A stretch of 64,000 bases of DNA from an uncultured Gammaproteobacteria bacterium (GTDB lineage: Bacteria; Patescibacteriota; Patescibacteriia; 2-12-FULL-60-25): positions 120,591 to 184,590 of the forward strand of contig CAZMOB010000001.1 in assembly GCA_964567995.1 (NCBI GenBank), read 5' to 3'. The position numbers and the translations under genes were made by a program. Below, one piece after another: positions 1 to 64,000 of the stretch (its first letter is position 1; each line of letters opens with the position of its first letter). Below the pieces are notes generated by a model that saw nothing but the letters and a program-made list of their open reading frames with translations, was not told the DNA's origin and searched no databases.

Positions 1-1439
1 TCAAGACCGAAATTTGGGAGTTCCATCCCCGCCTGTTTCCATTTGATCATACCGTAACCATTGTCGTTCAAGAGGAGAATGACGATGTGGAGTTTAAGAC
101 GAACGGCGGTTTCTAACTCTTGCGAATTCATCATGAAACCTCCATCACCACAGACGGCCATGATTTTGCGGTCGGGATAGATAAGCGCGGCGGCCATCGC
201 AGAAGGAAGGCCAGCGCCCATGGTGGCAAGGGCGTTATCGAGGAGAAGCGTGTTCGGTTCGTGCGCATGGTAATGACGGGCGAACCAGAGTTTGTACATG
301 CCATTATCTAGACAGACGATTCCGTCCGATGGCATAGCTTCACGGACAAGGCTCACGACACGCTGCGGTTTGATTGGGAAAGAGTTGTCCTGTTCTGTTT
401 CGGCGCTGTGAGCGAGCAAGCGTTCACGGGCGCGTAAGAAAACGGAGAAATCCCAATGCGTTTGCTGTGTGAGTTGTTCTTTGATCTGCCAGATCGCATT
501 GGCGATATCACCGATGACTTCGAGCTGTGGGAAATAAATTTGATCGACTTTGGCGGAGCAGAAATTGACATGGATCACCTGTTGGCCGCCCCGTTTCATG
601 ATGAAGGGTGGTTTTTCGACGACATCATGACCAATGTTGATGATGAGATCGGCCGCTTCGACGGCGCAATGAACGTAATCACCGGCCGATAGCGCTGCTG
701 TTCCAAGAAAGAGGGGATGACGTTCGTCGATAACGCCTTTCCCCATTTGCGTGTTGAAGAAGGGGATGCTGGTGGTGTCGACGAACTCGCGTAGCATCTT
801 GGCCGTGAGTTTGCGATTGGCACCCGCACCGATGAGGAGAAGCGGACGTTTGGCGGCCTCAATCATCCGCACGGCCTCAGCAATGGCTTTACCTTCGGCG
901 ATGGGGCGACGCACACGTTTTACCGGGAATGGTTCCTGATCGGTCGTATCGGTGGCCACATCTTCTGGCAATTCAAGATGAACCGCGCCCGGACGTTCTT
1001 CCTCCGCTTGGCGGAACGCTTCACGCACTGAGGCGGCGACTGAATCTCCATTGACGATTTGTTTGGCAAACTTTGTAACCGGTTTCATCAAATCAATCGT
1101 GTTCACGATCTGGAACGCTCCTTGTTTGCTTTTCCAAATTCCTTTTTGTCCGGTGATCATGAGCATCGGCATGCCGCCGAGCTGGGCGTAGGCAGCGGCG
1201 GTGACGAAGTTCGTCGCTCCAGGACCAAGCGTTGAGAGAGCGACCCCTGTTTTGCCGGTTAAGCGGCCAAAGGTAGCCGCCATGAATCCGGCTGACTGCT
1301 CGTGACGTGTTGTGATGAGCGTGATGGAGGACGTGCGTAACGCTTCCAAAAAATGCAGGTTTTCCTCACCTGGAACACCAAAAATGTATTTTACCCCTTC
1401 TGCTTCTAAGGAACGGACAAAGAGTTCGGAGGCAGTCAT
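1..1439 (-). CDS. Thiamine-diphosphate-dependent acetolactate synthase-like enzyme (AlsS/IlvB family); C-terminus runs off the window
   Basis: Absent from the ORF track because no stop lies inside the window. Hand translation of the reverse strand from ATG 1439 gives MTASELFVRSLEAEGVKYIFGVPGEENLHFLEAL..RHEQSAGFMAATFGRLTGKTGVALSTLGPGATN..VCGDGGFMMNSQELETAVRLKLHIVILLLNDNGYGMIKWKQ. These are typical ALS/AlsS Pyr and TPP-binding motifs. The frame stays open to position 3. Confidence 0.85.
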   Translation of the reverse strand, partial: MTASELFVRSLEAEGVKYIFGVPGEENLHFLEALRTSSITLITTRHEQSAGFMAATFGRLTGKTGVALSTLGPGATNFVTAAAYAQLGGMPMLMITGQKGIWKSKQGAFQIVNTIDLMKPVTKFAKQIVNGDSVAASVREAFRQAEEERPGAVHLELPEDVATDTTDQEPFPVKRVRRPIAEGKAIAEAVRMIEAAKRPLLLIGAGANRKLTAKMLREFVDTTSIPFFNTQMGKGVIDERHPLFLGTAALSAGDYVHCAVEAADLIINIGHDVVEKPPFIMKRGGQQVIHVNFCSAKVDQIYFPQLEVIGDIANAIWQIKEQLTQQTHWDFSVFLRARERLLAHSAETEQDNSFPIKPQRVVSLVREAMPSDGIVCLDNGMYKLWFARHYHAHEPNTLLLDNALATMGAGLPSAMAAALIYPDRKIMAVCGDGGFMMNSQELETAVRLKLHIVILLLNDNGYGMIKWKQAGMELPNFGL

Positions 1440-1523
1440 AGATTTCTAGTATCAAGCATGGAAGAGGGGAAAGCAATTTTGCTAATGAAAGCCTTGTTTT
1501 TAACAAAATACGGCTCAATTTGA

Positions 1524-1552
1524 TTGACAAAAAGCCCATTTTGTGCTATTTT
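1524..1552 (+). promoter_or_regulatory. Sigma70-type promoter for the GC-rich TPM-domain gene
   Basis: TTGACA (1524-1529), a 17-nt spacer, then TGcTATTTT (extended -10, hexamer 1547-1552). It lies about 90 nt upstream of ATG 1644. Confidence 0.5.
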
Positions 1553-1643
1553 ATACCGTTGCATGGTCACCGATATTTGGTGGCCATACCGCAGCATTCA
1601 GTACACCCTCACAATCCACCCCCCCCCATCGCAGGAGTCCGCC

Positions 1644-2327
1644 ATGAAGAAGTTCGCTGGTCTCGCCTTCGTCACGCTCTGTCTCGTCGTCGCCGCCTGC
1701 GTACCGGATCGGAATGAGTACCTCTCTCCGGATAGCGATCAGCACCTGACGGATTTCGTCCGCCGCTTCGACGATGATCAGCGCTTCAAGCTGACCCGCG
1801 AGTTGATGTCCTTCGAGGACACGACCGGGATCAAGCTTCAGGTCATCAGCATCGATTCCTTCCCCGACGGGTACGATCGGCAGATGTATGCGTCCATGCT
1901 CGAGAAGGATTTTGAGATGGATCAATCTGGTGCTCGTCGTCGAGTTGTTATCGTCCTCTTCGATCGGAAAGATCCTGTCCCTGAGCTGCCGGAGTGTCGG
2001 GTGGACATGCTCGACAACTTGCCTCCTGGGTGGCGTGACGCGCTTGGGAACAACACGGCGGCTCGTGCGATGGGTCGAGGGCATTGCCTTGAGGCGTTTC
2101 TCATCTCGCTCCGGCGTGTCGAGACCGTGCTCGCGCCGACCTTCCGACCGCCGCCCGGCTCGCTGCACGTCTACCAGCTCGCACCGAATACCTACGTGCC
2201 TACCTACGTCTACGGACTCGCTGCCTTGTGCTTTATCGCCGGCATCGCCTTGATCCGAGCGGCAGTGCGGCGCTTGAAGAAGCCGACCACCTCGACCGCC
2301 TCCTCGGGGGCCGCCATGGAGGGTTAG
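1644..2327 (+). CDS. TPM-domain (YgcG/TLP18.3-like) lipoprotein with C-terminal TM anchor; GC-rich
   Basis: The ORF 1524-2327 frame is used, with the start moved to ATG 1644, which is preceded by AGGAG (6-nt spacer). MKKFAGLAFVTLCLVVAAC is a lipoprotein signal with a lipobox Cys. The body resembles the TPM phosphatase fold (..TGIKLQVISIDSFP..RRRVVIVLFDRK..). A C-terminal hydrophobic helix reads YGLAALCFIAGIALI. Confidence 0.65.
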   Translation: MKKFAGLAFVTLCLVVAACVPDRNEYLSPDSDQHLTDFVRRFDDDQRFKLTRELMSFEDTTGIKLQVISIDSFPDGYDRQMYASMLEKDFEMDQSGARRRVVIVLFDRKDPVPELPECRVDMLDNLPPGWRDALGNNTAARAMGRGHCLEAFLISLRRVETVLAPTFRPPPGSLHVYQLAPNTYVPTYVYGLAALCFIAGIALIRAAVRRLKKPTTSTASSGAAMEG

Positions 2328-2354
2328 AACTCTTTACCGCTATACCGCGTTACC

Positions 2355-2424
2355 TGAAAACCGCACGCGCCATCTGGGCGAGTCCGCGGTCCCTCTCTCA
2401 GGTGGCGCGGTTTTCAGTTTCAAA
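2355..2424 (+). terminator. Hairpin terminator after the TPM-domain gene
   Basis: CTGAAAACCGC..GCGCCA pairs with TGGCGC..GGTTTTCAG (2355-2417) and is followed by a short T/A-rich run. Confidence 0.45.
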
Positions 2425-2485
2425 AATACCTCTTTCTAGCATTGACGGCTCGCCAGCTTTCTGACAACGGTGTAGAAGAAGAGCT

Positions 2486-4315
2486 ATGGAGCAACTTTTA
2501 AAACAGTACTTTGGGTATTCTCAGTTCCGACCTTTGCAGCGCGAGGTGATTGAGCATGTGATGTCGGGGAAAGATTCGCTGGTGCTTATGCCAACCGGTG
2601 GAGGAAAGTCGTTGTGTTTTCAGTTACCGGCGTTGGCATTGCCGGGGCTGACTCTTGTCATCTCGCCGCTCATCGCGCTTATGAAGGATCAGGTGGACGC
2701 GCTGACAGCGAACGGTGTGTCAGCTGCCTTCGTAAACAGTTCCTTATCCGCCTCTGAAGCTGAGCGGATTTGGCGGGATGCGTTGACCGGGAAGATCAAG
2801 CTCCTATACATCGCACCAGAGCGTGTGCCGGTTCTTCAGATGCGTTCAGATCTGCTACAGCTTCCTGTTTCCCTGATCGCCATCGACGAAGCGCATTGTA
2901 TTTCCGAGTGGGGGCACGATTTTCGTCCGGAGTATCGTCAATTGAACCTTCTACGAGATCTTTATCCAAAGGCTTCACTCGTTGCGCTCACAGCGACCGC
3001 TAATCCGCGAGTAAAGGAGGATATTTTGAAGCAGCTGAACTTCCGGCAAGGGAAAATTTTTCAATCCAGTTTTAATCGACCGAATTTGTTGTACCGAGTC
3101 ATCCCAAAGAAGCAATCGTTTGAACGGTTGTTGCATGAGTTGCGCGGTCGTGTGGGCCAGGCGGTGGTCGTCTATTGTTTTTCTCGGAAAAGCACAGAGC
3201 AAATTGCCGAACGTCTGGTGTTAAATGGCATAAAGGCGGCGGCGTATCACGCCGGCATTCCGGCGGAAGCGCGAGCACGGGTGCAAGAGCGATTCATTCG
3301 AGACGAAGTTCCAGTGATTGTTGCGACGATTGCGTTTGGAATGGGCATCGACAAGCCGGACGTGCGTCTGGTAGTTCACATGGATCTTCCAAAGTCCGTC
3401 GAAGGGTACTATCAAGAAACCGGTCGTGCCGGTCGTGATGGTCTGCCGAGTCAATGTTTACTGTTCTATTCCGCCGGGGATCGGGTGAAGCAACAGATGT
3501 TTATTCGAGATATGCCAAGCGTTCAAGAACGGCAGCGTGCCTACGCGCAACTTGAGCAGATGGTTCAGTATGGAGAGCTTCGTTCGTGTCGTCGCACGTT
3601 TTTATTGAATTATTTCGGTGAGCAGCGGAGCGAAACGACGTGTGATGCATGTGATGTCTGCGTTCCACAAAAAGAAGAGGTCGTCCTGTCGAAGGCGGTA
3701 GCTGAAGTTGGACCGTACGATGCGGGGCTCTTTGAAGCGTTGCGCGCGCATCGATTGCGACTCGCCCAAGAAAAAGGCGTGCCTCCATATGTTATTTTTG
3801 GTGATCGCACATTGGCGGATCTCGCGAGTCGCTGGCCGAAAACGCTTCAGGAACTGCCACAGATCTTCGGCATCGGTCAAACGAAGTTAGAACAATATGG
3901 AGAGAGCTTCTTATCCGTCATTAGATTGTATGCAGCTGAACATGGTTGGCCAGTCGTTTCTGCAGCTCCTCTGATCCAGCAAATTGCGGTTGTGAAACCT
4001 CGTGCAAAACAGAGTCTGGGCGACTCGGCAGCACATACGAAAGAGCTGTTTACTTCTGGAAAAAGCCTTGAGGAGGTTGCGAAGATCCGCAATCTGGCGC
4101 TTGGGACAATTCTACAGCATCTCGAAGAAGCGATTCAGCTAGGAGAAAAGATTTCGCTAGAGCGGTTGTCTTTTCCGGCGGATCGTCTCGCGGTGATCAA
4201 ACAAGCTTTTCAAGAGACGAATGGGTTTACGCTGACGCCGGTCTATCAAAAACTTGGGGCGAAATATTCGTATGATGAATTACGTTTAGCTCGGTTGATT
4301 TTACGCAGCCGGTGA
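2486..4315 (+). CDS. recQ: ATP-dependent DNA helicase RecQ
   Basis: LQREVIEHVMSGKDSLVLMPTGGGKSLCFQLPA (motif I), AIDEAHCISEWGHDFRPEY (DEAH box), Zn-binding CRRTFLLNYFGE..CDACDVC, and an HRDC-like region plus a C-terminal helical tail. 609 aa. Confidence 0.95.
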   Translation: MEQLLKQYFGYSQFRPLQREVIEHVMSGKDSLVLMPTGGGKSLCFQLPALALPGLTLVISPLIALMKDQVDALTANGVSAAFVNSSLSASEAERIWRDALTGKIKLLYIAPERVPVLQMRSDLLQLPVSLIAIDEAHCISEWGHDFRPEYRQLNLLRDLYPKASLVALTATANPRVKEDILKQLNFRQGKIFQSSFNRPNLLYRVIPKKQSFERLLHELRGRVGQAVVVYCFSRKSTEQIAERLVLNGIKAAAYHAGIPAEARARVQERFIRDEVPVIVATIAFGMGIDKPDVRLVVHMDLPKSVEGYYQETGRAGRDGLPSQCLLFYSAGDRVKQQMFIRDMPSVQERQRAYAQLEQMVQYGELRSCRRTFLLNYFGEQRSETTCDACDVCVPQKEEVVLSKAVAEVGPYDAGLFEALRAHRLRLAQEKGVPPYVIFGDRTLADLASRWPKTLQELPQIFGIGQTKLEQYGESFLSVIRLYAAEHGWPVVSAAPLIQQIAVVKPRAKQSLGDSAAHTKELFTSGKSLEEVAKIRNLALGTILQHLEEAIQLGEKISLERLSFPADRLAVIKQAFQETNGFTLTPVYQKLGAKYSYDELRLARLILRSR

Positions 4316-4396
4316 CTCGGACTCTCTTCCATAAAGGCGGATGGTCATGAGCCACCTGGCCAGAATGAAAGACGTAAAAAGGCTGAAGTTAGACGA

Positions 4397-4834
4397 TTAT
4401 GATTTTGATAGAGCTGAGTTCAGTGCTTGTCTACAGGTATCTTCCATGACGGATGAAGTGAATTTTACCGTCTTGAATTCTTCAAGTCCGATCCAGCGAG
4501 ATCCGACCATTTCGCCGGAAGAGGTGTCGACTTCTGCCTGATCATTTTTTGCGTTACACAGAAAATTTAGGTTTACGGTTTTTTGGCCGTGTCCATCTAC
4601 ATATTCGAAATACCCAAAAAGGCGTCCAACAGTTACGTCGATTCCTGCCTCTTCTCGTGTTTCTCGAATGACACCCTGTTCAATTGTTTCGCCTTGATCA
4701 ATTCCGCCGCCCGGAACCTCCCAAGTTCCGGGTAAGAATGCTTCATCATCATCTCCTCGCTTTAGAATAAGAACTTTGCCGTCTTTGACCATGAACGCAC
4801 TTACCGCGATTTTAAAAGCTTGTAGATCGAACAT
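4397..4834 (-). CDS. NUDIX hydrolase
   Basis: Nudix box GGGIDQGETIEQGVIRETREEAGI. 145 aa. Confidence 0.85.
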   Translation of the reverse strand: MFDLQAFKIAVSAFMVKDGKVLILKRGDDDEAFLPGTWEVPGGGIDQGETIEQGVIRETREEAGIDVTVGRLFGYFEYVDGHGQKTVNLNFLCNAKNDQAEVDTSSGEMVGSRWIGLEEFKTVKFTSSVMEDTCRQALNSALSKS

Positions 4835-4859
4835 AATGAGCTGACTATACCCATTTGTA

Positions 4860-5540
4860 TTATAGGCTCAACATCTTTTCTTGAATCGTTTCCGCAGTCA
4901 TCTGTTCTCCTGGAATCGCGTTTTTCACATCGTACGTTCCAATCATCGTTCGCCTTAGCGCGATCGCATATCCACCAACTCCCAACGCTTGCCCTAGATC
5001 ATCAGCGAGAGAACGAATATACGTTCCAGAAGTGCAATGCACGCTCAGCTCTAGTTTTGGCCAAACGTACGAACGAATCTCAAGTAGCGAAATCGTTACT
5101 TCTTTTGTTGGCCGTAGATCTTCTGTTGCTGTTCCCGCACGGGCAAGTTTGTAGAGGGGGGTGCCATGCAGCTTCTTGGCTGAGTAGAGGGGTGCTTTTT
5201 GTAAAAAGGTTCCTGTAAATGGTTTTAGGGCCTTTTGGATTTGCTCAAGGGTTGGCGGTGCCTTCTCTTTGTCCATTGTCTCAGTTACCTCACCCTCGCT
5301 ATCAAAGGTATCCGTTCGTTTGCCTAATTCGATCGTGACTGCATAGTCTTTTTCTAGCCCAACGAGCGGCGTCAGGGCTTTTGTTCCTTTTCCAATGCCA
5401 AGGATCAACAATCCCGTTGCAAATGGATCAAGCGTTCCGGCATGACCAACGGCACGGATCTTCAAAGCCCGTCTGACGCGATCAACGATATCGTGCGAGG
5501 TACAGCCAGCTGGCTTATCTACGAGAAGAAGTCCATCCAT
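4860..5540 (-). CDS. truB: tRNA pseudouridine(55) synthase TruB
   Basis: LLLVDKPAGCTSHDIV and GHAGTLDPFATGLLILGIG (catalytic Asp motif). 226 aa, lacking a long PUA tail. Confidence 0.9.
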   Translation of the reverse strand: MDGLLLVDKPAGCTSHDIVDRVRRALKIRAVGHAGTLDPFATGLLILGIGKGTKALTPLVGLEKDYAVTIELGKRTDTFDSEGEVTETMDKEKAPPTLEQIQKALKPFTGTFLQKAPLYSAKKLHGTPLYKLARAGTATEDLRPTKEVTISLLEIRSYVWPKLELSVHCTSGTYIRSLADDLGQALGVGGYAIALRRTMIGTYDVKNAIPGEQMTAETIQEKMLSL

Positions 5541-5542
5541 AC

Positions 5543-6919
5543 CTATGTTCCCTGACGACGAATGACGATCCCGATTGTTTTGAGAAGAATGGCTGCATCC
5601 AACGCGAACGAACGGTGTTTAATATAATATAAATCGTATTGGAGCTTGATGAGATTATCATCAAGCTGAGCGGTTGGAGTGAGCCAGACGACCTGTGCCC
5701 AGCCAGTGAGTCCCGGTCGGGTCAAATGACGGAGCGAGTAATATGGCATCTTGGCGATCAGCGGCTCGACGAACTCTGGTCGTTCCGGTCGTGGGCCAAC
5801 GAACGACAGATCTCCTCGGAAAACGTTCCAGATTTGAGGCAGTTCATCCAAACGAAGTTGGCGCAAAATGCGGCCGATCTTTGTGATGCGCGGATCTAAC
5901 TTTGTACTAGAGGTGAATTGTGGGCCTTGTGCTTCGGCGTTGATATGCATCGTACGAAGTTTCCAGATCTTGATCGGTTTTCCTTGGTAACCAACCCGTA
6001 CTTGGCTGTAGAAGATTGGTCCCGGTGAGCTGAGACGAACGGCGAGTGCCAGAAATGGCATGAGAACGAGTGTTACGAGACCAAACGGAACTGCCATCAA
6101 AATATCAAAATAGCGCTTTACACTTTCATACCAATGCTTTTCGCCTTCGCGAACATGGGTCAGAAACCAACGATCAGTCACGAAACGGAGAGGAATGCGC
6201 CCGGTGGTGAGTTCTTCGATCTCTGCTCGGTCGATCAATGTTACGGAATTCAAAAGCAAGCTATAGAGTAAGCGGTCGATCCCCTCGGTTTGTTCTTGGA
6301 GCTGACCCAGAACGACCGTTGTAATTTGATGTTCTTTGACGAGTCGATCGACGTTCTCGGCCATTTGTTCTCCTGTCTCTCCCGGGGTTGGCCAGTACTG
6401 CGCCACCAGTTTGTAGCCAAGGGAGCTTTGTTCGATGAGACGCTCGACATCGGCCGATTCACTCTCAGGGCCGATGAAGAGGATACGTCCTGTGATCAGA
6501 CGACGGTCCACGAGTTGCAGGAAACACAAACGCCAGGCATAGCCGAGCAAGAGACTCAGGGTAAAAATCAAGAACAGGTTCGTTCGTGGGGCGATCCCAA
6601 ATCCGGGGATGAGATAGAAGAAGGCTAAGCCTACCAGCAGGTTGCCGATCATGCCTTCGGCGAATGAGCGGAAAATCCGGAGGGGATTACGTAATAACGT
6701 CAGATTGTACAAGCCGGCTACATAGAGTCCGGCCATCCAGAGTAAAAACAAGATGCTAAATGGAATGAGATGCGCTTGCAGGTCGCTTTCATGAATCGCT
6801 CCGTAGCGTCCAGCCAAACTCAAAATCAACGACAATTCGAAGACGAGGAAATCTCCGATCATGAGAAGGGTTCGTTTGGCGTGTTGATGACGTTTTCTCA
6901 TAAAAGGCCCGTGGCCCAT
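5543..6919 (-). CDS. Polyprenyl-phosphate sugar phosphotransferase (WbaP/bacterial sugar transferase family)
   Basis: N-terminal TM helices and a C-terminal sugar-transferase domain (..LDELPQIWNVFRGDLSFVGPRPERPEF..DLYYIKHRSFALDAAILLKT). The exact start is uncertain. Confidence 0.85.
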   Translation of the reverse strand: MGHGPFMRKRHQHAKRTLLMIGDFLVFELSLILSLAGRYGAIHESDLQAHLIPFSILFLLWMAGLYVAGLYNLTLLRNPLRIFRSFAEGMIGNLLVGLAFFYLIPGFGIAPRTNLFLIFTLSLLLGYAWRLCFLQLVDRRLITGRILFIGPESESADVERLIEQSSLGYKLVAQYWPTPGETGEQMAENVDRLVKEHQITTVVLGQLQEQTEGIDRLLYSLLLNSVTLIDRAEIEELTTGRIPLRFVTDRWFLTHVREGEKHWYESVKRYFDILMAVPFGLVTLVLMPFLALAVRLSSPGPIFYSQVRVGYQGKPIKIWKLRTMHINAEAQGPQFTSSTKLDPRITKIGRILRQLRLDELPQIWNVFRGDLSFVGPRPERPEFVEPLIAKMPYYSLRHLTRPGLTGWAQVVWLTPTAQLDDNLIKLQYDLYYIKHRSFALDAAILLKTIGIVIRRQGT

Positions 6920-6964
6920 TTTCTGGGAATACTGTACGCTGGATCGGAAAAGCTTGTCTATACT

Positions 6965-8467
6965 ATGCGTGTCGCTCCTTTCCGTTGGCTGGTTATCGTT
7001 TTTTCGCTTATATTAGCGCTTATTTCGATATTTCCGGTCCAAGCAGCGACGTTTGTTATTCCGGATAACAATAATAGATATTGGAAGCGCCAATGGTATT
7101 TGCGCCAAATTCAAGCGCCCGAGGCCTGGCGACTCCTGCCGAATACCTTCAACGAGGTCACGGTGGCGGTCATTGATGCGGGCGTCGATATTACGCACCC
7201 CGATTTGAAGGACGCAATTTGGATCAACCCCAAAGAGATCGCAGGGAATGGAATAGACGATGATCAAAATGGATTCGTGGATGATATTCATGGCTGGAAC
7301 TTCGTAGCCAATTCGAACGATGTTCGACCACAAGAAATTGCCACTCAATTGGAAGAGGCCTGGAGTCACGGCACGTTTGTAGCTTCGCTCATCGGAGCGC
7401 GGGCAGCGAATCATCCTGGGATGGTAGGAGTAAACCAATCCGTGCGTCTCATGCCACTGAATGCTCTGGATGGTGATGGGTTTGGAACGATCCCACATGT
7501 GTTGAGCGCGATTCGTTACGCGGTGAACCAAGGGGCATCGGTCATCAATTTGAGTCTGGCCGGATTCGAGAGTAGTGAAGAGTTGGCCGAGATGATCAAA
7601 CGTGCCCGTGATGCGGGCGTGCTAGTGGTAGCTGCCACGGGCAATGGGACGACCCCAGCTGGTCGAGATATCGATAGTCAACCAGTCTATCCGGTGTGTT
7701 TTGATCAACAAACCAATGATGTGGTGGGAGTGAGTGGGACGGATGCGCTGGATCAGCATGCGGAATACGCGAACTATGGAAAGCGTTGCACGGACCTGTC
7801 GGCACCGGGCTATGACTTGTTTGGAGCGCGTCCGAGTTATCCACGACGAGAAGAGGGGGCTCGTCCAGCGGAGCGCTATTTGGAAGGAATGACTGGGACG
7901 AGTTTGGCAGCGCCGCTCGTAAGTGGGGTCGCAAGTCTTTTGAAGGCGGTTCGACCTGATTTGACGGTTGATCAGCTGCATACACTTTTAACGTCGACGA
8001 CGGACAATATTGAAGGTTCACTCAAGCCGTCTGAGCAAGGCAAAATGGGAAGTGGACGCTTGAATGCGCTGAAAGCGCTCCAATCAGCGTTAGCGTTTGG
8101 ACAAATACCGACCTCAACACCCGTACTACCTGTGAATGACGTGCCTGTTACAACGAATTCGACCTCTACCGAAGAATCACCGACCGCTACCTCGTTTTAT
8201 TATCGAACACCGACGACGACTCTGCGCTGGTTAATCGCTCCTAAGCCGCTCTGGCGGCAATGGAGTATGCGCGATGGGCAACCGCTGGCGTCTGTTGTAG
8301 TCAAAGAGGGGACGAACTATGTTTTGAAGCGCTGGACGCCGGTCACGAACAAAGAAACCAAGGATCGTCTCGTTTGGAATGTAAAACGCAAACTGTATGT
8401 GTTTACAGATAGCAAGACAAAGCAAGTTTGGGAGATCGATAAGCTTGAAAAAGTAACGAGTAAATAG
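6965..8467 (+). CDS. Secreted subtilisin-like serine peptidase (S8 family)
   Basis: Frame of ORF 6770-8467. Start chosen at ATG 6965 (MRVAPFRWLVIVFSLILALISIFPVQA signal peptide) to avoid overlap with 5543-6919. Catalytic triad contexts are VAVIDAGVD, SHGTFVAS and GMTGTSLAAPLVSG. Confidence 0.88.
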   Translation: MRVAPFRWLVIVFSLILALISIFPVQAATFVIPDNNNRYWKRQWYLRQIQAPEAWRLLPNTFNEVTVAVIDAGVDITHPDLKDAIWINPKEIAGNGIDDDQNGFVDDIHGWNFVANSNDVRPQEIATQLEEAWSHGTFVASLIGARAANHPGMVGVNQSVRLMPLNALDGDGFGTIPHVLSAIRYAVNQGASVINLSLAGFESSEELAEMIKRARDAGVLVVAATGNGTTPAGRDIDSQPVYPVCFDQQTNDVVGVSGTDALDQHAEYANYGKRCTDLSAPGYDLFGARPSYPRREEGARPAERYLEGMTGTSLAAPLVSGVASLLKAVRPDLTVDQLHTLLTSTTDNIEGSLKPSEQGKMGSGRLNALKALQSALAFGQIPTSTPVLPVNDVPVTTNSTSTEESPTATSFYYRTPTTTLRWLIAPKPLWRQWSMRDGQPLASVVVKEGTNYVLKRWTPVTNKETKDRLVWNVKRKLYVFTDSKTKQVWEIDKLEKVTSK

Positions 8468-8488
8468 CCAAGTAAATAAACGTAGGGT

Positions 8489-8620
8489 GTAAGCCGGGAT
8501 GTATAAGCCCTCACTTCGGACAACAACTCGCAACTTCACCAATTTTAATCGCGTTGCGATTGTTTTAGCGGTGTTGCTCAAACACGTTGTCCTCGTTCAA
8601 GCATGTACATCCCGGCTTAC
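8489..8620. other. Structured intergenic element closed by a 15-bp perfect inverted repeat
   Basis: GTAAGCCGGGATGTA (8489-8503) and TACATCCCGGCTTAC (8606-8620) flank 102 nt. The interior holds further complementary segments (AACAACTCGCAAC / GTTGCGATTGTT; GGACAAC / GTTGTCC). Confidence 0.4.
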
Positions 8621-8630
8621 CCAGTTTTTG

Positions 8631-8639
8631 TGATATACT
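8631..8639 (+). promoter_or_regulatory. Extended -10 promoter element upstream of the first epimerase gene
   Basis: TGaTATACT at 8631-8639, 13 nt before ATG 8653. No clear -35 element. Confidence 0.3.
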
Positions 8640-8652
8640 CCATGGGAATTGT

Positions 8653-9675
8653 ATGCCTGCTGCTCCTTTTGCTCGTCGGACCGTTTTAGTAACGGGTGGT
8701 GCTGGATTCATTGGATCCCAGCTGTGTGAAGCGTTGGTTAAAGAAGCGAACGTTATTTGCTTGGATAACTTCTCAAGTAGCACGCCTCGCAATATTGAAG
8801 CGTTGTTGCAGCATCCGTCGTTTGAATTCGTGAATCACGATATCACGCAGCCTTTGCAGCTTGATCAGATGCGAGAGCTGGAACGCTTCAAGTTGTCGGT
8901 GCAGGGGATTCAAGAGATCTATCATTTGGCTTGTCCAATTTCGAAGACGCATTATGAACAATTCCGGATCGCGACGATTCTTACGAATTCCATCGGTTTG
9001 AAGAATGTGTTGGATGTCGCCGTACGTTATAAAGCGAAAGTCTTGTATGCTTCATCATCAGTGTTGTATGGAGGTCGTCGCCCAGAGTCGCCGTACGTTC
9101 GTGAGGAATCGCCGTGTAATATTGACCATTTGACTTCGCACGGGGCTTACGACGAAGGGAAACGCTTTAGTGAGTCTGTGATCCAGACCTACGCAGATGT
9201 CTATGGATTGGATGTGAAGATCAGCCGTATTTTCCGAGCGTATGGTCCGCGGATGAAAATTGCTGACGGACATTTGCTGCCAGACATGATTATGAGTGCT
9301 CTTGATGGTCAGGACATTGTGATTCGAGCGCCTGAAGGAGCACGTGTCTCGTTGTGCTACGTCAACGATCTGATCGATGGCTTGGTGCGTCACATGGGAA
9401 CATCGATGGACGTCACGGTGGTGAATCTGGGATCGGATCATGATTTGTCGTGGGCCGAAGTCGCAGAAAAGATCATCCGTCTTACAAACAGCTCTTCGCG
9501 CGTACGTTTCGAGCCGCCGGAAGATCGCTCCTGGACGGAAACTCCGCTCCCGGATCTTCAACGTGCTCGTACCTTGCTGCATTGGGTGCCCCTCGTGCGT
9601 CTCGAAGAAGGTTTGGCTAAGATGATCGACTTTGCGCGCTCGCACCGCCAACAGATTGGTGTTTACCATAGCTAA
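8653..9675 (+). CDS. NAD-dependent epimerase/dehydratase, UDP-glucuronate decarboxylase (UXS)-like, copy 1
   Basis: Start moved to ATG 8653. VTGGAGFIGSQL Rossmann motif and AYDEGKRF catalytic YxxxK context. Whole-length similarity to the next gene. Confidence 0.85.
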   Translation: MPAAPFARRTVLVTGGAGFIGSQLCEALVKEANVICLDNFSSSTPRNIEALLQHPSFEFVNHDITQPLQLDQMRELERFKLSVQGIQEIYHLACPISKTHYEQFRIATILTNSIGLKNVLDVAVRYKAKVLYASSSVLYGGRRPESPYVREESPCNIDHLTSHGAYDEGKRFSESVIQTYADVYGLDVKISRIFRAYGPRMKIADGHLLPDMIMSALDGQDIVIRAPEGARVSLCYVNDLIDGLVRHMGTSMDVTVVNLGSDHDLSWAEVAEKIIRLTNSSSRVRFEPPEDRSWTETPLPDLQRARTLLHWVPLVRLEEGLAKMIDFARSHRQQIGVYHS

Positions 9676-9685
9676 CTGACCTCTT

Positions 9686-10708
9686 ATGTCTGACGCTCCT
9701 GTCTTCGAAAAAAAGAATGTGTTGGTCACGGGTGGGGCCGGTTTCATCGGGTCGCACCTGTGTGAACGCCTACTTCAAGATTGCCGTGTGATCTGTTTGG
9801 ATAATTTCACGACCAGTGATGTCGAAAACATCACTCATTTGTTGAAACATCCGGATTTCGAATTCATCCGTCACGACATCAACACGCCATTCGATCCGGA
9901 ACAGTTCCCGGAGCTCACACGCTTCAAAGTGAAATTCCAAGGCATTCAAGAGATTTACCATTTGGCCTGTCCGACGAGTCCCAAGAAGTTCGATCAGTAT
10001 CGCATGCAGACGCTGTACGCCAACTCGCTTGGAACAAAGTACGGTCTCGATGTAGCCGTTCGCTATCGCTCTAAATTTTTGCTTGCGTCGAGTGCGGTTG
10101 TATACGGACCACGTCCCGCGGATGGTCATGTATTCACTGAAACCGAATTCGGAACATCAGATCTGTTGTCGCCTCGTGCTTGTTATGACGAAGGAAAGCG
10201 TTTTGCGGAAGCGGCGAGCGTAACGTATCGCAATGTGCATGGGATCGATGTCCGTATCGCCCGTATTTTTCGCACCTATGGTCCTCGCATGCCTCTTTAC
10301 GACGGTCAGATGATCTCAGATTTCATTACAGATGCACTTGATGGCAAAGAGTTGGAGTTATACGGAGATGAAACCTTCCGCACCTCGCTGGTGTACGTCG
10401 GTGATGTCGTGGATGGGTTGATGAAGCTCATGCGTGCACCAGCAGAGGTGCAAATTGTGAATATTGGAAGCGATGTGGACGTGCCGCTGATTGATGTCGC
10501 TCAGCGAATTATTGAAATGACCGGTTCTGTTTCCAAAATCACCTTCAAACCACCGCTGCTTTTCATGTCTCAGCTCGGGTTGCCGGATATGACCAAATCG
10601 AAAGAAGCGCTTGGTTGGATTCCGCTGGTGACGTTGGATGATGGATTGAAGCGAACGATTGAATATACGATGTCGCATAAGTCGTTGTTGAGTTTCCGGA
10701 AGACGTAA
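9686..10708 (+). CDS. NAD-dependent epimerase/dehydratase, UDP-glucuronate decarboxylase (UXS)-like, copy 2
   Basis: VTGGAGFIGSHL, CYDEGKRFAEA, RIFRTYGPRM. Tandem paralog of 8653-9675. Confidence 0.88.
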   Translation: MSDAPVFEKKNVLVTGGAGFIGSHLCERLLQDCRVICLDNFTTSDVENITHLLKHPDFEFIRHDINTPFDPEQFPELTRFKVKFQGIQEIYHLACPTSPKKFDQYRMQTLYANSLGTKYGLDVAVRYRSKFLLASSAVVYGPRPADGHVFTETEFGTSDLLSPRACYDEGKRFAEAASVTYRNVHGIDVRIARIFRTYGPRMPLYDGQMISDFITDALDGKELELYGDETFRTSLVYVGDVVDGLMKLMRAPAEVQIVNIGSDVDVPLIDVAQRIIEMTGSVSKITFKPPLLFMSQLGLPDMTKSKEALGWIPLVTLDDGLKRTIEYTMSHKSLLSFRKT

Positions 10709-10720
10709 ACTAAAACGCAA

Positions 10721-10755
10721 CACCCGCCTTGGCGAAGTGCTGCGCCGGGCGGGTG
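10721..10755 (-). terminator. GC-rich hairpin terminator between convergent genes
   Basis: CACCCGCC..GGCG / CGCC..GGCGGGTG nested stem. On the minus strand it is followed by TTGCGTTTTAGTTT, so it best fits termination of the adenylate-kinase-like gene. Confidence 0.6.
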
Positions 10756-10772
10756 CGGGGAGAGGGGTGCTT

Positions 10773-11507
10773 CTAACCGTAGAGATGTCGAACGATCCTC
10801 TGGAAGGTCTCGTCCGGTGTGAGTACCGTGGTGTCGATCTCCACGATCCTCAGATCAGGTCGCCTGACCTGGCGGTAGGCGGCGATCGTGGGCACGACGT
10901 AGTGTTCGTACTCCGCGAAGCGGACCTCGAGGCGCTCCCGGTCGTCGTCGGGTCGGTGTCTGAGAGGTGCCTGCGTGATCGGATGGCGAGGATCCTTGGG
11001 ATCGATATTGTGCAGCGATACCGAGAAGGGCTCGTCGTGCTCATCGACGAAGCGGTCGTTGGCTCGCCGCCGAAGCTCAGCCTTGTCTGCGACCAGGATC
11101 ACGATCGCCGTTGGACGATTGATGCGGTTTTCGAAGAATTTGACTTGCGAAGGAAGGCGGGGGACGCCTTCCGCGAGCCAGTTGTCTTGGAGCTGAGGTT
11201 GATCGAAATGGGCTCGCAGCACCACCTCGACGATGTGATCCTCTACCATGATGCCTGCATGGATGGTAGCACGCACGCCCTCTGCATCCTTGCGAGAGAT
11301 ACCCATCTTCACGAGGGTGTCCGGCGGCTGCATCAGCATCGCTCTCGCCGAGAGTTGGGGCACGGGTCCGTTCAGACCGGCCTTCTGGCCGAGATACTGG
11401 GCCAGTCGATGGAAGATCGTGCCTTTGCCCGCTCCAGGCAGACCGGCCAGGCAGACCCGGCTGTTGGTGATCTTGTTCGTCGTCGTTCGGTCGTTTTCTC
11501 GCGCCAT
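10773..11507 (-). CDS. Divergent adenylate-kinase-family P-loop kinase; GC-rich
   Basis: GLPGAGKGT P-loop, an EGVPR (GFPR-like) motif and an RHRPDDDRERLEVRFAEY (R-x-DD LID/C-terminal) motif. AAGGAG lies 6 nt upstream of the ATG. The antisense ORF 10737-11555 is taken as a shadow. Confidence 0.7.
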   Translation of the reverse strand: MARENDRTTTNKITNSRVCLAGLPGAGKGTIFHRLAQYLGQKAGLNGPVPQLSARAMLMQPPDTLVKMGISRKDAEGVRATIHAGIMVEDHIVEVVLRAHFDQPQLQDNWLAEGVPRLPSQVKFFENRINRPTAIVILVADKAELRRRANDRFVDEHDEPFSVSLHNIDPKDPRHPITQAPLRHRPDDDRERLEVRFAEYEHYVVPTIAAYRQVRRPDLRIVEIDTTVLTPDETFQRIVRHLYG

Positions 11508-11599
11508 CGTATGCTCCTTCTGTTACGAAAACGCACCTTCTGTGAATTTCCGTAAACGGCCATCTTGTACCACGGTTTAGCTATTCTGCCCAGGATGCT

Positions 11600-11830
11600 A
11601 TGATGTCTCCGACTCGATCATTTTCTCTTATGGTAACTCTGACCCAGGTCGCGACGACTACCGTGAACAAAACGGTTGTTGGATTTGCGTTATTTGGTGG
11701 AATGGCAGTCGCAGCTATGGTATTTCTCGCCGGCTCCGTCTATCAAGACGGGAAAGCCCAAGCGCCACGACGTGATCAATCGGTGCCAATTGTGGAAGAG
11801 CAGAAGACGGTTTCGACGGAAAACTCTTAA
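11600..11830 (+). CDS. Small membrane protein (hypothetical)
   Basis: 76-aa ORF with one hydrophobic helix (VVGFALFGGMAVAAMVFLAGSV), directly upstream of the AAA+ gene. Confidence 0.45.
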   Translation: MMSPTRSFSLMVTLTQVATTTVNKTVVGFALFGGMAVAAMVFLAGSVYQDGKAQAPRRDQSVPIVEEQKTVSTENS

Positions 11831-11845
11831 CTCTTACGTTCTTGT

Positions 11846-12865
11846 ATGGCTGTTCCTTCCGGTGCCCCTTCACCTGCGGTTCTCGCGGTTATTTTCTTCA
11901 TCATCTTGTTCGGGGCCTATTTATTTTTGTCACAACGTAAGAAGCCAGAAGCGAAATCAGGCTCATTCACGACCGACCTGACAGACTTGGCCCGACGTGG
12001 AAAATTGCCTCACGTCGTTGGGATGGATGAATCAATTGAGCGGGTGATCCACGTCATTGCGCGTAAATCGAAGAATAATCCTTTATTGATCGGTGAGCCG
12101 GGGGTAGGGAAGACGGCTGTGATGGAAGGTCTGGCGCAACGTATCGTGGCGGGGGATGTTCCTGAACAATTCAAAGGAAAAAAGGTGTTAGCTTTGAACT
12201 TGGGCGATTTGATGGCTGGAACGAAATATCGTGGAGAGCTGGAAAGTCGCTTGCGGGGATTGCTGCAATCGCTTGAACAGCGAGAACGCGAAGTCATTTT
12301 GTTTATCGACGAGTTACACATGATCGAGCAAGCTCGTGGGAGCGAAGGGTCGCTCGATTTGGCGGATATTTTGAAACCAGCTTTGTCGCGGGGAGATCTG
12401 CAGGTGGTTGGTGCAACCACCTGGCGTGAGTACGAGCAATATTTGAAACCAGATGGAGCCATTGATCGACGCTTTCAGCCAGTCTTAGTTGAAGAGCCGT
12501 CCCGGGATACGGCGGTGGCGATTGTGAACGGAGCGAAGCCGTCCTATGAAAAATTCCATAATGTCTGTATTCCAAAACAAACGGTCGAGGCCGCGGTCGA
12601 TGCCTCGATGAAGTTCGTCAAAGATCGCTTTTTGCCAGACAAAGCGTTTGATGTTGTGGATGAAGCCTGTGCCAAGGTCGCGCTAGAAACAGCTGCTAAG
12701 TCGCATGGTGCCGCCTTAGGGATTTTGCACCAAGCTTCTGCACAGGTGAGCGCCGAGTGCCCTGGAGATACCCCGATTGTCGGGATTGAAGATGTGAATG
12801 AAGTGGCTCGGCAATGGCACGAGCATCGAATGAGTCCGGCTCAAAAGCAAGAGGCTTCGGCTTGA
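11846..12865 (+). CDS. Membrane-anchored AAA+ ATPase with a single ClpA/ClpB-type D1 module
   Basis: N-terminal TM helix (AVLAVIFFIILFGAYLFL). Then LPHVVGMDESIERVIHVIARKSKNNPLLIGEPGVGKTAVMEGLAQRI (Walker A), KYRGELESRL, and VILFIDELHMI (Walker B). No N-domain, no D2 module and no ClpP loop visible. Confidence 0.8.
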   Translation: MAVPSGAPSPAVLAVIFFIILFGAYLFLSQRKKPEAKSGSFTTDLTDLARRGKLPHVVGMDESIERVIHVIARKSKNNPLLIGEPGVGKTAVMEGLAQRIVAGDVPEQFKGKKVLALNLGDLMAGTKYRGELESRLRGLLQSLEQREREVILFIDELHMIEQARGSEGSLDLADILKPALSRGDLQVVGATTWREYEQYLKPDGAIDRRFQPVLVEEPSRDTAVAIVNGAKPSYEKFHNVCIPKQTVEAAVDASMKFVKDRFLPDKAFDVVDEACAKVALETAAKSHGAALGILHQASAQVSAECPGDTPIVGIEDVNEVARQWHEHRMSPAQKQEASA

Positions 12866-12896
12866 ACGTCTGGCCTCGGCGGGCTACTGTGGGTCT

Positions 12897-13574
12897 ATGC
12901 GCGTGATTGCCGTCATAGCAGCGTTTCGAGAGGTGCCTCGGGTCCGTCAGTCGGTCGAGGCTTGTTTGCCGTATGTGGATCAGGTGATCGTGGTCGATGA
13001 TGGGTCTCAGGATGGCACGGCTGAAGAGGCGAAACGGGGCGGGGCGTTGGTATTGCAGCATGCGATTAATCGAGGGCAGGGAGCGGCTCTTAAGACCGGA
13101 ACATTAGCTGCTATTCGTTTGGGAGCGGATTTCATTGTTCATCTTGATGCGGACGGTCAGCATGACCCGAGTTTCATTCCAAGCCTGCTTAAGCCGATCG
13201 TGGCGGGGGAAGTGGACGTAGTCTTTGGCTCCCGGTTCCTCGGGATCAAAGCGATCGGGATGCCGCTCAGGCGTCGGATCCTGATGATGGGCATTCGTCT
13301 GTTCAATATTTTTGCATTGGGCATCCCGTCTCATGTGACCGATCCGCAAACTGGACTACGTGCGTTTCATGCGGAGGCTGGACGAAAACTGAATTTTCAA
13401 CAAGATCGCATGGCCCATTGCTCAGAGATTTTGCGCCAGGTCACGCAGAACTTCCGTTGGACGGAAGTGCCTGTTCAAGTGCGTTATACGAAAGAGACCT
13501 TGGCCAAGGGGCAATGGCGCGGCGGCGCGGCGAGAGTTGTGTGGCAGCTTTTGATCGGATCGTTTAGGAAATAA
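12897..13574 (+). CDS. Glycosyltransferase family 2 (polyprenyl-phosphate sugar synthase-like)
   Basis: VIVVDDGSQDGT and HLDADGQHDP (DxD) motifs. 225 aa. Confidence 0.88.
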   Translation: MRVIAVIAAFREVPRVRQSVEACLPYVDQVIVVDDGSQDGTAEEAKRGGALVLQHAINRGQGAALKTGTLAAIRLGADFIVHLDADGQHDPSFIPSLLKPIVAGEVDVVFGSRFLGIKAIGMPLRRRILMMGIRLFNIFALGIPSHVTDPQTGLRAFHAEAGRKLNFQQDRMAHCSEILRQVTQNFRWTEVPVQVRYTKETLAKGQWRGGAARVVWQLLIGSFRK

Positions 13575-13584
13575 TACAGTATTT

Positions 13585-13932
13585 ATGTGGATTCGCTACG
13601 CTCTCCTTCTCGCCTTGGCCGCTACGCTCGCGCTGACGTGGTATCGCGCTTCGAAACAAGCGATCCGTCCGCTTGAGGCGGCAGGGTGGACCGTTGTCTG
13701 GGTTGGAGCGGGGGTATTGGTCTGTTTGCCGGGGATCACAACCTTTTTTGCAGAACGGGTCGGAATCGGCCGCGGAGTCGATCTGATGATCTATTTGTCC
13801 GTATTTGTCTTGTTTCTGCTAGTTTTTCATTTGCATGTTGTCCATGATCGTATAGAGAAATCGATTACTGAACTCGTCCGACATGAAGCGTTACGCGCCT
13901 TGCCGACGGAGGGAAAAGAACAGGGGAAGTAA
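13585..13932 (+). CDS. DUF2304-like small membrane protein
   Basis: Three TM helices plus a C-terminal amphipathic helix (HDRIEKSITELVRHEAL). The position right after a GT2 gene is typical for this family. Confidence 0.6.
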   Translation: MWIRYALLLALAATLALTWYRASKQAIRPLEAAGWTVVWVGAGVLVCLPGITTFFAERVGIGRGVDLMIYLSVFVLFLLVFHLHVVHDRIEKSITELVRHEALRALPTEGKEQGK

Positions 13933-13936
13933 TTGC

Positions 13937-15088
13937 ATGGCTAAAGCGTTACGCGTACTCCATGTCGCCTGTCTGGCTCCGCCGGAAGTGGGTGGTATTG
14001 GGATGTCTGCTTTACGAGAGGTTGAGGGGTTACGTGTTCGTGGACACGAGGCATTCCTCGTTGCCCCGGAAATAGAAGGGGACAAGACAGGAATGGTGCG
14101 CCCAGTTGGTATTCGTACGCTCACACCCGTTTGGCGAGTGGGGAATGCTGGGACATTACCGTTGAGACGCATCCTGAAAGAAGGCTGGGATATCGTGCAT
14201 TTGCATTACCCGTTCTACGGAACCGCAGAATGGCTGCTCGCCATTCCACGTTCAGTTCCTATCGTCCTGACGTTTCATATGGACGGAGTGCTGGGTGGGT
14301 GGCGTGAACCGATCGCGCGTGTGCACCGGTCAATAGTTCAGCCCTGGTTATTACGGCAAGCGAAGCGCATCTTTGTTTCTTCGTTAGATTATGCCGTTGC
14401 TTCGTCGATGAGAAGCTTCGTGAAACGACAAGATCCGAAACTGGTCGAGTTGCCTTTTGGTATTGATCTAAAGGCGTTTCAACCCGGCCCGAGCGAGCGA
14501 GCTTTTTTTGGTCTACCTGAAGATCGAATGATTTTTTTAATGGTCGGTGGTCTGGATCGTGCTCACGCCTTTAAAGGCGTCGACGTTGCTATTCGAGCCC
14601 TGGCTGGTATCTCGGACAAGACGGTATTGCTTGCGATTCGAGGGGATGGGGAATTACAAGCGAGTTTTGAAGCACTAGCGCACGAACTTGGAGTCGCTGA
14701 ACGCGTCCGTTTTTTGCCTCGTTGCGAGACACGGGATTTGCCACGCCTCTATCGTTCGGCGGATGTGCTGCTTTTTCCATCCACCTCTGGTTCGGAGGCG
14801 TTTGGATTGGTTGCGATCGAAGCGCAAGCGTGTGGGACACCAGTCATCGCGTCTGATCTGCCCGGTGTGCGATCCGTGTTGCAGTCAGGGAAAACGGGTT
14901 GGATCGTCCCACCGCGAGATGTAGCGGCTCTTACGAAACAGATGGAGAGAGCTATCCAACGATCATCAGATGAGGTCATTCGGATGCGACTCGAGGCGTC
15001 TCAACTTGCGCAGCAACGGTACGATCAAGAACGTCATCTCGATCGGTTGATTCAAACCTATCAAGACGTATGCGGATCGCTGTCTTAA
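13937..15088 (+). CDS. Glycosyltransferase family 4 (GT-B, Glycos_transf_1)
   Basis: Start moved to ATG 13937 (MAKALRVLHVACLAPPEVGGIG). C-terminal PSTSGSEAFGLVAIEAQACGTPVIASDLPG motif. Confidence 0.88.
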   Translation: MAKALRVLHVACLAPPEVGGIGMSALREVEGLRVRGHEAFLVAPEIEGDKTGMVRPVGIRTLTPVWRVGNAGTLPLRRILKEGWDIVHLHYPFYGTAEWLLAIPRSVPIVLTFHMDGVLGGWREPIARVHRSIVQPWLLRQAKRIFVSSLDYAVASSMRSFVKRQDPKLVELPFGIDLKAFQPGPSERAFFGLPEDRMIFLMVGGLDRAHAFKGVDVAIRALAGISDKTVLLAIRGDGELQASFEALAHELGVAERVRFLPRCETRDLPRLYRSADVLLFPSTSGSEAFGLVAIEAQACGTPVIASDLPGVRSVLQSGKTGWIVPPRDVAALTKQMERAIQRSSDEVIRMRLEASQLAQQRYDQERHLDRLIQTYQDVCGSLS

Positions 15089-16167
15089 CGAATGCCTATC
15101 CACCGCAGGCTCGCGGCGGAGCTGGCCGCATTGCGGAGCGTCAGGTCGAATTGCTACGTGCCCGAGGCCACGAAGTTCGCGTTTGGGTTACTTCGCTCGA
15201 TTGGACGACAAGCTCATTTATCGGGCGACTCTTTTTTCATGTACGAGATCTTGTCTGGATCCATCCAGCTGCGAAAGAAATCGTTGCCTGGCAGCCAGAA
15301 GTGCTACTCACGCATAATTTGACTGGTGCGGGGTTTCGGACGCCGCAGAAGATTAAGCAGGATAATCAATCAATCACTTCAGGCAAGAATCTTCGCTGGG
15401 CGCATGTGTTACATGATGTTCAGTTGTTTCATCCATTAGGTTTATTGAAGGAGGAACAACGGATCACTGGTCTTCAGCGTTGGGTGACCAGTGTCCGAAG
15501 ACAGATCTTTGGTCGACCAGATGCGGTAATCAGTCCCACAGAATGGTTGCTACAGGCGCATCGACGACGTGGATGGTTTGAAGCAACGGAAACAAAGGTG
15601 ATTCCTAACCTTGCTCCTGCCCTTGAATCACCAGCCTCACAAGACTGGAATAAACCACTTCGTATTTTATTTGTAGGACGGGTGAGTCCAGATAAAGGAT
15701 CGGAGCTGCTCAAACAATTGATGCAGACGGTTTCTCGTCCGACCAGCTGGGAAGTGATTGGTGCACAAGCAACCTCCTTGAATGAGACGATTGTTCCTTC
15801 GGGATCAGTGCTGCGATTGCAAGAGGAATCTTCGCCGAACGAAGTGCTTGAAGCGATGCGTGCCGCTGATCTGCTACTTGTTCCTTCTCAAATCGCAGAA
15901 AATCAGCCAACGGTGTTATTGGAAGCATTTGCTGTCGGGTTGCCGGTCATCGGACAAGCGATCGGAGGGATTCCGGAGACGATCGGAACCGCGGGAATCA
16001 TCGTCGATACAGCTGAGCCGCAAGCTTGGCTCAAAGCGATCGATAAGCTGACATCACGGCCTCGGGTCTTCTGGTCGGAACGTGTGCAACAGGCCTGGAC
16101 GCGTCACGATCCGACACGCGTTGTTGAAGTGTTGGAAGATGCGCTCAGATCAAATAAGAAAATATAA
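15070..16167 (+). CDS. Glycosyltransferase family 4 (GT-B)
   Basis: MRIAVLTNAYPPQARGGAGRIAE and a C-terminal ENQPTVLLEAFAVGLPVIGQAIGGIPE motif. Overlaps the previous gene by 19 nt. Confidence 0.85.
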   Translation: MRIAVLTNAYPPQARGGAGRIAERQVELLRARGHEVRVWVTSLDWTTSSFIGRLFFHVRDLVWIHPAAKEIVAWQPEVLLTHNLTGAGFRTPQKIKQDNQSITSGKNLRWAHVLHDVQLFHPLGLLKEEQRITGLQRWVTSVRRQIFGRPDAVISPTEWLLQAHRRRGWFEATETKVIPNLAPALESPASQDWNKPLRILFVGRVSPDKGSELLKQLMQTVSRPTSWEVIGAQATSLNETIVPSGSVLRLQEESSPNEVLEAMRAADLLLVPSQIAENQPTVLLEAFAVGLPVIGQAIGGIPETIGTAGIIVDTAEPQAWLKAIDKLTSRPRVFWSERVQQAWTRHDPTRVVEVLEDALRSNKKI

Positions 16168-18230
16168 GCGGTGCCCCGTTCAACATTCCAGGTTCGATCC
16201 GCCAAGGCTTTCAATCGTTCGATAATCTGTTCCGATTTGAACCAATATTGGTTAACAACGACGTAGACCAGCGAGCTTTGTCCAAGATCGCCAGCTTCCT
16301 GCGCAATGTCCAGATCGGGACGTTCCATCATTTGGAGGAACTGTTCATAGAGCGGGCCACCGGTCGGAATAGGGTAATAGAAGATGTCGCCCACGTAGCG
16401 CTTGAAGCCAAACGTAGAAATAGCGGCGGCGCTCACGGTTTGGTTGGCCAAGACGGTGTACGGTTTTCCGTTTGCTTGTTTGTCAATGAATTTTACGGCT
16501 TCCAGATCGCTTTTTCCGACATTCCAACCATGTCCGATCGCAGCGGCGTCATTTCGTGGAAGAATGTTATAGACATTAGCTGAAAACCAAGCGATGCCGA
16601 GCAGAAGTCCGGCCGCTTGCATGCGCGGATGTGTCCGTTCAAGGTGTTCGAACCAGAATCCGATTCCGACCAGAGCGGCTGGTACGAGGAAGAGTTGTGC
16701 CACGATCAACAAACGTGCGGCGTAATCCTGGCGTTCATAAGAAATAAGGAAGGAAAAATCGCCACTTGTATGGAGAAGCCAGCTGCTTCCAGCGACGGCA
16801 AGCGATAGTCCGATCAACGTGATCCAGATTCGTCGACGAGCCAGATCTTTGTGGGCAGCGAAGACGGCCGCCGCCAGTAGAAGTAGAGGAAGAAGATAGA
16901 TCTGCCAGTTGGCCCAGTCTGGCCAAAGCGCCAAGTGAGTTGCGGGCGGCTGTACTCGATCAACGAACCAGTGGAGAGACTGAGAAATATCTTTGAGCCA
17001 AGACCAAGACCACGCACCACTTTGAAGGAATGCCCGCAAAGAAAAGGCGAGCGGAACGGCGAGTAACGAACCAAGGAGAGCGAGCACGGTTCCGGTCCAA
17101 CGCAGCCAGCCAATCCGCAGACGCTGAAAGGCGATCGCGCCACAGGCGAAAGCAAAGGGAAGGCCAGCCAACGGGTGCGTCGCGAGCGACCAGCCGAGCA
17201 AGAGTCCGGGAAGCGCGAAATGGGATGCGGCTGTTTCTTCTTCTGTTGGAATCAGCCAGAGCAGAGCGAGTAACCCCAAAAGGTAGGCGACGTTTTGGGG
17301 TGTCGTCGCGGATAGAATATGGAGCGGTACCGCGATCAATAGACCGACGATCACGAATCGTCCGCGTCGTTTGGAGGCCAGGTGAGCGCTGGCAAAGGGT
17401 AAGAGCAGAGCGACCGCTCCGACGAGCCAGAGATCTCCCAGACGGTGCGGAATGTGAAGTGTACGCGTTAGCCAAGTCACGAGCGTGTACTGTCCAATAT
17501 ACGAAGGTGGAGCGGGTGTCAGTGTTCCGGTACGCAGAATGACTTCTTCACTCGCGCGGTGCAGGAAGCCATCAAAACCGTAGCCGAGTGGATAGATGAG
17601 GGTTGTAAGAGAGGCCAGGGTGAGCAAGGTGAGTGCCACGAGTCCGATCACGATCGGTTTTCGAGCTTTGAGCGTTGCAAGAAAGCTCCCGAGAAATAAG
17701 ACGGCTACCGCGATGAACATCCCAGCTGGAAAGAGATTCCAAGGTCCGTTGATTGAACGAGTGGTCGCATGCAGTGAGGCGGTGATGATCAAGAAGAGCG
17801 CAGCGGCAACGAATGAAAGAACGGCCAGCGTCGTCCAGGCTGCTTCGGATGGTTCAATACGTGTCGGTTCGTCTTCGTTCAAGTCCTTTGTCTGGAGCGG
17901 ATTGATTTGAAGGAGAAGTCCAATAAGTAAGACGCTGCCACCGAGCGAAATTCCATCAGACACGGGTCCAAGTGATCCACCGGCGTAGTACCAGATCGTT
18001 TGTAAAATCGCTTGTCCAGCGAAAATCGCTGTTCCGCTGATGAGCCAACGAAGCACCCGAGGACAGCGTGGAGCGAGCCCTTCTCCGAAGGTTCCGGTAG
18101 CAAAAACCAACACAAATAACAAGCCAGCCGAACGAATGGCTTCTAACGAATCCGGCAGAAGTCCGGTTGCGCACGCAAGGATTCCGCCGACGAGCAGAGG
18201 GAGGCTGGACAAGAGGCGAGAGTGTGTCAC
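16104..18230 (-). CDS. Large polytopic membrane protein, possible GT-C-type glycosyltransferase/polymerase
   Basis: 708 aa with more than 12 predicted hydrophobic helices followed by a soluble C-terminal domain of about 150 aa. It sits in a glycan cluster. Function is inferred from context only. Confidence 0.55.
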   Translation of the reverse strand: MTHSRLLSSLPLLVGGILACATGLLPDSLEAIRSAGLLFVLVFATGTFGEGLAPRCPRVLRWLISGTAIFAGQAILQTIWYYAGGSLGPVSDGISLGGSVLLIGLLLQINPLQTKDLNEDEPTRIEPSEAAWTTLAVLSFVAAALFLIITASLHATTRSINGPWNLFPAGMFIAVAVLFLGSFLATLKARKPIVIGLVALTLLTLASLTTLIYPLGYGFDGFLHRASEEVILRTGTLTPAPPSYIGQYTLVTWLTRTLHIPHRLGDLWLVGAVALLLPFASAHLASKRRGRFVIVGLLIAVPLHILSATTPQNVAYLLGLLALLWLIPTEEETAASHFALPGLLLGWSLATHPLAGLPFAFACGAIAFQRLRIGWLRWTGTVLALLGSLLAVPLAFSLRAFLQSGAWSWSWLKDISQSLHWFVDRVQPPATHLALWPDWANWQIYLLPLLLLAAAVFAAHKDLARRRIWITLIGLSLAVAGSSWLLHTSGDFSFLISYERQDYAARLLIVAQLFLVPAALVGIGFWFEHLERTHPRMQAAGLLLGIAWFSANVYNILPRNDAAAIGHGWNVGKSDLEAVKFIDKQANGKPYTVLANQTVSAAAISTFGFKRYVGDIFYYPIPTGGPLYEQFLQMMERPDLDIAQEAGDLGQSSLVYVVVNQYWFKSEQIIERLKALADRTWNVERGTAYIFLFDLSASSNTSTTRVGS

Positions 18231-18299
18231 ACGAAGCTGAGTGTACCATTTTTTTGCTCGATTGCCGCTCCTCCCGTATCCTACTCCCTAAGAGTTCGT

Positions 18300-18884
18300 A
18301 TGCTCATGACAAATGAGAACGTTCGGTTATATCCGCACGATCGTTTTTTACAAGCCACCCTTCTCAAGCTCATTCCGGCTTGGATCACGCCCAATCAGCT
18401 CACGCTGGCGAGATTCTTGTTGGTGCCGGTTGTTCTGGCTGCCTTGAATGATCAAGCGTGGGCTTGGGTATTGGGTCTATTCCTATTGGCGGCTATCACG
18501 GATGTGTTCGATGGATCGTTGGCTCGGACACGAAAACAGATCACGATGTGGGGAACTGTGGCGGATCCGATCGCTGACAAAGCCTTAGTCGGATCGATGG
18601 CGCTCGTCTTCGTGGCGGAACAGATCCATCCGCTGTTCGCAGGATTGTTGGTCACGTTAGAGCTTGCCATCATGGCTGGTGCCTACGCTCGTTTCCGTCG
18701 CCGACATGCCTACACCTCGTCCAATATTTTCGGAAAAGTCAAAATGGGCCTGCAAACGTTGGGCGTCGTGCTGCTCATCGCACATCAGTTTATTCCGATT
18801 CCCTATGCGGTGCCTCTCGCGATCGTGATTTTTGGCTTTGCCCTGGTGCTGGCCGTGATTTCGTTTGTTACGTATAGTCTGTGA
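18300..18884 (+). CDS. CDP-alcohol phosphatidyltransferase family protein
   Basis: Start moved to ATG 18300. The signature D-G-x2-A-R-x8-G-x3-D-x3-D is seen as DVFDGSLARTRKQITMWGTVADPIADK. Confidence 0.85.
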   Translation: MLMTNENVRLYPHDRFLQATLLKLIPAWITPNQLTLARFLLVPVVLAALNDQAWAWVLGLFLLAAITDVFDGSLARTRKQITMWGTVADPIADKALVGSMALVFVAEQIHPLFAGLLVTLELAIMAGAYARFRRRHAYTSSNIFGKVKMGLQTLGVVLLIAHQFIPIPYAVPLAIVIFGFALVLAVISFVTYSL

Positions 18885-18891
18885 CGTCCAT

Positions 18892-20238
18892 ATGCCCTCC
18901 TTGCGTGAACGGGTAAAACGTCTTGTGCCAGCGAGCCTATTGGATCGCTATCATTTTGCGTTGGCTAGTTTGGCTTCCTGGCTGTACCGAAATCCTTCAA
19001 ACGAGCTGGTCGTGATCGGCGTCACGGGAACAAATGGTAAAACAACCACCTCCTACCTCATCGCCAAAGCCCTTGAAGCGAGTGGATTTAAAACTGGCTG
19101 TACCACCACCGCCATTCTCAAAGTGGCCGATCGTGAATGGCTGAACGATACCAAGATGACCATGCCTGGTCGCTTTTTCTTGCAGCGGATGTTGCGTGAG
19201 ATGGTGGATGCTGGGTGTCGGTATGCGGTGATTGAGACTTCGTCTCAGGGCATTGTACAGCATCGCCAAAGAGGCATTCGCTACGATTTGGCCGTTTTCA
19301 CGAACCTTACGCCGGAGCATATTGAAGCGCACGGCGGATTTGAAAACTACAAACAAGCCAAGCGCAAACTCTTTGAACATCTGGCCGCGCTTCCACCGAA
19401 ATACATCAATGGCCAACTTATTTCACGGGCTGCCATCATCAATGCAGAAAGTGAGTATGGCGCGTATTATGCCGCAACGCCTGGCCTCACGAATGTGCAT
19501 TGGTACGGCATTGAAAAGGGATCCGGCCTGAAAGCCGATCATTTTAGTCTCTTGCCTGATGGTTCGCAATCGGAGGTGAAGGGGTATCCGATGCAGCTGT
19601 CCCTTCCGGGTCGGTATAACGCAGAAAATGTGATGGCGGCGTTATCGGTTTGCCAGGTCCTGGGTGTCCCCCTTGAAGCGGCGATTAAACGGGTGGAAAC
19701 GATCCAAGGGTTGCCCGGACGCTTTGAACGCGTACGCCTAGGTCAGCCTTGGACGGTGATTATCGACTACGCGCCTGAGCCAGAATCTTTGAAGCAATTT
19801 TATGCGGCTCTGGTGTCCGTTCCACATAAACGGTTAATTCATGTGCTTGGTTCATGTGGTGGTGGTCGTGATGTGGCCCGTCGGCCGATCCTGGGTCGGA
19901 TGGCAGGTGAAACCGCCGATCTCGTTATCGTAACCAATGAAGACCCCTACGACGACGATCCGCAGCAAATCATCGATCAAGTCGCGGCTGGAGCTCTGGC
20001 CGCTGGAAAAGAAGAGGGGAGGACGTTGTTAAAAATCTCAGATCGGCGTGCCGCGATTGCCGAAGCCATGGCTCGAGCCGAACCGGACGATCTGGTCGTA
20101 ATCACAGGGAAGGGCTGTGAGACCTGGATGTGTGTCGCGAATGATGAAAAACTCCCCTGGAGTGAACGAGCCGCGGCCGAAGCCGGGATCCAGATGGCGC
20201 TCCACAAAACACTCGTGCATCCTTCCATTTCTTCTTAA
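18892..20238 (+). CDS. murE: UDP-N-acetylmuramoyl-L-alanyl-D-glutamate--2,6-diaminopimelate ligase (MurE)
   Basis: Start moved to ATG 18892. VIGVTGTNGKTTTSYLI ATP site, FTNLTPEHIEAHG, and VTNEDPYDDDP (DNPR-like region). Confidence 0.88.
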   Translation: MPSLRERVKRLVPASLLDRYHFALASLASWLYRNPSNELVVIGVTGTNGKTTTSYLIAKALEASGFKTGCTTTAILKVADREWLNDTKMTMPGRFFLQRMLREMVDAGCRYAVIETSSQGIVQHRQRGIRYDLAVFTNLTPEHIEAHGGFENYKQAKRKLFEHLAALPPKYINGQLISRAAIINAESEYGAYYAATPGLTNVHWYGIEKGSGLKADHFSLLPDGSQSEVKGYPMQLSLPGRYNAENVMAALSVCQVLGVPLEAAIKRVETIQGLPGRFERVRLGQPWTVIIDYAPEPESLKQFYAALVSVPHKRLIHVLGSCGGGRDVARRPILGRMAGETADLVIVTNEDPYDDDPQQIIDQVAAGALAAGKEEGRTLLKISDRRAAIAEAMARAEPDDLVVITGKGCETWMCVANDEKLPWSERAAAEAGIQMALHKTLVHPSISS

Positions 20239-20265
20239 TCCTCTCACGGAGCTCTTCGATGATCT

Positions 20266-20901
20266 ATGTTTCATCTGTCTGATGTCATGAAATTGCAAGC
20301 GAATGAGAAAGTTCTCGGGCTCCTCCGGGCTCATTCCACTGCCTTGATTGTGCGTTTGATTGGGTTTGCGGTACTCATTGTTTTGCCGTGTTTCTTTATC
20401 TTCCCGCTCTTACGCTTAGGTGTCATCGGAGTGGGATTATTTCTCCTCCCTGTCTTGGTTGGCGTGATCGCTGCCTGGCGAGCGGTTCGTTTGTGGGATG
20501 CGACGGTGCTCGTTCTAACCGATCGACGACTGGTCCACGTTCTGCAGCGCGGAATTTGGGATCGTCACGTGTCTGAAGTGAGCTTTTCGCATATAGGGGA
20601 TGTCCAGTGGGAGAAACGCGGGTTTTGGCAAGCGGTGTGGGGGATTGGAACAGTCCGTGTCCGTACGAATGGGGGCGCGGTCCCTTCGGTTGTTATGCGA
20701 GATCTGCGTGGACCGGAACGCCTAGCTCAATCCATTCAGGACTTGCGCGGGCATGGTCATAAAACAGGCGCTGCATCAGCGCCGTCTACGATGAATCCAA
20801 CCGGCATAGAAGCCCAGCGTGAGCGATTGATTCATCAAATCCAACAGGCTGACCCAGAAGAGCTCGATCGGTTAGAAGAGGCGATGCACCGTCCCGTGTG
20901 A
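20266..20901 (+). CDS. Membrane protein with bacterial PH (YdbS/YdbT-like) domain
   Basis: Two TM helices followed by ..VLVLTDRRLVHV..IGTVRVRT.. in a PH-like arrangement. 211 aa. Confidence 0.55.
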   Translation: MFHLSDVMKLQANEKVLGLLRAHSTALIVRLIGFAVLIVLPCFFIFPLLRLGVIGVGLFLLPVLVGVIAAWRAVRLWDATVLVLTDRRLVHVLQRGIWDRHVSEVSFSHIGDVQWEKRGFWQAVWGIGTVRVRTNGGAVPSVVMRDLRGPERLAQSIQDLRGHGHKTGAASAPSTMNPTGIEAQRERLIHQIQQADPEELDRLEEAMHRPV

Positions 20902-20922
20902 TAAACTGAGCGAGGCTCCAGT

Positions 20923-21384
20923 ATGTCGTCTGCGCATTCTTCGTTCCATCATCCACGCACAAGTGGGAGGGGTTCTTCCCTCCCGTCTTTGCGTTGGCCA
21001 GTGTTGTTCGCGCTGTTAGCAGCGATTGTCTTCTTTGTGGGAGCTTCGACCGTTCGAGAGAGCTATCGCGGCTGGAAAGTCGATCAGGAAATCGAAGGCT
21101 TGAAATCTCAAGTCTCCGCCCTGGAAGCTCAGAAGCACTCCATGACCGGACTGTTGACCAATATGAAAACAGACGCGTACGTTGAACAAGAAGCGCGACT
21201 GCGGTTTAATCTCAAAAAGCCGGGCGAACATGTCGTGCTGTTTGAGGAAGGCGAGACAAGCGCTCGCATGGCTTGGTCAGAAACATCGACTGCTACCACA
21301 GATCCAGCCACTCCCACCGAACAGCCGTCCATTCCTCGTCGCTGGTTGCAGTATTTTGTCGGAGGCAGTCTCGGGCGCAGTTAG
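20923..21384 (+). CDS. Septum formation initiator (FtsB/DivIC family)
   Basis: N-terminal TM helix and a coiled coil (EIEGLKSQVSALEAQKHSM), then YVEQEARLRFNLKKPGEHVV, which is characteristic of DivIC/FtsB. Confidence 0.7.
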   Translation: MSSAHSSFHHPRTSGRGSSLPSLRWPVLFALLAAIVFFVGASTVRESYRGWKVDQEIEGLKSQVSALEAQKHSMTGLLTNMKTDAYVEQEARLRFNLKKPGEHVVLFEEGETSARMAWSETSTATTDPATPTEQPSIPRRWLQYFVGGSLGRS

Positions 21385-21387
21385 CTG

Positions 21388-22047
21388 ATGTCTTTTCCTA
21401 CTCTTTTCTTTCCTATGCTTCAAAAACGCACTGTTCTCATCGTTGGTGTCATCTCCATCTTGATTCTGTTGACCTGTGTGACATCCGCTGTCTTCGCCTA
21501 CGGCATTACCCGCCACCAATGGGAAGGCGCTTCAACGCGTACCTTCGCAAAGATCACCTCTTTTCCGGCTGGGAAAGTGGCTGGTGAAAAAGCGACCTAT
21601 ACCGATTACCTCTCTCAAGTCGATGCGCAAAGAATCTATTTGAAAACAGAAGACGCCCGTCTGCGCCAACTACCAAGCGACGTAAATCAACAGACCCGCG
21701 AAGCCGCCTACCAACAGATCATTCAGATTGCCGCTCTAGATCAGTTGGCGAACGAGAATCAAGTCACCGTTTCTGAGGCTGAAATCAATAGTGCCTTCGA
21801 TGAGTTTGTTACCCAATCCGGAACCTCCACCCAACCGGGTGAAATCGACGCCTTCTTAAAAGAATCGTTTGGCTGGGAACGCGAAGACTTCAAGCGCTTC
21901 TTCATTCGTCCGGGGGTATTGAGTCAGGCTCTACGAGCTAAAATGCCGGGGACAACGGAAGATGAAAAAGGGGCAGCCTTGGGAACGAAGCTGGATGAAC
22001 GGTTGAAGGCGGGGGACGTCAAGAAATACCTTATTATTAGTCAGTAA
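21388..22047 (+). CDS. SurA N-terminal-domain-like periplasmic chaperone
   Basis: Signal/TM segment followed by a helical chaperone-like region (..AYQQIIQIAALDQLANENQVTVSEAEINSAFDEFV..). No PPIase domain. Confidence 0.5.
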   Translation: MSFPTLFFPMLQKRTVLIVGVISILILLTCVTSAVFAYGITRHQWEGASTRTFAKITSFPAGKVAGEKATYTDYLSQVDAQRIYLKTEDARLRQLPSDVNQQTREAAYQQIIQIAALDQLANENQVTVSEAEINSAFDEFVTQSGTSTQPGEIDAFLKESFGWEREDFKRFFIRPGVLSQALRAKMPGTTEDEKGAALGTKLDERLKAGDVKKYLIISQ

Positions 22048-22071
22048 ACGCAGAATCTACGGTTGGAGATC

Positions 22072-23148
22072 ATGTCCTCTGTCGAATATCGTGCCCCTGA
22101 GCCGCCTCTCTCGCCTGAAGCCAGAGTCAAGCTCAAAGCCCGCATTCTTGAGAGCATGGGGCGGATTATTGAGAGGTATGAAGCCTTCTATCTCAGTGTA
22201 GACGAGATGCATACGTTCGTCGGTTCACCCTTGACGAACGCTCGTTATGCAAGATTCGAAACTTGGCTTGGGATGCTTTCTGAGAAGAAGATCCTTATTT
22301 CCTCAGCTTTATCCCTCGATCAAGTCCATTTCGCGCAAGATGTTTCACGCGTTGTTCTTCTGTATCAAGCTCTACAAGACCTTTCCATGGGTAGGTCCGT
22401 GGCAACAGATATACGTAATGAATATGAGGAAAGGCCTCTTTCTGCAGATGAATTTCTTCTAAGAGAAGAAGATCTTCCATTGTGGAATGAATTCCCCTCA
22501 GAAGAAGAGGTCAAAACTGCCTTCAACTTTGATTCGATCTGGAGCGACGAATACTGGCAGGGCCGTAAGCTCAAAGATGCAAATGACGCTGCTTATACAA
22601 CCAAAGAAACTCTCAAAGATCGCAAAGGTTTTGAACCAACAGATCAAGACCTTTTGAATGTGGGATATGCAGTAGATGATTCAGATAGACGTCATGCTTT
22701 TCTTCGTGCAGTGGAAGAAGTTTATGTAAAAGAACGGCTTCAACCGGCCAAGATCTTCGAGATTGGAGATATTATTGATCAAAAAAAGAAAGAAGCTGAA
22801 GCACGAGGCAAGACAGTTGAGGACTATCTTACAACGAAAGAGCTTCTCGAAGCCTTTGATGAGGCGTCCGTCCGTCCGGCTACTCTCAAAGAACTTTTGG
22901 CTTATGCAAAGACCCGCTGGAAGCCAATTAATGATCCGAATCAATCCCTCACAGAAGAAGAAATGGATCAACACGCGAACGCCCCCTATATCTGCGCTCT
23001 TGGTTCCGTATTCTCGAATACCCTTGGGCAGCGCAGGGTTCCATACCTTCGCCTGGATCGCGATGGGCGTCGGTTAAGTATCGATCACTTCAGCGACAAC
23101 TGGTACATGAGCCGTCGGTTTCTGGTCTTCCGCAAGTCATTTTCATAA
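22072..23148 (+). CDS. Member of the unrecognised RFLVFRK paralog family (dispersed copy P0)
   Basis: First ATG is at 22072 (the ORF track starts at TTG 22063). It shares PLTNARYARFETWL, LYQALQDL, ADEFLLREEDLPLWNEFPSEEE, LTTKELLEAFDEASVRPATLKELLAYAKTRWKP, ALGSVFS and RRFLVFRK with the array at 58977-64000. Confidence 0.85.
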   Translation: MSSVEYRAPEPPLSPEARVKLKARILESMGRIIERYEAFYLSVDEMHTFVGSPLTNARYARFETWLGMLSEKKILISSALSLDQVHFAQDVSRVVLLYQALQDLSMGRSVATDIRNEYEERPLSADEFLLREEDLPLWNEFPSEEEVKTAFNFDSIWSDEYWQGRKLKDANDAAYTTKETLKDRKGFEPTDQDLLNVGYAVDDSDRRHAFLRAVEEVYVKERLQPAKIFEIGDIIDQKKKEAEARGKTVEDYLTTKELLEAFDEASVRPATLKELLAYAKTRWKPINDPNQSLTEEEMDQHANAPYICALGSVFSNTLGQRRVPYLRLDRDGRRLSIDHFSDNWYMSRRFLVFRKSFS

Positions 23149-23185
23149 AGTATTTGAACATTTGAATACGTAAGACCTGGAAACA

Positions 23186-23215
23186 GAAAAACGCCCCCTT
23201 GCGGGCAGCGTTTTT
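23186..23215. terminator. Bidirectional hairpin terminator between P0 and tRNA-Thr
   Basis: AAAAACG-CCC..GGG-CGTTTTT hairpin with an A-run before and a T-run after. Confidence 0.55.
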
Positions 23216-23218
23216 CCA

Positions 23219-23294
23219 TGGAGCCAATTCCGGGAGTCGAACCCGGGACCTCTGCTTTACGAAAGCATTGCTCTACCAACTGAGCTAAATTGGC
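23219..23294 (-). tRNA. tRNA-Thr (anticodon CGU), CCA encoded
   Basis: The reverse complement folds as GCCAATT-TA-GCTC-AGTTGGTA-GAGC-A-ATGCT-TTCGTAA-AGCAG-AGGTC-CCGGG-TTCGACT-CCCGG-AATTGGC-T-CCA. Confidence 0.93.
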
Positions 23295-23378
23295 GCCTCT
23301 CTGGTGAAAACACGTGAGCATCCTCACCAGAGTTTCACCTTGTCATTCCACCTTCGTCCGTTTTGCGAACTGGGTGGG

Positions 23379-23453
23379 TGGAGCGGGTAAGGGGAATCGA
23401 ACCCCTCTTTGGTGCTTGGGAAGCACCCATAATAACCACTATACGATACCCGC
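23379..23453 (-). tRNA. tRNA-Gly (anticodon CCC), CCA encoded
   Basis: The reverse complement reads GCGGGTA-TC-GTAT-AGTGGTTA-TTAT-G-GGTGC-TTCCCAA-GCACC-AAAG-AGGGG-TTCGATT-CCCCT-TACCCGC-T-CCA. Confidence 0.9.
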
Positions 23454-23474
23454 GGAAAGTTATTATGTGCCGAG

Positions 23475-23503
23475 AGTATAGGGGATCGGATCTTGGAAAT
23501 CAA
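23475..23503 (-). promoter_or_regulatory. Sigma70-type promoter for the tRNA-Gly/tRNA-Thr pair
   Basis: On the minus strand: TTGATT (23503-23498), a 17-nt spacer, then TATACT (23480-23475). It lies about 20 nt upstream of the tRNA-Gly 5' end. Confidence 0.6.
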
Positions 23504-23537
23504 GGGAAATCTACTGTGGATGAACAGAAAAAGCGCT

Positions 23538-24680
23538 TTACTCGGCAGAATAACGGGCGTGCAGTTCCGCGTGGGCCAGGCTTTCGCTGCGGCGGCGGAC
23601 GGCGACACTTTGGACCAGTCCTACGTTAATCCAGACGACCACAAGCGATGAGGCGGCACTTGAAACAAAGGGGAGCGGGATTCCGGTGATGGGGAGGATG
23701 CCAAGGTTCATCCCAGCGTTCTCCACGACGTGAACGAGGAGCGTTGCGCCAAGACCGATCAAGAGCAGGGCGGCAAAGTCATCACCCGAAGCGAGCGCGG
23801 TCAAGACATATCGAGTGAAGAGCCAACCAAAGAGCAAGATCGTCACCGCGATGCCAACGAATCCTAGTTCTTCCCCGACGACCGCAAAGATAAAGTCGGT
23901 CGCCGCTTCTGGTAAAAAGCGCAGACGTGCTTGCGACCCTTCTCCAATCCCTTTTCCTAACCAACCACCCGAGCCGATAGCAATCCGAGCCTGAGCCGCG
24001 TTGTAACCGGATCCACGGACATCCGCAGTTGGATTCACAAACGCGACGATGCGTTCTTTTTGGTACGGTTTGAGGGCGAATGTCCACCCAAGGCTGATCG
24101 TTACAGCGGCAATAATCGGCAGAATGAACCAGGCAAAACGTGGGAGTCCTGCGAAGAGCGCCATCGCGCCCCAAACGGCTAACATGACCATGGCCGAGCC
24201 AAAGTCTGGTTGAAGGAACACTAACGCGACATAGGCACCGACCGCAGCCGCGCTTCTCAGAAAACTCGGCCAACTCAGACGACCGTGTCCATGCCGCGCC
24301 ATGAATGCGGCCAAATAAGCCGCCAGACAAATCTTGGCTGGCTCAACCGGCTGAAACGAAAACCCTCCGAACACGAACCAGCCCTGTGTTCCACGAATCG
24401 TTTTTCCAAAAATAAGCACCGATATGAGCAGAGCGAGGCCAACAAGATACACCACAACCGACAGCGAACGCAGATGACGATAATCAATGATCGTGAGGGC
24501 TAACGCAATCGATAATCCGATCCCTAGAGCGGCCAGCTGCTTATAAAACGAAAACAGATCAATCGGATCGCGCGAGATGCCGATGCCGTAAATAATCGAT
24601 AAACCGATCGCGACAAGCGAAGAAGCCGCAATAAGCAGCCCCCAATCCAGGCGTTCAAACAGAACAAAAAACCGCTGCAT
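23538..24680 (-). CDS. FtsW/RodA/SpoVE-family peptidoglycan glycosyltransferase
   Basis: 380 aa, about 10 TM helices. QPVEPAKICLAAYLAAF, YNAAQARIAIGSGGWLGKGIGEGSQ and LPEAATDFIFAVVGEELGFVG are SEDS-family signatures. Confidence 0.9.
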   Translation of the reverse strand: MQRFFVLFERLDWGLLIAASSLVAIGLSIIYGIGISRDPIDLFSFYKQLAALGIGLSIALALTIIDYRHLRSLSVVVYLVGLALLISVLIFGKTIRGTQGWFVFGGFSFQPVEPAKICLAAYLAAFMARHGHGRLSWPSFLRSAAAVGAYVALVFLQPDFGSAMVMLAVWGAMALFAGLPRFAWFILPIIAAVTISLGWTFALKPYQKERIVAFVNPTADVRGSGYNAAQARIAIGSGGWLGKGIGEGSQARLRFLPEAATDFIFAVVGEELGFVGIAVTILLFGWLFTRYVLTALASGDDFAALLLIGLGATLLVHVVENAGMNLGILPITGIPLPFVSSAASSLVVVWINVGLVQSVAVRRRSESLAHAELHARYSAE

Positions 24681-24725
24681 GCATGGATCTTACCGACGTA
24701 GACATGAATAAACCAGAGTACAGGG

Positions 24726-24892
24726 GTGGGTGGCGGACCGTATGTCCGAACGACCGAGCACCTGTCCGAGCCTTAATGAACGAAGTGAATGACACAAACA
24801 AGGCCATTGAGCAGATCTGCTGTAATGACTCTGCGAGATGATTCCTACAGGCGAGTTGCGCAGGGAGTGAGGGCATACGGTCCGCCACCCAC
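24726..24892. ncRNA. Candidate structured RNA or structured spacer closed by a 19-bp perfect stem (family unassigned)
   Basis: GTGGGTGGCGGACCGTATG (24726-24744) is the exact reverse complement of CATACGGTCCGCCACCCAC (24874-24892). The 129-nt interior has further local hairpins, and TTATTTTT follows on the plus strand. It lies between two minus-strand genes. Confidence 0.4.
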
Positions 24893-24902
24893 ACGCTTAT
24901 TT

Positions 24903-25781
24903 TTAAATCCGTGTTGTCGGTAAATAGCTTGCTGGATCCAAAATATCAACGTAAGGCGTGATTTCGACCTGGTCGACGCCGCTGACTTGTTCGTACCACT
25001 GCAGAGAGATCGGGCGTTCTTCGTTTGGTTTGAGTTCGCGCACATCGACTTTGTTGATGGCGAGTGGAATGCCTTGGCGTAGGAGCGTTACGAACAATTG
25101 CACATTCCAATAGCCATATCCGGAGTTATTGGTGATGCTGAAATCCGTTTTTCCAACTCCATCACCCAAAGAAACGTAGGTTGGATCTTCGCTGAACAAG
25201 AAATCGAGGCGTTCCGCGGCGTAGCCACTGTAGTCTCCGCTGACTTGAAGGAGGGGAATGCGCTGCCATTGGATAGATTGGACTGTCAGTTGTGGATCAC
25301 CGCCACCTTTCCAGCCAAGTTCGGCCAACGGTCGAGTGCTTTGCGGTAAGATTGTCGCTTCCTGAACGGGGGTTGATTGTCCGTCTAATTGAAAGGCAAA
25401 TTTCACACGGGCTGACCAGAGCGCGTTCGGATTGCTGAGACTACTTAGAATATCCAGCCGTCCCTCCGTTGTTTCAAAGGCTTGGACGTCAGCTGGTTGG
25501 AGCGCTTCGGGAGCGACGCTCTGGATTGCCTCTAACGGCACCATCTGTTGAGCGATTAGTTTTGGAATCCGCGATTCTCGTGGCCAAGAAATGAGATAGG
25601 TATCGACCAACGACCAAAGGGTGTATCCCCAGAACAAGACGCTTACTGCAATAAGACAGCCGTATCCAAAACGGCGTAAGCCAAGATGATGTTTGACCCA
25701 CCACGAGGCGGCGGTCAGATCACTTTCGCTCATTCCACTACCGATCTGATGTTGGTCAGAGAGCATAACGAATAGCTCCAT
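24903..25781 (-). CDS. Hypothetical membrane-anchored protein
   Basis: 292-aa ORF with one TM helix (FGYGCLIAVSVLFWGYTLWSLV) followed by a beta-rich extracytoplasmic region. I recognise no family. Confidence 0.6.
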   Translation of the reverse strand: MELFVMLSDQHQIGSGMSESDLTAASWWVKHHLGLRRFGYGCLIAVSVLFWGYTLWSLVDTYLISWPRESRIPKLIAQQMVPLEAIQSVAPEALQPADVQAFETTEGRLDILSSLSNPNALWSARVKFAFQLDGQSTPVQEATILPQSTRPLAELGWKGGGDPQLTVQSIQWQRIPLLQVSGDYSGYAAERLDFLFSEDPTYVSLGDGVGKTDFSITNNSGYGYWNVQLFVTLLRQGIPLAINKVDVRELKPNEERPISLQWYEQVSGVDQVEITPYVDILDPASYLPTTRI

Positions 25782-25804
25782 GATAGCATCTTTTTTGCAA
25801 GTGA

Positions 25805-27910
<2,106 letters not shown>

Positions 27911-27941
27911 TCTTCTCACTTTTGCTCTTTTTTCATCCCAT

Positions 27942-28703
27942 ATGACTTCTTGGGATAAGCTCCTTCGTACCTTAGGCTTCACGGATAGTGAATCAAAGTT
28001 GTATCTCGTTTCCTTGGAAACCGGTCCGGCCACTGTTCAAGACTTGGCCAAAAAGGCCAAGATTTCACGTGTGACCGCCTATGCCGCCGTCGACGCGCTC
28101 ATGCGGAATACTTTGATGAGCACGATGCAACAGGGGAAAAAGCGCCTTTTCTCGGCTGAATCACCCGATCGCTTGATTTCGTTCGTGCAAAATCGCATGC
28201 AGCACATGCAATCGACGCTGAAAGAGGTCGAGGCGTCGGTCGAGGAGTTACGCTTGTTGCAACGGGGTGAGAAACCGGTCGTAAAAATGTTCACCGGAGA
28301 AGAGGGGATCCGCGCATTGCAAAATGACTTGCTACAGGTCGCGCCGAAAACATTGGATGAGGTGGCGCATTTTGACGAAGTCTTACGCTTGTATCCGACC
28401 GAAGGCAATCGTGAGTTTTTCGATAAATTAGACAAGATCCATCCCAAGCGCCGGTTGATTTTCTACAGCCGTGGCGACAATCAAATTCGTGGAGGATTTC
28501 CCGATGAGCACATCGCTGTGATCAAAGAAACAGGCCCGAGTAAATTCTTTGCCGATATCCAGGTCTATGGAAATCGAGTCGTGATGTCGACGTTGCGAGG
28601 AGAAATTATTTTTATCCTCATCGAAAGTCAGGATTTGGCGGATGCCTTTCGCGAGATGTTTGGGCACATGTGGAATAATGTCCAGGATAAACGCATCAGT
28701 TAG
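27942..28703 (+). CDS. TrmB-family transcriptional regulator
   Basis: Start moved to ATG 27942. N-terminal wHTH LGFTDSESKLYLVSLETGPATVQDLAKKAKISRVTAY plus a C-terminal TrmB-like domain. Confidence 0.75.
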   Translation: MTSWDKLLRTLGFTDSESKLYLVSLETGPATVQDLAKKAKISRVTAYAAVDALMRNTLMSTMQQGKKRLFSAESPDRLISFVQNRMQHMQSTLKEVEASVEELRLLQRGEKPVVKMFTGEEGIRALQNDLLQVAPKTLDEVAHFDEVLRLYPTEGNREFFDKLDKIHPKRRLIFYSRGDNQIRGGFPDEHIAVIKETGPSKFFADIQVYGNRVVMSTLRGEIIFILIESQDLADAFREMFGHMWNNVQDKRIS

Positions 28704-28727
28704 CCGATAAATTTTTAAAAAAAAGAG

Positions 28728-28784
28728 ACGCCCGGTCCGAGTCTTGCGAGCGCGGATGCGCGGCGCCTGACTCGGCCGGGGCGT
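28728..28784 (-). terminator. Long GC hairpin terminator for the small GC-rich ORF
   Basis: ACGCCCGGTCCGAGTC (28728-28743) pairs with GACTCGGCCGGGGCGT (28769-28784) with 2 mismatches. On the minus strand it is followed by CTCTTTTTTTT (plus-strand A-run 28713-28724). Confidence 0.6.
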
Positions 28785-28813
28785 GGAGCCTCTTCTTCGA
28801 TGTAACGCGACCT

Positions 28814-28924
28814 CTAGGGTCGCCCCCCACCAGTTTGTGTCAGCTCCGCGGGGCCGTCGGCTCCGCAGGTCGACTCCTCCTGCTGGTAGTGGTCGAAGAA
28901 GTTGATGTACGGTTGTCTGTGCAT
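28814..28924 (-). CDS. Candidate 36-aa small protein (MHRQPYINFFDHYQQEESTCGADGPAELTQTGGGRP); GC-rich
   Basis: Below the ORF-track size cutoff. ATG 28924 is preceded by AGGAG (9-nt spacer). The codons show a strong third-position G/C bias. The ORF has its own promoter (29049-29077) and terminator (28728-28784). Confidence 0.4.
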   Translation of the reverse strand: MHRQPYINFFDHYQQEESTCGADGPAELTQTGGGRP

Positions 28925-29048
28925 GAAAGGACGCTCCTGTTTCTATACGATGGGTGCGATAGAGCCGCTCTTTGTTCGCCGTCCGAAGCCATCTGATGGG
29001 TAGGTCTTCCGACCCACTGTTCTTTGGCCCGGTTTCGAAGAGCCTAAT

Positions 29049-29077
29049 ACTCTAACAGAAATCAGGAAAAAAGTCAA
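29049..29077 (-). promoter_or_regulatory. Sigma70-type promoter (leftward) of a divergent promoter pair
   Basis: Minus strand: TTGACT (29077-29072), a 17-nt spacer, then TAGAGT (29054-29049). This implies a leader of about 120 nt before ATG 28924. Confidence 0.55.
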
Positions 29078-29128
29078 GTTAAGGCTTAGATTAGCCAAAA
29101 TATCTTTCCCACGAGGGTTCTATTTACC

Positions 29129-29157
29129 TTGACAAAACTGATAAAATGGGCTATGAT
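29129..29157 (+). promoter_or_regulatory. Sigma70-type promoter (rightward) of a divergent promoter pair
   Basis: TTGACA (29129-29134), a 17-nt spacer, then TATGAT (29152-29157). The leader to ATG 29265 is about 105 nt. Confidence 0.6.
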
Positions 29158-29264
29158 TGTCTGTTCTTTACAGCACGATTCGCTTGTGAAAATGGCTTGT
29201 TTGTGACGACGCACTGGGTGATGAGACGGCTACGGCCCTTCCCTCGTCATTCGCTGGAGTCGCC

Positions 29265-29858
29265 ATGAAGAAGCCCCGCAAAATCAACTGGAAGCTCGTA
29301 TTTGCCTGGTTCATCCCGGCGCTCTTCGGCCCCGCCTTTGCGCGGTTGGCCTGGACCTACCTGGAGCGTCTCGGTACGTGGGTTGGCGGCCATGTCGGCC
29401 TGCGCCCCTCGCTCCACCTCGAAGGGATCAGTCGTGTAGACGACAACGCCACCACCTTCTGGTGTCTCTACGCGGCGGGCATCCTCGCCTGGTGGCTCCT
29501 GCACAATCTCCTGGGATGGACTAAGGAGCGGGATGTATTTCGCGAGAAGCTGGGAAGATACTTCGTGCTTCCCGCATTCGTCGGCCCGGTCGTGGGCATG
29601 CTCATCTGGTGGCTGTTTCCGTACGTCTGGTCGCTGATCGATGCGTTCTTCGGGGCGATCTCCAGCTTCTTGCACGTGGGTGGCCTCTGGAGGACGATCG
29701 CGCACCTCCTCGAGTGGTGCTCCGAGCGCATCGTCGCCCTCTTCGATGCCGTTTGGCGCCTGCTCTGGACGGTGATCGCCCCGCCCGTCGGTCACTTCCT
29801 CAAGTGGCTGCTCCTTCGTCTCATTACCGCTCCTTTGAATTACATCGCTTCGCGTTAA
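29265..29858 (+). CDS. Trp-rich polytopic membrane protein (hypothetical); GC-rich
   Basis: 197 aa, 4-5 hydrophobic helices, many Trp residues (WKLVFAWF, LAWWLLHNLLGW, LIWWLFPYVW). GGAG lies 6 nt upstream of the ATG. The antisense ORF 29247-29876 is judged a shadow. Confidence 0.6.
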   Translation: MKKPRKINWKLVFAWFIPALFGPAFARLAWTYLERLGTWVGGHVGLRPSLHLEGISRVDDNATTFWCLYAAGILAWWLLHNLLGWTKERDVFREKLGRYFVLPAFVGPVVGMLIWWLFPYVWSLIDAFFGAISSFLHVGGLWRTIAHLLEWCSERIVALFDAVWRLLWTVIAPPVGHFLKWLLLRLITAPLNYIASR

Positions 29859-29873
29859 CTCGCTCGAAGCACC

Positions 29874-29918
29874 CACGCCCGGGGCCTGCGCATCTCGCGT
29901 AGAACCTCCCCGGGCGTG
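29874..29918 (+). terminator. 11-bp perfect GC hairpin after the Trp-rich membrane protein gene
   Basis: CACGCCCGGGG (29874-29884) pairs with CCCCGGGCGTG (29908-29918). A second hairpin, AAAGAACTAGC / GCTGGTTCTTT, at 29964-30003 ends in a T-run. Confidence 0.5.
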
Positions 29919-30017
29919 TAGGACAGTTCCCCTCAGATCACTCGCTGGTCTACGGAGAACGAAAAAGAACTAGCCTCCAAGCTTGCTCGGGCGCTGGTTC
30001 TTTTGTATTCTAACGGT

Positions 30018-30353
30018 ATGTCGATCCAACCTTCACGTATTTTGACCCAATGTCCGCTGTGCCAGTCGGTGTACGATGAGGCCGGGATTCGGTTGGTAGA
30101 AGATCAGGGGGCTACAAGGCTCTTTCATTGCAGCTGCAAAAAGTGCGGCCGGGCCATGCTGGCGGTAGTTCTGGAGGCTTCGGGCGTCGTGAGTTCCGTG
30201 GGTGTTGTTACGGACCTTGAAGCAGCCGATGCCAAGCGGTTCCATGAGGCGGCGGCGATATCGGTCGACGAATGCCTACAATTCCACGTACAGCTGGAGA
30301 CTCAAAGCAGGGAATTGTGCCAGGCATTGCTGCAACCATCGAAAACGGCGTAA
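30018..30353 (+). CDS. Zinc-ribbon-containing hypothetical protein
   Basis: Start taken at ATG 30018. Two Cys pairs (CPLCQS..(24)..CSCKKCG). 111 aa. Confidence 0.55.
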   Translation: MSIQPSRILTQCPLCQSVYDEAGIRLVEDQGATRLFHCSCKKCGRAMLAVVLEASGVVSSVGVVTDLEAADAKRFHEAAAISVDECLQFHVQLETQSRELCQALLQPSKTA

Positions 30354-30391
30354 ACCAGCAATTTTCTCTAAAATCAAGTGAAATTCCCACG

Positions 30392-30421
30392 AATCCCGTC
30401 CCTTGACGGGATTTCGATTTT
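30392..30421 (+). terminator. Rho-independent terminator upstream of L25
   Basis: AATCCCGTC-CCTT-GACGGGATT followed by TCGATTTTCT. The same stretch contains TTGACG, 17 nt, then TATCGT, so it may also serve as the L25 promoter. Confidence 0.55.
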
Positions 30422-30452
30422 CTCGTATCGTTAAGCCACTTTTTTGAAGTCT

Positions 30453-31139
30453 ATGAAATACGAGATCACCGCAGAAACACGTACCAGCACCGGCCGCCGT
30501 GCCAAGAACGAATTGAAGAAGATGCGTATCCCGGCTGCCATGTACGGCAAAGGGGTTGCGAGTCAGATTATTACGTTGCCTAAGTCGGCTTTTGTGAAGA
30601 TGTACGCTGCCGCTGGCTTCTCCAGTTTGGTGGATGTAGCGGTTGATGGTGGATCCTCGGTCAAAGCGGTTATCAAGGAAGTGCAATTGCATCCTCTGAC
30701 GAATGAAGTGACTCACGTCGACTTCCACCAGGTCCGCATGGATGAAAAGATGACCGTCCGCATTCCTCTCGTGTTTACGGGTGAATCGCTCGCGGTGAAG
30801 GGCTTAGGTGGAACCTTGGTCAAATCGATGGATGAAGTTGAAATCAGCTGTTTGCCAGCCGACCTGCCTCATGAGATTGCAGTCGATCTGTCCGCCCTCT
30901 CAACCTTCGAAGATTCGATCCCTGTATCTTCTCTCTCCTTGCCAAAGAATGTTGAGATTCTCTCAGATCTGAATGCGACGATCGCCACAGTCGCTCGTCC
31001 GATGACAGAAGAAGAGATCAAGAAGTTAGACGAAGTGGTTGTAGCCGACGTCTCTGCGATCAAGAGCGAAGCCGATCTGAAGAAAGAAGAGAAGGAAGAA
31101 GCTGCCAAGAAAGATACAGAGGAAAAAGCTGCGAAATAG
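30453..31139 (+). CDS. rplY: 50S ribosomal protein L25/general stress protein Ctc
   Basis: ATG 30453. MKYEITAETRTSTGRRAKNELKKMRIPAAMYGKG.., VQLHPLTNEVTHVDF, and a Lys/Glu-rich C-terminal tail typical of the Ctc form. Confidence 0.9.
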   Translation: MKYEITAETRTSTGRRAKNELKKMRIPAAMYGKGVASQIITLPKSAFVKMYAAAGFSSLVDVAVDGGSSVKAVIKEVQLHPLTNEVTHVDFHQVRMDEKMTVRIPLVFTGESLAVKGLGGTLVKSMDEVEISCLPADLPHEIAVDLSALSTFEDSIPVSSLSLPKNVEILSDLNATIATVARPMTEEEIKKLDEVVVADVSAIKSEADLKKEEKEEAAKKDTEEKAAK

Positions 31140-31154
31140 TGTATACTCTGGGGC

Positions 31155-32294
31155 ATGCAACGCTTGCCCCTTTCGCCTCACGGCCACAAACCGACCAAAC
31201 AGTCGAACAAGCAACGCTCTCAACGATGGATTATCGGGGGAGCGTGTTTGTTATTGTTGATTTCGGCGGGTCTCCTGTACTTCATCATTTCAGGTCTGTC
31301 GCGCCGCCAAACGTCTGATCCCTTCGTTCCGACAACCCCGTCGGTGACGACGACTACGAACGGCCAAGTCGTTCGTCGATTGGATGGGGTGCTGGTGTCT
31401 CCCGGTTGGGAAGCCAAGCGTCCGATCAGTGTCATGATCGATAATCAACTGGATGCACAGCCATGGTCTGGCGTCGATCGAGCCTCGCTCGTGATTGAAT
31501 CACCCGTTGAAGGGGGGATTACACGGCTGATGACGTTCTTTGATCCAGCCATTCCGACCTCGACCTCGATTGGACCTGTGCGAAGCGCTCGTCCGTATTT
31601 TGTCGATTGGGCGAAGGCTTGGGAGGCGGGCTATGCGCATGTAGGTGGCAGTCCGGAAGCTTTGGATAAGATCAAAAAATTAGGCACGACCTTTTTCAAT
31701 CTGGATGAAATGGCGAATGGATCGACCTTTGTGCGTGATCGTGCCAAATCAGCGCCGCATAATGTCTATTCCTCGATCGACCTGTTAACTCAAGCGATGG
31801 AGCGTCGCTATGGAACAAGTACCGCGACATTTGCGATGTGGCGTTTTGAGCCGCTTGCGACGTCTACGGAGGCGGTCGTATCCGCTGCGTCCATCCGCAT
31901 TCCCTATGGCGGCTCCTACTCAGTGACCTGGAAATTCGATCCGCAGCTCGGCCAGTACCGGAGGTTCAAGGGAGCGGCGGTTCAGAAGACACGTGAAGGT
32001 CAAGAACTGCTCGCATCGAATGTGGCGGTCATCAAAACGGATGCACAAGTGTTGGATGATAAAGGCAGATTGTCTATTCGGACCGTTGGGAGCGGTGACG
32101 CGGTCTTATACCGAGCTGGGAAGAGATATGTTGCCCGATGGAGTCGTGCCCAAAACGAATCCATTCGTTTCGAAGGCGCTGATGGAACCGAGTATCCCAT
32201 GACCGTTGGTCCGACCTGGATCGAGGTCACGACAGATGATCGAATCTTTGGTGGGTTGACTCCAACGGCCAGTTCTACAGCTCCAACACCGTAA
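31155..32294 (+). CDS. DUF3048-domain protein (YerB-like)
   Basis: N-terminal TM/signal segment, then PISVMIDNQLDAQPWSGVDRASLVIESPVEGGITRLMTFF..RSARPYFVDWA, which matches my recollection of DUF3048. Confidence 0.7.
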   Translation: MQRLPLSPHGHKPTKQSNKQRSQRWIIGGACLLLLISAGLLYFIISGLSRRQTSDPFVPTTPSVTTTTNGQVVRRLDGVLVSPGWEAKRPISVMIDNQLDAQPWSGVDRASLVIESPVEGGITRLMTFFDPAIPTSTSIGPVRSARPYFVDWAKAWEAGYAHVGGSPEALDKIKKLGTTFFNLDEMANGSTFVRDRAKSAPHNVYSSIDLLTQAMERRYGTSTATFAMWRFEPLATSTEAVVSAASIRIPYGGSYSVTWKFDPQLGQYRRFKGAAVQKTREGQELLASNVAVIKTDAQVLDDKGRLSIRTVGSGDAVLYRAGKRYVARWSRAQNESIRFEGADGTEYPMTVGPTWIEVTTDDRIFGGLTPTASSTAPTP

Positions 32295-33162
32295 ATCGTT
32301 TGGCTCCGTTTTGGTCGAGCTCGGTTGTGATCTGTGCGTTAGGAAACAATTCTTTGGCTGTTTGTGCCAGTTTTTTGGCTTGACGTGGATCGTGTTCCAG
32401 TAGGACGATATCGCCCGTTCGGGCAGCTAGAAAGCGCTTTAGTTCTCGTAAGAAGGTATTGATTAAACTCAAGCCTTCTTCTTTGGCGAAGAGCGCATTC
32501 AGAGGTTCATAGCCGGTAACTTGCGTGTGCATCCGTGGTCTGTCTGCTTCTGGGAGGTAAGGCAAGTTAGCCAGAATCAACCAGTGTTTTTGTTGATAGA
32601 TGTGCAGCCAGCGTTTGACGGTTGGTGTGAGGAAGGGGCCGATCGAAAATGAGACGTTTTTTATGTCGAGGCGTTTCGCGTTCTTTTTGGCAACTTCAAT
32701 CGCACCGATAAAGCGGTCGCTCGCGATGACGGGCAGAGTAGGAACGGCCTCTGCGACGGAGAGTGCTAAGCAGCCACTCCCGGTTCCAACATCCCAGAGT
32801 GCCCACTTCCGTTCGTTTCCAACGATCCGAATAGCTGCATTCACGAGCCATTCGCTTTCCGGACGAGGAATGAGGGTCCGTTGATCGACGAAAAAGGTAT
32901 GTCCAAAGAAGGGCGCTTCATTGAACAGGTAGGCGAGTGGTTCGAAGGCGACTCGACGTTCAGCGAGTTCTGAGATCTGTCGGAGTTGTGTTTGGGTGAC
33001 CGTTTTTTCCGGATGCAGGGCGATCCAGGTTCGATCCTGGTCCAGGACATGAGCAATCAGAAGTTCCGCTTCGAACCAGCGCTGGTCGAGCGGGCGGATG
33101 GTTGAAGCGAGTGTTTTGGCCAGATGCAGGGTCAGCGTTCGGACGGTGGGGAGCGGGGACAT
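32275..33162 (-). CDS. prmC: Release-factor glutamine N5-methyltransferase PrmC (HemK)
   Basis: LWDVGTGSGCLALSVA SAM motif and an ANLPYLP (NPPY-type) catalytic motif. 295 aa. Confidence 0.88.
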   Translation of the reverse strand: MSPLPTVRTLTLHLAKTLASTIRPLDQRWFEAELLIAHVLDQDRTWIALHPEKTVTQTQLRQISELAERRVAFEPLAYLFNEAPFFGHTFFVDQRTLIPRPESEWLVNAAIRIVGNERKWALWDVGTGSGCLALSVAEAVPTLPVIASDRFIGAIEVAKKNAKRLDIKNVSFSIGPFLTPTVKRWLHIYQQKHWLILANLPYLPEADRPRMHTQVTGYEPLNALFAKEEGLSLINTFLRELKRFLAARTGDIVLLEHDPRQAKKLAQTAKELFPNAQITTELDQNGAKRFTVLEL

Positions 33163-33232
33163 GAAGCCAGTGTACGAGGCTTTTCATGATCTTGTCACCT
33201 GCGGGACGATTCGCTATGCTCCCTGCGCGTTT

Positions 33233-33309
33233 GGACGTTTAGCTCAGCTGGTTAGAGCGCACGATTCACATTCGTGAGGTCGCTAGTTCGATCCTAGCAA
33301 CGTCCACCA
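33233..33309 (+). tRNA. tRNA-Val (anticodon CAC), CCA encoded
   Basis: GGACGTT-TA-GCTC-AGCTGGTTA-GAGC-G-CACGA-TTCACAT-TCGTG-AGGTC-GCTAG-TTCGATC-CTAGC-AACGTCC-A-CCA. Confidence 0.93.
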
Positions 33310-33343
33310 CGACAATACGAAGCGGTCTCTTTGAGACCATTTC

Positions 33344-33378
33344 ATGGGCAGCCTTTACGGCTGCCCATTGTCGTTTTT
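33344..33378 (+). terminator. Rho-independent terminator after tRNA-Val
   Basis: ATGGGCAGCC-TTTAC-GGCTGCCCAT followed by TGTCGTTTTT. Confidence 0.8.
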
Positions 33379-33556
33379 CCATTGTAAGGGTGAGGTGATA
33401 GTCAAAACTCAGCAAGAAGGGTTTAATGAGCCTATGGAGACTTTATCTGACTATCTTCAAAAATGGGATGCTAAGAATTGAAAAGCTCACGATTCGATTA
33501 CTCTTTTTGATCCAGAACAGACACGCAACTGGTCTTCAGAGCAGAAGATTTCTTTT

Positions 33557-34108
33557 GTGAAGCTTTTTTATCACGCACGTGGTCATTTTCATGATTTTCT
33601 TTGGTACGTGGGGAATTTCGCACCGGATCACAAGCAGCGTCAAAAGGTCTTAGCTAATATTGCAGAAGAATTTGGAAGTTCTAAATCACATGAGCAATTG
33701 TACTTTGAATTCGCTCAAGCTGTGGGCACAGATTTGTCTAAAGAGGTTGTTGGTGGAGAAAACTATCTTCCTTTCATTCGTGAGTTCAATAAAGGGCATC
33801 TCGACTATCTCCATACTCATGATTGGGATGGGTGTCTATGTGCGTTTGCCGCCTATGAACGATTGGATAACGTAGATTATCGAGACCTATACATTCTGGC
33901 AAAAGCAATCTGTGAGAATGAGTCTGCCCTCACGTTCTTCAAGGTTCACGCATTCGTGAAGCATTTCGATATGGCAGATCAAGGAGATCTTCAAAGAATT
34001 TGGAACGCTTCGCCAGAGAAGCTAAAGAATGCGTTTGAATTCATTGCGGATCATCAAGCGAAGATGTGGAAAGCGCTCTCTGGATCAATCGAGAATGTTA
34101 TCTTTTAA
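33557..34108 (+). CDS. Heme-oxygenase-like fold iron-containing redox enzyme (TenA/PqqC/CADD/HDO superfamily), N-terminally interrupted
   Basis: FYHARGHFHDFLWYV, NIAEEFG..SHEQLYFEFA, AAYERL and FFKVHAFVKHFD resemble the helix-bundle ligand motifs of PF14518-type proteins. The homologous reading frame continues upstream to ATG 33434 through an in-frame TGA at 33479-33481. Low GC. Confidence 0.6.
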   Translation: MKLFYHARGHFHDFLWYVGNFAPDHKQRQKVLANIAEEFGSSKSHEQLYFEFAQAVGTDLSKEVVGGENYLPFIREFNKGHLDYLHTHDWDGCLCAFAAYERLDNVDYRDLYILAKAICENESALTFFKVHAFVKHFDMADQGDLQRIWNASPEKLKNAFEFIADHQAKMWKALSGSIENVIF

Positions 34109-34214
34109 TGCGACAAAGACGATCTTTGTAGGACGGAAGTCCATAAAATAACCTAAATTAGGGTTGTATCAGCTATTGGACGCGTTGTATTCTTTGGTGA
34201 TTAACTAAAGAAGT

Positions 34215-34832
34215 ATGGAAAAAGAACCAAAGGCTTTCGTAAAGAACTCTTTAGCTCAAGCCTGTGAGAAGGTGTCAGATTTTCTACCAACTCAGTCTCT
34301 TGCCAAAGAACAAAAGGCGAAGATTCTCCGAAAGTATATTGCTGCGATTGAAGGTAACTTCGTCTCTTGGATGGGGGCGGCTACTATCTGTGCTCGATCT
34401 GTGCAAGGGCGTTATGCGGCTTCAGAAAATCTTTGGGTTGAAATAAAAGATGATCATGCAGGAATGCTTCGAGATTTTGCCAAATCAGCACAATGCGAAC
34501 CTGGAATAGAGGATTACCAGGCAGCATCAGGCGCGGTGATGAGCATGAGGGGATTGGTAGCTCGCCTCTCTGGTCTTGAATGTCTCACGTTGATGGCGGT
34601 TCTAGAAAAAACTTCAGCTGTCTTCATCCCATGGTTAGAAGATGCAGCCAAAGAACTTGGATCAACGAATTTTCGCTATACGATGGTACATGGTGAAGCA
34701 GATATCGGTCATGCGGATCAATTCGCTTGGGCCGTGTCACATGAGATGGAGCTTTATGAGAACGCCGAAGAAAAAATCAATACCTCTGTTCAAGTTACCG
34801 TTGAATTCTTAAGGAATATTTTCCGCGTATAA
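34215..34832 (+). CDS. Heme-oxygenase-like fold iron-containing redox enzyme (second, divergent copy)
   Basis: NFVSWMGAATICAR, SENLWVEIKDDHAGMLRDFA, AVLEKTS and MVHGEADIGHADQF give an E/H-rich helix pattern typical of HDO/PqqC-like diiron proteins. 205 aa, low GC. Confidence 0.55.
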   Translation: MEKEPKAFVKNSLAQACEKVSDFLPTQSLAKEQKAKILRKYIAAIEGNFVSWMGAATICARSVQGRYAASENLWVEIKDDHAGMLRDFAKSAQCEPGIEDYQAASGAVMSMRGLVARLSGLECLTLMAVLEKTSAVFIPWLEDAAKELGSTNFRYTMVHGEADIGHADQFAWAVSHEMELYENAEEKINTSVQVTVEFLRNIFRV

Positions 34833-34855
34833 AGTTCTCATACATAAATGACGAT

Positions 34856-35320
34856 ATGGATCTTTGTTTTATCGCAGAAAAAGTAATCTCCCAGCTTCAT
34901 GACCGTGATTTTATATCAGGACTTACATGGAAGAATTATCATGGCTTCCTCAAATCTCGATTACCCGATGTGAAGTTCCGATTACTAGCCCATGAACTTG
35001 GCTTTGATGCTGAGAAATGCCAGGCTGAAATTGTAGAAGTTACAAAAGATCTTTCGAAGGAAATACATCTACATAGGAACTCTCGCGCCTATTGTGTCGT
35101 GCTAGGAGAAAAAGATGGTTTCGCTGATCCGCTCTATGCATCAGTCTTTCTTGGCGATGAATGGAAGCCTGTAAGAGTTGGCGATATCGTTGATATTCCG
35201 CCCAGCACTACTCATGGATTTACCATTGATAAAGGTGGGAGATTGTTTTTTCTTTCTTTACAAACTCCACCAATCGAACATGAAGGAGGGGATGATTACG
35301 AGCGGATTCATGGAAGCTAA
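34856..35320 (+). CDS. Cupin-domain protein
   Basis: EIHLHRNSRAYCVVLGE (HxH..E-type motif 1) and GDIVDIPPSTTHGF (G-x5-P-x-x-x-x-H motif 2). 154 aa. Confidence 0.65.
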   Translation: MDLCFIAEKVISQLHDRDFISGLTWKNYHGFLKSRLPDVKFRLLAHELGFDAEKCQAEIVEVTKDLSKEIHLHRNSRAYCVVLGEKDGFADPLYASVFLGDEWKPVRVGDIVDIPPSTTHGFTIDKGGRLFFLSLQTPPIEHEGGDDYERIHGS

Positions 35321-35564
35321 GGAAATACGTCAAGAACCAATTATGGCTGCTAGTAACCGCTGAAAAGGTTGACTTTTATACTGAAGTATGAGAATTTTCT
35401 CTGTAACTAAATACAATAAAACATGAATTGGAAACGGCGTTTTTAAAGCTAAGAATTGGCCTTAAAGACGCCGTTTTCAACGAAGGCTAGGGAAGCGGAT
35501 GCTCCGACCAACTAGTTACTTGTACGGCGTTCCGCAAAGCAGCGGAAGTAAGGAGGATGAGACG

Positions 35565-36014
35565 ATGGTATGGAGAGCGCAACGTACAGATGTTCACGAG
35601 GTATTCAACCCTGGTGATCCCGCGCAGCTTCAACGGAGGCTCGACGACCTCCAGATGTACATCCTGGCCCGTTCGGTCACGGTGTTCTACGAACTCGTGG
35701 GCTACTCAATGGACCAGGAAGACGCATCCTATACCTTCGCGGGGGTACGGGTCATTCTCCGTAACGGCAAGCTGCACGCCGAGTTTCGTCTGAAGATCCC
35801 GGCTCCGCCGCCGCCTGAGGTCGCCACGTACGACCTCGAGACCGGGATCTTCGACGATCATCAGCTCGGTCAGAACTGCCCGGAGAGGTTCGTAGCTACG
35901 ATCGCGCTCGCCTATGTGGCTTCCCGTTGCTATCCGGAGCGTGTCGTCACATTCAAGATGAACGGCGACGTCTTCGAGGCCGAGAACGGCGAGATCTGGC
36001 CCAAGGTCGCCTGA
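35565..36014 (+). CDS. Hypothetical protein; GC-rich ORF nested in the low-GC islet
   Basis: Frame of ORF 35499-36014. Start moved to ATG 35565, which is preceded by AAGGAGG (8-nt spacer). MVWRAQRTDVHEVFNPGDPAQLQRRLDDL.. I recognise no family. Confidence 0.55.
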   Translation: MVWRAQRTDVHEVFNPGDPAQLQRRLDDLQMYILARSVTVFYELVGYSMDQEDASYTFAGVRVILRNGKLHAEFRLKIPAPPPPEVATYDLETGIFDDHQLGQNCPERFVATIALAYVASRCYPERVVTFKMNGDVFEAENGEIWPKVA

Positions 36015-36589
36015 TCAGCAAAAGAACGTATCTGCGTCGCTCCTTTCACTCTTGGTTCCGAGTACAGGAACACGTCAGGCCAGCGTCACTCGCTGCGGCC
36101 CATAAGGATGTCCTGGCCATCCAAACCCCTTTTACATTCTCTTTGAGGATGAAAGAGGAGAATATATCAGCTTAAAGGCTGGTATTTTCAGTTATAAAAA
36201 ATTCTTCAAAGATCCACCAGTCAATAGGCTATCAATGTTTTATTTTTTCTCAGTTGTCCCACCTTGCATCCCCTCATCCCTCTTGGTTTCAGTTTCCCTC
36301 AGAGCCAGTCAACAGCCATGAAAGAAAAAATAGAAATTGGTGGTCAGATTTTGCGACTGGAAATAGGTTTGAGCCTCGTTGTTCATGTGACAGAGCCATC
36401 ATGACAAGCACGGGTCAGGCAAACGAGAGTATGTGTAACCGAATTTTTCGCTTATTTTAGCCAAAATATCAGAGTCAACCTTTTTTGCTACTTGGATTAA
36501 TACTATCAGATTTATAATATAATGTCAATAGTGGCTTAGATGTCAAGGCGATTGAGCCTTTCCGAGGCTTCTGTTAAGCTCTGCCTAGT

Positions 36590-36898
36590 ATGGCGCAATT
36601 GATCGCGGTCGGAATCGGGATTCTCGTACTCATTGTTGGGTACGTGATTTATCGTGTTGCGTTACAAATCTTAGATGAAGGGGACTATTTCTTTTACGCG
36701 GTTGGGTTCTTCTTGGTGTTGTTTCTCATCGCCGGATTAGCCTTGTATTTTTTGTTGCCACGACCGCCTGCGCGAGCCGATCTTACGACCGTGACCCCGA
36801 ATGCAATTGCAGAGCGACTCACGGGACTCGCTGATACACTGTATTCTACCTCGCCTTCTATTCAAGGTGAGTCGATTAGCTATTCGTTGGTTGAGTAA
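36590..36898 (+). CDS. Small two-TM membrane protein (hypothetical)
   Basis: 102-aa ORF with two hydrophobic helices. TATAAT at about 36523 lies upstream. Confidence 0.55.
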   Translation: MAQLIAVGIGILVLIVGYVIYRVALQILDEGDYFFYAVGFFLVLFLIAGLALYFLLPRPPARADLTTVTPNAIAERLTGLADTLYSTSPSIQGESISYSLVE

Positions 36899-36904
36899 GC
36901 GTCG

Positions 36905-38206
36905 TTATTCAGGGATGGTGGCATGTAATGGTTCCTCGGACGGCTGTTTGCCCTGTAAGAGCTGCTTTAAGCGCTCGTAACCAGCCGACGGGGCCGCTCC
37001 ATAGCCATTCCAGGCCAACCGGGCGAGACCGCCTGAGCGTTTCCAGTCCATGAGCCATTCGCTTAACGTTTCTAATTCGAGTGGAGGCAAGCCGGCTTGT
37101 ATCCCTCGTAGCCAGGCGTAACGCGCCTCTTCTTGGCCGCCTAGAGGTGGCTGCACGATGATAGGAAGACCGAGACCGGCATAAAATACCCAGGGGCTCG
37201 CGGCTGTCCAAAGAACGTCGATGCTTGGGAGAGCTTGCGTAAACGAAGCGAAAGCGACAGTTTCGTTCGCATGAGCATGTACGATGAGAGAAGAACCTAG
37301 ATGACGGTGGAGTGTTTGGTTGCGAGCGATGGCTTCGATTGAGCGTGCTCGGGTAAGATCGTTCCCCGTGAACAAATGGATGATGAGTTCTCCATTTCGA
37401 ATAGCCTTCCCTGCTCCTTCAAACAGTTTCAGCAATTCGTGGGTACGCCAACCGCTATCGGCGACGAGGCCGAGGCTAAGAGGTTTTTGAATCCGAGTGC
37501 GTGTTTTACGCGGACGGAAAATCTGATCAGGATCGAGGCGGGCAATACGTGCTTCCACATCTGCAAGCAGGCCTTTGGAAGATATGCTCTTGGGAGAAAG
37601 CGGAAGGCCGAAATGATAAATCTTGGCAGCCGGAACACCATACGCCTGTAATCGTTCTTCTGCCGTTCGGGTTGGAACGAGGAATTCGATCTTGGTGTGT
37701 TGTGGTTCAAGTGGGGCCCAGGCGCGTGAAGGATCGGCCGCATGACAGACGAGATAGATCGGGCCGGGATAGCCGTGGACTTCGGCGCTGAAGGCTAGAA
37801 CTTGAGAGCTCGTGACAAGCGGGAGAGATTGTTTCGACAGCTGCTGAATGAGGTCTCGTCCCAGCTCTTTGTTTTGGAGATAATAATAGAATTCAATCAG
37901 GCGGCGGTTCCAGGCCGCTTGTTCGCGTTCTGGATAGCGAGAGGGTAGGCGGTGAACGAAGCGCTCCGTCACGCGTCGTAGGGGGCGACCGATGAGGGGG
38001 ATCCGACTCAAAGAAGACAAGAAGGACGGTTGTTCCTGAAGATGGGACCAGAGCGCGCGGTCATGGGGCGGAATACCTGCATACGTGTCTGCTCGAAGGA
38101 CTTTTTCTTGAAACGCAAGATCAGCGCACGCTTGAGCGACAAGATCTACGCCTCGTCCAAGGGGTGCAGAGACAACCCAGGCATCAAAAGAACGACGAAT
38201 CGCCAT
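36905..38206 (-). CDS. Hypothetical protein (possible two-Rossmann GT-B-like fold)
   Basis: 433-aa ORF with clean coding appearance. The alternating beta/alpha pattern and ..VLWTAASPWVFYAGLGLPIIVQPPLGGQEE.. are reminiscent of GT-B C-terminal domains. Function is not established. Confidence 0.5.
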   Translation of the reverse strand: MAIRRSFDAWVVSAPLGRGVDLVAQACADLAFQEKVLRADTYAGIPPHDRALWSHLQEQPSFLSSLSRIPLIGRPLRRVTERFVHRLPSRYPEREQAAWNRRLIEFYYYLQNKELGRDLIQQLSKQSLPLVTSSQVLAFSAEVHGYPGPIYLVCHAADPSRAWAPLEPQHTKIEFLVPTRTAEERLQAYGVPAAKIYHFGLPLSPKSISSKGLLADVEARIARLDPDQIFRPRKTRTRIQKPLSLGLVADSGWRTHELLKLFEGAGKAIRNGELIIHLFTGNDLTRARSIEAIARNQTLHRHLGSSLIVHAHANETVAFASFTQALPSIDVLWTAASPWVFYAGLGLPIIVQPPLGGQEEARYAWLRGIQAGLPPLELETLSEWLMDWKRSGGLARLAWNGYGAAPSAGYERLKQLLQGKQPSEEPLHATIPE

Positions 38207-38229
38207 GTACAGTCAGTATACACGGTCTG

Positions 38230-38682
38230 TTATTTTTTGGCGCGTCGCGGCAAGGATTTTTTATTGGATGCGTTGGATCGAACGGTCGAAGCCATATCGA
38301 TTTCTTGGGTGTAGCGAGCAAAATGTTCATCGTAGGTTTTTTCGATCAGGTCCTCTAGTTGTTCCGGAGATGTCAAAGCAAGTCGATCGCCGATGGTTTT
38401 TTCTGTTTCTTGGCGCGCACGGTACCAAGCCCATTCGTCGGTGTAGGCGTACCAACTGTATTCCCACAGACGATCCTCTTCTTCATGAAAGAGGCTGTGC
38501 GCTTCCTCTTCGCTCAACTCAAGCAAGCGTTCCAGGTGACCCAAAAGCGCTGGAGGTTCTTGGCTGTCTTCTCCTCGTTCACGGCGAAAGGTTTCTTCGA
38601 CGATGTACTGCGAAAGAAGTGAGCGGTGGAGCTCGGTGAGTTGATCGCGTGTGAGGCCTAGGGAATAAAAAGCATCAGTCAT
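38230..38682 (-). CDS. Acidic hypothetical protein
   Basis: 150-aa helical ORF rich in Glu and Trp. No recognised motif. Confidence 0.5.
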   Translation of the reverse strand: MTDAFYSLGLTRDQLTELHRSLLSQYIVEETFRRERGEDSQEPPALLGHLERLLELSEEEAHSLFHEEEDRLWEYSWYAYTDEWAWYRARQETEKTIGDRLALTSPEQLEDLIEKTYDEHFARYTQEIDMASTVRSNASNKKSLPRRAKK

Positions 38683-38686
38683 AGGG

Positions 38687-39208
38687 TTATCGGATTAATC
38701 CTGGTTTTGGAACGATCGCAGGAACATTCTGTGATGTTCTGACGCGCAGATTGAAACAGGTACGTCCAGCACTATGGTACCAGCTTGGAATATCGACTAA
38801 CGCCCCTCCAACGGGCACTGGTCCAGCTGGCGTGGATCGCTCTTCTGGTGAGGTGGCAAGATCGAAATTGGCGCAGAGTTGGTAAAAGACTTTGGTAGAT
38901 GTTGTTGCTGGAGAAATGTCGTAATATTCATACTCGACACCGGTTGCTGGATCGCGTATTTCACTATTAATATGTGGTTGGGTACTGACGAGGTCTGCCA
39001 AGTTGCGAGGGATGGTTCCGCGTGTTTGTGCAAATACATCAACAGCATAGGTGATCTGGTCCAGGTTGTTTACCCGTTGCTGATCGAGTGCTTCTTTACG
39101 ACGTGTGGTGGGGGATCCGGAAACGTACAGTCCAGCGATAATCGCTATAATGATTACGAGACAGACTCCCCAGCGAATAACACGGACTGTGGGTAGCGTG
39201 TGCAGCAT
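38687..39208 (-). CDS. Membrane-anchored hypothetical protein (pseudopilin-like topology)
   Basis: Start moved to ATG 39208, directly after the stop of 39210-39854. One N-terminal TM helix (WGVCLVIIIAIIAGLYV) followed by a small extracytoplasmic domain. No G/FTLIE prepilin motif. Confidence 0.5.
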   Translation of the reverse strand: MLHTLPTVRVIRWGVCLVIIIAIIAGLYVSGSPTTRRKEALDQQRVNNLDQITYAVDVFAQTRGTIPRNLADLVSTQPHINSEIRDPATGVEYEYYDISPATTSTKVFYQLCANFDLATSPEERSTPAGPVPVGGALVDIPSWYHSAGRTCFNLRVRTSQNVPAIVPKPGLIR

Positions 39209-39209
39209 A

Positions 39210-39854
39210 TTAGGCGTGGGTGAGAGCCTCGTCGCGACGAAGATCCCAGAGGTAATAGCCGAAGGCGGTGCCAGCGATGAGGAGGACGATGGCAACTTTG
39301 AGTAAGAAGCGGACGGTCAATTCACCAGACAACAGCGATCCGACCAACGTGATCAGATCGACGATGATGCTGACAGCTGCGACGAACAAGGTGAAGTAGG
39401 TGAGCCATTTACGAACTTTGGAACCACGTTTTAGCGGATCGCGTTCGAGACCTTTTTCAAGAAAGCGGTTCAGGACGACGAAGATGGGGAACGTAATGAT
39501 CAACGCGGCTGTTGAGTTACGTACGGTCGAGAGTCCGGCAATACTGGCATAATTCCCTTGGAGTACATCAGGAATTGCGCGTTCGATGAGTGCGAAGAGT
39601 AATGTGCCAAAAGAGACAGCGGTAATGTAGAGCGTCAGAAACAGCACCAAATACAAAAAGGCTTCCCGAGCAGACAGATAGGGCTCGCGGCGAGGAACGG
39701 GCAGGGTGAATCCATCGATCATGACGAAGCCACGTAATGCGGACGTGATCTCTTCTTCAGGCCAGCCAGCTGCTTTGAGAGCCTGCGTGATACTTGCGGT
39801 GGTTTCGCCACGCTCCAACGCTTGTTTTAAAAACGGCTGTAAATCGTACGCCAT
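39210..39854 (-). CDS. DUF5671-like membrane protein
   Basis: An N-terminal soluble helix pair (FLKQALERGETTASITQALKAAGWPEEEITSAL) followed by 4 TM helices. This architecture is common in CPR genomes. Confidence 0.6.
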   Translation of the reverse strand: MAYDLQPFLKQALERGETTASITQALKAAGWPEEEITSALRGFVMIDGFTLPVPRREPYLSAREAFLYLVLFLTLYITAVSFGTLLFALIERAIPDVLQGNYASIAGLSTVRNSTAALIITFPIFVVLNRFLEKGLERDPLKRGSKVRKWLTYFTLFVAAVSIIVDLITLVGSLLSGELTVRFLLKVAIVLLIAGTAFGYYLWDLRRDEALTHA

Positions 39855-39894
39855 ATGCCTTTTACGCTACGCGTAAACCTGCGGTCTGTCGAGC

Positions 39895-40485
39895 TTACGA
39901 CTCAGCCCGCTTGGCGGCTTCGAGCTGGGTTTGGATGAGGCCGAGGAGCGCCTCTTTGCCAGTGCCAGTACGAGCGGAGAAGAAGACGGCGGATGCGTTC
40001 ACCCCTTGTCGGATAAGGGCGTGTTGCAATTGTGATTTTTCAGACTGCGAAAGTTTATCTGATTTGTTTATGACCAAGATCCAAGGCAGTTTTTGTTCTT
40101 GTAGGTAGAGCGCCATCTCTCCATCCAGCGGGGAAGAAAGTCCAACGGCGGCATCAATGACAAGGAGGATGAGCGCTGGTGGCATGAGCAGCGTGTCGTA
40201 GATCATCTGCTCAAGCTCGCCTCGTTCTTTTTTGGATTGCTTGGCAAAACCGTAGCCGGGCAAGTCGAGTAATGAAAAGGACTTGCCGAACGTGTAGCGG
40301 TTGATAAGGCGTGTTCGGCCGGGGGTATTACTGGTGCGGGCCAGGTCTTTTTGTCCACCCAAACGATTCACAAGACTGGACTTTCCAACATTCGACCGAC
40401 CCACCAACACGATGTGTGGGAGGGTGACGGGAAGGTCTTTTGGTGTCGGGTAGCTCCGTTCGAAGGCGGCCGGGGTGATGGACAT
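39895..40485 (-). CDS. engB: Ribosome biogenesis GTPase YsxC/YihA (EngB)
   Basis: G1 motif GRSNVGKSSLVNRL, G3 motif LLDLPGYGFAK, G4 motif INKSDK. Confidence 0.9.
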   Translation of the reverse strand: MSITPAAFERSYPTPKDLPVTLPHIVLVGRSNVGKSSLVNRLGGQKDLARTSNTPGRTRLINRYTFGKSFSLLDLPGYGFAKQSKKERGELEQMIYDTLLMPPALILLVIDAAVGLSSPLDGEMALYLQEQKLPWILVINKSDKLSQSEKSQLQHALIRQGVNASAVFFSARTGTGKEALLGLIQTQLEAAKRAES

Positions 40486-40528
40486 GTCAGGGAGAGTAGC
40501 AAACTTGGCAGAAATCCCCTAGAGAGGC

Positions 40529-41692
40529 ATGCTACTGGCCACTATGTCCACCTGGAATGAGATCCAACAAGCCTCGATTGACTTACATCGAACGAACAAA
40601 GGCGTGATTCAGATGCAGCCCAAGCAGCCGATCGAGAATCGGGCTGATTTGACCCTGGTTTATACTCCAGGAGTCGGGGCGGTTTCGAGTTTGATTGCGG
40701 AGCGTCCGGAAGAGGCAGATCGGCTCACGTGGCGAAAAAATACCGTCGCGGTGATCTCGGATGGGTCAGCGGTCCTGGGCCTTGGTAATATTGGTCCGGC
40801 GGCGGCGTTGCCAGTGATGGAGGGGAAGTGCGCGATTTTCAAGCGGTTTGCGGGAATTGATGCTGTGCCGCTTGTGTTGGGCACGCAGGATCCAGAAGAA
40901 ATCATCAAGATCGCGATCGCATTGGCTCCCAGTTTTGGGGCGCTACAGTTCGAGGATATTTCAGCTCCCCGGTGTTTTGAGATCGAACGACGTGTGCAGG
41001 AAGCGTTGAATATCCCTGTGATGCATGATGATCAACATGGAACGGCGATTGTGACGTTGGCGGCTTTGATCAATGCAACGAAGGTCGTTGGGAAGAACTT
41101 GGAAGACTGTCGCATTGTACTGAACGGAGCTGGCGCTGCAGGAACGGCCATTGCCAAGTTATTGAAAACATACGGCGTAAAAAACTTGATTGCGGTTGAT
41201 CGTACCGGAGCAATTTATGTGGGAAGAGGGGATTTGAATCCTGAGAAACAATTGCTTGCTGAACTGACGAATGAAGAACGACGAAGTGGTTCTCTCTTAG
41301 AGGTGGCAGCGAATGCAGATATTTTGATTGGTATCAGCGTGGCCGGTGCGTTCGGTCCGGAGGTAATCAAAGCGATGGCCAAAGACCCAATCGTGATCGC
41401 ACTGGCTAATCCGGTGCCGGAAATTTTGCCGGATGTGGCAAAAGAAGCGGGTGTGGCTGTTCTGGCGACTGGCCGCAGTGACTTTGCGAATCAGGTAAAC
41501 AATGCCTTGTGTTATCCGGGATTATTTCGTGGCATGTTGGATCATGACGTAAAGAAAGTGACAGACGAGATCAAGGTGCGTGCCGCGAAGGCGATTGCTT
41601 CAATGGTTACGAATCCAACAGCGGACAACATTATTCCAACCATGTTTGATGAAGGATTGATGGAAACGGTAGCGAAGAGCATGCTTGGATAA
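40529..41692 (+). CDS. NAD(P)-dependent malic enzyme (short, single-domain form)
   Basis: LTLVYTPGVGAVS, VISDGSAVLGLGNIGPAAALPVMEGK, IPVMHDDQHGTA and NGAGAAGTAI are malic-enzyme signatures. Confidence 0.9.
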   Translation: MLLATMSTWNEIQQASIDLHRTNKGVIQMQPKQPIENRADLTLVYTPGVGAVSSLIAERPEEADRLTWRKNTVAVISDGSAVLGLGNIGPAAALPVMEGKCAIFKRFAGIDAVPLVLGTQDPEEIIKIAIALAPSFGALQFEDISAPRCFEIERRVQEALNIPVMHDDQHGTAIVTLAALINATKVVGKNLEDCRIVLNGAGAAGTAIAKLLKTYGVKNLIAVDRTGAIYVGRGDLNPEKQLLAELTNEERRSGSLLEVAANADILIGISVAGAFGPEVIKAMAKDPIVIALANPVPEILPDVAKEAGVAVLATGRSDFANQVNNALCYPGLFRGMLDHDVKKVTDEIKVRAAKAIASMVTNPTADNIIPTMFDEGLMETVAKSMLG

Positions 41693-41717
41693 AACGATCT
41701 AGCCCATAAAACGAATG

Positions 41718-41757
41718 CAGAGGCCGCGACCTGATTGGTCGACGGCCTCTGTTCTTG
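41718..41757 (+). terminator. Rho-independent terminator after the malic enzyme gene
   Basis: CAGAGGCCG-CGAC..GTCG-CGGCCTCTG followed by TTCTTG. Confidence 0.65.
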
Positions 41758-41975
41758 CAGCGGGACCGAGTTGACGGTTCCTGCCACGGAAAGGGGCAGA
41801 CGCACGATGGGGGAGATGAGGACCCATCTGCATCGCTGGTTGCACCCGTGAAGATGCAACGCGCTATGTGCTCTCCTGTGCTCCAACCTTGCGCACGGAG
41901 GCTTTGGTATCAGCGAAAAACGCAGACTCGTTCACAATGCTGTTTTCTGCTATACTTCCCTCTGTTGTTGGCTCT

Positions 41976-42662
41976 ATGATCCTTCTTGAACACGTGACAA
42001 AAGTCTATGCGTCGGGGGATCCTGCGTTGCAGGATGTGTCTTTGCATATTGAACCGGGGGAGTTTGTGTCGATCGTCGGGCAAAGCGGTGCGGGGAAAAC
42101 GACGTTGGCGAAACTCTTGATCGCGGAAGAGCGGCCGAGTAGCGGTCGGATCATTATCGGCGGCTGGGATATTACGCGGATCAAGCCACGAGAAGTTCCG
42201 TATCTTCGGCGACAATTGGGGGTGGTCTTTCAAGACTACAAATTGCTGCGACAAAAAACCGTCTATGAAAATGTTGCGTTTGCGTTGGAGGTGGCGGGTG
42301 AGTCTGCTAAGCGTATCCGTGAAGTGGTTCCACAAGTTCTTTCGATTGTGGGTCTGACGGATAAAGCGCATCGGTTTCCAACGGAGATTTCCGGAGGTGA
42401 GCAGCAACGCGTCGTGATCGCTCGTTCGCTGGTCCATCGTCCAAAAGTGTTGTTGGCGGACGAGCCGACAGGAAACTTGGATACGGTGAATACGCAAGAG
42501 ATTATGAACCTACTCATGAAGATTAATGCCTTTGGAACAACGATCGTGTTGGTCACACACAATCGGGAGATTGTGAATGCAATTCGACGTCGTGTTATCA
42601 CGTTGAAAGATGGACGGATCGCGACGGATCAAGAGAAAGGCAAATACCATCTTCCTGTATGA
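41976..42662 (+). CDS. ftsE: Cell division ATP-binding protein FtsE
   Basis: Start moved to ATG 41976 (MILLEHVTKVY). GQSGAGKTT Walker A, LSGGEQQRVVIARSL signature, [12 protein letters not shown] Walker B. An extended -10 TGcTATACT lies at 41948-41956. Confidence 0.9.
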   Translation: MILLEHVTKVYASGDPALQDVSLHIEPGEFVSIVGQSGAGKTTLAKLLIAEERPSSGRIIIGGWDITRIKPREVPYLRRQLGVVFQDYKLLRQKTVYENVAFALEVAGESAKRIREVVPQVLSIVGLTDKAHRFPTEISGGEQQRVVIARSLVHRPKVLLADEPTGNLDTVNTQEIMNLLMKINAFGTTIVLVTHNREIVNAIRRRVITLKDGRIATDQEKGKYHLPV

Positions 42663-43570
42663 TCCGCACTGCTTGGCGCATTTTTGGAGCTTCCATCCGC
42701 AATCTGTGGCGCAATGGTTGGATCAGTCTTGCAACGGTGTTTGTGTTTTCACTCGCCTTACTTTCGGTGAACGTATTGATCGGAGTGCAGTCGATCGTTG
42801 GATCGGTCGCTCGGTCGTTGGAGGAAAAAGTAGATATTACGATTACCTTTAAATCGGATACACCGGCAGCCGTTGTGTCCCAGGCCCGTTTCTTTGTTCG
42901 TTCTTTACCCCAAGTCAAAGATCTAGAAGAGATTACGCCGGATCAAGCGTTAAAGGAGTTCAAAGAACTGCACAAGAATGATCCGAACGTCTTGGAAGCC
43001 TTGAATGAAGTGGGGGGTAATCCATTGGGCGCGAAGTTGATCGTCAAAGCGCGTCATCCGGATGAGTATCCCTTTTTGGTGCAAGCGATTCAGAATCCAC
43101 AGTACCAACCGTATATCGAGCGGCAGACTTATGATCGACATGAGGGGGCGATTGCATTGGTCGAAAAGGCAGGACGACAGGTTCGTTTGTTTGCTTCGGC
43201 ATTAATTGCGCTCTTCGCTTGTTTTGGCTTGCTCATGGCATTCAACGCAATTCGGGTTGCGATTTACACGCAGCGCGATGAGATCGCGATCATGCGCTTG
43301 GTGGGAGCGTCCAACTCGTTCATCCGCGGTCCATTCGTTTTAGAAGGGGTTTGGCTCGCCGTGATTGCGTTCCTTCTGTCAGGACTCGCGACGTATCTGT
43401 TAATCGTTTGGAGTGAACCGCTCTTGGTCCGTGCCTTGGGCGTGGATGGAGGAGTGCGAGCCTTCTTTCAAGAGCGTTTTTTCCAGATTCTGTCCGTCGA
43501 AGGCGGTGGTTTGATCTTGCTCGCCATGCTCTCTTCCGGAATTGCGGCGGGGAGGTATAGTAAGCGCTAA
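42659..43570 (+). CDS. ftsX: Cell division permease FtsX
   Basis: 4-nt overlap with ftsE. TM1, a periplasmic domain, then 3 C-terminal TM helices (..MRLVGASNSFIRGPF..). Confidence 0.88.
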   Translation: MIRTAWRIFGASIRNLWRNGWISLATVFVFSLALLSVNVLIGVQSIVGSVARSLEEKVDITITFKSDTPAAVVSQARFFVRSLPQVKDLEEITPDQALKEFKELHKNDPNVLEALNEVGGNPLGAKLIVKARHPDEYPFLVQAIQNPQYQPYIERQTYDRHEGAIALVEKAGRQVRLFASALIALFACFGLLMAFNAIRVAIYTQRDEIAIMRLVGASNSFIRGPFVLEGVWLAVIAFLLSGLATYLLIVWSEPLLVRALGVDGGVRAFFQERFFQILSVEGGGLILLAMLSSGIAAGRYSKR

Positions 43571-43573
43571 GGT

Positions 43574-45130
43574 ATGGAACAACCATTTGAACGAGGTTCA
43601 GCACCAGATCAAGAGGAATGGGTGTCTGAAACGGACGAACCGATTCCAGATCATATCTTGGAGTTGATCGGGGTCACGCCGCGTGCTTGGCGGACGACGC
43701 CTTCTCCAACGGGCAAGGCGCTTTTTTTAGCTGTATCGCTGGCTTTGGGAAGGAGTGATGGTCATAAAACGATGAACGATTTACCGCCTCAACAGGTGGA
43801 AGTGGTGAGGCGTTCAGTCACGCGGGAGAAGCCAAGCGAACAGGCACATATTCAAGTATCTGGGCTAGAGGTATTTGGTGTAGATGGAGCTCGCTTCGCT
43901 TCCAGAATGGCGGAGATGCTACATCCGTTTTTACGACCAGGCAGGTATCGTATCCAATTTTCTCCGCAGCAGCGCTTTATTGATGATACGTATTTTGGGT
44001 TGCAGGCAATCGGTCGAGTCTCAACGCAGTGTGAGGTATTGGCTGATTGCAGTCATACGGAAAGCGCAGAGGAAGATGTCATCACGACGTATCCGGCATT
44101 GGTGAATCCTGGCTTGGCAGCAGGAGCGAGTACCGACCAATTGATCGATACGATCGCACACGAACTCATGCATACACATGAGGATGGGGAACTCGCCTAT
44201 TTCATTCAGCGCGTTCAATCCGAGGATCGCATTCGTTTTCCTTACCCTGAGCGGTTCTTGGAAGTGCGTTTCCAAGGCCAGCCGGTTCTTTGGAAGGCGA
44301 TGGCCAATGAGTATCGTTCAGAATTGGTAAAGGCACTGATTCACATTCAAGCGACGACGCCAGATGGGTCGATTGAACGTTCAGCCATTGCCTTTTTACA
44401 AGATCGATTTCCCGGATCATCGGCAGCGGCAGTGCTGGAAGATGTCCGTATGCTCAGTCAGCAGAACCCCGCCATCAACTGGCCAGTCTTACTGAAAGAA
44501 GCTCAGGCGTTCCGACATGATGTAGCGCTTGAGCGGGAACGGGGCTCTATCCTGCACGATTTCATCGAACCGATTCAAGATCCGGTATTGGCTGAGATGA
44601 TGCGCGGGCTCTTAGATCGATCGGCACCGACAGAATGGATGCGGATAAGGCATGTACTCGAACGCGTCCCGCCTGCAGAACGAACGGAGGAGTATGAGAG
44701 CTTGATTCGGGATCTCGCTTACTATCGTTTTGAGTTGAAACAGCGGCAAGAGACGGAGTTTGCAGACGCTACTCATCATGCCTCGGTCTTTTCCCCGGCG
44801 TTGTTACGGACTTGGCGCATCCTTATCGAGAGCATACAAACGGTTGTGCAACGACGATTGAAAGAGGGCGAACCACGAACAGCTTTTTCTGAAGAGTCAG
44901 ATCTCAATAGAGTAATGGTCACACGACTGCCAAGTCGTGCGCTACGAGCAAGTTTTTTACAACACTACCAGGCGCTTTCGGATGAGGAGCGAACGATGAT
45001 TCGCCCATTCTTGATCGAGGCCGCTCGTTTTGAAGCGCAAGAAATTCCTGTACCCGCCTGGTTCCGAGCTCGGGTCGAGCCTTTTCTCGCAGGTCGACGC
45101 TCAGGGCCAACGATTCCACTCTCGTCCTAA
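43574..45130 (+). CDS. Hypothetical protein with HExxH zinc-metallopeptidase-like motif
   Basis: 518 aa. The only recognisable motif is IAHELMHTHEDGE. Otherwise unassigned. Confidence 0.55.
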   Translation: MEQPFERGSAPDQEEWVSETDEPIPDHILELIGVTPRAWRTTPSPTGKALFLAVSLALGRSDGHKTMNDLPPQQVEVVRRSVTREKPSEQAHIQVSGLEVFGVDGARFASRMAEMLHPFLRPGRYRIQFSPQQRFIDDTYFGLQAIGRVSTQCEVLADCSHTESAEEDVITTYPALVNPGLAAGASTDQLIDTIAHELMHTHEDGELAYFIQRVQSEDRIRFPYPERFLEVRFQGQPVLWKAMANEYRSELVKALIHIQATTPDGSIERSAIAFLQDRFPGSSAAAVLEDVRMLSQQNPAINWPVLLKEAQAFRHDVALERERGSILHDFIEPIQDPVLAEMMRGLLDRSAPTEWMRIRHVLERVPPAERTEEYESLIRDLAYYRFELKQRQETEFADATHHASVFSPALLRTWRILIESIQTVVQRRLKEGEPRTAFSEESDLNRVMVTRLPSRALRASFLQHYQALSDEERTMIRPFLIEAARFEAQEIPVPAWFRARVEPFLAGRRSGPTIPLSS

Positions 45131-45138
45131 ACGATCCT

Positions 45139-45594
45139 ATGTTGTTGTTTTTATTTTCCTCAGAATTTGATCTACTTGGAGAGTTTGTCTTTGAGCAGGG
45201 AGCACTTCAGCGCTTTTCTTTGTCTTCACGGGGACGAACGCAGCTCGAGACAGTGGTTGAGCATTGGCAAGCACAGGGGATCGAGCTGATCGAGCGTGTG
45301 CCGGTCGTACAAGAGGAGCAAGCGAATTTGATCACGACGCGACGTTTTGTGACATTCAATCAGCCAGAAGCCGAGGCCGCAGTGCGTTGTTGGGCGGTAG
45401 AGAAGGACTATCTGTGTTTGGATGTTCCAGAACGTCTGTTGCCCCAGTGGGAGAAACTTTGCTTGTTAGACCTTCAACCGGAAGAACGCTTCGCGAGTTT
45501 GCGGGCGTTGCGGGAGGGTTCGCACAAGATTGTGGAAGCGTGGGATACGGCGCTTGATAAGACATTACAGGCTCAGAAAACCAGAGTTCGTTAA
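45139..45594 (+). CDS. Hypothetical protein
   Basis: 151-aa ORF 8 nt downstream of 43574-45130. Its 3' end overlaps the pepF stop by 4 nt. Confidence 0.5.
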   Translation: MLLFLFSSEFDLLGEFVFEQGALQRFSLSSRGRTQLETVVEHWQAQGIELIERVPVVQEEQANLITTRRFVTFNQPEAEAAVRCWAVEKDYLCLDVPERLLPQWEKLCLLDLQPEERFASLRALREGSHKIVEAWDTALDKTLQAQKTRVR

Positions 45595-47429
45595 ACCTTT
45601 TTATTGGTCTGTTTGGCGAGATTGATCGCTTCTTCCACCAATGCTTGTACGTAGCTCAAGCCTTGTTCCCAGAATTTCGGATCCTGCAGATTAATTCCAA
45701 AGGGTTTTAAGAATTCAGCCGGTGTTTTGGAGCCACCCGCCGTCAGAAGGTCTTGATATTTCTTTACAAATACCGCGCCCTCTTTTTTATAGAGTGCGAA
45801 AAGCGACAACGTCAGAATTTCCCCGAAGGCGTACGAATAGACGTAAAAAGGCGTGTGAATGAAGTGTCCGATATATTCCCACCAGTAGCCGTAGTCATCG
45901 CGCATGTTTACAGATGTCCCAAACATTTCACGTTGCCGCACGAGCCAACGCTGATTAATCTCTTCGGTCGTGAGCTCGCCCTTTTCCTGGCCGAGCGCAT
46001 GAATATCCTGCTCGAAGCGGTACATCGCGGTTTGTCGGAAGACGGTTGCGAAGATTTCCTCGATCTTTTGCAGATAGAGCGCTAGTTTTTCCTTCGGGTC
46101 GGTGATTTTCTCACGTAATGCGTCAAAGACGAGCATTTCACCGAAGACACTAGCCGTTTCGGCAAAGGTCAGCGGCATGTCGAAGTTCAGATAGGTTTGT
46201 TTTCGCGCTAGACAAGCATGTACCGCATGGCCGAGTTCATGTGCCAATGTAGACACATCCTTTATTCCACCTTTGTAGTTCACGAGGACATACGGGTGCA
46301 GGTCCGTTGTGTTGAACATGCAGAAGGCTCCGCCGCGTTTGCCGGTTCGGACGCCCGTATCGATCCAGTGATTGTCGAAGAACGCGCGCGCTTGATCCGC
46401 AAAGAGAGGGGAGAAGCGATGAAATGCATCCAGTACGATCTGTTTAGCTTGGTCGAAGCTAAATGTCGTCGCGCTTTCTGGGAGAGGCGCGTAGCGGTCG
46501 TAATCATAGAGTTCGGAGAGCTTCAGTAGCTTCTTTTTGAAACTATAATAATTCGCGACCAACGGATAGTAGCGGGTGATGGCCTCGCTCATCGCGTCGA
46601 CCGTTTTTTGATCGGTCTCGTTCGACATGTGCTGAGCCGCTTCTGGTGTGGCGTACTGACGATAGCGATCAAGAGTGCGCTTATGCTGAAGGAGCGTGTT
46701 CGTCATGAACGTCAGGCGATGAGCTTGGTCCTTCAGGCCTTGTGAGAGACTGTCCGCTGACGCTTTGCGTACCTTTCGGTCTGAGCTGTTGATGCCATGC
46801 AGAACATCTTCTTGTGAGACACGAGGCGTTTGGCTCTTGCCCAGAGGTGCTTCGTATTTATAGCGCGACAATTCTTCTTCGTGCAGACGCGTGAAGGCTC
46901 CACTGCTGCTGACGGACAAGTCATTTAAGAGCTGTTCGCGGGCTTCATCCAAGCGATGTGGTTGATACTCACGAATCCGCGAGAGGTAATGGGCGTAGTT
47001 AGCCAGTTCTTTGGTTTTGATTAACTTGTCGAGCGTCGAAGCGGGAATTGTTCCGAGCTCAAGTTCGAAAAATAGAAAGGCGCGAGAAATTTCCAGACTT
47101 TGTACGTCGACCTTTTGCATGAATGCCCCGTTCTCTGGATTTAGGGAATCGGCGGCATGAACGAGTGCAGCGTAAATCTGAGGTTTGGCGTATTCTTCGA
47201 GTAGCCTTTCATAGACCCGAATGAGTTTTTTTAGCTCGGCTGGTTGTTTGGCGAGAGCGGCGATACGGCCTTTGTAGGTCTTTTGGAAGCGTTCAGCCTG
47301 GGCTTTGCACGTTTTCAGCGTTGCTTGGATCTTGGGATCGGTGATGGAAGAAAAAAGATCGGACAGATTCCAGGCGGGAAGAGCCTTGGGGGCAGCCTTC
47401 TTGGAAGAGGGGAGAGTATTGATAGGCAT
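45591..47429 (-). CDS. pepF: Oligoendopeptidase F (M3B family)
   Basis: 612 aa with LAHELGHAVH (HExxH) in typical M3B sequence context. Confidence 0.9.
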   Translation of the reverse strand: MPINTLPSSKKAAPKALPAWNLSDLFSSITDPKIQATLKTCKAQAERFQKTYKGRIAALAKQPAELKKLIRVYERLLEEYAKPQIYAALVHAADSLNPENGAFMQKVDVQSLEISRAFLFFELELGTIPASTLDKLIKTKELANYAHYLSRIREYQPHRLDEAREQLLNDLSVSSSGAFTRLHEEELSRYKYEAPLGKSQTPRVSQEDVLHGINSSDRKVRKASADSLSQGLKDQAHRLTFMTNTLLQHKRTLDRYRQYATPEAAQHMSNETDQKTVDAMSEAITRYYPLVANYYSFKKKLLKLSELYDYDRYAPLPESATTFSFDQAKQIVLDAFHRFSPLFADQARAFFDNHWIDTGVRTGKRGGAFCMFNTTDLHPYVLVNYKGGIKDVSTLAHELGHAVHACLARKQTYLNFDMPLTFAETASVFGEMLVFDALREKITDPKEKLALYLQKIEEIFATVFRQTAMYRFEQDIHALGQEKGELTTEEINQRWLVRQREMFGTSVNMRDDYGYWWEYIGHFIHTPFYVYSYAFGEILTLSLFALYKKEGAVFVKKYQDLLTAGGSKTPAEFLKPFGINLQDPKFWEQGLSYVQALVEEAINLAKQTNKKV

Positions 47430-47449
47430 AGATGGACAGAGTGTAGAAG

Positions 47450-47998
47450 ATGGACAGAAATAGTGCTACTGTCCTGAACATGCCTTGGATTTACACTACA
47501 AAACGGCAGTGGGACGCGCTCTTTTTGATCCTTCTGATTGCCTTGGCGATCTATCTGTGGCCGGTCTGGATTCTGTTGGGAGTGTACCTCCTTGGCCGCT
47601 ATCTGCATCGCTTATTTCTGCGACGGACCCTTTTAAAAGAAGTGCGACGAGTCTGGACGGAGAAGGGTATACGTATTTTATTCTTCACATCGAACAATAA
47701 ACGGTGGTCGGCGTATTTTGAGACGGAGTTGTTGCCAAAGATCGCTTCCAAAACCCAGGTCGTGAATTGGTCAACGCGTATGCAAGATGGGTGGGATGAA
47801 GCTCAGCTTGAAGCTCGGATCGTGCGACTCTGCACTCCCTGGTACTCGGCTCAGCAAGCGATTGCTCCGGCGGCGTTTGTGTTGTTGCCGTCTGGCCAAA
47901 TGAAAACAGTTCAATTAAAGGATGCGTTTACTGATTACTTGAAATCGAGTAAGTCACGGTACAAGGAGCTGGAACAAGAGCTCTTGGCGTTGATTTAG
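47450..47998 (+). CDS. Hypothetical membrane protein
   Basis: 182-aa ORF with an N-terminal TM hairpin (ALFLILLIALAIYLWPVWILLGVYLL). No recognised family. Confidence 0.5.
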   Translation: MDRNSATVLNMPWIYTTKRQWDALFLILLIALAIYLWPVWILLGVYLLGRYLHRLFLRRTLLKEVRRVWTEKGIRILFFTSNNKRWSAYFETELLPKIASKTQVVNWSTRMQDGWDEAQLEARIVRLCTPWYSAQQAIAPAAFVLLPSGQMKTVQLKDAFTDYLKSSKSRYKELEQELLALI

Positions 47999-48056
47999 TC
48001 TCTAAAACGCGCGACGCCCACCGAGCGGAGGGGCCGCGACGATGGGCGAGAGTTGG

Positions 48057-48431
48057 TTACCTCTTCTTAGGCCTGGGCGAAGCGCCGTACTCATTGAGCC
48101 GAGTTCTTGCCTGTTCGATCCATCGCACCCGGTCATCACGGGTATCGATGATTTCGTAGAACAGGCCGGCGATCCCACGAACGGGAGAATCGGGTGGAAG
48201 AATCCGTAGATCAGTGTTCTCCGAGACGATGCTCGACATAGCGTTGCGTGCATCCTCCTCGATGAGCTTCAGCTCGCCATCAGTCAGCGTAGTGAGCGGA
48301 GGTGTGGCGACCTTCGGCTGTCTTGCGACCACATCTTCTCCACCCGTCTGGTCACCCTCCACCAGGACCCCCGCGTGAATACTCCCTTGAGGCTGTGCTC
48401 TTCTGTTCCGTCTATGCGACTTCGCCATCAT
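48057..48431 (-). CDS. Hypothetical protein; GC-rich
   Basis: 124-aa ORF. AAGGAAGGA lies 6-7 nt upstream of the ATG. TTGACA (48482-48477 on the minus strand) lies about 45 nt upstream. Confidence 0.5.
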   Translation of the reverse strand: MMAKSHRRNRRAQPQGSIHAGVLVEGDQTGGEDVVARQPKVATPPLTTLTDGELKLIEEDARNAMSSIVSENTDLRILPPDSPVRGIAGLFYEIIDTRDDRVRWIEQARTRLNEYGASPRPKKR

Positions 48432-48548
48432 GCACCATCCTTCCTTGTGTGCAGACTAAGGCGAATTGCTGGTAAATGTCAATACAGTGAAGGTTTCAGG
48501 CATGAAGGAAGAGAGTCTAACAAAATTGGTGTCTCTCTAAAATTAGCT

Positions 48549-48597
48549 GTACCCGGCTATCGTTCTCGCGTGCTTCGCGAATACGATGGCCGGGTAC
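48549..48597 (-). terminator. Long near-perfect hairpin between the two GC-rich ORFs
   Basis: GTACCCGGC-T-ATCGT-TC-TCGCG-TGCTT-CGCGA-AT-ACGAT-G-GCCGGGTAC. On the minus strand an AATTTTAG stretch follows. Confidence 0.55.
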
Positions 48598-48625
48598 TTC
48601 TCCGACCGGCGAGCGCGCCTGGTCG

Positions 48626-49087
48626 TCACCTCCTCATCTTGTGAAGCAGAAACTTGGCCCTGTTGATCCAGCCTGCACGCTGCCAATCCCGCGGTCCCTC
48701 CTTCGACAGCCTCTTCACTTCCTCCCGCTCGCTCTCCGTGAGGTCCGTCTCGAACTTGAAGTCGCCGACCTGGCTCCACAGCAGGTCCTGGAGGTCGAGC
48801 ACCTCCTGGTCCGTCGGAGTTGTCATGGCGATCGGCTGCTGAGCAGTCTGTTGAGCAGTCTGCTGTCGCGCCGCCTCGAGCTGCGCTTCGCGCCGCTCCT
48901 CCTTCGCCTTACGCTCCGCCGGGGTACCTTTCCTGCGCTGCTTGCAGTACTGCACCCAGGCATGATTGGCGCTCGGCCGGCCACGTCGATCGTTGGGGAT
49001 CGACTCCCTCTGAATCCGCCCATCTCCGTCGCGCGGGAGGCTGTCTTTCTCCGCGCGCTTCTGTTTCCACTGAGTCGCTGTTTGCAC
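48626..49087 (-). CDS. Hypothetical basic/acidic bipartite protein; GC-rich
   Basis: Frame of ORF 48626-49123. The preferred start is GTG 49087 because GGAGG lies 7 nt upstream; the alternative is GTG 49123. An Arg/Lys-rich N-terminal half and an acidic C-terminal half. Contains a TAQQTAQQ repeat (tandem 12-nt repeat near 48837-48865). Confidence 0.5.
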   Translation of the reverse strand: MQTATQWKQKRAEKDSLPRDGDGRIQRESIPNDRRGRPSANHAWVQYCKQRRKGTPAERKAKEERREAQLEAARQQTAQQTAQQPIAMTTPTDQEVLDLQDLLWSQVGDFKFETDLTESEREEVKRLSKEGPRDWQRAGWINRAKFLLHKMRR

Positions 49088-49144
49088 GTGCAAACCTCCT
49101 CGCGCGGCAGGATACACATCCACTTTAGAAAAAGCAATATTACC

Positions 49145-50911
49145 TTATTTTTTGTCTTCTATCCGTTCGAGTTCTTCTTGGATTCGGATCCACTCATGTT
49201 CGGTATGGGCGAGGATTGTTTCAATCTGGTGGAGCTCCTTTTGGCGTTCAATGGAGTACGTCGTTGGTTCGGCTAGGTAGGTTTCTAGCAACCTTTGACG
49301 TTTTTTGCCATAGTCTTCCATCTGTTTTTCAACGGTCTTAAGGAGCCGTTTCAATTCCTGTATGCGTTCGTGTCGTTCACGTTTTTCTTGTTTACGGGCC
49401 TCTTCTGCAAAATCGGAATCATCCAATGGGACCATTTCGTGACGGACATCCGCTACATATTCGTCGTAGGTGCGGCGATCCAAGCCGGCTCGACCGTTAC
49501 GAACTTCAAGTAGGCGAGTGGCTAAGGTTTTCACGAAGGTGCGTGAGTGGCTTACAAAAAGCACGGTGCCTTTCCAGCGCGTTAATGCCTCAGCCAGCGC
49601 TTCCGTCGTTTCCATGTCCAAATGGTTGGTCGGTTCGTCAAGTAATAAAATATCAGGACGGCCAAGGAGGAGTCCAGCCAAGCAGAGGCGTGAGCGTTCA
49701 CCGCCACTCAACACGCCAATAGGTTTTTCTAGATCGTCTTCACGAAACAAGAAATCGCTCGCGAGTTGCAGCAAGTCTTGACGGACGACGGCTTGGTCAG
49801 AGGCGAGCTCCAAATGACGCATGACGGTTAGACTCGGATCGAGCGATTCGGTGACGTGCTGTGCGTAGACAGCGGCTTTCAAGCGATTAGCGAGCGTGAA
49901 GGTTCCATCAAGTGGCAGAATTTGTTCCGAGAGAGTTTTGAGCAGGGTTGATTTACCTTGGCCGTTTTCTCCTACAATTGCAATTCGTTCGCCGCGTTGG
50001 ACTTCGAAGCTGATATGCGAGGCGATCGTTCGGTCGCCGTAGCCGATGGCGAGTTCGTGCGTACGTAAGGCAAAGGTTTTGCGGAATTCGACTTGAGGGA
50101 TGCGTAAACGGATGGTTGGGAGTGGAGGATCGATGTCGACGGTCGTCAGCTTTTTTAAGAGCTTCATCTTGGACTGGGCTTGGGTCGCTTTCGACGCCTT
50201 CGCACGGAAGCGCGTAATGAATTCTTCCAAATGTGCACGCTGTTCTTCAATGTTTTTATTGAACCGTTCACGCATCAAGTCTCGTTCTTCTTTATACCGT
50301 TGATAGGTATCGACATCACCCGGAAAGGTGGTCGCTTTGCCACGTTCGAGTTCAATGGTGCGATCACAGACGTTTTTCAAAAAGGTACGGTCGTGCGAAA
50401 TGATCAAACAGGCATGACGAAACTCGTTCAACCAAGCCTCGAGCAGAAACTGAGTTTGAAGATCGAGATGGTTCGTCGGTTCGTCGAGAAGGAGCAACGC
50501 TGGATCTTGCAGTGCGAGCAGAGTTAATAGAATGCGCATTCGATAGCCACCAGACAAATCGTTACAAGGGCGTGCCAAATGGTCTTTTTTCAAACCAAAC
50601 CGCGCCCCTTCTTTGGCGCAGGACCAGGCTGGTTTTCCACTTTTTTCTTCCAGGTACTCCGCGACACTTACTCCGTCCGGAAATTCGGCATGCTGTTCTA
50701 GGTAGCCAATCGTGCAGCCATCAAAGGCTAAGACTTCCCCTTGATCAGCCGTTTCCTTGCCGGCTATGATGCGCATGAGCGTTGATTTTCCGGCTCCATT
50801 ACGACCAATCAAACTGATTTTTTGTCCATCGGCAATCGTAAGCGCGACTCCATCGAGCACGTGTTGGAGGCCATAGGACTTGGTCAGGTCTTGAATCTGG
50901 AGCAAGGTCAT
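49145..50911 (-). CDS. ABC-F family ATPase (translation-associated, Uup/EttA-like)
   Basis: Two ABC cassettes (GRNGAGKST..LSGGYRMR..LLLDEPTNHLD; GENGQGKST..LSGGERSR..LLLDEPTNHLD), no TM domains, and a C-terminal coiled coil. Confidence 0.9.
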   Translation of the reverse strand: MTLLQIQDLTKSYGLQHVLDGVALTIADGQKISLIGRNGAGKSTLMRIIAGKETADQGEVLAFDGCTIGYLEQHAEFPDGVSVAEYLEEKSGKPAWSCAKEGARFGLKKDHLARPCNDLSGGYRMRILLTLLALQDPALLLLDEPTNHLDLQTQFLLEAWLNEFRHACLIISHDRTFLKNVCDRTIELERGKATTFPGDVDTYQRYKEERDLMRERFNKNIEEQRAHLEEFITRFRAKASKATQAQSKMKLLKKLTTVDIDPPLPTIRLRIPQVEFRKTFALRTHELAIGYGDRTIASHISFEVQRGERIAIVGENGQGKSTLLKTLSEQILPLDGTFTLANRLKAAVYAQHVTESLDPSLTVMRHLELASDQAVVRQDLLQLASDFLFREDDLEKPIGVLSGGERSRLCLAGLLLGRPDILLLDEPTNHLDMETTEALAEALTRWKGTVLFVSHSRTFVKTLATRLLEVRNGRAGLDRRTYDEYVADVRHEMVPLDDSDFAEEARKQEKRERHERIQELKRLLKTVEKQMEDYGKKRQRLLETYLAEPTTYSIERQKELHQIETILAHTEHEWIRIQEELERIEDKK

Positions 50912-50955
50912 GATTGACCAAGAGTCTGCCTTATTTACCTATCTATTACCAGCGT

Positions 50956-51390
50956 ATGTCCGAAGCATCCATCGACAAGTTGTTTGTCGCGACGAAAGCG
51001 TTTATTGAACGGGATGGAAAAGTGCTCGTTGTTCGAGAGTCAGTCAACTACCAGGATGGAACGAATGCCGGGAAGTTTGATGTCCCAGGTGGTCGTTTAA
51101 GCGCGGGTGAGCATTTTGACGAGGCGCTGCGTCGTGAAGTAAAGGAGGAAACAGGGTTAACGGCAACAGTCCACGAGCCGATCTATGTTGGTGAATGGCG
51201 ACCGACCGTGCGTGGTGAGAACTGGCAGATCGTGGGTATTTTCTTCCGCGTGAGCTGTGATGCGTCCGATGTCTTACTGAGTGATGATCACATGGAATTC
51301 CTCTGGATCGATCCAAAAGACTACAAGAATCACCCAATCATTGAGAATCTGGCTCGTGCATTTGAAGCGTATCTAGCAGCGAGGAGTTGA
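50956..51390 (+). CDS. NUDIX hydrolase
   Basis: Start moved to ATG 50956. Nudix box GGRLSAGEHFDEALRREVKEETGL. Confidence 0.8.
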   Translation: MSEASIDKLFVATKAFIERDGKVLVVRESVNYQDGTNAGKFDVPGGRLSAGEHFDEALRREVKEETGLTATVHEPIYVGEWRPTVRGENWQIVGIFFRVSCDASDVLLSDDHMEFLWIDPKDYKNHPIIENLARAFEAYLAARS

Positions 51391-51816
51391 GGAGCGGGGT
51401 TTGATAGAGCCAGCTGCAATCATGACCGCCTCTTTTTGGACAGTGCGAGGGATGGATCGTTCAAGAAATACATCATCTTTCTTTTCTTTCGCGACAATGC
51501 AGAACGTGACGGTGATGGTTTCGTTTTCAACTTGGACGCCAGTGACGAGTACCCCTTTCATATCATAAAGATCCCATTCGCCCGCGTGCGCATCAATATA
51601 GCCGCGCATGAAGGCGAGTTCTGGTTCGGTGAGTTGTTCGAGTCTCTCTCGTACTGGTGGGGGAAACCCACTTCTTGTTAAAAACTTGGCGGCAAAGGCG
51701 GTTCGTTTTTCCTGTTTTTCGAGGGCATGTCGTGCTCTTTCTTGCGCAGCTTCTTCTTGTTCCAATGAAGCGGGCTTTTTTGGAAGGGGAGGATCAGGGT
51801 TGAATTTCTCAGCCAT
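51373..51816 (-). CDS. Hypothetical protein
   Basis: 147-aa ORF with no recognised motif. Confidence 0.45.
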   Translation of the reverse strand: MAEKFNPDPPLPKKPASLEQEEAAQERARHALEKQEKRTAFAAKFLTRSGFPPPVRERLEQLTEPELAFMRGYIDAHAGEWDLYDMKGVLVTGVQVENETITVTFCIVAKEKKDDVFLERSIPRTVQKEAVMIAAGSIKPRSSTPRC

Positions 51817-51886
51817 AGCCCTTTCAGTATAGAGACTGGATCACTCTACAAGCAAACGAACGCCGGCGCGTTCGTTTGGTGTGTGC

Positions 51887-52393
51887 TTATGGCTGTTGTG
51901 GAACAGCTTGTCCGGCTGGTGGTTGCCCCGGTTGTCCGCCCGTCCGTCGCAGGATCATGGCATCGCCTCCAGCTGGTCTGATTTGGATAGTGGAAGCGGT
52001 AATACTCCCATCGGAGTTGGTTGTTCCGGAGACCATTACGTTTGTTCCGTTCGTGAGATCGCTCATGGTCCCATCGGTCATTTTTCCGACGCGCGTCGAG
52101 GATGAGGTTAGGACAATTTTCGAGCCACCGTCCATCAGTTTGAGTGTGAGACTGGAATCATCTTTGCTCACGATTTCACCATTTGAGAAGCCTCCGTTCC
52201 CGGCGCCAGCACCCGCCAATCGTCCAGCTCCGCCCGCCGCCCCTGCTCCGCGGAATGTGCCAGCTGCATTCGCCCCCCGAACACCTGCCTGATTCGGCGT
52301 TTGTTGTTTTCCATAGACCATTCCACCGTAAAACCCAACACCACCAGCGGCCAACACGCACACGAGTAAGGAAAGAATGAATTTATTATTCAT
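51887..52393 (-). CDS. Secreted Gly-rich protein with DUF5666-like beta domain
   Basis: Start moved to ATG 52393 (MNNKFILSLLVCVLAAGGVGFYGG). A Gly/Ala-rich linker, then ..LTLKLMDGGSKIVLTSSSTRVGKMTDGTMSDLTNGTNVMVSGTTNSDGSITASTIQIRP. Confidence 0.55.
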   Translation of the reverse strand: MNNKFILSLLVCVLAAGGVGFYGGMVYGKQQTPNQAGVRGANAAGTFRGAGAAGGAGRLAGAGAGNGGFSNGEIVSKDDSSLTLKLMDGGSKIVLTSSSTRVGKMTDGTMSDLTNGTNVMVSGTTNSDGSITASTIQIRPAGGDAMILRRTGGQPGQPPAGQAVPQQP

Positions 52394-53606
52394 AACGTAA
52401 AGCTTCAATAGGATTAAGTTTCGCGGCGCGTTGCGCAGGATAGAACCCGAACACCAACCCGATTCCAACCGACACGCTCACGGCCAGCGCGACTGAGGTC
52501 CAAGAGACGACGGTTGGCATCTGCATGAGCGAGCTCAGGATCTTGGAGATCCCGTAGCCCAACAAGATGCCGAGCGAGCCGCCCATGAGCGTGAGCAGAA
52601 TCGCTTCGCCAAGGAACTGGCCGACAATCTCCGTTTTCTCGGCCCCGATGGCCTGACGCAAGCCGATTTCGCGCGTGCGTTCGGTGACGGTAGTGAGCAT
52701 CATGTTCATGATGCCAATGCCACCGACCAATAAAGAAATACCAGCGATCGAGGCGAGTAAGGCGGTGAAGGTATCGGTAATGCTCGAGGCTGCACTCACA
52801 AGATCTGATTGGTTCAAGATGCTGAAGTCGGCACGATCAGGCGTTGGGATTTTATGACGATCAAGTAAGACATTCGTGACGGCTTCTTGGGCCAGCGTCA
52901 TCGAAGCTGCGTCTCTCGCTTGAACGCTAATGGTGCTGACTGTGTCACTACCGGTCAGAAAAGCATTCATCGTCGTGACGGGGATGAAGACTGTATCATC
53001 CTGGTTCGAGAAGCCGGAGCCACCTTTTGCCGCCGTCACACCGACAACGGTGAAATCTAGACCATTGATGCGGATCCGTTCACCGATAGGCTGCGCACCT
53101 TCTCCGAACAGGTCGGTTCGAGTTGTGGGACCAAGAACAGCCACCTTGGATTTAGAGGCAACTTGCGCGTCTGTAAAAAACGCACCTGCTTCCAAGCCGA
53201 CATTTCGGACGCCCAAGTACGCGGGCATGGATCCCAACACGGAGGTATTCGTGTTTTTGCCACGAGCAGTTACTTGGTAGCGTCGAGACGACTCTGGGGA
53301 GACGGCAAGAACGCCTTCGGCTTCGCGCAAAGCGATCGCGTCGTCTAGTGTAAGCGTTTGCGCTGATCCACGACCTGCGCTGACCGTGACTCCGGCTCCG
53401 CGTTGCGCTCCCGGCATGACCATGAGCAAGTTCGAACCGATCGATTGAATGTTCGATTCGATCTGCGCTTTGGCTCCTTGTCCAATCGACAACATGGCGA
53501 TGACGGAGGCGATGCCAATAACGATGCCGAGCATGGTTAACCCTGAGCGAACTTTGTTCGAGGACACGCCAAGATAGATTTCCGCGACTTGATCGGTGGG
53601 TCTCAT
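52386..53606 (-). CDS. ABC transporter permease, MacB/FtsX type
   Basis: An N-terminal TM helix, a large periplasmic MacB_PCD-like domain, and a C-terminal FtsX 3-TM domain (..GGIGIMNMMLTTVTERTREIGLRQAIGA..). Confidence 0.88.
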   Translation of the reverse strand: MRPTDQVAEIYLGVSSNKVRSGLTMLGIVIGIASVIAMLSIGQGAKAQIESNIQSIGSNLLMVMPGAQRGAGVTVSAGRGSAQTLTLDDAIALREAEGVLAVSPESSRRYQVTARGKNTNTSVLGSMPAYLGVRNVGLEAGAFFTDAQVASKSKVAVLGPTTRTDLFGEGAQPIGERIRINGLDFTVVGVTAAKGGSGFSNQDDTVFIPVTTMNAFLTGSDTVSTISVQARDAASMTLAQEAVTNVLLDRHKIPTPDRADFSILNQSDLVSAASSITDTFTALLASIAGISLLVGGIGIMNMMLTTVTERTREIGLRQAIGAEKTEIVGQFLGEAILLTLMGGSLGILLGYGISKILSSLMQMPTVVSWTSVALAVSVSVGIGLVFGFYPAQRAAKLNPIEALRYE

Positions 53607-54310
53607 ACGTGTTGGGTTTGCTGTCGTACATGGGCATTCTTCCGATCTTCGACGAGCTCTCCATCACGAATCACCAGGATTCGTTCCGCGTGTTCTGCGA
53701 CATACGGTTCATGCGTGATGAGGACGATCGTTCGGCCTTGTCTGTGTAATTTCTGAAATGTTCCAAGAACCAGGTCACCCGTTTTCGAATCTAAGTTCCC
53801 GGTTGGTTCGTCAGCCAGAATGATCGCTGGGTCGTTAACGAGCGCACGAGCGATGGCGACGCGCTGCATCTGTCCGCCGGAGAGTTGGTTTGAGAGGTTC
53901 AGATGTTTGTCTTCGGCGAGGCCGGCATCAACCAAGGCGCGAGCTGCTCGTTCGGCGCGTTCCTCTGGTGGGAGTTTGGCGTAGACCAAAGGGAGAGCGA
54001 CATTGCGGAGAGCGGTGGTACGAGGGAGGAGATGGAAGGCTTGGAACACGAAACCGATTTTTGTTTTGCGAATCCGTGCTAATTCATCGGCTGGCAATGA
54101 AGAGACGTCGACACCATCGAGCAGGTAAGAGCCGGATGTCGGGGTATCAAGCGCGCCGATGATATGCATCAGGGTCGATTTTCCCGAGCCAGAGGGGCCC
54201 ATGATGGCAACGAATTCGCCCTTCGCGATCGAGAAGGAAACGCTTTTCAAGACGCGCGTGGTTTCTTTGCCGGTGACATATTCTTTTACAAGGTCGTGTG
54301 CGTCGATCAT
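53603..54310 (-). CDS. ABC transporter ATP-binding protein (MacB/LolD type)
   Basis: [35 protein letters not shown]. Overlaps the permease gene by 4 nt. Confidence 0.92.
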
Positions 54311-54313
54311 AGA

Positions 54314-56320
54314 TTAACGCCCGGTTTGTCGGATGAAGGTCGCGCCACCGCCTGCGGCTGCGCCGCCACCTAGACCTGGAATCCGTAATCCACCCGCCGC
54401 GCCGGTACCTGTTTGTGTCGTTCCGGTTCGAGCGGCGGATGTCTGGAGCGCTGGATCAATCGTACGTGTCACGACATAATCACCTTCCTGCAGTCCTGAC
54501 AGCACTTCTGTTAGCTGATCATTAGCGAGTCCTGCTTGAACAGTACGTGTTTCAGGAGGCGTCGTTGGAACAATACCTTGCGCAGTAAGAGCTAGGGCCG
54601 GATCAATATTCGTCAGAACCTGTACCGATCCACCCGTTCGCAGTGCGACGTTCGGGATAGTGAGGACATCGGTCCGGGTCGCCGTGATGATCGCTGCGGA
54701 AACACTCATACCTGGTTTGATCCGATCATCTTGGGTGACGAACAAAATCTTCACACTGTAATTCACAACACCTTGACTCACGGTGCCGATGGAATCGACT
54801 TCGCTGACATTTCCAGCGATCGTCAGATCGGGAAGTGCATCGAAGGTCAGTGTAGCTTTTTGGCCAACCTGAATTTTTGAAACATCAACTTCATTCAAGC
54901 TGATCTGGGCGATCTTGGCGTGGGTGAGCAAGGTCACGAGCGCCGTCGAAGCGGAGACAGCGTCATGTTCTTTGACGGAAACTTTCGCGATGATCCCCTC
55001 GAATGGGGCGCGGATTGTATAGTTCTGTAGGAGTTCCTGCGCGTCGCGCAGCTTATTTTGGGCATCCACGACCGACGCTCGACGCTGTTGAATCGTATTC
55101 TGTGCGCTCGAAAGATCGAGTGGATCGGTTCCGCGTTTCAATTTGTTGAATGAGGCTTGGGCTTCTTGGACACGTTCCTCAGCCGATGCGATCTCGGCGG
55201 GCTCAGGTCCTTTCTTGAGTTTGTCGAGCGTTAAGCGAGCCTTGTCTAAATTACGCACACCACTCGAATAGGACTCTCGAGCCGAGTCGAGTGATTGTCT
55301 GAGCGAGGTCAGAGAGGTAAGTCTGCTCGTGATATTCGATCGATCGCTTTGGGCGGTGCTCTTTAGAGAATTTAGAGTGCTTTCACTCAACGCGGCTGAA
55401 GACACAGTATTTTGCAGTACATCATAAACGCCCTGTATAAGTGGATCCATGAGAGTCAGCGTGCTCTGCGCTTTTTGAATGACCTCATCAATAGTATCGG
55501 TCGATTCATTCTGCGCTTGGAGCCGATCTGTTAGCGTTTTCAGTTCCCGAACGGGCGTGCGAGCTTGGGCGTAGAGATTCTTGGTGGTTTGCAGCTTGGC
55601 CGAATCTTGAGCGGACAAAAATTGCTCATAGGCATCGTTGGCTGAAGTTCGATCAACACCTAACACATCATCTGCGCTATACAGTGTTTGCGTTAGCGTT
55701 TGAGACAGGGTTTTTAGGGTTGGAACGCTGGTGTTATAGGCGTCACGGATAATTTTTGGTGTAACCCCATCAGATGAAAGTCCAACAGTTTCTTCTTGTG
55801 CACGGATGTCAGCTTCCGCCTGGCGTAAGTCGAGTTCATCCGGAGGTTCGCGTAGTTGATCGAGGGCTCGTTGCGCTTGTCGAACAGAATTCTCCGCTTG
55901 AATCACGGCTACTTGGTCTGGTGGTTGTTGGAGCTTGCGTAAGGATAACTCAGCTGACGCGAGAGAGATCTGAGCATCGCTCACGCCTCGACTCGCATCA
56001 CGGATGGTTTTCTGGGCTTCTTTCGGATCCAATTGAAATAGGATTTGGCTGCTGGAGACATTCTGACCGGATTGTACAAGGACTTTAATAATCTCAGCTG
56101 AAACGGTTGGTTTCACATCGATCTGATTCTGGCCAGATACCTGACCACTTCCGGAGATCGAGGTAATAACGGTTCCTTTGGTAGCCGCAGCTACAACATA
56201 CCGCAGTGGCTCTTGAGGTGTGCGCATCTTTGCCCAAATTGTTCCGCCGCCAACTAAGCCAAGTCCGAGGATGATAAACCAAACTTTGTGTTTCAGAAGT
56301 GTTTTTTTGAAGTTTGCCAT
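54314..56320 (-). CDS. HlyD/MacA-family periplasmic adaptor with very long coiled-coil hairpin
   Basis: N-terminal TM helix, a biotinyl-lipoyl-like segment (VKPTVSAEIIKVLVQSGQNV), about 350 aa of heptad-rich sequence, a beta-barrel/MPD region and a Gly-rich tail. Confidence 0.8.
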   Translation of the reverse strand: MANFKKTLLKHKVWFIILGLGLVGGGTIWAKMRTPQEPLRYVVAAATKGTVITSISGSGQVSGQNQIDVKPTVSAEIIKVLVQSGQNVSSSQILFQLDPKEAQKTIRDASRGVSDAQISLASAELSLRKLQQPPDQVAVIQAENSVRQAQRALDQLREPPDELDLRQAEADIRAQEETVGLSSDGVTPKIIRDAYNTSVPTLKTLSQTLTQTLYSADDVLGVDRTSANDAYEQFLSAQDSAKLQTTKNLYAQARTPVRELKTLTDRLQAQNESTDTIDEVIQKAQSTLTLMDPLIQGVYDVLQNTVSSAALSESTLNSLKSTAQSDRSNITSRLTSLTSLRQSLDSARESYSSGVRNLDKARLTLDKLKKGPEPAEIASAEERVQEAQASFNKLKRGTDPLDLSSAQNTIQQRRASVVDAQNKLRDAQELLQNYTIRAPFEGIIAKVSVKEHDAVSASTALVTLLTHAKIAQISLNEVDVSKIQVGQKATLTFDALPDLTIAGNVSEVDSIGTVSQGVVNYSVKILFVTQDDRIKPGMSVSAAIITATRTDVLTIPNVALRTGGSVQVLTNIDPALALTAQGIVPTTPPETRTVQAGLANDQLTEVLSGLQEGDYVVTRTIDPALQTSAARTGTTQTGTGAAGGLRIPGLGGGAAAGGGATFIRQTGR

Positions 56321-56332
56321 ACCGTAAGCGGC

Positions 56333-56785
56333 TTAGGGGCGAGTAGGGAAGAGGCGAATCAAGCGCGCTTCAATTTGGCCTTGTTCGTTTGGAAGGCCGA
56401 ACACACCAACTTCTCTGTCGGGTCGAAGATCTCCGAGCGAAGCGGTTCCACGGTCGACGCGTAGCACGGTTGAGCTCGTGATCAGGACGTTTTGTTCAAA
56501 CTGATCTTGGCCTTCAATCATAAAATTCGTGCCGGTGGCAGAGAGGATACGGCCGAACACGCCATTCGGAAGCGGCATCGGTCGATGTGGAGGCGCTGGA
56601 ATCAAGGTCTTGCTCCCGCGATGAGGCTTGAGCATGTCAGGGTAGTGATCGCACCAATTGGAAAAATGACGAGTGCGCCGCTCGTTGGTTTTTACTCCCG
56701 CGAGAAACGCCAAACACAGGAGAAGGAGAACGATTAGAACACCCAGAACGATCTGAACTGCTTTTGAGGTGATAAATGGTTGCAT
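56333..56785 (-). CDS. Membrane-anchored hypothetical protein (DUF5666-like)
   Basis: 150 aa. An N-terminal TM helix and a C-terminal ..GTASLGDLRPDREVGVFGLPNEQGQIEARLIRLFP beta domain. Confidence 0.5.
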   Translation of the reverse strand: MQPFITSKAVQIVLGVLIVLLLLCLAFLAGVKTNERRTRHFSNWCDHYPDMLKPHRGSKTLIPAPPHRPMPLPNGVFGRILSATGTNFMIEGQDQFEQNVLITSSTVLRVDRGTASLGDLRPDREVGVFGLPNEQGQIEARLIRLFPTRP

Positions 56786-56791
56786 AGGAAA

Positions 56792-57202
56792 TTAGGTCGG
56801 ACGGAGCAGGACGGCTTGGCGGACTTCACGCAGACGCAAGAGAAAACCAATCACAAAGGTCAGACAAAGGACGAGTCCGAGGCCAAGGACGAGCGATTGG
56901 ATGGGCACTGTTTCGATGAGACTCCAGGCGGTTTCTTGAAAATTGGCAAATACAATATCCGGATCAGAAAAACCTAAGCGAATGAGCTGAAAGAAGGAGG
57001 ATTCTTGAATTTCCAACCAGACATCAGACCAAAAAAAGGTCACATAGCCAGCCAGCGCGAGCGTGGCGAGGCTCGCGATCCCAGCTTCTAAACGAATGCG
57101 GTGAATGGTTGCCCGTTGAATCTGGGCGCTGATGTTAGCCTGCAAATGGGCGGGCGCATCAGGGGTCATGAGCTGTTCCTTCAAAAACGCACGTTCTGTC
57201 AT
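56792..57202 (-). CDS. Putative anti-sigma factor / membrane protein
   Basis: 136 aa with 2-3 TM helices, immediately downstream of the ECF sigma gene. Confidence 0.45.
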   Translation of the reverse strand: MTERAFLKEQLMTPDAPAHLQANISAQIQRATIHRIRLEAGIASLATLALAGYVTFFWSDVWLEIQESSFFQLIRLGFSDPDIVFANFQETAWSLIETVPIQSLVLGLGLVLCLTFVIGFLLRLREVRQAVLLRPT

Positions 57203-57231
57203 AGTGGCTAGCGATACTACGAGGTCTAGGC

Positions 57232-57819
57232 CTATTTTGGTGCAGGCGGCTCAACTAAGCGCCCGACGATCTCTTTGAGGGCGATCAGTGCTCGGCGATA
57301 GCGACTTTTGACTGTATTTAAAGGTTCACGGACGCTATCGGCGATTTCCTGGAAAGTCAGGTCTTCCCCTTCGTGGAGCAGGAGAATCGTGCGAGTTTTT
57401 TCGGGAAGTTCCCGTAGAGCTTGTTCTAAAAGGTCGGCACGATCCGCTCGCTCCAGAAGCTCCGGTGGGAGTGGACGTTCGTCTTCGATCCGATCTTGAA
57501 AGGGTTCTTCCAAAATGGATTGATCATTCAGAGTGGAGAAGGGAATCGCCTTTTTCTTTTTGAGATAATCGAAGGCGGTATTCCGAGCGATCGTAAAAAT
57601 CCAACTCTTAAACGAGCGCTCTGCTTGAAACGAGGACAGCTTGCGCCAGGCTTTGAGACAGGTTTCTTGAACGAGATCTTCTGCAACGGCTGGTTCTCCA
57701 GACAGGCGTAAAATAAAACGATACAGCGGTCCCGTATAGCGCGTGAGCAGGGTGTTGAAGGCCTGTGGATCGCCTTTTAGGTGCCGTGCAACCAGCTCCG
57801 TATCTGTCAGAAGAGGCAT
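57232..57819 (-). CDS. ECF-type RNA polymerase sigma-70 factor
   Basis: Region 2 (..DLVQETCLKAWRKLSSF..SWIFTIARNTAFDYLKKKK) and region 4 (LPEKTRTILLLHEGEDLTFQEIADSVREPLNTVKSRYRRAL). Confidence 0.9.
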   Translation of the reverse strand: MPLLTDTELVARHLKGDPQAFNTLLTRYTGPLYRFILRLSGEPAVAEDLVQETCLKAWRKLSSFQAERSFKSWIFTIARNTAFDYLKKKKAIPFSTLNDQSILEEPFQDRIEDERPLPPELLERADRADLLEQALRELPEKTRTILLLHEGEDLTFQEIADSVREPLNTVKSRYRRALIALKEIVGRLVEPPAPK

Positions 57820-57861
57820 CTTCTCTACGCTACCCCCTTCTCACGGCAAGTTCAATGCGGT

Positions 57862-58668
57862 TTATTTGTTCCCGACGACATTGATGAACGGCAGGCTTGA
57901 GCCAGGCACCATGGTTTCTGGGAGTTGACCATTCCATTTTTTAACAGCTTCAACCTGTGCTTCCAATGCTTTGAGTGCGATGTACTTGTCATTGTTGGCC
58001 GCTTCGGATTGGAGCTTGATAGCGGTGGCCTCGGCTTGTGCTTGGGCGACACGTTGTTCAGCTTGAATCTTGGCGGTCTTCAATTCGTTCTCCGCGCGTT
58101 TCGAATCTTGTTCGGCGACTTGCTTGCGCTCGATCGCAGCTTCGAAGGCGGGGGAGAAGGATTCGTTGACCATCGAGAATTGGCTTACGATGATGTGATT
58201 GGCGGCGACAGAGGCACGAACGGTTTCTTCGATTTCATCTTGAACGAGTGCGCGCTGGTTCAAAATCTCTTCGGCCGTGTACTTGGCGATCGTTTGCTTG
58301 ATAGCGGCTTCGAGAGAGGGTTGAATAACTTTTTCTTCAAAGGCTGGCCCAATTTCTTGATAGATTTTTCCGACTTGCACAGGATCAAGCTGATAGAGAA
58401 GCGCACTTTCGATATTCACGACTTGCAAATCTTTGGAGTAGGCTTCTGAAGATTCGACGGTGTATTTGTTGCTGCGCACATCCATTTTGACGACACTTTC
58501 GGCGATGGGTACAACAAGATGAAGTCCTGGTTCAAACACGCGACCCTCAAAAGCGCCCCAGCGCAAGACGACTCCGCGTTCTCCCGCGTCAATCGTCGTG
58601 AAGGGATTGATAATCAGGACGACAATGATACCCACAACGATAAGAATAGCGGTGAGGACTTTTTTCAT
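57862..58668 (-). CDS. SPFH/band-7 (prohibitin-like) membrane protein
   Basis: Start moved to ATG 58668 (MKKVLTAILIVVGIIVVLII). SPFH core ..ERGVVLRWGAFEG.. and a C-terminal coiled coil (AEQRVAQAQAEATAIKLQSEA). Confidence 0.85.
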   Translation of the reverse strand: MKKVLTAILIVVGIIVVLIINPFTTIDAGERGVVLRWGAFEGRVFEPGLHLVVPIAESVVKMDVRSNKYTVESSEAYSKDLQVVNIESALLYQLDPVQVGKIYQEIGPAFEEKVIQPSLEAAIKQTIAKYTAEEILNQRALVQDEIEETVRASVAANHIIVSQFSMVNESFSPAFEAAIERKQVAEQDSKRAENELKTAKIQAEQRVAQAQAEATAIKLQSEAANNDKYIALKALEAQVEAVKKWNGQLPETMVPGSSLPFINVVGNK

Positions 58669-58771
58669 AGATTGGCCTAGTTTGCCTGGTGTGAAGCCCC
58701 CTGAGAAGGGGGTGGGTTCTAAATTGACGAAAGTGCAGTTCGCCCGTATGATAGCGCCACAATTCACCCAT

Positions 58772-58845
58772 TCGGAGATCGTCTAATGGTAGGACAGCGG
58801 CCTTTGAAGCCGTGAATCTTGGTTCGATCCCAAGTCTCCGAGCCA
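58772..58845 (+). tRNA. tRNA-Gln (anticodon UUG), CCA encoded
   Basis: TCGGAGA-TC-GTCT-AATGGTA-GGAC-A-GCGGC-CTTTGAA-GCCGT-GAAT-CTTGG-TTCGATC-CCAAG-TCTCCGA-G-CCA. The U1-A72 pair and G73 are as in bacterial tRNA-Gln. Confidence 0.9.
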
Positions 58846-58847
58846 AC

Positions 58848-58879
58848 AGAAAAAAACTAGGGATATCCCTGGTTTTTTT
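58848..58879. terminator. Bidirectional terminator between tRNA-Gln and the paralog array
   Basis: AAAAAAA-CTAGGG-ATAT-CCCTGG-TTTTTTT. Confidence 0.75.
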
Positions 58880-58976
58880 GTTGGTACACTTCCGTTAAGT
58901 AGACAGACCAGTTTTCTAGCGCTTCACAAGAAGTCATCCAGTGAATTGCTAAAAATCGCAATGGAGAAGTAAATAT

Positions 58977-60002
58977 TTACGTAATTTCCTTCCGAAACAC
59001 CAAGAATCGATCTGTTGCATACCAGTAACGGTTAAAATCATCCCCATGTAGTCCAGAAGGCTCATCATCATACGAATCCATACCAAACCGATCATCTTTT
59101 ACTTTATGGCTAAGATGGGGAACGGTACGATCCCCTCCTAAGGTAGGTGAGAATACGGAACCAAGTGCGTAGATGTGAGTTGCATTTGCTCTTTGTGCTT
59201 TCTCTGTGTCGCTTAGAGCCGTTTTTGGTTTCCAGTATTTCTTGGAATAAGCCAACAGCTCTTTCATCGTCGCCGGACGAACGCCAGCTTCATCAAAGGC
59301 TTCTAATACTTCTTTGGTTGTGAGCTTTGCTAGAGACTCTGTTTTTTTCTTCTGTTTTTCACCAATCAGATCATCAATATAAAAAAGTCTTGCAGGCGGC
59401 AAAACTTCGGGGAGATGAGTGACGTCCACGGCCTGTAAGAATGCTTGCCGCTTTGCTGGATCTGCGACCGCATAGCCAATGTTCACAAGATCCATGTCCA
59501 TGACCGTGAATCTTGTTTTGAGATCCCAACCCGGTTCGTCATAGTAGTCCCAAACCGTATCAAGCTTGCAGTAGGTTTTAATCTCTTCTATTGGGGGAAG
59601 TTCTCGCCAGTCCGGAAGATCTTCTGGCTCAAGCAGAAACTCGTCTGGAGCCAACTCGTAACGTGCACGAATACTCTCAGACGCTGGTCGACCCTGTGCA
59701 ATGTCAGCCAGTGCTTCGTAAAGTCGTACCAGATGAGATACATCGGCGGCGACTCGTTCTTGTTCAATATCAGTTTTGATGCCTGCTCCTTTGTTTGTCA
59801 TCTGATCAAGCCATTGTTCGAATAACCTGTATCTTGCCTGCGTGAGGGGAGTACGTTGCAACTCACCAAGATCCTCTTCTTTTCTATAGAGAGGTTCCAA
59901 TCTGATAATGATTCGGCGCATTTCGTGTTTGATACGTTCTCCAAGCTTCGCCTGGGTTTCAGGAGAGGATGAGCTGGACGGAGGGGACTCGAAAGAGAGC
60001 AT
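58977..60002 (-). CDS. RFLVFRK-family paralog P1 (unrecognised family)
   Basis: 341 aa. Motifs: RLEPLY, PLTQARYRLFEQWL, LYEALADIAQGRP, YELAPDEFLLEPEDLPDWRELP, LTTKEVLEAFDEAGVRPATMKELLAYSKKYWKP, IYALGSVFS, DRFLVFRK. Confidence 0.85.
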   Translation of the reverse strand: MLSFESPPSSSSSPETQAKLGERIKHEMRRIIIRLEPLYRKEEDLGELQRTPLTQARYRLFEQWLDQMTNKGAGIKTDIEQERVAADVSHLVRLYEALADIAQGRPASESIRARYELAPDEFLLEPEDLPDWRELPPIEEIKTYCKLDTVWDYYDEPGWDLKTRFTVMDMDLVNIGYAVADPAKRQAFLQAVDVTHLPEVLPPARLFYIDDLIGEKQKKKTESLAKLTTKEVLEAFDEAGVRPATMKELLAYSKKYWKPKTALSDTEKAQRANATHIYALGSVFSPTLGGDRTVPHLSHKVKDDRFGMDSYDDEPSGLHGDDFNRYWYATDRFLVFRKEIT

Positions 60003-60019
60003 ACGAGGACTGATTTTTA

Positions 60020-61012
60020 TTACACTTCTCTGCGAAACACTAAAAATTTATCCTCACTTCTCCAATGATTGTAGAAAGCTGATCCATCTAATTTGCGTAT
60101 ATTCTCTCGATAATCAAGACATGGTACGGTCCGGATGTCTTTTGTATACGTACAGGCGGTTCCCAACGCATGGATATAGCGAGAATTGGCAGACTGATCT
60201 ATCTCCTCTTTCGTCCAAGGATGTGTGGGATTCTGCTCAGGTATCCAGTATTTTCTGGAGTAAGCGAGGAGTTCTTTGAGGATCGCGGGACGAACCCCCG
60301 CCTCATCGAACGCTTCTAGAAGTTCTTGGGTGGAAAGCGCGTCGGAATGAGCTGAGTCTTGTTTTTGCTTTTCTTCGATTATCTTCGTGATGTCGAAGAT
60401 CCTGGCCGGAGGAAGAGCTTCCGTAAAATGATCAACGTCGATGCTGAGTAGGAATGCTTCACGCTTGGCGGGATCGTGTTCGGCATATCCTGCGACTAAA
60501 AGATCGTGTTCTTTTAGTTCAAAATCTCGAAGGGATCGTCCCTCTGAATAATCTATGCCAAACACCCAATCAAGCCTGAATGTTGTTTTGAGAGCTTCTT
60601 CAGATGGAAGTTCGTTCCAACGAGGAATGTCCTCTGGTTCAAGCAGAAACTCATCAGGCGCCAAATCGTAACGCCTCTGATTGCGTTCGGAGATCGGTCG
60701 GTCATGTTTAAGGTCGGCAAGTGCTTCGTAGAGTTGAACGACTTGTGAGATATCGGTTGTTAGCTTTGATCGATCGATACTTGTTCGGACCGATGATCCC
60801 TTTTTTGTTAGCTCTGCAAGCCATTTCTCAAATAACCTATATCTTGTTTGTGTCAGAGGGCTATTCTGTATACGCTCAACTTCCTCATGATCGAGATACA
60901 AAGGTTCCAGCCTTTGAATGGTCCGTCGCATATCGAAAAGAATCTGACGACGAATGTGCTCCTTTTGGTCTGGAGAAATGGGAGTGAATGTGTGCTGATC
61001 GGGGGAGCGCAT
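60020..61012 (-). CDS. RFLVFRK-family paralog P2
   Basis: The ORF track starts at TTG 61018. The first ATG, at 61012, gives MRSPDQHTFTPISPDQKE.., matching the P3 N-terminus. The same motif set is present, ending DKFLVFRR. Confidence 0.85.
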   Translation of the reverse strand: MRSPDQHTFTPISPDQKEHIRRQILFDMRRTIQRLEPLYLDHEEVERIQNSPLTQTRYRLFEKWLAELTKKGSSVRTSIDRSKLTTDISQVVQLYEALADLKHDRPISERNQRRYDLAPDEFLLEPEDIPRWNELPSEEALKTTFRLDWVFGIDYSEGRSLRDFELKEHDLLVAGYAEHDPAKREAFLLSIDVDHFTEALPPARIFDITKIIEEKQKQDSAHSDALSTQELLEAFDEAGVRPAILKELLAYSRKYWIPEQNPTHPWTKEEIDQSANSRYIHALGTACTYTKDIRTVPCLDYRENIRKLDGSAFYNHWRSEDKFLVFRREV

Positions 61013-61030
61013 ACACAAAAGAGTATCTGC

Positions 61031-62026
61031 TTATTCGTCCTTGCGGAAGACAAGAAATCGATCAGTTCGTTTCCAGGTGCTGTTAAATTCTGCTCCATCC
61101 AGTCCGCGTTTATTCTCATGCCACTCAAGACAGGGGGCAACTCGGTCACCGTCTCGAGACATGCCTGATGAGTACGCGGATCCAAGCGCATAGATAGACC
61201 ACGCATGAGCATACTGATCGACCTCCGCATCGGCCGAAGGATCCCTGTCTTCAGGCGTCCAATACTTTTTGGAGTAGGCCAAAAGCTCATGGAGCGTTGC
61301 AGGGCGAACACCAGCTTCGTCAAAGGCTTCCAAGAGTTCTTTGGTTGTGAGTTCTTCGGGATGACTTGGGTCTTGTTTCCGCTTGTCTGCGATGATGCTC
61401 CTGATATCGAAAATCTGGGCGGGTGGAACGGTTTCTGAAAAACGATATCGATCAACGAGATACAATAATGCCTCACGTTTAGCGAGATCGTGCTCGGCGT
61501 AGTGAACATCCAGTAGATCTAGCCCTTTCAGATCAAAATCCTCAAGCGTTCGTCCTTCGGAATAGTCATTTTCAAAGATTCGATCAAGTCTGTATGTTCT
61601 TTTTAGGCTTTCTTCAGATGGTAGTTCGCTCCAATAAGGAATATCTGGTCTTACAAAACGAAACTCGTTGGGGGCGAGGTCGTATTCTTTTCGAAGGTCT
61701 TCGGGGATCGATCTATCCTGTTTGAGATCGGCGAGCATGCGATACAGCTTTATAACCAGTGCTACATCTTCCATCAGTTTCATTTGATCTGTATTTGCTT
61801 GGAGGTGGGTTGTTTGTTTTCCCATTCCATTGAGCCCGTCTTCAAATAGATGGTATCTAGTAGTATCTAAGGATCTCGCTTGTGTGGCACTGAGTTGTTC
61901 TTCATCAAGATACAGGGGTTCCAGTCGTTCAATGATCCGTTGCATTTCCGAAAGAGCTCGACGACGAATACGCTCCTTTTGATCTGGAGAAAGGGGAGTG
62001 AACGTGGGCTGATCAGGCGAGCGCAT
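61031..62026 (-). CDS. RFLVFRK-family paralog P3
   Basis: 331 aa. MRSPDQPTFTPLSPDQKE.., LTTKELLEAFDEAGVRPATLHELLAYSKKYWTPE, IYALGSAYS, DRFLVFRK. Confidence 0.85.
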   Translation of the reverse strand: MRSPDQPTFTPLSPDQKERIRRRALSEMQRIIERLEPLYLDEEQLSATQARSLDTTRYHLFEDGLNGMGKQTTHLQANTDQMKLMEDVALVIKLYRMLADLKQDRSIPEDLRKEYDLAPNEFRFVRPDIPYWSELPSEESLKRTYRLDRIFENDYSEGRTLEDFDLKGLDLLDVHYAEHDLAKREALLYLVDRYRFSETVPPAQIFDIRSIIADKRKQDPSHPEELTTKELLEAFDEAGVRPATLHELLAYSKKYWTPEDRDPSADAEVDQYAHAWSIYALGSAYSSGMSRDGDRVAPCLEWHENKRGLDGAEFNSTWKRTDRFLVFRKDE

Positions 62027-62043
62027 AAAATAGATATGTCCGA

Positions 62044-63051
62044 TTAGTCCTTGCGAAAGACCAGAAATTTCTCATGGATTCCCCAGGTGCCGCGAGGATC
62101 AGAACCATCTAACCGCCGCTGGTTATCACGCCAAACAAGGCAGGAAAGGGATCGGTCATCCGTACCGGCTACAGTATACGAGTAGATAGATCCGAAGGCG
62201 TAAACCACGCTGGCAGAATGAACCGGTTCAGCTTCTTCTGGTATTCGGGGACGATTGGGATCATTCTCAGGACACCAGTATTTTTCGGAATAAGCGAGAA
62301 GTTCTTCAAGGGTCGCAGGACGAACATTTGCTTCGTCGAAGGCGTCTAGGAGTTCTTTGGTTGTGAGTCCTTCGCCATGGTAGGGGTCTAGATTCAGTAT
62401 TTGCTCAATAACTTCAGAGATGTCGAATATTCTGCCTGGCGGAGGGTTTTCTGAAAAATTCTCACGATCAACAAGGTGAAGGAAGGCTTCTCGTTTGGCG
62501 GGATCCTGTTCCGCATAACCGAAATCGATCAGATCCCGATCGTTTGGGTCAAACGCCCGGATGCTTTTTCCTTCGGAATAATCAATTGCAGCAATCCAAT
62601 CAAGCTTGAATCTTCTTTTAAACTCTTGTTCGGATGGCAATTCCGTCAGGTGAGGAGTATCTCCGCGTTCGAAGAGGAATTCGTCGGGAGCGAGATCGTA
62701 TTTGTGTTTCTTTCGGATATCTTCTGGAATAGGTCGACCATGTTTGAGATCGGCCAACGCTTGGTAAAGACCAACGACCTCAGAGACGGCATTGGCTAGC
62801 TCTCCCTGATGGTGAGAGACGGCACGAGCGAAGTCAGGAGTTATATGCGTTTCAAGCCAGCGCTCGAAGAGTGCGTAGCGAGCTTTATCCAATGGTTTGT
62901 GTTGAATGTCGATGAGCTGTGGTCCATCAAGATAGAAGGGTTCTAGTTCTTCCAGCTTCTCTTTCATGGCTGTAAGAATACGTAATCCAAGCTTACGTTC
63001 CGCTTCGGGGCGCGGCTCCAGGTCGGGAAGACGTTCTACTTGGGATCGCAT
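62044..63051 (-). CDS. RFLVFRK-family paralog P4
   Basis: 335 aa. PLDKARYALFERWL, LYQALADLKHGRP, LTTKELLDAFDEANVRPATLEELLAYSEKYWCPE, VYAFGSIYS, EKFLVFRK. Confidence 0.85.
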   Translation of the reverse strand: MRSQVERLPDLEPRPEAERKLGLRILTAMKEKLEELEPFYLDGPQLIDIQHKPLDKARYALFERWLETHITPDFARAVSHHQGELANAVSEVVGLYQALADLKHGRPIPEDIRKKHKYDLAPDEFLFERGDTPHLTELPSEQEFKRRFKLDWIAAIDYSEGKSIRAFDPNDRDLIDFGYAEQDPAKREAFLHLVDRENFSENPPPGRIFDISEVIEQILNLDPYHGEGLTTKELLDAFDEANVRPATLEELLAYSEKYWCPENDPNRPRIPEEAEPVHSASVVYAFGSIYSYTVAGTDDRSLSCLVWRDNQRRLDGSDPRGTWGIHEKFLVFRKD

Positions 63052-63072
63052 AGGGAAAATAAAAGTTCTTTG

Positions 63073-64000
63073 CTAGCGAGTTTCGAACACAAGAAAGCAG
63101 TCATGCTCGTCCCATAGCGTGTCATACGCTGCACTTTTAAGTTCGCAAGCGTCGACCCCGTTATCACGAGTGTGTCTCAGTTCGGGGACAAACATCTCGT
63201 GAGATGAGCTGATAACTGAGCCTAATGCATAGATGTGATGGGTATGGTGTTTGTTAGAACGCCAGTATTTTGCTGCATAGGCAAGGAGCTCTTGGAGGGT
63301 AGCCGGACGCAATGCTTGTTTATGAATCAATTCCAGGGCTTCATCCGTCTCGATTCGGTCTGGATGATCAGGGCCACACTCTGCGATAAGGTCTTTGACG
63401 AAGATGAAGCGTCCGATGGGAGCAATTTCCGCACGCTGCTCTTTGCTCATGCTTTGGAGGATACTCTCCCGTAAAAGAGAGCTATTTAAGCGTCTCCCAA
63501 GTTTTGATAAATCCATTTCCGTTAAAGCGAAGTCCTGAAGGGGCCTTCCTTCTTGGTAATCGTGTCCGACATAACTTAGGTTAAAGGTCGTTCGTAGAGA
63601 GCTTGGAGACGGCAGAACGGTCCAGTCTGGGACTTCTGCATCCGAAAGGAAGAGCTCTCCAGGACTTATCTGATGCATTTGGCAATAGGCCAAAAGCTTC
63701 GTGTCGAGCGGACCGCCTTGGGTGAGTCTTTGGAGAGCGGCATAGCCTTCCATGATCTCATGAAGATCTTGCTGCCATTGGCCTTGATCGATGTCCGCTG
63801 GGTTCTGTTGCAATCGAGTACATTCACCTAACCAAGCTTCAAAATGAGCATACCGCTCTTTCGTCAACGTTCTCTTCTTAGAGACAGCTGAGTCTGGCTT
63901 GGGATTATAGAACGCTTCATACGTTCTGATCCGTACTTCCAGTTCATACAGAATCATCTGACGAATGTCTCGTCGTTGTTCGGCTGTATAGAAGTTTTCG
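63073..64000 (-). CDS. RFLVFRK-family paralog P5 (most divergent); N-terminus runs off the window
   Basis: The ORF track starts at M 63957, but the frame stays open to 64000. The upstream residues ..TAEQRRDIRQ align with the KERIRRR helix of the other copies. ALRPATLQELLAYAAKYW, IYALGSVIS, and the ending CFLVFETR. Confidence 0.8.
   Translation of the reverse strand, partial: ENFYTAEQRRDIRQMILYELEVRIRTYEAFYNPKPDSAVSKKRTLTKERYAHFEAWLGECTRLQQNPADIDQGQWQQDLHEIMEGYAALQRLTQGGPLDTKLLAYCQMHQISPGELFLSDAEVPDWTVLPSPSSLRTTFNLSYVGHDYQEGRPLQDFALTEMDLSKLGRRLNSSLLRESILQSMSKEQRAEIAPIGRFIFVKDLIAECGPDHPDRIETDEALELIHKQALRPATLQELLAYAAKYWRSNKHHTHHIYALGSVISSSHEMFVPELRHTRDNGVDACELKSAAYDTLWDEHDCFLVFETR

What the first reader, a model, noticed from the sequence alone, without database searches (positions are those of the whole stretch)
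1524..49123. Five short GC-rich patches (seven ORFs), all Shine-Dalgarno-led, scattered through an SD-poor ~50% GC backbone
By eye, the stretches at about 1560-2430, 10720-11530, 28725-29920, 35480-36130 and 48000-49130 are markedly GC-richer than their surroundings, with strongly G/C-ending codons.

Each of the seven ORFs in these patches has a canonical SD at the correct spacing:
- 1644: AGGAG
- 11507 (-): AAGGAG
- 28924 (-): AGGAG
- 29265: GGAG
- 35565: AAGGAGG
- 48431 (-): AAGGAAGGA
- 49087 (-): GGAGG

The flanking housekeeping genes I checked have no comparable SD upstream of their starts. These were recQ, truB, the S8 peptidase, both UXS genes, murE, gyrB, L25, ftsE, pepF, the ABC-F gene, engB and the paralog array.

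Three of the ORFs also have textbook TTGAC(A/T)-17-TAnnnT promoters. All five patches are bounded by strong GC hairpins. None of the encoded proteins is a core function: a TPM-domain lipoprotein, a divergent adenylate-kinase-like kinase, a 36-aa peptide, a Trp-rich membrane protein and three ORFans.

The pattern looks like repeated small insertions from a GC-rich, SD-using donor into intergenic gaps of a conserved backbone. The donor could possibly be the host organism of an episymbiont. The insertion mechanism is unknown, since no repeats or recombinases are visible.
Basis: partly seen in the sequence, partly recalled or inferred. Interest (0 to 1): 0.65.

Follow-up and report, generated by a model that had tools for sequence, protein, structure and literature searches.

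The report
Old GC-rich orphan genes, not imports
Seven small GC-rich genes with classical ribosome-binding sites really do stand out in this candidate-phylum (Uhrbacteria-like) bacterium. At least two of the five patches are long-resident, fast-evolving, lineage-only genes whose odd composition is actively kept, not recent imports from a GC-rich host.

Summary
**Observation: confirmed.** The seven ORFs have GC3 of 0.62-0.81, against 0.52±0.065 for 59 backbone genes. All seven have a Shine-Dalgarno (SD) site (duplex ≤ -5.9 kcal/mol), against 3% of backbone genes (Fisher 5e-8). None has the backbone's usual T at position -1.
- Six of seven have a strong terminator hairpin.
- Three have a good sigma-70-type promoter.
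- Independent assemblies reproduce patches 1, 2 and 5.

**Interpretation: only partly supported.**
- The genome is a Patescibacterium (Uhrbacteria-like), and the patches do sit at synteny breaks.
- P2, P4 and P5a are absent from the few available relatives.
- Patch 3 and P5b have positional orthologues in relatives whose backbone synonymous sites are saturated. These orthologues keep the same GC3 (0.71-0.92) and a conserved SD.
- The patch-3 orthologues evolve at dN/dS 0.25-0.42 (flanks ≤0.05) with ordinary dS.
- No patch protein has a homologue outside this lineage in about 15 billion proteins. P2 has only remote adenylate-kinase similarity and P1 a marginal TPM-domain match.
- GC-rich patches in family-level relatives share the same tetranucleotide signature.

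**Best reading:** a resident class of self-contained, hypervariable accessory genes whose GC-rich, SD-led regime is maintained. The maintaining force is unresolved.

The parts
1524..1552 (+). Sigma-70-type promoter of patch 1 (TTGACA-17-TATTTT, TG-extended)
   Evidence: Best promoter-like site in window 1-12000, 10 of 12 matches.
1644..2327 (+). P1: 227-aa lipoprotein-like ORF with a marginal TPM domain and a C-terminal TM segment. SD AGGAG lies at about 1633-1637.
   Evidence: GC3 0.754, SD -6.9 kcal/mol. Pfam TPM 22.8 bits against cut-off 22.1. Only a self hit in 1.84 billion representatives. Independent Logan contig is 100% identical over window 1-7327.
2354..2417 (+). Terminator hairpin of P1
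   Evidence: MFE -39.3 kcal/mol, z = -4.6, followed by UUUUCAGUUUC.
10720..10756 (-). Terminator hairpin of P2
   Evidence: z = -2.9. Also found by the terminator scan.
10773..11507 (-). P2: 244-aa divergent adenylate-kinase-like P-loop kinase. SD AAGGAG lies at about 11514-11519.
   Evidence: GC3 0.739, SD -8.0. Pfam ADK 49 bits, but far below every NCBIfam adk cut-off. Best PDB match 46 bits. No homologue at E<=1e-5 other than itself. Two independent Logan contigs are 100% identical. Absent from L082 and L087.
28719..28798 (-). Terminator hairpin of P3a
   Evidence: MFE -46.6 kcal/mol, z = -3.7, followed by a U8 run.
28814..28924 (-). P3a: 36-aa peptide ending ...TQTGGGRP. It belongs to a repeat-peptide family found at the same place in relatives.
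   Evidence: GC3 0.784, SD -7.2. SD-led peptides with 1-4 T(G/A)GGR(P/G) units occur in L001, L002, L003, L018 and L023.
29049..29157 (.). AT-rich core of patch 3 holding divergent promoters (minus strand 29077-29049, plus strand 29129-29157)
   Evidence: TTGACT-17-TAGAGT (9/12) and TTGACA-17-TATGAT (11/12). The equivalent core is better conserved than the coding arms between L002/L003 and L004/L018.
29265..29858 (+). P3b: 197-aa Trp-rich polytopic membrane protein with SD GGAG
   Evidence: GC3 0.808. Positional orthologues of 186-240 aa with GC3 0.86-0.92 occur in six relatives. tblastn to L018 gives E = 6e-6. hhalign to the orthologue profile gives probability 83%, E = 9e-6. The SD/start block CTGGAGTCnnCATGA is conserved.
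29874..29918 (+). Terminator hairpin of P3b
   Evidence: MFE -35.3 kcal/mol, z = -3.2.
33233..33309 (+). tRNA-Val that anchors the window-specific island 33310-36448, which contains patch 4
   Evidence: ARAGORN and Rfam. The island is absent from L004 (33 bp) and L003 (657 bp holding a different gene).
35565..36014 (+). P4: 149-aa ORFan with SD AAGGAGG at about 35550-35556
   Evidence: GC3 0.747, SD -12.1. Only a self hit. No significant terminator. The AF2 model is unusable, pLDDT 45.6. The left junction at 35367-35377 is not spanned by the Logan contigs.
48015..48048 (-). Terminator hairpin of P5a
   Evidence: z = -3.4, followed by GUUUUAG.
48057..48431 (-). P5a: 124-aa charged ORFan with SD AAGGAAGGA
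   Evidence: GC3 0.624 (the weakest outlier), SD -8.5. Only a self hit. Absent from L081. Independent contig L112 is 100% identical.
48545..48625 (-). Terminator hairpins of P5b
   Evidence: MFE -49.5 kcal/mol, z = -7.4.
48626..49087 (-). P5b: 153-aa highly charged ORFan with a GTG start and SD GAGGAGG
   Evidence: GC3 0.786, SD -12.5. Positional orthologues lie directly downstream of ABC-F in L109 (36% identity by HMMER; 34% in the codon alignment; GC3 0.78; SD GAGGAGGTTTGCAC conserved) and in L081 (74 aa, GC3 0.71, SD AAGGAGG).

Best explanation
**What the patches are.** They are compact, self-contained expression units: an own promoter where one is detectable, a conserved SD, a short ORF and an intrinsic terminator. 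They belong to a lineage-restricted, fast-evolving accessory gene class of an Uhrbacteria-like Patescibacterium. They occupy long-lived variable slots between conserved operons.

**Shown.**
- They are compositionally and translationally distinct from the backbone. Patch genes have GC3-rich synonymous usage, an SD, and C or G at -1. The backbone has no SD and usually T at -1.
- At two slots the genes are inherited with their flanks: dS equals flank dS.
- They are weakly constrained (dN/dS 0.25-0.42, against ≤0.05 in flanks).
- They keep their GC3 and SD through synonymous saturation.
- GC-rich patches carrying unrelated genes in family-level relatives share the same oligonucleotide signature.
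- Other slots gain and lose such genes.

**Inferred.**
- The GC-rich regime is an actively maintained state, not a fading donor signature.
- The SD is functional, because it is the most conserved upstream block. The cell therefore runs two initiation modes.
- Turnover draws on a gene pool confined to this lineage, or its own mobile elements, rather than on a GC-rich cellular host.
- Several products are envelope proteins or small peptides, so surface or partner interaction under diversifying or relaxed selection is the likeliest role.

**Unresolved.** The maintaining force is unknown. Regional GC pressure such as biased gene conversion, or selection on the transcript, fits better than codon-specific selection. 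The reason is that all S-ending codons, the UTRs and the terminators are enriched.
For: **Taxon and synteny.**
- GyrB is 90-94% identical to eight MAGs, and more distant hits are Uhrbacteria/Patescibacteria.
- The backbone is collinear at 66-79% nucleotide identity, and every break falls at a patch or at a tRNA-adjacent island.

**Patch 3.**
- All six close relatives have a ~2 kb GC 0.58-0.60 divergent pair at the same TrmB|g30003 junction. Its plus-strand ORF has GC3 0.86-0.92.
- Identity to the window's P3b is 18-32% while flanks are 82-93%.
- L002-L003: P3b dS 0.61, dN/dS 0.42; flanks dS 0.47-0.57, dN/dS 0.02-0.03.
- L004-L018: P3b dS 0.94, dN/dS 0.25.
- Codon-position differences of 67/34/77 support coding.

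**P5b.** Orthologues lie downstream of ABC-F in L109 and L081, with a conserved SD.

**Time depth.** Window versus relatives gives backbone pS 0.63-0.81, i.e. saturated. The SD/start block is the best-conserved upstream block among seven P3b orthologues.

**No outside homologues.** PHROGs and PADLOC give nothing.

**Shared regime.**
- Codon usage is the same in the window's patches and the relatives' patches.
- Tetranucleotide correlation between the window's patches and the patches of family-level relatives is 0.82. Backbone controls against the same patches give 0.62±0.05, maximum 0.73.
- GC-rich, mostly SD-led genes sit between gyrB and g30003 in L011 and L037, and elsewhere in L007 and L016.

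**Start context.** T at -1 occurs in 0 of 7 patch genes against 30 of 44 backbone genes (p = 0.001), and in 64-78% of relatives' backbone orthologues.
Against: - Only two of the five patches have demonstrable orthologues. P2, P4 and P5a are absent from the few relatives available, and P1's junction is not covered. A recent gain is not excluded for those four genes.
- The amelioration argument assumes that patch genes see the same mutation process as the backbone.
- Only two close pairs were available for dS, so re-seeding by recombination from an outside pool cannot be ruled out.
- The maintaining force is not identified:
  - Start regions of patch genes are no more structured than backbone ones.
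  - Codon preferences (AAG, GAG, CAG) do not look like classical translational selection.
- The 16S anti-SD of this genome was not available. About half of Parcubacteria reportedly lack the motif (PMC9297842).
- P3b homology to its positional counterparts is moderate (hhalign probability 83%).
Confidence: 0.5

Rival explanations
1. One reading: repeated recent insertions of small genes from a GC-rich, SD-using cellular donor (for example the host of the episymbiont) into intergenic gaps. The composition and SD would be un-ameliorated donor traits.
For: - Composition, SD and -1 context are all atypical for the genome.
- The patches lie at synteny breaks. P2, P4 and P5a are missing from the available relatives.
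- P4 sits in a tRNA-Val island that is absent from L003 and L004.
- The codon usage resembles that of a genome of roughly 62-65% GC (my estimate).
- HGT into Patescibacteria is documented (PMC12455944).
Against: - Patch 3 and P5b have orthologues with the same composition across synonymous saturation.
- No homologue exists in any sampled organism among about 15 billion proteins.
- P2 is only remotely similar to canonical adenylate kinases (46 bits to the best PDB entry), so it is not a recently moved housekeeping adk.
- The GC-rich aspartokinase of L011 is equally remote from all solved aspartokinases, including actinobacterial ones.
- No recombinase, repeat or att site is present.
Confidence: 0.15
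2. The patches are moron-like cassettes. They would be shuttled by, or periodically re-seeded from, an unsampled GC-rich mobile element or phage lineage that co-evolves with this bacterial family. That would explain the common signature and the self-contained promoter/SD/terminator design.
For: - The anatomy is an autonomous transcription unit of distinct composition placed between conserved genes.
- Unrelated GC-rich genes across the family share a tetranucleotide signature.
- Slots turn over: the gyrB|g30003 slot is empty in L006 and L008, holds the P3b type in the close relatives (GyrB 90-94% identical), and holds aspartokinase plus a NUDIX protein in L011 and L037.
- A large serine recombinase sits at tRNA-Val in L001.
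Against: - No PHROG hit and no phage or plasmid gene lies nearby.
- No terminal repeats are shared among the patches.
- The dS of patch-3 genes equals flank dS in both close pairs, as expected for co-inheritance.
- No copy exists elsewhere in 1.84 billion representatives.
- Phages are usually not GC-richer than their hosts (general knowledge).
Confidence: 0.2
3. Artefact: either the patches are contaminant DNA joined in by mis-assembly, or the ORFs are chance open frames in GC-rich non-coding DNA.
For: - GC-rich DNA carries long open frames on several frames.
- The left junction of patch 4 coincides with the ends of two Logan contigs.
- P3b itself was not called as a gene in the public collections.
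Against: - Independent Logan contigs, drawn from two sequencing runs, are 100% identical across patches 1, 2 and 5.
- Six independent MAGs show the patch-3 layout.
- GC1/GC2/GC3 follow the coding pattern in the proposed frames.
- Substitutions run pos3 > pos1 > pos2. In-frame dN/dS is 0.25-0.42, against 0.9-1.4 for the antisense frames.
- P2 carries an intact GxPGxGKGT P-loop and aligns to ADK over its whole length.
- No Rfam family matches.
Confidence: 0.04

Closest known systems
Phage 'morons' (extra genes in lambdoid prophages, each with its own promoter and terminator and a different base composition; recalled from Hendrix and colleagues, about 2000)
   Same: Single-gene autonomous transcription units lie between conserved genes, differ in composition from their surroundings, are non-essential, and vary between relatives.
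   Different: These sit in a cellular chromosome among gyrB, murE-type and ABC-F genes. There is no phage context and no PHROG match. At least two units are vertically retained across deep divergence.
Chromosomal hotspots and islets of the flexible genome, and bacterial ORFans (recalled: Oliveira et al. 2017 on HGT hotspots; Daubin and Ochman 2004 on ORFans)
   Same: Accessory genes are concentrated in a few slots flanked by conserved core genes. They are short, fast-evolving and taxonomically restricted.
   Different: Classical ORFans and islands are AT-richer than the host genome and ameliorate towards it. These are GC-richer by 0.2-0.4 in GC3 and stay so. The AT-rich islands of this window are a separate class that sits next to tRNA genes.
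SD-poor lineages with a small SD-led minority. Bacteroidia sequester the anti-SD and keep strong SDs on a few genes such as rpsU (recalled: Jha et al. 2021; McNutt et al. 2023). Parcubacteria often lack the anti-SD motif (PMC9297842).
   Same: Most genes start without an SD, and a handful carry a strong, conserved SD.
   Different: Here the SD-led minority consists of hypervariable orphan genes with their own codon regime, not a ribosomal autoregulatory gene. Whether the anti-SD is present or masked in this genome is unknown.
Diversity-generating retroelement targets and other hypervariable genes of CPR bacteria (for example the Gracilibacteria repeat gene, PMC6851277)
   Same: Locally extreme protein divergence occurs between near-identical strains of a CPR lineage, and envelope proteins are probably involved.
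   Different: No reverse transcriptase, template repeat or adenine-specific pattern was seen. Divergence covers the whole gene, and dS equals that of the flanks, so there is no targeted hypermutation.

Membership tests
Recently acquired horizontal-transfer islet | Composition atypical for the recipient genome | tested here: met
   GC3 z-scores 1.6-4.5. Tetranucleotide r = 0.66 against 0.86±0.02 for size-matched backbone controls.
Recently acquired horizontal-transfer islet | Absent from close relatives at an otherwise syntenic junction | tested here: inconclusive
   Met for P2, P4 and P5a. Not met for patch 3 (six relatives) or P5b (two relatives). P1 is not covered.
Recently acquired horizontal-transfer islet | Identifiable homologues in a plausible donor | tested here: not met
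   No hit outside the lineage in the 5.8-billion-cluster search or among the 1.84 billion representatives.
Recently acquired horizontal-transfer islet | Foreign composition decays with time (amelioration) | tested here: not met
   Patch-3 orthologues hold GC3 0.81-0.92 and P5b orthologues 0.71-0.79, although backbone pS is 0.63-0.81.
Mobile element (integron cassette, transposon/MITE, integrative island) | Recombinase or integrase, terminal or attC-like repeats, or target duplication | tested here: not met
   No motif is shared at the patch boundaries and the window has no recombinase at any patch. One 12-nt inverted repeat flanks P4, with a 5% chance expectation. The tRNA-Val island as a whole may be integrative, since L001 has a serine recombinase there.
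Phage moron | Own promoter and terminator with distinct composition | tested here: met
Phage moron | Located within a prophage or phage genome | tested here: not met
   The neighbours are recQ, UXS, gyrB, pepF and ABC-F. There are no PHROG matches.
DGR-diversified or hypermutated gene | Locally raised mutation input (dS above flanks), or a template/variable repeat pair with a reverse transcriptase | tested here: not met
   dS is 0.61 and 0.94 against flanks of 0.47-0.57 and 0.88-1.68. No repeat pair was found.
Adenylate kinase (P2) | ADK fold with P-loop GxPGxGKGT, scoring above the family thresholds | tested here: inconclusive
   Pfam ADK scores 49.2 bits, above the 26.8 cut-off, and the P-loop is present. 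TIGR01351 scores 73 bits against a cut-off of 168, and all equivalog models are far below threshold. P2 is a superfamily member, not an adk equivalog.
TPM-domain protein (P1) | Pfam PF04536 above the gathering score | tested here: inconclusive
   22.8 bits against 22.1, covering 76 of 125 profile positions. No NCBIfam match.
SD-led minority regulon in an SD-independent lineage (Bacteroidia-type) | Anti-SD present in 16S rRNA but little used; few genes with a conserved strong SD | not testable with these tools
   Backbone SD frequency is at or below chance, and SD conservation in patch orthologues is shown. No 16S rRNA is present in the window or in any fetched locus.

The most novel reading that the evidence does not exclude
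This Uhrbacteria-like family may run two translation-initiation regimes in one cell. Housekeeping genes start without an SD, usually as UAUG. A hypervariable set of small envelope, peptide and kinase genes is instead marked by a conserved strong SD, C or G at -1 and an actively maintained GC3-rich codon regime. This could give conditional or privileged translation of partner-interaction genes, or matching to a GC-rich SD-using partner. If so, compositional atypicality here is a maintained functional state and not a transfer scar.
Probability: 0.12. Interest if true: 0.8.

Novelty: new variant of a known kind. Interest (0 to 1): 0.55.

Why it matters
- **Method.** Compositional outliers are routinely scored as recent horizontal transfer, including in studies of Patescibacteria. 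Here the outlier state persists through synonymous saturation at two slots. Such calls would therefore be wrong in this lineage, and some force other than genome-wide mutation bias must set base composition locally.
- **Biology of the lineage.** The finding picks out a small set of self-contained, very fast-evolving genes: membrane proteins, repeat peptides and divergent kinases. These are candidates for the still unknown partner-interaction genes of uncultured Uhrbacteria.
- **Translation.** SD-led and SD-less genes coexist, and they also differ in start context. This offers a natural test case for how translation starts in Parcubacteria, a group in which loss of the anti-SD has been reported.

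Tried and rejected
1. A concatenated query (RecQ + UXS2 + ABC-F) in the word-indexed protein search was swamped by distant RecQ hits of 43-60% identity. It gave no close relatives and cost one search.
2. Exact-protein look-ups failed for GyrB, P3b, the TrmB-like gene, DUF3048 and g30003. The public gene calls differ or are absent, so no independent contig across patch 3 was obtained.
3. The AlphaFold2 model of P4 without an alignment had pLDDT 45.6. It was not used and no fold search was run.
4. 'SD compensates for stronger 5' structure in GC-rich mRNAs' is not supported. MFE over -30..+30 is -10.3 against -9.1 (p = 0.5), and the first 45 nt of patch genes are only 51% GC.
5. Local hypermutation or a DGR is rejected, because patch dS equals flank dS.
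6. 'Relaxed genes drift to a GC-rich mutational equilibrium' finds no support. By inspection of eight backbone genes, faster-evolving ones do not have higher GC3; no formal test was run.
7. Classical translational selection is unlikely. AAG, GAG and CAG are preferred. The strongest-SD backbone gene (57232-57819, function not checked) has ordinary GC3 of 0.50.
8. No boundary motif is shared among the patches, and no Rfam family other than four tRNAs matches.
9. PHROGs and PADLOC gave no match for any patch protein.
10. No 16S rRNA 3' end was found in the 109 loci fetched by that point.
11. My automatic gene caller often picked antisense frames in GC-rich DNA. The family-wide SD statistics are therefore only indicative.


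Full report

Yes. The window averages 51.4% GC. The 400-nt profile rises to 0.58-0.645 exactly at the five places named.

With a curated list of 66 genes, the seven patch ORFs have GC3 of 0.62-0.81. The 59 backbone genes have mean 0.517, sd 0.065 and maximum 0.615. P5a is the weakest outlier.

Amino-acid composition matches the backbone. The difference is synonymous: ATC 0.91, AAG 0.84, GAG 0.82, TTC 0.81 and TAC 0.83, with all S-ending codons favoured.

The SD claim holds quantitatively.
- Duplex energy with a generic anti-SD is -5.9 to -12.5 kcal/mol for all seven patch genes.
- Only 2 of 59 backbone genes reach -5.9. That is below the 10% seen at random ATGs (Fisher p = 5e-8).
- The contrast survives giving every backbone gene its best alternative start.

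A second, unreported difference is the start context.
- Backbone ATG starts have T at -1 in 30 of 44 cases.
- Backbone orthologues in relatives have T there in 64-78% of cases.
- None of the seven patch genes has T at -1 (p = 0.001).

Expression signals were checked directly.
- Six of seven ORFs are followed by a hairpin far more stable than shuffled sequence (z = -2.9 to -7.4). P4 is not.
- Strong promoter-like sites precede P1, P3b and P3a. The one proposed for P5a is weaker.
- The tetranucleotide signature, normalised for base composition, separates the patches from the backbone: r = 0.66, against 0.86±0.02 for size-matched backbone controls.

**2. What organism, and are the patches assembly artefacts?**

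GyrB finds eight MAGs at 90-94% identity. It also finds a wide set of Candidatus Uhrbacteria and other Patescibacteria at 60-78%.

Independent Logan contigs, drawn from two sequencing runs (SRR13208889 and SRR13208906), are 100% identical to the window across patch 1, patch 2 and both genes of patch 5. Patch 3 has the same layout in six independent MAGs.

Only the left edge of patch 4 is unsupported. One Logan contig ends at 35377 and another starts at 35367.

**3. Synteny**

The backbone is collinear with relatives at 66-79% nucleotide identity. Every break falls at a patch or at a low-GC island next to a tRNA gene.

- **Patch 2.** The ADK-like gene is replaced by a 971-aa gene of normal GC in L082. 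L087 has nothing there.
- **Patch 4.** It lies inside a 3.1-kb island that starts right after tRNA-Val. The island is missing in L004 (33 bp) and L003. L001 has a large serine recombinase at that tRNA.
- **Patch 5.** L081 lacks g47450 and P5a. It keeps a 74-aa, GC3 0.71, SD-led ORF directly downstream of ABC-F that resembles the C-terminus of P5b.
- **P5b, second orthologue.** A full HMMER search found one further P5b relative, on L109. It also sits right after ABC-F (C-terminus 88% identical), has GC3 0.78, is only 34-36% identical in protein, and has the same SD, GAGGAGGTTTGCAC.
- **Patch 3.** All six close relatives have a ~2 kb GC-rich divergent pair with an AT-rich promoter core at the same TrmB|g30003 junction.
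  - The plus arm encodes a 186-240-aa membrane protein with GC3 0.86-0.92.
  - The block CTGGAGTCnnCATGA is the best-conserved upstream segment.
  - Homology to P3b is modest but supported: tblastn E = 6e-6, hhalign probability 83%.
- **Patch 1.** Its junction is not covered by any relative I could fetch.

**4. How do these genes evolve?**

Between L002 and L003 the flanking proteins are 97-100% identical, but the P3b orthologues are only 61% identical. L004 and L018 behave the same way. Nucleotide identity drops to 58-78% precisely over the two GC-rich arms. The AT-rich promoter core stays at 80-93%.

This is not hypermutation:

| Pair | P3b dS | Flank dS | P3b dN/dS | Flank dN/dS |
|---|---|---|---|---|
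| L002-L003 | 0.61 | 0.47-0.57 | 0.42 | 0.02-0.03 |
| L004-L018 | 0.94 | 0.88-1.68 | 0.25 | 0.01-0.05 |

Differences run pos3 > pos1 > pos2. Antisense frames give dN/dS of 0.9-1.4, so the proposed frames are coding.

The genes are therefore co-inherited with their flanks and only weakly constrained.

Between the window and its closest relatives, backbone synonymous sites are saturated (pS 0.63-0.81). Under a Lawrence-Ochman type amelioration model (recalled), a foreign GC3 excess should have shrunk to a small fraction. It has not: P3b orthologues still have GC3 of 0.81-0.92, and P5b orthologues 0.71-0.79.

**5. Where could they come from?**

No source is visible.
- The five ORFans have no hit at E ≤ 0.01 in the word-indexed search of 5.8 billion clusters.
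- A full HMMER pass over 1.84 billion representatives gave only self hits plus the L109 orthologue.
- P2 has no homologue at E ≤ 1e-5 other than itself. It is only remotely like canonical adenylate kinases.
- PHROGs, PADLOC and Rfam give nothing.
- No boundary repeat is shared among the patches.

The phenomenon is family-wide.
- In GyrB-77% relatives, the slot between gyrB and g30003 holds 2.5-4 kb of GC 0.60-0.69 DNA. It encodes a divergent aspartokinase and a NUDIX-like protein (L011, L037).
- Other relatives have GC-rich, SD-led lipoprotein-like ORFs (L007, L016).
- In further relatives gyrB abuts g30003 directly.
- These non-homologous GC-rich genes share the window patches' tetranucleotide signature: r = 0.82, against 0.62±0.05 (maximum 0.73) for backbone controls.

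**6. Explanation**

The evidence fits a resident, lineage-restricted class of self-contained accessory genes. They occupy long-lived variable slots, turn over by gain and loss, evolve quickly, and are held in a GC-rich, SD-led regime distinct from the SD-less, U(-1) backbone.

The conserved SD argues that it is used. Literature reports that about half of Parcubacteria 16S genes lack the anti-SD motif (PMC9297842). The state of this genome's 16S is therefore the key missing datum.

What maintains the GC-richness is unresolved. All S-ending codons, the 5' leaders and the terminators are enriched, while the promoter core is AT-rich. That points to regional pressure or selection on the transcript, not to tRNA-matched codon selection.

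Three ideas found no support:
- extra 5' structure;
- classical translational selection;
- drift of relaxed genes towards a GC-rich mutational equilibrium.

It is contradicted for patch 3 and P5b, and no donor can be named. A moron-like supply from an unsampled GC-rich mobile element of this lineage is the main alternative.

**7. Comparison with known systems and verdict**

- The anatomy resembles phage morons, but there is no phage context.
- The genomic placement resembles flexible-genome hotspots and ORFans. Those are typically AT-rich and ameliorate; these do not.
- The SD-led minority in an SD-poor genome recalls Bacteroidia, but the genes concerned differ.

I rate this a new variant of a known kind, with moderate interest. 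It is a clear, quantified case where compositional atypicality is not a recent-transfer scar. It also points to a possible dual initiation regime in Parcubacteria.

Noticed in passing
window, 44 ATG-start backbone genes (for example 2486, 9686, 25868, 40529); also backbone orthologues in L001-L037: The backbone start context is strongly biased to T at -1 (UAUG): 68% T and 2% A in the window, and 64-78% T in relatives. There is no purine-rich SD region (G 0.21 at -15..-5). This suggests SD-independent initiation with an extended start context.
   Followed up: partly
window 28814-28924 (-); L001 about 13344-13508, L002 about 13037-13201, L003 about 13281-13472, L018 2949-3092, L023 about 9625-9759 (all minus strand): A family of SD-led short peptides (36-63 aa) carries 1-4 copies of T(G/A)GGR(P/G)(C) and often ends ...TGGGRP-stop. 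The repeats are encoded by ~30-nt GC-rich DNA units. The gene is always divergent from the Trp-rich membrane protein gene and lies next to a TrmB-like regulator. It could be a repeat-core peptide precursor or an arrest/leader peptide.
   Followed up: partly
window 33233-36448; 22063-23294; 58772-63957: Low-GC (0.40-0.47) variable DNA sits immediately after tRNA genes.
- tRNA-Val is followed by two haem-oxygenase-like (PF14518) genes, a 154-aa gene and P4.
- tRNA-Thr is followed by a window-specific 361-aa ORFan. L002 has a different 4-kb insert there with a ResIII helicase.
- tRNA-Gln is followed by the five-gene paralogue array.

L001 has a large serine recombinase at the tRNA-Val site.
   Followed up: partly
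window 35363-35374 (+) and 36473-36484 (-): An exact 12-nt inverted repeat, AAAAGGTTGACT, brackets the P4 segment. Two matches arise in 5% of shuffles. Two Logan contigs end and start inside its left copy (35367-35377), which hints at population heterogeneity at this junction.
   Followed up: partly
L002 versus L003 (11000-16000) and L004 versus L018 (11500-16000): The identity pattern between near relatives is mosaic: tracts of 100% identity lie next to tracts of 80-90%. This implies frequent homologous recombination. In both pairs a 99-100% tract begins exactly at the right edge of the GC-rich patch.
   Followed up: no
window 2486-4315 (recQ): The best matches to RecQ in 5.8 billion protein clusters are only 43-60% identical. 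Among the hits that carry a source name, nearly all are non-Patescibacteria (Caldilineaceae, Bryobacterales, Planctomycetota) and only one names a Patescibacterium. This backbone gene may itself have a foreign history.
   Followed up: no
window 8811 (inside UXS1, 8587-9675): Both independent Logan contigs that cover patch 2 end at exactly this base. The likely cause is similarity between the tandem UXS paralogues (8587-9675 and 9686-10708).
   Followed up: no
window 50914-51816: Two normal-GC genes (50914-51390 + and 51373-51816 -) are absent from the close relative L081, which has only 85 bp there. Slot turnover is therefore not limited to GC-rich genes.
   Followed up: no
L011 5143-7678; L037 4600-8680: Family-level relatives carry 2.5-4 kb GC-rich (0.60-0.69) inserts between gyrB and the g30003 homologue. 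The inserts encode a divergent aspartokinase (AA_kinase + ACT; best PDB match 135 bits, archaeal) and a NUDIX-like protein.
   Followed up: partly

Follow-up and report, generated by a model that had tools for sequence, protein, structure and literature searches.

A lineage-specific Patescibacteria cassette of a TrmB-family regulator, a small-protein transcript and a membrane-protein mRNA with a candidate translational lock

A divergent pair of genes, encoding a small peptide and a membrane protein, is real, lineage-specific, and fast-evolving in the 64-kb stretch of Patescibacteria DNA analysed here (the window). The cassette that contains it is conserved and single-copy across nine species of one Patescibacteria genus, and the gene pair has no known family in Rfam, Pfam, PHROG, PADLOC or PDB. 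The reading preferred here, to which we give a probability of about 0.45, is that of a three-part lineage-specific cassette consisting of a TrmB regulator, a leftward peptide transcript, and a translationally locked membrane-protein mRNA, in which the peptide and the membrane protein would act as a pair. To our knowledge, almost nothing has been learned about the small proteins and cis-regulatory RNAs of Patescibacteria (CPR), a phylum with small and mostly unannotated genomes for which we know of no genetic system. The features of the locus are as follows.

27936..28703, plus strand: TrmB-family transcription regulator, wHTH and C-terminal domain (Pfam PF01978, E = 2.7e-10)
28717..28784, minus strand: leftward intrinsic terminator, long hairpin 28727-28784 and U8 28717-28724 (from the fold)
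28814..28924, minus strand: 36-aa small protein MHRQPYINFFDHYQQEESTCGADGPAELTQTGGGRP (from the ORF list; GC3 0.78)
28934..28938, minus strand: Shine-Dalgarno (SD) sequence AGGAG of the peptide ORF, 9 nt ahead of the ATG
28967..29043, minus strand: three-tier hairpin of the leftward 5' leader (MFE -30.5 kcal/mol, z = -3.3)
29049..29077, minus strand: leftward sigma-70 promoter TTGACT-17-TAGAGT, TG-extended (consensus score 9/12)
29078..29128, no strand: spacer of 51 nt between the -35 boxes, containing the palindrome GGCTTAGATTAGCC (29083-29096), a candidate operator
29129..29157, plus strand: rightward sigma-70 promoter TTGACA-17-TATGAT (11/12)
29203..29266, plus strand: rightward leader hairpin (folds, RNAalifold, covariance model)
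29265..29858, plus strand: 197-aa Trp-rich, all-helical predicted membrane protein (8.1% Trp, GC3 0.81)
29874..29884 and 29908..29918, plus strand: 11-bp perfect GC inverted repeat with a 23-nt loop, 3' of the membrane gene

The pair, with the TrmB gene, a Zn-ribbon gene, and L25 as neighbours, lies in a GC-rich patch (0.58-0.67 against ~0.50 in the surroundings) which encloses an AT-rich core of 0.41 GC; an earlier note on this DNA had described patch and core. The promoters, leaders of ~100-120 nt, 36-codon ORF, Trp-rich ORF, terminator hairpin, and 11-bp GC hairpin reported in that note were all recovered where it had placed them. Its two divergent near-consensus promoters were the two sites found by a promoter scan, against 0.6 expected in shuffles, and both are almost invariant among the nine genus species. 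The leftward consensus TTGACATTTTCTCTTATTTCTGCTAAATT is kept across the genus, and TTGACAAAA..TGCTATAnT (extended -10) stands at the rightward promoter in all nine species. The spacer between the -35 boxes measures 157-158 nt in the eight relatives versus 51 nt in the window. Palindromes of the GGCT-N6-AGCC type occur in this spacer in the window, L074, and L075, and other genus members are without that orientation; a shared operator palindrome is a lead only. Additionally, both cassette genes have a GC3 of 0.72-0.93 across species, compared with 0.56-0.63 in the neighbouring genes. Known non-coding RNAs (SRP, suggested by a GGAA tetraloop, as well as 6S, RNase P, and tmRNA) are ruled out by Rfam and ARAGORN: the Rfam 15 covariance models gave 0 matches at E<=1 both in window positions 27500-31000 and in six genus loci, and ARAGORN detected no tmRNA in the 64-kb window. 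A holin or phage lysis cassette was also rejected, as endolysin is absent and the only sign of it is a non-significant PHROG holin match (E = 0.061) of an ~80-aa third gene present in relatives and missing from the window.

The small ORF appears to be a genuine protein under amino-acid-level selection. SD, ATG, and an unbroken small ORF are present in 9/9 genus loci, with the SD located 5-9 nt before the ORF in all nine species; frame-breaking changes, which the earlier note had named as evidence against the gene, were looked for and none was found, the motif described below being kept as well. The strong G/C third-position bias claimed for the 36 codons is also evident (0.78 against the 0.56-0.63 of neighbours). 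Across the genus, each peptide bears 1-4 [T/S][G/A]GGR motifs, which are encoded by differing synonymous codons between species and reach a density of 3.2 per 100 aa in frame versus 0.02 per 100 codons in the remainder of these transcripts (~160-fold). The window peptide has a single motif unit at its extreme C-terminus, and relatives have 3-4 tandem units, for instance ...TGGGRP-CTRSY-TGGGRP-CIE-TGGGRP-CAHH-TGGGRP. A search of 127 family genomes for the TGGGRP-stop pattern found it in only three members of the genus, and the reversed control gave 0. The C-termini vary (RP, RGGSSR, RGGCSS, RGG, RSA or GDGPA, each before the stop), and Cys is not conserved in the family. Related peptides with ESGGGRGGR and FGGGGGRGSC are found in L073 and L074, and no further copies of the peptide or motif exist in the same genome. 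Moreover, the peptide is hydrophilic, with no signal sequence, hydrophobic stretch or recognised leader, and no maturation enzyme or peptidase lies near its gene, which weakens an exported-peptide reading. Neither the peptide nor the membrane protein has a Pfam family, and PHROGs and PADLOC gave nothing above threshold.

The long leaders had been suggested to hold cis-regulatory RNA, and conserved structure was indeed found in both, with no Rfam family matched in the scan which the earlier note had proposed for them. The leftward leader folds into a ~75-nt hairpin with the same three tiers in 9/9 independent MFE folds, namely P1 GCUCU/AGAGC, P2 CCGGGCCA/UGGCUUCGG, and P3 GUGGGUC-GGAA-GACCUAC in the window. 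The P2 and P3 sequences differ between species, the P3 insert has a constant 30-35 nt, and in each of the nine species the hairpin begins 6-7 nt past the -10 hexamer. The GGTC-GGAA-GACC tetraloop hairpin noticed earlier is P3, the tip of this stem-loop of 77 nt in the window. The support for the structure consists of the nine concordant folds, the MAFFT alignment being out of structural register for column-wise covariation, and its stability is ordinary in two of the nine species (z -0.8 to +1.1). The whole leftward transcript folds with z = -4.4. Its terminator adjoins the TrmB stop codon and retains both arms, GCCCGGCCGAGU ... ACUCGGACCGGGCGUCUCUUUUUU, in the genus; it escaped a simple terminator scan because its loop is too long, and is visible in the fold as the long hairpin with a T-run that had been claimed. 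The 3' untranslated part of the leftward RNA has 445-556 nt in five genus members and ~114 nt in the window. In the relatives, this long part is non-coding, with frameshifting indels, yet keeps 83% identity and perfectly conserved blocks between species at a synonymous divergence of ~0.6. A candidate origin from a decayed 174-aa G009 protein was rejected, since tblastn recovered only the GGGR motif and no frame survives the indels that separate close species.

The rightward leader, of ~100 nt with its SD GGAG at 29255-29258, bears the best-supported RNA structure of the locus. In its hairpin, the sequence from SD to AUG and the AUG itself are paired with the upstream GUGACGACG arm. RNAalifold returned 21 pairs, 11 of them with compensatory changes. 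Furthermore, 94.2% of cells are paired compared with 29-50% in slid-partner controls, and 0/500 shuffles reach the score. The leader folds range from -30 to -53 kcal/mol, and the covariance model built on the hairpin (R1) matches these loci only among the 127 genomes. The SD and AUG are also sequestered by the leader in the more distant locus L073. From this pairing we infer that the hairpin would repress translation in vivo.

Downstream, the Trp-rich 197-aa membrane ORF is present as claimed, and its counterparts in the eight genus relatives are 186-229 aa long. The gene keeps a GC3 of 0.81-0.93 in all species and evolves ~25 times faster than the neighbour genes. Its dN/dS of 0.25-0.42 in the closest species pairs, against 0.02-0.06 in the TrmB and Zn-ribbon genes, points to purifying but relaxed selection. 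A word-seeded search of 5.8e9 proteins returned 0 homologues, and a comparison with 1.84e9 representatives gave 2 weak multi-stretch matches and no homologue; the G005-type protein has only 6 relatives. The positional homologues in the genus share the motif ..EKG..W...P....P.vG...W. The window protein gives a weak but collinear profile match to this genus family (hhalign E = 0.011, probability 3.7%; BLASTP E = 0.13); its similarity to the family is marginal, and homology rests mainly on position. The AF2 model has 5 helices with pLDDT 74 and pTM 0.39 from 14 sequences (pTM 0.29 from the single sequence), and a Foldseek search of the PDB with it gave no match (best E = 6.5). The 11-bp perfect GC hairpin reported after the gene is present too; no T-run follows it, and therefore it is not a canonical intrinsic terminator.

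The peptide ORF and the membrane ORF occur together in 9/9 genus loci having either, and also in one more distant contig, which bears out the two-gene module and the co-occurrence that the earlier note had expected. Its description of the module as autonomous did not hold, as the TrmB gene travels along with the pair, and the architecture recurs around TrmB homologues elsewhere, there with different cargo. Likewise, the claimed insertion between the TrmB and zinc-ribbon genes is right as to position, but not as a simple insertion. The zinc-ribbon gene, a core gene of 121/127 genomes, lies near gyrB without TrmB or module in eight sampled other genera of the family, and TrmB therefore appears to be part of the inserted block.

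The regulator belongs to PF01978 (40.4 bits against a gathering score of 25.6), has a dN/dS of 0.02-0.06, and would be a candidate regulator of the cassette promoters. One metagenome contig with TrmB at 70% identity has the same cassette. Behind each TrmB homologue at 43-70% identity come a convergent promoter with its GC-enriched transcript of 330-715 nt, and then divergent cargo; at 43-50% identity, the transcript has 330-500 nt and a terminator, and the rightward cargo is entirely different. In L074, one of the loci within the 43-70% group, a Cys-rich 67-aa GGGGGR-containing peptide faces an ABC ATPase and an FtsX permease. The convergent RNA has no conserved ORF in TrmB loci at <=50% identity, and therefore a function of the RNA may predate that of the peptide. 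An Rfam scan of seven distant TrmB loci detected tRNAs only, and no sequence or Rfam-detectable structure common to the distant leftward-RNA versions was found. No sugar-metabolism genes are linked to the TrmB locus, and our literature search found no paper naming both TrmB and Patescibacteria.

According to the preferred reading, the TrmB-family regulator would act on the shared control region and so set transcription. The convergent leftward transcript, made from a strong promoter, would supply the ~75-nt hairpin and the small hydrophilic [T/S][G/A]GGR protein and end at the intrinsic terminator. The rightward mRNA would be transcribed from its near-consensus promoter with translation locked by the leader hairpin, and would be translated only once the hairpin had been opened, whether through temperature, processing or the action of a helicase or trans-factor. 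The peptide and the membrane protein may then work together as a diversifying pair in export, immunity or reception. A bolder scheme, which we consider rather improbable, is that TrmB is always paired with a convergent structured RNA, that one lineage gained the [T/S]GGGR protein, and that the RNA or peptide is the trans key which opens the start-codon lock. If true, it would constitute a new RNA- or peptide-gated translational switch over a hypervariable surface protein of an episymbiont.

Among other explanations, the leftward gene could be mainly a structured regulatory RNA partnered with TrmB, controlling TrmB by convergent transcription, for example, or acting in trans, with the ORF as a secondary lineage-specific addition and the membrane protein as local cargo. 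This explanation, possible though doubtful in our judgement, draws on the distant TrmB homologues that keep the transcript beside other cargo and on the preserved non-coding 3' part of the five relatives; against it, that part has shrunk in the window while ORF, SD, and motif stay, and the distant versions have nothing detectable in common. Alternatively, the peptide may give rise, as a precursor, to peptides that are exported or modified (bacteriocin, RiPP or signal-like); the repeated [T/S]GGGR(P) units would then be sites of processing or recognition, and the membrane protein the partner for immunity, export or processing. Multi-core peptide precursors contain repeated units, which the tandem units of the relatives resemble, and peptide and membrane protein are both hypervariable; the only positive hint of a partner is the ABC ATPase and FtsX permease facing the L074 peptide. 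However, the window locus is without a leader (double-glycine, Nif11 or similar), signal, modifying enzyme, C39 peptidase or ABC transporter, and the database searches, the single C-terminal unit of the window peptide, and the unconserved Cys argue further against a precursor, which we consider unlikely.

The type I toxin-antitoxin-like pair proposed in the earlier note fared worse, and we now think it very improbable. It would require a toxic membrane protein whose mRNA is inert through its leader, and a leftward RNA acting as antitoxin by pairing with that leader. The covarying leader does occlude the ribosome-binding site, and the structured RNA is divergent and non-overlapping, with strong promoters. 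Nevertheless, Watson-Crick complementarity of the leftward RNA to the rightward leader extends over 7-10 nt at the longest in the nine species, equal to shuffles and short of the ~18 nt or more taken as the mark of an antitoxin, and RNAduplex gave z -1.95 to +1.56. The protein is far longer than the <60 aa usual for such toxins, here as well as in the relatives, the leftward RNA bears an ORF under amino-acid-level selection, and a dN/dS <1 across nine species speaks for a cellular function that is being maintained. That the small ORF encodes an arrest peptide or leader peptide (Pro-stop or RAPP-like) regulating translation or another step in cis is scarcely credible. Three species do end in ...GGGRP-stop, and Arg-Pro-stop recalls TnaC, but the anatomy makes this unlikely: a terminator rather than a gene lies 3' of the ORF, and the C-terminus varies between species. 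RAPP and RGPP, given as known arrest motifs in the available text of PMC12992588, are absent.

The locus yields two new structured leader elements, one of them with strong covariation support, and a new family of small proteins, selected at the peptide level, in which a motif is repeated. It further yields an orphan membrane-protein family with extreme GC3 bias and much faster diversification than its neighbours, and a layout of regulator, convergent RNA, and divergent cargo tied to one TrmB-type subfamily across distant lineages. The rightward leader is a clean example of a candidate translational lock. Should the peptide and the membrane protein prove to be partners in interaction or immunity, the locus would mark strain-level conflict or host interaction in episymbionts.

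Among known systems, the mRNAs of tisB, zorO, and dinQ have type I toxin leaders which keep them translationally inert with SD and AUG sequestered. As in such 5'-UTR hairpins and in RNA thermometers, the rightward leader has an upstream arm paired with the AUG and the sequence next to the SD, and shows compensatory changes; unlike them, it matches no Rfam family. Its stem is far more stable than that of typical RNA thermometers, and, in contrast to type I toxin leaders, it has no detectable cognate antisense RNA and precedes a ~200-aa multi-helix membrane protein. The locus also resembles those of class II or leaderless bacteriocins with immunity proteins and of AgrD/AgrB, in that a small hypervariable peptide is linked to a polytopic protein of ~190-230 aa diversifying in step, and in being lineage-restricted. 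It differs in that the genes are divergent and form no operon, the hydrophilic peptide lacks an amphipathic or leader region, the membrane protein resembles neither AgrB nor immunity proteins in sequence or fold, and the window has no sensor kinase, transporter or peptidase. Finally, as with TrmB sugar-responsive regulators (PF01978) that have divergent targets, a bona fide TrmB domain stands beside a regulated-looking divergent promoter pair; unlike them, the Patescibacteria subfamily has no linked sugar genes and consistently precedes a structured transcript that converges on it.

The sequence at window positions 28713-29918 represents a real, conserved, single-copy cassette that is linked to a TrmB-family gene and carries two conserved promoters. 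It belongs to contig C1 of a source genome of 1.28 Mb and 51% GC (G000), and forms a patch of GC 0.58-0.67 surrounding an AT-rich core of GC 0.41, as the earlier note had described. A consensus scan recovers exactly the two divergent near-consensus promoters claimed there, and every part attributed to the leftward and rightward units is present:

29129-29157, plus strand: rightward promoter, TTGACA-17-TATGAT (consensus scan, 11/12)
29077-29049, minus strand: leftward promoter, TTGACT-17-TAGAGT, TG-extended (consensus scan, 9/12)
5' of the peptide ORF, minus strand: leftward leader of ~120 nt, then AGGAG
28814-28924, minus strand: 36-codon peptide ORF
28727-28784, minus strand: long terminator hairpin, followed by U8 and abutting the stop codon of the TrmB-family gene
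5' of the membrane ORF, plus strand: rightward leader of ~100 nt, then GGAG
29265-29858, plus strand: 197-aa membrane ORF, 8.1% Trp
29874-29918: 11-bp perfect inverted repeat 3' of the membrane ORF

The entire predicted leftward transcript folds with z = -4.4. The third-position G/C bias reported for the peptide ORF is also borne out, with GC3 of 0.78 (0.81 for the membrane ORF) versus 0.56-0.63 in the neighbouring gyrB, TrmB, Zn-ribbon gene, L25 and next gene. Between the two -35 boxes lies a palindrome, GGCTTAGATTAGCC (29083-29096). Two distant TrmB loci, L074 and L075, have similar GGCTC-N4-GAGCC palindromes in their spacers, and other genus members carry AGCCA-N5-TGGCT or AGCC-N8-GGCT in its place. 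The inter-promoter palindrome is possibly a TrmB operator.

The Zn-ribbon gene is present in all 10 species of the genus, and the DNA upstream of it was inspected in each. The co-occurrence of the two ORFs, which the earlier note proposed to check, is found in nine of them with the same layout: TrmB, leftward small ORF, divergent promoters, rightward membrane ORF and, further on, the Zn-ribbon gene. G002, the tenth and most divergent species, has other content on its short contig. Both promoters are near-invariant in the genus, the leftward as TTGACATTTTCTCTTATTTCTGCTAAATT and the rightward as TTGACAAAA...TGCTATAnT with an extended -10. The window holds a reduced version of the cassette, with a -35-to--35 spacer of 51 nt versus 157-158 nt in eight species, a missing third gene, and 114 nt after the peptide stop versus 445-556 nt in five relatives. 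The longer region of these relatives (e.g., L005:3830-4262(-), L006:3600-4035(-), L021:2560-3032(-)) is non-coding, with frameshifting indels, and includes blocks of at least 50 nt that are perfectly conserved between species with dS ~0.6. The window's version may have lost a structured RNA domain here. The third gene follows the membrane gene in 7/9 genus loci and in the more distant L073, and is missing in the window and G008 (L006:5380-5625; L021:4220-4456; L024:549-806(-); L027:6576-6815; L073:6341-6715). A gap of 8-39 nt separates the two genes in the five genus loci where it was measured, and one of ~160 nt in L073. The genus versions of the third gene encode ~80 aa that open with a conserved MQP..G.RLPE.L..G.ND, include a single transmembrane helix and end in poly-Lys; the homologue in L073 is longer, at 124 aa, and lacks the poly-Lys tail. 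The only database lead for the third gene comes from PHROG holins, at a non-significant E = 0.061.

Judged from sequence, the small ORF represents a genuine gene selected at the peptide level. It is unbroken in 9/9 species, free of the frame-breaking differences that would have spoken against it, with a Shine-Dalgarno (SD) sequence 5-9 nt upstream of the ATG and a length of 36-63 codons (174 in G009). The peptides are strongly divergent and have two motifs in common, [T/S][G/A]GGR in 1-4 copies and often GGDGP; that of G005 is multi-unit (...TGGGRP-CTRSY-TGGGRP-CIE-TGGGRP-CAHH-TGGGRP). Within the same transcripts, 18 copies of [G/A]GGR fall in 563 in-frame residues, versus one in 5,422 codons of the remaining frames and regions. 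Moreover, the motif instances differ in synonymous codons (ACT/ACC/ACG, GGT/GGC/GGA/GGG, CGA/CGC/AGG), which together with the in-frame enrichment indicates selection on the peptide rather than on the RNA. Of 127 family genomes, 3 have the exact TGGGRP-stop pattern (reversed control, 0), and the source genome has no second copy of the peptide or motif. The 174-codon gene of G009, L023:95-619(-), encodes SGGGRGGGRG near the N-terminus, a middle rich in Asp, Asn and Thr, and ASGGGRGRGGR near the C-terminus; the untranslated 3' regions of other species do not resemble it.

The rightward leader forms a long, covarying hairpin in 9/9 species that occludes the start codon. Its 5' arm (CAUGACGAC, CAUGGUGGC, CAUGGAGGCC, CAUGAAGGCUCU; GUGACGACG in the window) base-pairs with the SD-AUG interval and with the AUG itself. 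RNAalifold predicts 21 pairs, 11 with compensatory double changes; 94.2% of cells are paired, versus 29-50% with partners slid by 1-3 columns, and the covariation score is reached by 0/500 shuffles. A covariance model of the hairpin matches only these nine loci across 127 family genomes, and L073 sequesters its start codon alike with a different sequence. From this anatomy, the hairpin would repress translation. Most species also carry an upstream AUG with a uORF of 4-13 codons in this leader (window 29193-29207; within the hairpin 5' arm in relatives), such as MTTDWKR* in G005 and G001 and MACL* in the window, the latter from a separate upstream AUG. No SD precedes these uORFs, and the anti-AUG arm itself creates the upstream AUG because CAUG is self-complementary.

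The leftward leader is probably a conserved structured element. Nine independent minimum-free-energy folds agree on a three-tier hairpin starting 6-7 nt past the -10 hexamer. P1 has a conserved 5' strand, G[C/U]UC[U/C]C[U/C], followed by a purine-rich internal loop; P2 is mutually complementary with differing sequences (CAGGCU/AGCCUG, CCAAGCC/GGCUUUGG, CAGGUC/GACCUG, CACAGGUC/GACCCUGUG); and P3 is variable inside a constant 30-35-nt insert. Seven species have stability z-scores from -3.7 to -1.4, and the other two have weak ones. The support consists of these nine concordant folds, the MAFFT alignments being out of structural register. The earlier suggestion that the leaders could hold cis-regulatory RNA is in line with the covarying rightward hairpin and the probable leftward one. 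Neither belongs to a known family: Rfam E-value scans gave 0 matches in window 27500-31000 and in six homologous loci, and nothing except tRNAs in seven more distant TrmB loci. A type I toxin-antitoxin-like pairing had also been proposed. Antisense control of the rightward mRNA by the leftward RNA is unsupported, as its longest Watson-Crick match to the rightward leader and 30 coding nt spans 7-10 nt, equal to shuffles, and duplex-energy z-scores spread around zero.

The membrane gene is coding, and its product is fast-diversifying yet constrained, as comparisons of the closest species pairs indicate.

Substitution rates in closest species pairs
Membrane gene, G004/G005: dN 0.257, dS 0.615, dN/dS 0.42
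Membrane gene, G006/G003: dN 0.231, dS 0.936, dN/dS 0.25
TrmB and Zn-ribbon gene, G004/G005, G006/G003 and G004/G007: dN/dS 0.02-0.06

By these values, the membrane gene evolves ~25x faster at non-synonymous sites, with purifying selection still acting. Distant family members have 16-27% identity and collinear motifs (an N-terminal helix ..SLxGL.., W, ..EKG..W...P....P.vG...W), and the window's protein matches the genus profile weakly (E = 0.011). Pfam has no match for either the peptide or the membrane protein, and PHROGs and PADLOC give no significant match. A word-seeded search of 5.8e9 proteins found no relative of the membrane protein, and exhaustive phmmer over 1.84e9 representatives gave only two weak multi-stretch matches. 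Its AlphaFold model is all-helical with low confidence (pTM 0.29; 0.39 with 14 sequences) and has no Foldseek match in the PDB. Across nine species, GC3 is 0.81-0.93 in the membrane gene, 0.72-0.93 in the peptide gene and 0.55-0.72 in flanking genes; the bias is therefore maintained and no remnant of recent import. Furthermore, the Zn-ribbon genes of G006 (L021) and G003 (L020) are nucleotide-identical and their TrmB genes differ with dS ~1.7, placing a recombination breakpoint within or beside the module. Recombination-linked GC bias might be one cause of the GC3 pattern. The source genome has ~37 ORFs of at least 90 aa with GC3 of at least 0.78 and normal GC2 (e.g., C1:27184-28236, C2:78359-79357, C3:140183-140731, C5:44571-45704), a minority compositional class that includes the module genes; many resemble orphans or accessory genes.

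The Zn-ribbon gene is a family core gene (121/127 genomes). In eight other genera it directly follows gyrB, a small membrane protein or FtsW, and TrmB is missing. The proposal of an autonomous module between TrmB and the Zn-ribbon gene is therefore retained as to the conserved cassette and revised as to its border, as the TrmB gene itself appears to be part of the block. TrmB homologues occur more widely in Patescibacteria, and eight such loci (L073-L080) were inspected. L073 (TrmB 70% identity) has the window's gyrB-TrmB ... Zn-ribbon-L25 context, a leftward 59-aa peptide (ESGGGRGGR), a GC3-rich 214-aa membrane protein, the third-gene homologue and the AUG-sequestering leader. In L074 (63%), the leftward peptide is Cys-rich, has 67 aa and contains FGGGGGRGSC; the genes facing it encode an ABC ATPase, an FtsX-type permease and a 477-aa protein. 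L076 is uninformative because its sequence stops just past TrmB. L075 and L077-L080 (43-57%) lie in unrelated contexts, each with a convergent sigma-70 promoter 350-530 nt past the TrmB stop and a predicted GC-enriched transcript of 330-500 nt with terminator-like hairpins; none of the five has a conserved ORF. The rightward cargo of L075, L078, L079 and L080, the loci with a called downstream gene, differs from the genus cassette and includes a small ORF resembling a lipoprotein, an enzyme of the CCA-adding type and a membrane-anchored coiled-coil protein of ~240 aa that three of the loci share (L078:6921-7646, L079:5593-6312, L080:6605-7330). This shared protein is anchored in the membrane at its N-terminus, carries a coiled coil and a C-terminal domain, and matches nothing in Pfam. 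This comparison suggests that TrmB, a convergent structured transcript, a divergent promoter pair and variable cargo constitute the older unit, and that the GGGR peptide with the Trp-rich membrane protein is the version that occurs in the genus and its nearest relatives.

In the proposed mechanism, TrmB would control the cassette promoters, the membrane protein would be made only once the leader lock opens, and the peptide and membrane protein would act jointly; this role might lie in export, immunity, reception or regulation. The main rival makes the RNA the functional core in place of the peptide, on the ground that distant versions are without an ORF. The ABC-transporter cargo of L074 and the multi-unit peptides lean toward a peptide and membrane-partner pair, and the absence of any leader, signal, enzyme or peptidase speaks against a bacteriocin or RiPP of the classical kind.

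Follow-up and report, generated by a model that had tools for sequence, protein, structure and literature searches.

A small, probably mosaic accessory islet beside a tRNA-Val gene carries two divergent HDO-family genes and a cupin gene

[quoted passage not shown] The HDO ligands are a glutamate and a histidine from core helix 1, a glutamate from core helix 2 and an HxxxDxxH motif from core helix 3; in SznF and RohS, a seventh Glu (E189 and E98, respectively) lies 26 residues before the first ligand (PMC13133933). In SznF, the HDO domain is followed by a fused C-terminal cupin (PMC13108848). In CADD, Tyr27 is sacrificed and Lys152 is the amine donor (PMC11965152).

The window analysed here, a stretch of 64,000 nucleotides, contains representatives of a rare cupin family and of two HDO families that have yet to be characterised. 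They are found downstream of a tRNA-Val gene (anticodon CAC; 33233-33309, plus strand; ARAGORN, and Rfam RF00005 with 67.9 bits), which is the left anchor of the islet. On its 3' side, a terminator-like hairpin and T-run follow on the same strand (33344-33378, hairpin 33344-33368), with a stem of 10 pairs, seven of them G-C, and then TGTCGTTTTT. The initial annotation described an AT-rich islet after the tRNA and its terminator, with three same-strand genes. The three ORFs are present on the plus strand at 33557-34108 (HDO1), 34215-34832 (HDO2) and 34856-35320 (cupin), but the first gene is interrupted by a TGA codon, and a fourth, GC-rich ORF was left undescribed. The AT-richness holds up to about 35450: GC is 0.39-0.46 across approximately 33350-35450, compared to a window mean of 0.514 (about 0.52), but 0.55-0.60 in 35450-36050, so that the interval is mosaic and not evenly AT-rich. 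Of the four ORFs with the lowest GC among the 65 of the window, three are the HDO1, HDO2 and cupin genes (GC z -2.2 to -3.1, GC3 z -2.1 to -3.4), and genes with the lowest and with almost the highest GC3 of the window occur together in the interval. Other stretches of below-average GC exist in the window, for example at 59-63 kb (0.45-0.49).

In the right part of the interval lies an inverted repeat (I3, 35428-35480, plus strand; 25-nt arms, 84% complementary, 3-nt loop, then TTTTC), which likely acts as a terminator and would close a probable HDO2-cupin transcription unit. The GC-rich ORF (35565-36014, plus strand) encodes 149 aa from an ATG after AAGGAGG, the longest possible ORF starting at 35499. 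Its GC is 0.587 and its GC3 0.727 (z +2.9 against host genes). The ORF is an orphan: a search of 1.84 billion representatives gives no real match other than the ORF itself, and there is no Pfam, NCBIfam, PADLOC or PHROG match. The right flank (36015-36589) is AT-rich and non-coding, as originally described, with a GC of 0.424, no ORF over 82 aa, no Rfam match and no fold signal (z -1.5 and -0.5). The host genome is probably of the CPR type, and the gene content of the 64 kb (DUF5671, DUF3048, TrmB) makes a metabolically minimal host plausible.

HDO1 and HDO2 both belong to the HDO superfamily (PF14518; 36.9 bits for HDO1 and 32.9 bits for HDO2, gathering score 28.9); the two are very remote relatives of one another (hhalign E 0.24). 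This agrees with their first description as two divergent heme-oxygenase-like proteins, and the motifs quoted in its support (NIAEEFG..SHEQLYFEF, FFKVHAFVKHFD, ENLWVEIKDDHAGML, MVHGEADIGHADQF and GDIVDIPPSTTHGF) are all present.

HDO1 has probably become a pseudogene or lost its N-terminal part. Full-length homologs begin at a Met that matches the ATG at 33434. From this ancestral start, a 5' fragment of 15 codons (33434-33481, plus strand; translation METLSDYLQKWDAKN*) extends to an in-frame TGA at 33479-33481, and the same frame runs on into HDO1. The remainder (33482-34108, plus strand) is callable only from the GTG at 33557, as an HDO-family protein of 183 aa. Arg occupies the column of the stop, codon 16, in P0044, P0046 and P0047, the three full-length homologs closest to HDO1, and the 80%-identical homolog in locus L009 has a CGT codon there. 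The same TGA is found in an independent Logan assembly (L001) of the same organism. Because TGA terminates 10 of the 65 host ORFs, it is a real stop codon here. The family profile of HDO1 finds CADD as its best PDB match, over nearly the full length (E 1.4e-7), and also matches BesC (6e-6); the sequence alone finds BesC with E 1e-3, and hhalign gives a probability of 92% for CADD. Judging from the nearly full-length profile alignment to CADD, HDO1 would share the seven-helix HDO fold. Five of the six ligands are conserved (E79, H86, E142, H172 and H177), with HxxxxH and without the Asp of HxxxDxxH. The HDO1 family circulates among host-dependent microbes, namely CPR, DPANN, Rickettsiales, Holosporales-like and Legionellales bacteria. 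In Proteobacteria, a pairing of HDO1 with a histidine kinase occurs.

HDO2 (34215-34832, plus strand) is an intact, stand-alone protein of 205 aa. In an alignment of 27 homologs with identities down to 44%, E76, H81, E131, H159, D163 and H166 are invariant, as is E46, and E71 is nearly invariant; all six canonical HDO ligands are present. The motifs are still visible in L030, the one 35%-identical soil-bacterium relative examined. The AF2 model (pLDDT 95.9) has helix breaks at 46-47, 79-80 and 159-160. In Foldseek searches, it matches CADD, TenA, UndA, BesC and HrmI with TM-scores of 0.6-0.76. CADD is the best match (E 1.7e-4, TM 0.70-0.74), BesC reaches 0.70, and the highest query TM-score (0.76) is to the N-oxygenase HrmI. 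E46 sits where the modelled helix breaks (46-47), 25 residues ahead of E71, and is a candidate for a seventh Glu ligand on the second auxiliary helix. The complete E/H, E, HxxxDxxH set and the candidate seventh Glu suggest that HDO2 most likely has a two-metal site (Fe/Fe or Mn/Fe), and that it would activate O2 and oxidise a common small metabolite. A gene for a flavin-reductase-domain protein that abuts the HDO2 homolog in a Nanoarchaeota locus (L023) fits an enzyme that needs a reductant. If HDO2 is active, its small size and full ligand set would make it a convenient minimal model of a stand-alone HDO enzyme, and its presence would hint at O2-dependent chemistry in episymbionts that are usually regarded as fermentative.

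The third protein is, according to its model, a cupin. It is a monocupin of 154 aa (34856-35320, plus strand) that starts 23 bp after HDO2 and is probably co-transcribed with it. The AF2 model (pLDDT 88.9) is a small beta-barrel, and its Foldseek matches are small monocupins, namely an archaeal phosphomannose isomerase, Pac13 and TM1459 (E 4e-7 to 1e-5). Pfam Cupin_2 scores 17 bits, below the cut-off of 27.2. Three His residues (H71, H73 and H120) are invariant, in line with the metal-binding cupin of the earlier description, but the motif HLH..E given there was inexact: motif 1 reads E69-I-H71-L-H73-RNSR, and the canonical Glu after the His pair is absent. The family is rare, with 7 clusters in 5.8 billion proteins.

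The interval is probably best understood as a small mosaic accessory islet on the 3' side of tRNA-Val, built up by separate acquisitions and not encoding one pathway. A tRNA-flanking hot spot may have gathered single-gene cargo that circulates among CPR, DPANN and intracellular bacteria. In HDO1, the stop at codon 16 would have inactivated the gene or truncated it N-terminally, HDO2 would be intact, the three-His monocupin would probably share a transcript with it, and the GC-rich orphan ORF and non-coding DNA would form the fourth part. Homology to L051 (74% nt identity over 3.1 kb) ends at window position 33311, at the 3' end of tRNA-Val, and the DNA after the same tRNA differs. As L051, the only close relative that spans the site, is about 26% diverged and covers just 288 bp past the tRNA, this synteny break is weak evidence for a recent insertion.

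The contexts of the homologs suggest that the islet genes were acquired independently. In a survey of 54 other loci (618 kb) around homologs of any of the three genes that are more distant than the very closest ones (68% for HDO2, P0003 and P0004; 81% for HDO1, P0044; 57% for the cupin, P0165), no two of HDO1, HDO2 and the cupin occur together, except in L001 from the same organism. HDO2 is found without the cupin in 35 genome loci and several metagenome loci, among mixed housekeeping genes, and the cupin loci L010-L013 are without any HDO. The supposed three-gene oxygenase cassette is thus not recovered elsewhere. The foreign composition, the position at the tRNA 3' end and the patchy families agree with the earlier suggestion of horizontal acquisition. 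All three families travel as solitary genes in organisms with a greatly reduced metabolism (CPR, DPANN, Rickettsiales and Legionellales). HDO2 homologs follow tRNA-Leu at about 160 bp (L019), tRNA-Asn at 170 bp (L021) and tRNA-Glu at about 1 kb (L002), and the cupin homolog in L010-L013 lies 17 bp after tRNA-Leu. Integrases or recombinases are close to homologs of islet genes in L009, L050, L018, L017, L005 and L008. A higher AT content of the homolog than of the DNA around it is seen in 16 of 21 loci. None of the three families was found on known plasmids, phages or IMG/VR contigs. As already noted in the initial annotation, the window has no integrase, and it also has no integrase remnant; no second copy of the 20-mer at the tRNA 3' end (up to 3 mismatches) and no long direct repeats are present. 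These negative results count against the proposed acquisition. Shared low GC, the common strand and the tight spacing of the three genes speak against separate acquisition, and would also fit a single co-acquisition and an operon. Taken alone, the islet is an unremarkable small zone of accretion by a tRNA, in which one gene is decaying. It is of value chiefly as a pointer to the families and to the pairing of HDO1 with a histidine kinase, and the family contexts are better leads than the islet.

An alternative that we consider unlikely is that HDO2 and the cupin, perhaps together with HDO1, are a two-step oxidative module of split SznF design, which would make or modify a small molecule by N-oxygenation in the HDO and rearrangement in the cupin. 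The order of HDO and cupin, on one strand with a 23-bp spacer, is that of the SznF domains (PMC13108848), the cupin has its three invariant His, and the 25 residues between E46 and E71 compare with 26 between the seventh Glu and the first ligand in SznF and RohS (PMC13133933). The top query TM-score to an N-oxygenase also fits. However, HDO2 and the cupin are adjacent in this organism only, against the 35 HDO2 genome loci without a cupin and the cupin loci L010-L013 without an HDO. SznF chains are not among the PDB sequence matches of HDO2, the HDO2 profile or the cupin profile up to E = 10, and SznF is not among the top 50 Foldseek matches of the HDO2 or cupin model. Moreover, the fold matches of the cupin are generic small cupins, and HDO1 is interrupted. 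The SznF-like pairing of the earlier description is thus not upheld.

A broader and decidedly doubtful idea is that HDO2 is a minimal self-sufficient oxygenase, which spreads as one-gene cargo at tRNA-flanking hot spots among ultra-small CPR bacterial and DPANN archaeal symbionts and supplies a metabolite that they could not otherwise make. It might be self-sacrificing like CADD, with a different product, and might here be paired with the three-His cupin as a split SznF-like module.

It appears very unlikely that one or both HDOs are self-sufficient cofactor-precursor synthases of the CADD type, for example self-sacrificing pABA synthases, that patch an auxotrophy of a reduced genome. CADD is the best PDB profile match of the HDO1 family and the best Foldseek match of HDO2, the third-helix motif H-G-E-A-D-I-G-H-A of HDO2 mirrors H-E-E-A-D-V-R-H-A of CADD, and the solitary occurrence of both families in host-dependent organisms suits an enzyme without pathway partners. 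However, this alternative, also raised in the initial annotation, fails at the level of both profile and residues. Against NCBIfam TIGR04305 (cut-off 200 bits), the full-length HDO1 homolog P0044 scores 39.6 bits, and HDO2 has no match. In the HDO1 family, the Tyr27 column contains D, N, Q, K or I, and the Lys152 column D, E, Q, T and others. For HDO2, in an alignment of low confidence, the Tyr27 region is unaligned and Lys152 falls into a deletion. Folate genes are absent from the called or annotated genes that flank the islet or the homolog loci, and HDO1 is interrupted in the window.

Still less probable is ordinary vertical inheritance of the stretch as lineage-specific DNA, its low GC being due to local mutational or expression bias. 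The absence of an integrase and of att repeats, and the existence of other below-average-GC regions, would be in agreement with this. However, the nearest HDO1 and HDO2 homologs (45-80% identity) are scattered over bacterial and archaeal phyla in unrelated contexts, L051 carries different DNA after the same tRNA, and within the interval the GC3 of genes runs from the lowest to nearly the highest value in the window. The patchy spread of the families over CPR, DPANN and intracellular Proteobacteria also counts against vertical core content. Finally, TenA/thiaminase II, another early suggestion, is not supported: the similarity is at the fold level only (TM 0.55-0.65 for HDO2), with no TENA_THI-4 match in Pfam or NCBIfam and with conserved metal ligands instead.

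Among the known HDO enzymes, BesC, HrmI/BelK and UndA, which are triggered by their amino or fatty acid substrates, have the PF14518-type fold in common with HDO1 and HDO2. The NCBIfam BesC equivalog score is only 24 bits against a cut-off of 500 bits, and unlike BesC, HrmI and UndA, the CPR and DPANN members have no surrounding biosynthetic gene cluster. AMP-ligases, an SDR and a hexapeptide transferase adjoin only the 30-37% identical HDO2 relatives of soil bacteria. With SznF, the locus shares the succession of HDO and three-His cupin, here as separate adjacent genes, and the candidate E46 of HDO2, in an interrupted second auxiliary helix, has about the same spacing as SznF E189 and RohS E98. 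In contrast to SznF, the genes are not fused, the pairing is not kept in the other genomes examined, and there is no detectable sequence similarity; HDO2, with only 205 aa, also has no dimerisation domain.

The islet HDOs differ from CADD (CT610), a 4-aminobenzoate synthase (PDB 1rcw, 8va9), in scoring far below the family cut-off and in lacking the conserved Tyr27 and Lys152 and a folate gene neighbourhood. They resemble it in the seven-helix heme-oxygenase-like fold, in the positions of E81, H88, E142, H174 and H181, and in being solitary genes of host-dependent microbes. D178 and the HxEADxxHA motif of CADD are matched by HDO2 also, whereas HDO1 has HxxxxH and not HxxxDxxH. Unlike tRNA-targeted islands and integrative elements, the islet has no integrase, no flanking direct repeat (att) of the tRNA 3' end and no mobility genes, and it is compositionally mosaic and only about 3.3 kb long. 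Like them, it starts at a tRNA 3' end, deviates in composition and breaks synteny at the tRNA, within the 288 bp that the relative spans beyond it, and homologs of its genes elsewhere adjoin tRNAs and integrases.

[quoted passage not shown] Between about 33350 and 35450, 300-nt windows have a GC of 0.39-0.46, compared with a whole-window value of 0.514. The three ORFs are among the four of lowest GC in the window's 65, with z-scores of -2.2 to -3.1 for GC and -2.1 to -3.4 for GC3 against 60 host ORFs. The peptide motifs quoted in the initial annotation are found in the translations, except for the cupin "HLH..E", where the actual string is E-I-H-L-H-R-N-S-R and no Glu follows the His pair. The core observation, an AT-rich islet of three same-strand genes after tRNA-Val, thus holds up and goes far beyond what chance would give. 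It has to be amended in three respects: HDO1 is interrupted; the interval is not uniform but a mosaic (GC 0.55-0.60 at 35450-36050), with a fourth same-strand ORF that had been overlooked; and the trio is not a conserved cassette.

This fourth ORF (ORF4, 35565-36014; longest form from 35499) encodes 149 aa from the ATG at 35565, which stands behind a strong ribosome-binding site, AAGGAGG. It is GC-rich (GC 0.587; GC3 0.727, z +2.9) and is flanked on both sides by AT-rich segments. It had no family match in any library searched, including PADLOC and PHROG, and a search of 1.84 billion representative proteins gave no real homolog. The three non-self matches from that search are low-complexity or Ig-repeat proteins without a BLASTP alignment, so that ORF4 is an orphan. 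The right flank is, as annotated, AT-rich non-coding DNA (575 nt, GC 0.424), which has neither an Rfam match nor excess folding energy and contains no remnant of a gene. For the non-coding DNA as a whole, a structured RNA or a riboswitch is rejected, as Rfam matches the tRNA only and fold z-scores are unremarkable. A hairpin with 25-nt arms (35428-35480) is the likely end of the HDO2-cupin transcription unit. The promoter scan gave 7 sites, not above the expectation from shuffled sequence (4.4 +/- 1.9). Two overlapping sigma-70-like matches (36500-36546, reverse strand; 10/12, extended -10 TG) face left into the non-coding flank.

The assignment of both helical proteins to the HDO superfamily is borne out: both pass Pfam PF14518, and HDO2 has the expected fold in its AlphaFold model (pLDDT 95.9, pTM 0.92), with helices interrupted at ligand-bearing positions (46-47, 79-80 and 159-160). 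Foldseek relates the model to CADD (CT610), a self-sacrificing pABA synthase (E 1.7e-4, TM 0.70-0.74), to BesC (0.70) and to the lysine N-oxygenase HrmI (0.76); TenA proteins and UndA are also returned. Neither HDO2 nor its family profile has a sequence relative in the PDB. The motif HGEADIGHA in core helix 3 aligns residue for residue with HEEADVRHA of CADD. In the alignment of 27 family members, E46, E76, H81, E131, H159, D163 and H166 are invariant and E71 is nearly so, and all six ligands listed as canonical for HDOs (PMC13133933) are present. E46 lies 25 residues ahead of E71 and is, by its sequence spacing, a candidate seventh Glu; in SznF and RohS the corresponding distance, from the "seventh" Glu to the first ligand, is 26 residues (PMC13133933).

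The HDO1 family comprises more than 156 clusters from CPR-like contigs, one Aenigmarchaeote, Rickettsiales, Paracaedibacteraceae, Coxiellaceae and Tatlockia. Its profile matches CADD over nearly the full length (E 1.4e-7), which further supports the superfamily assignment of HDO1, and BesC with an E-value of 6e-6; hhalign gives 92% probability for HDO1 and CADD. The conserved residues E79, H86, E142, H172 and H177 amount to five of the six canonical ligands, with HxxxxH in place of the usual HxxxDxxH. The expected set of metal ligands is thus complete in HDO2, whereas HDO1 is without the Asp. Ligand positions of the two proteins align in register. The proteins are as divergent as originally described, and the hhalign E-value of 0.24 rules out that they are recent paralogs.

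Upstream of the GTG at 33557, the in-frame translation of HDO1 reads METLSDYLQKWDAKN*KAHDSITLFDPEQTRNWSSEQKISF, then VKLFYHARGHF. Full-length homologs (219-246 aa) start at the equivalent Met, and the DNA match with the 80%-identical L009 homolog begins at the ATG at 33434 (L009 is one of the loci fetched around homologs). The stop column is Arg in the three closest full-length homologs (P0044, P0046 and P0047), and the DNA at the site is AAT TGA AAA in the window versus AAT CGT GAA in the L009 homolog. L001, in which this organism was assembled independently (Logan), has the same TGA. TGA terminates 10 of the 65 ORFs in the window, which implies the standard code in the host; an alternative code or selenocysteine is rejected on this ground and because the closest homologs have Arg, not Cys or Gly. 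The HDO2 and cupin ORFs have no in-frame TGA. The window's HDO1 is therefore either a young pseudogene or the source of a 183-aa product missing the first 41 residues, which contain the family-invariant W11, F25 and F41.

The third protein falls below the Pfam Cupin_2 cut-off. In its model (pLDDT 88.9), an N-terminal helical segment precedes a cupin barrel. The fold matches are small monocupins, namely archaeal phosphomannose isomerase, Pac13 and TM1459, and H71, H73 and H120 are invariant in the seven-cluster family. The barrel and the three His support the description as a probably metal-binding cupin, although the motif cited for it was inexact.

Around homologs of the islet genes, 54 loci (618 kb) were fetched: HDO2 loci from 35 species-representative genomes and several metagenome contigs, seven HDO1 loci and four cupin loci. 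In a tblastn search of all 54 with all islet proteins, two islet genes occur together only in L001. The initial annotation had proposed a three-gene oxygenase cassette and had likened the HDO and cupin to SznF, in which they are fused. Neither idea is supported by a pairing that, among the loci examined, is confined to one organism. That HDO2 and the cupin are a split SznF-like pair agrees with the gene order, with E46 and with the 3-His cupin, but the pair is unique to this organism among the loci examined and has no detectable homology to SznF, and we regard the proposal as unlikely.

The close HDO2 family (44-75% identity) is found in Uhrbacteria, Saccharibacteria, Paceibacterota, Aenigmatarchaeota, Woesearchaeota and Nanoarchaeota, and in some MAGs labelled Gammaproteobacteria. 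Three of the MAGs with the closest homologs (L015, L017 and L018) are titled "uncultured Gammaproteobacteria"; because the other close family members are from CPR and DPANN, these labels may be unreliable. HDO2 is invariably a lone gene here, and the genes around it (NUDIX, pyrophosphatase, GrpB, ValRS, IF-2/RbfA and ribosomal protein genes) are unrelated. In three loci a regulator of the TrmB type is nearby: divergent and adjoining in two (L017:7132-7875 and L024:7108-7848), and in the third (L023:5077-5796) on the opposite strand, some 0.9 kb upstream of HDO2; a related gene lies in the window about 6 kb from the islet (27843-28703). L017 has three TrmB-like genes, one integrase-like gene, and two HDO2-family paralogs about 5 kb apart (2404-2922 and 7995-8630), which are 56% and 34% identical to HDO2 of the window. 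In the Nanoarchaeota MAG locus L023 (5847-8097), a 272-aa gene overlaps HDO2 upstream and a flavin-reductase-domain gene abuts it downstream, the product of which is a plausible electron donor. Distant relatives (30-37% identity; L026-L049) from Rokubacteria, Acidobacteria, Thermoleophilia and others belong to conserved gene clusters that also encode two AMP-binding ligases, an SDR and a hexapeptide acyltransferase (e.g. L030:7926-13197). Such clusters resemble those for lipid or acyl tailoring and might hint at the substrate class. We found no paper describing these particular HDO and cupin families.

The solitary lifestyle of the genes, together with CADD as the closest structure, would suit a CADD-like self-sufficient synthase, also raised initially. 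The family profile cut-off and the Tyr27/Lys152 test both failed, however, which makes this reading quite improbable.

Several signals point to mobility. HDO2 follows a tRNA gene by about 160-170 bp in L019 (7756-8597) and L021 (3448-4297), and by about 1-1.4 kb in L002 (6875-8618) and L017 (6498-8630). In L010-L013, the cupin homolog comes 17 bp after tRNA-Leu and follows a LAGLIDADG-like gene (L010:7124-7707). All these tRNA-proximal homologs come from CPR-type genomes other than the host's. HDO1 is flanked by integrases or recombinases in L009 and L050, and such genes are also near HDO2 in L018, L017, L005 and L008. Of 21 loci, 16 have a homolog that is richer in AT than the DNA around it. 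Only one close relative of the host was found, L051 (PrmC 71% identical in amino acids; DNA 74% identical over 3.1 kb). It has L25, DUF3048, PrmC and tRNA-Val in common with the window, and similarity ends wholly at the 3' end of the tRNA. The window has no integrase, as noted initially, nor an integrase remnant or att repeat. This would be expected of vertical inheritance, but the patchy distribution across domains and the different DNA after the same tRNA in L051 make that the least probable account, and a very unlikely one. Horizontal acquisition is the likelier account, although not of one conserved module. The islet families are absent from known plasmids (PLSDB) and phages (INPHARED) by tblastn, and from IMG/VR, which, like the lack of an integrase and att repeat, speaks against a classical island; with no PADLOC or PHROG match either, a defence-system or phage origin is rejected.

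We therefore favour, with some reservation, the reading that the tRNA-Val flank is an accretion zone, in which single-gene cargo would have piled up by separate acquisitions. It would hold a decaying HDO (HDO1), an intact HDO2 that is probably still a working dimetal O2-activating enzyme with a common small metabolite as substrate, a 3-His cupin probably co-transcribed with it, and an orphan ORF of differing composition that rounds off the interval. The assignments of fold and ligands, the stop codon, the compositional data and the absence of co-occurrence are shown by the analysis; that the proteins bind metal and use O2, that HDO2 and the cupin share a transcript and that the genes arrived separately is inferred from them.

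The HDO1 family may have more potential than the islet itself. In four of five proteobacterial loci, from a Rickettsiales endosymbiont and Paracaedibacteraceae, Coxiellaceae and gammaproteobacterial MAGs (L014:2086-4078, L052:6001-8889, L053:6001-8585 and L055:5001-8129), a histidine kinase gene lies directly 3' of HDO1, overlapping or within 10 bp. Judging by this arrangement, the two appear translationally coupled in Proteobacteria. The N-terminal ~190 residues of the kinase are hydrophobic, match no Pfam domain and resemble a multi-pass membrane domain. In L052 and L055, a response regulator gene comes next, and the Coxiellaceae kinase (L053) has a fused receiver domain. By analogy with pairs of heme oxygenase and phytochrome or of H-NOX and kinase, the HDO1 family may produce or detect the signal of a two-component system. 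The window copy, which is interrupted and without a kinase, is not covered by this proposal. We found nothing specific in the literature on HDO and histidine kinase pairs, or on HDOs in CPR or Rickettsiales.

Compared with known systems, the islet is, apart from its new family members, an ordinary small accessory islet, which resembles a tRNA-targeted island yet is without the defining machinery. The likeness of HDO2 and the cupin to SznF is architectural only. Neither HDO belongs to the CADD, BesC or TenA families, which also leaves the TenA alternative of the initial annotation unsupported; both are new members of the known HDO superfamily.
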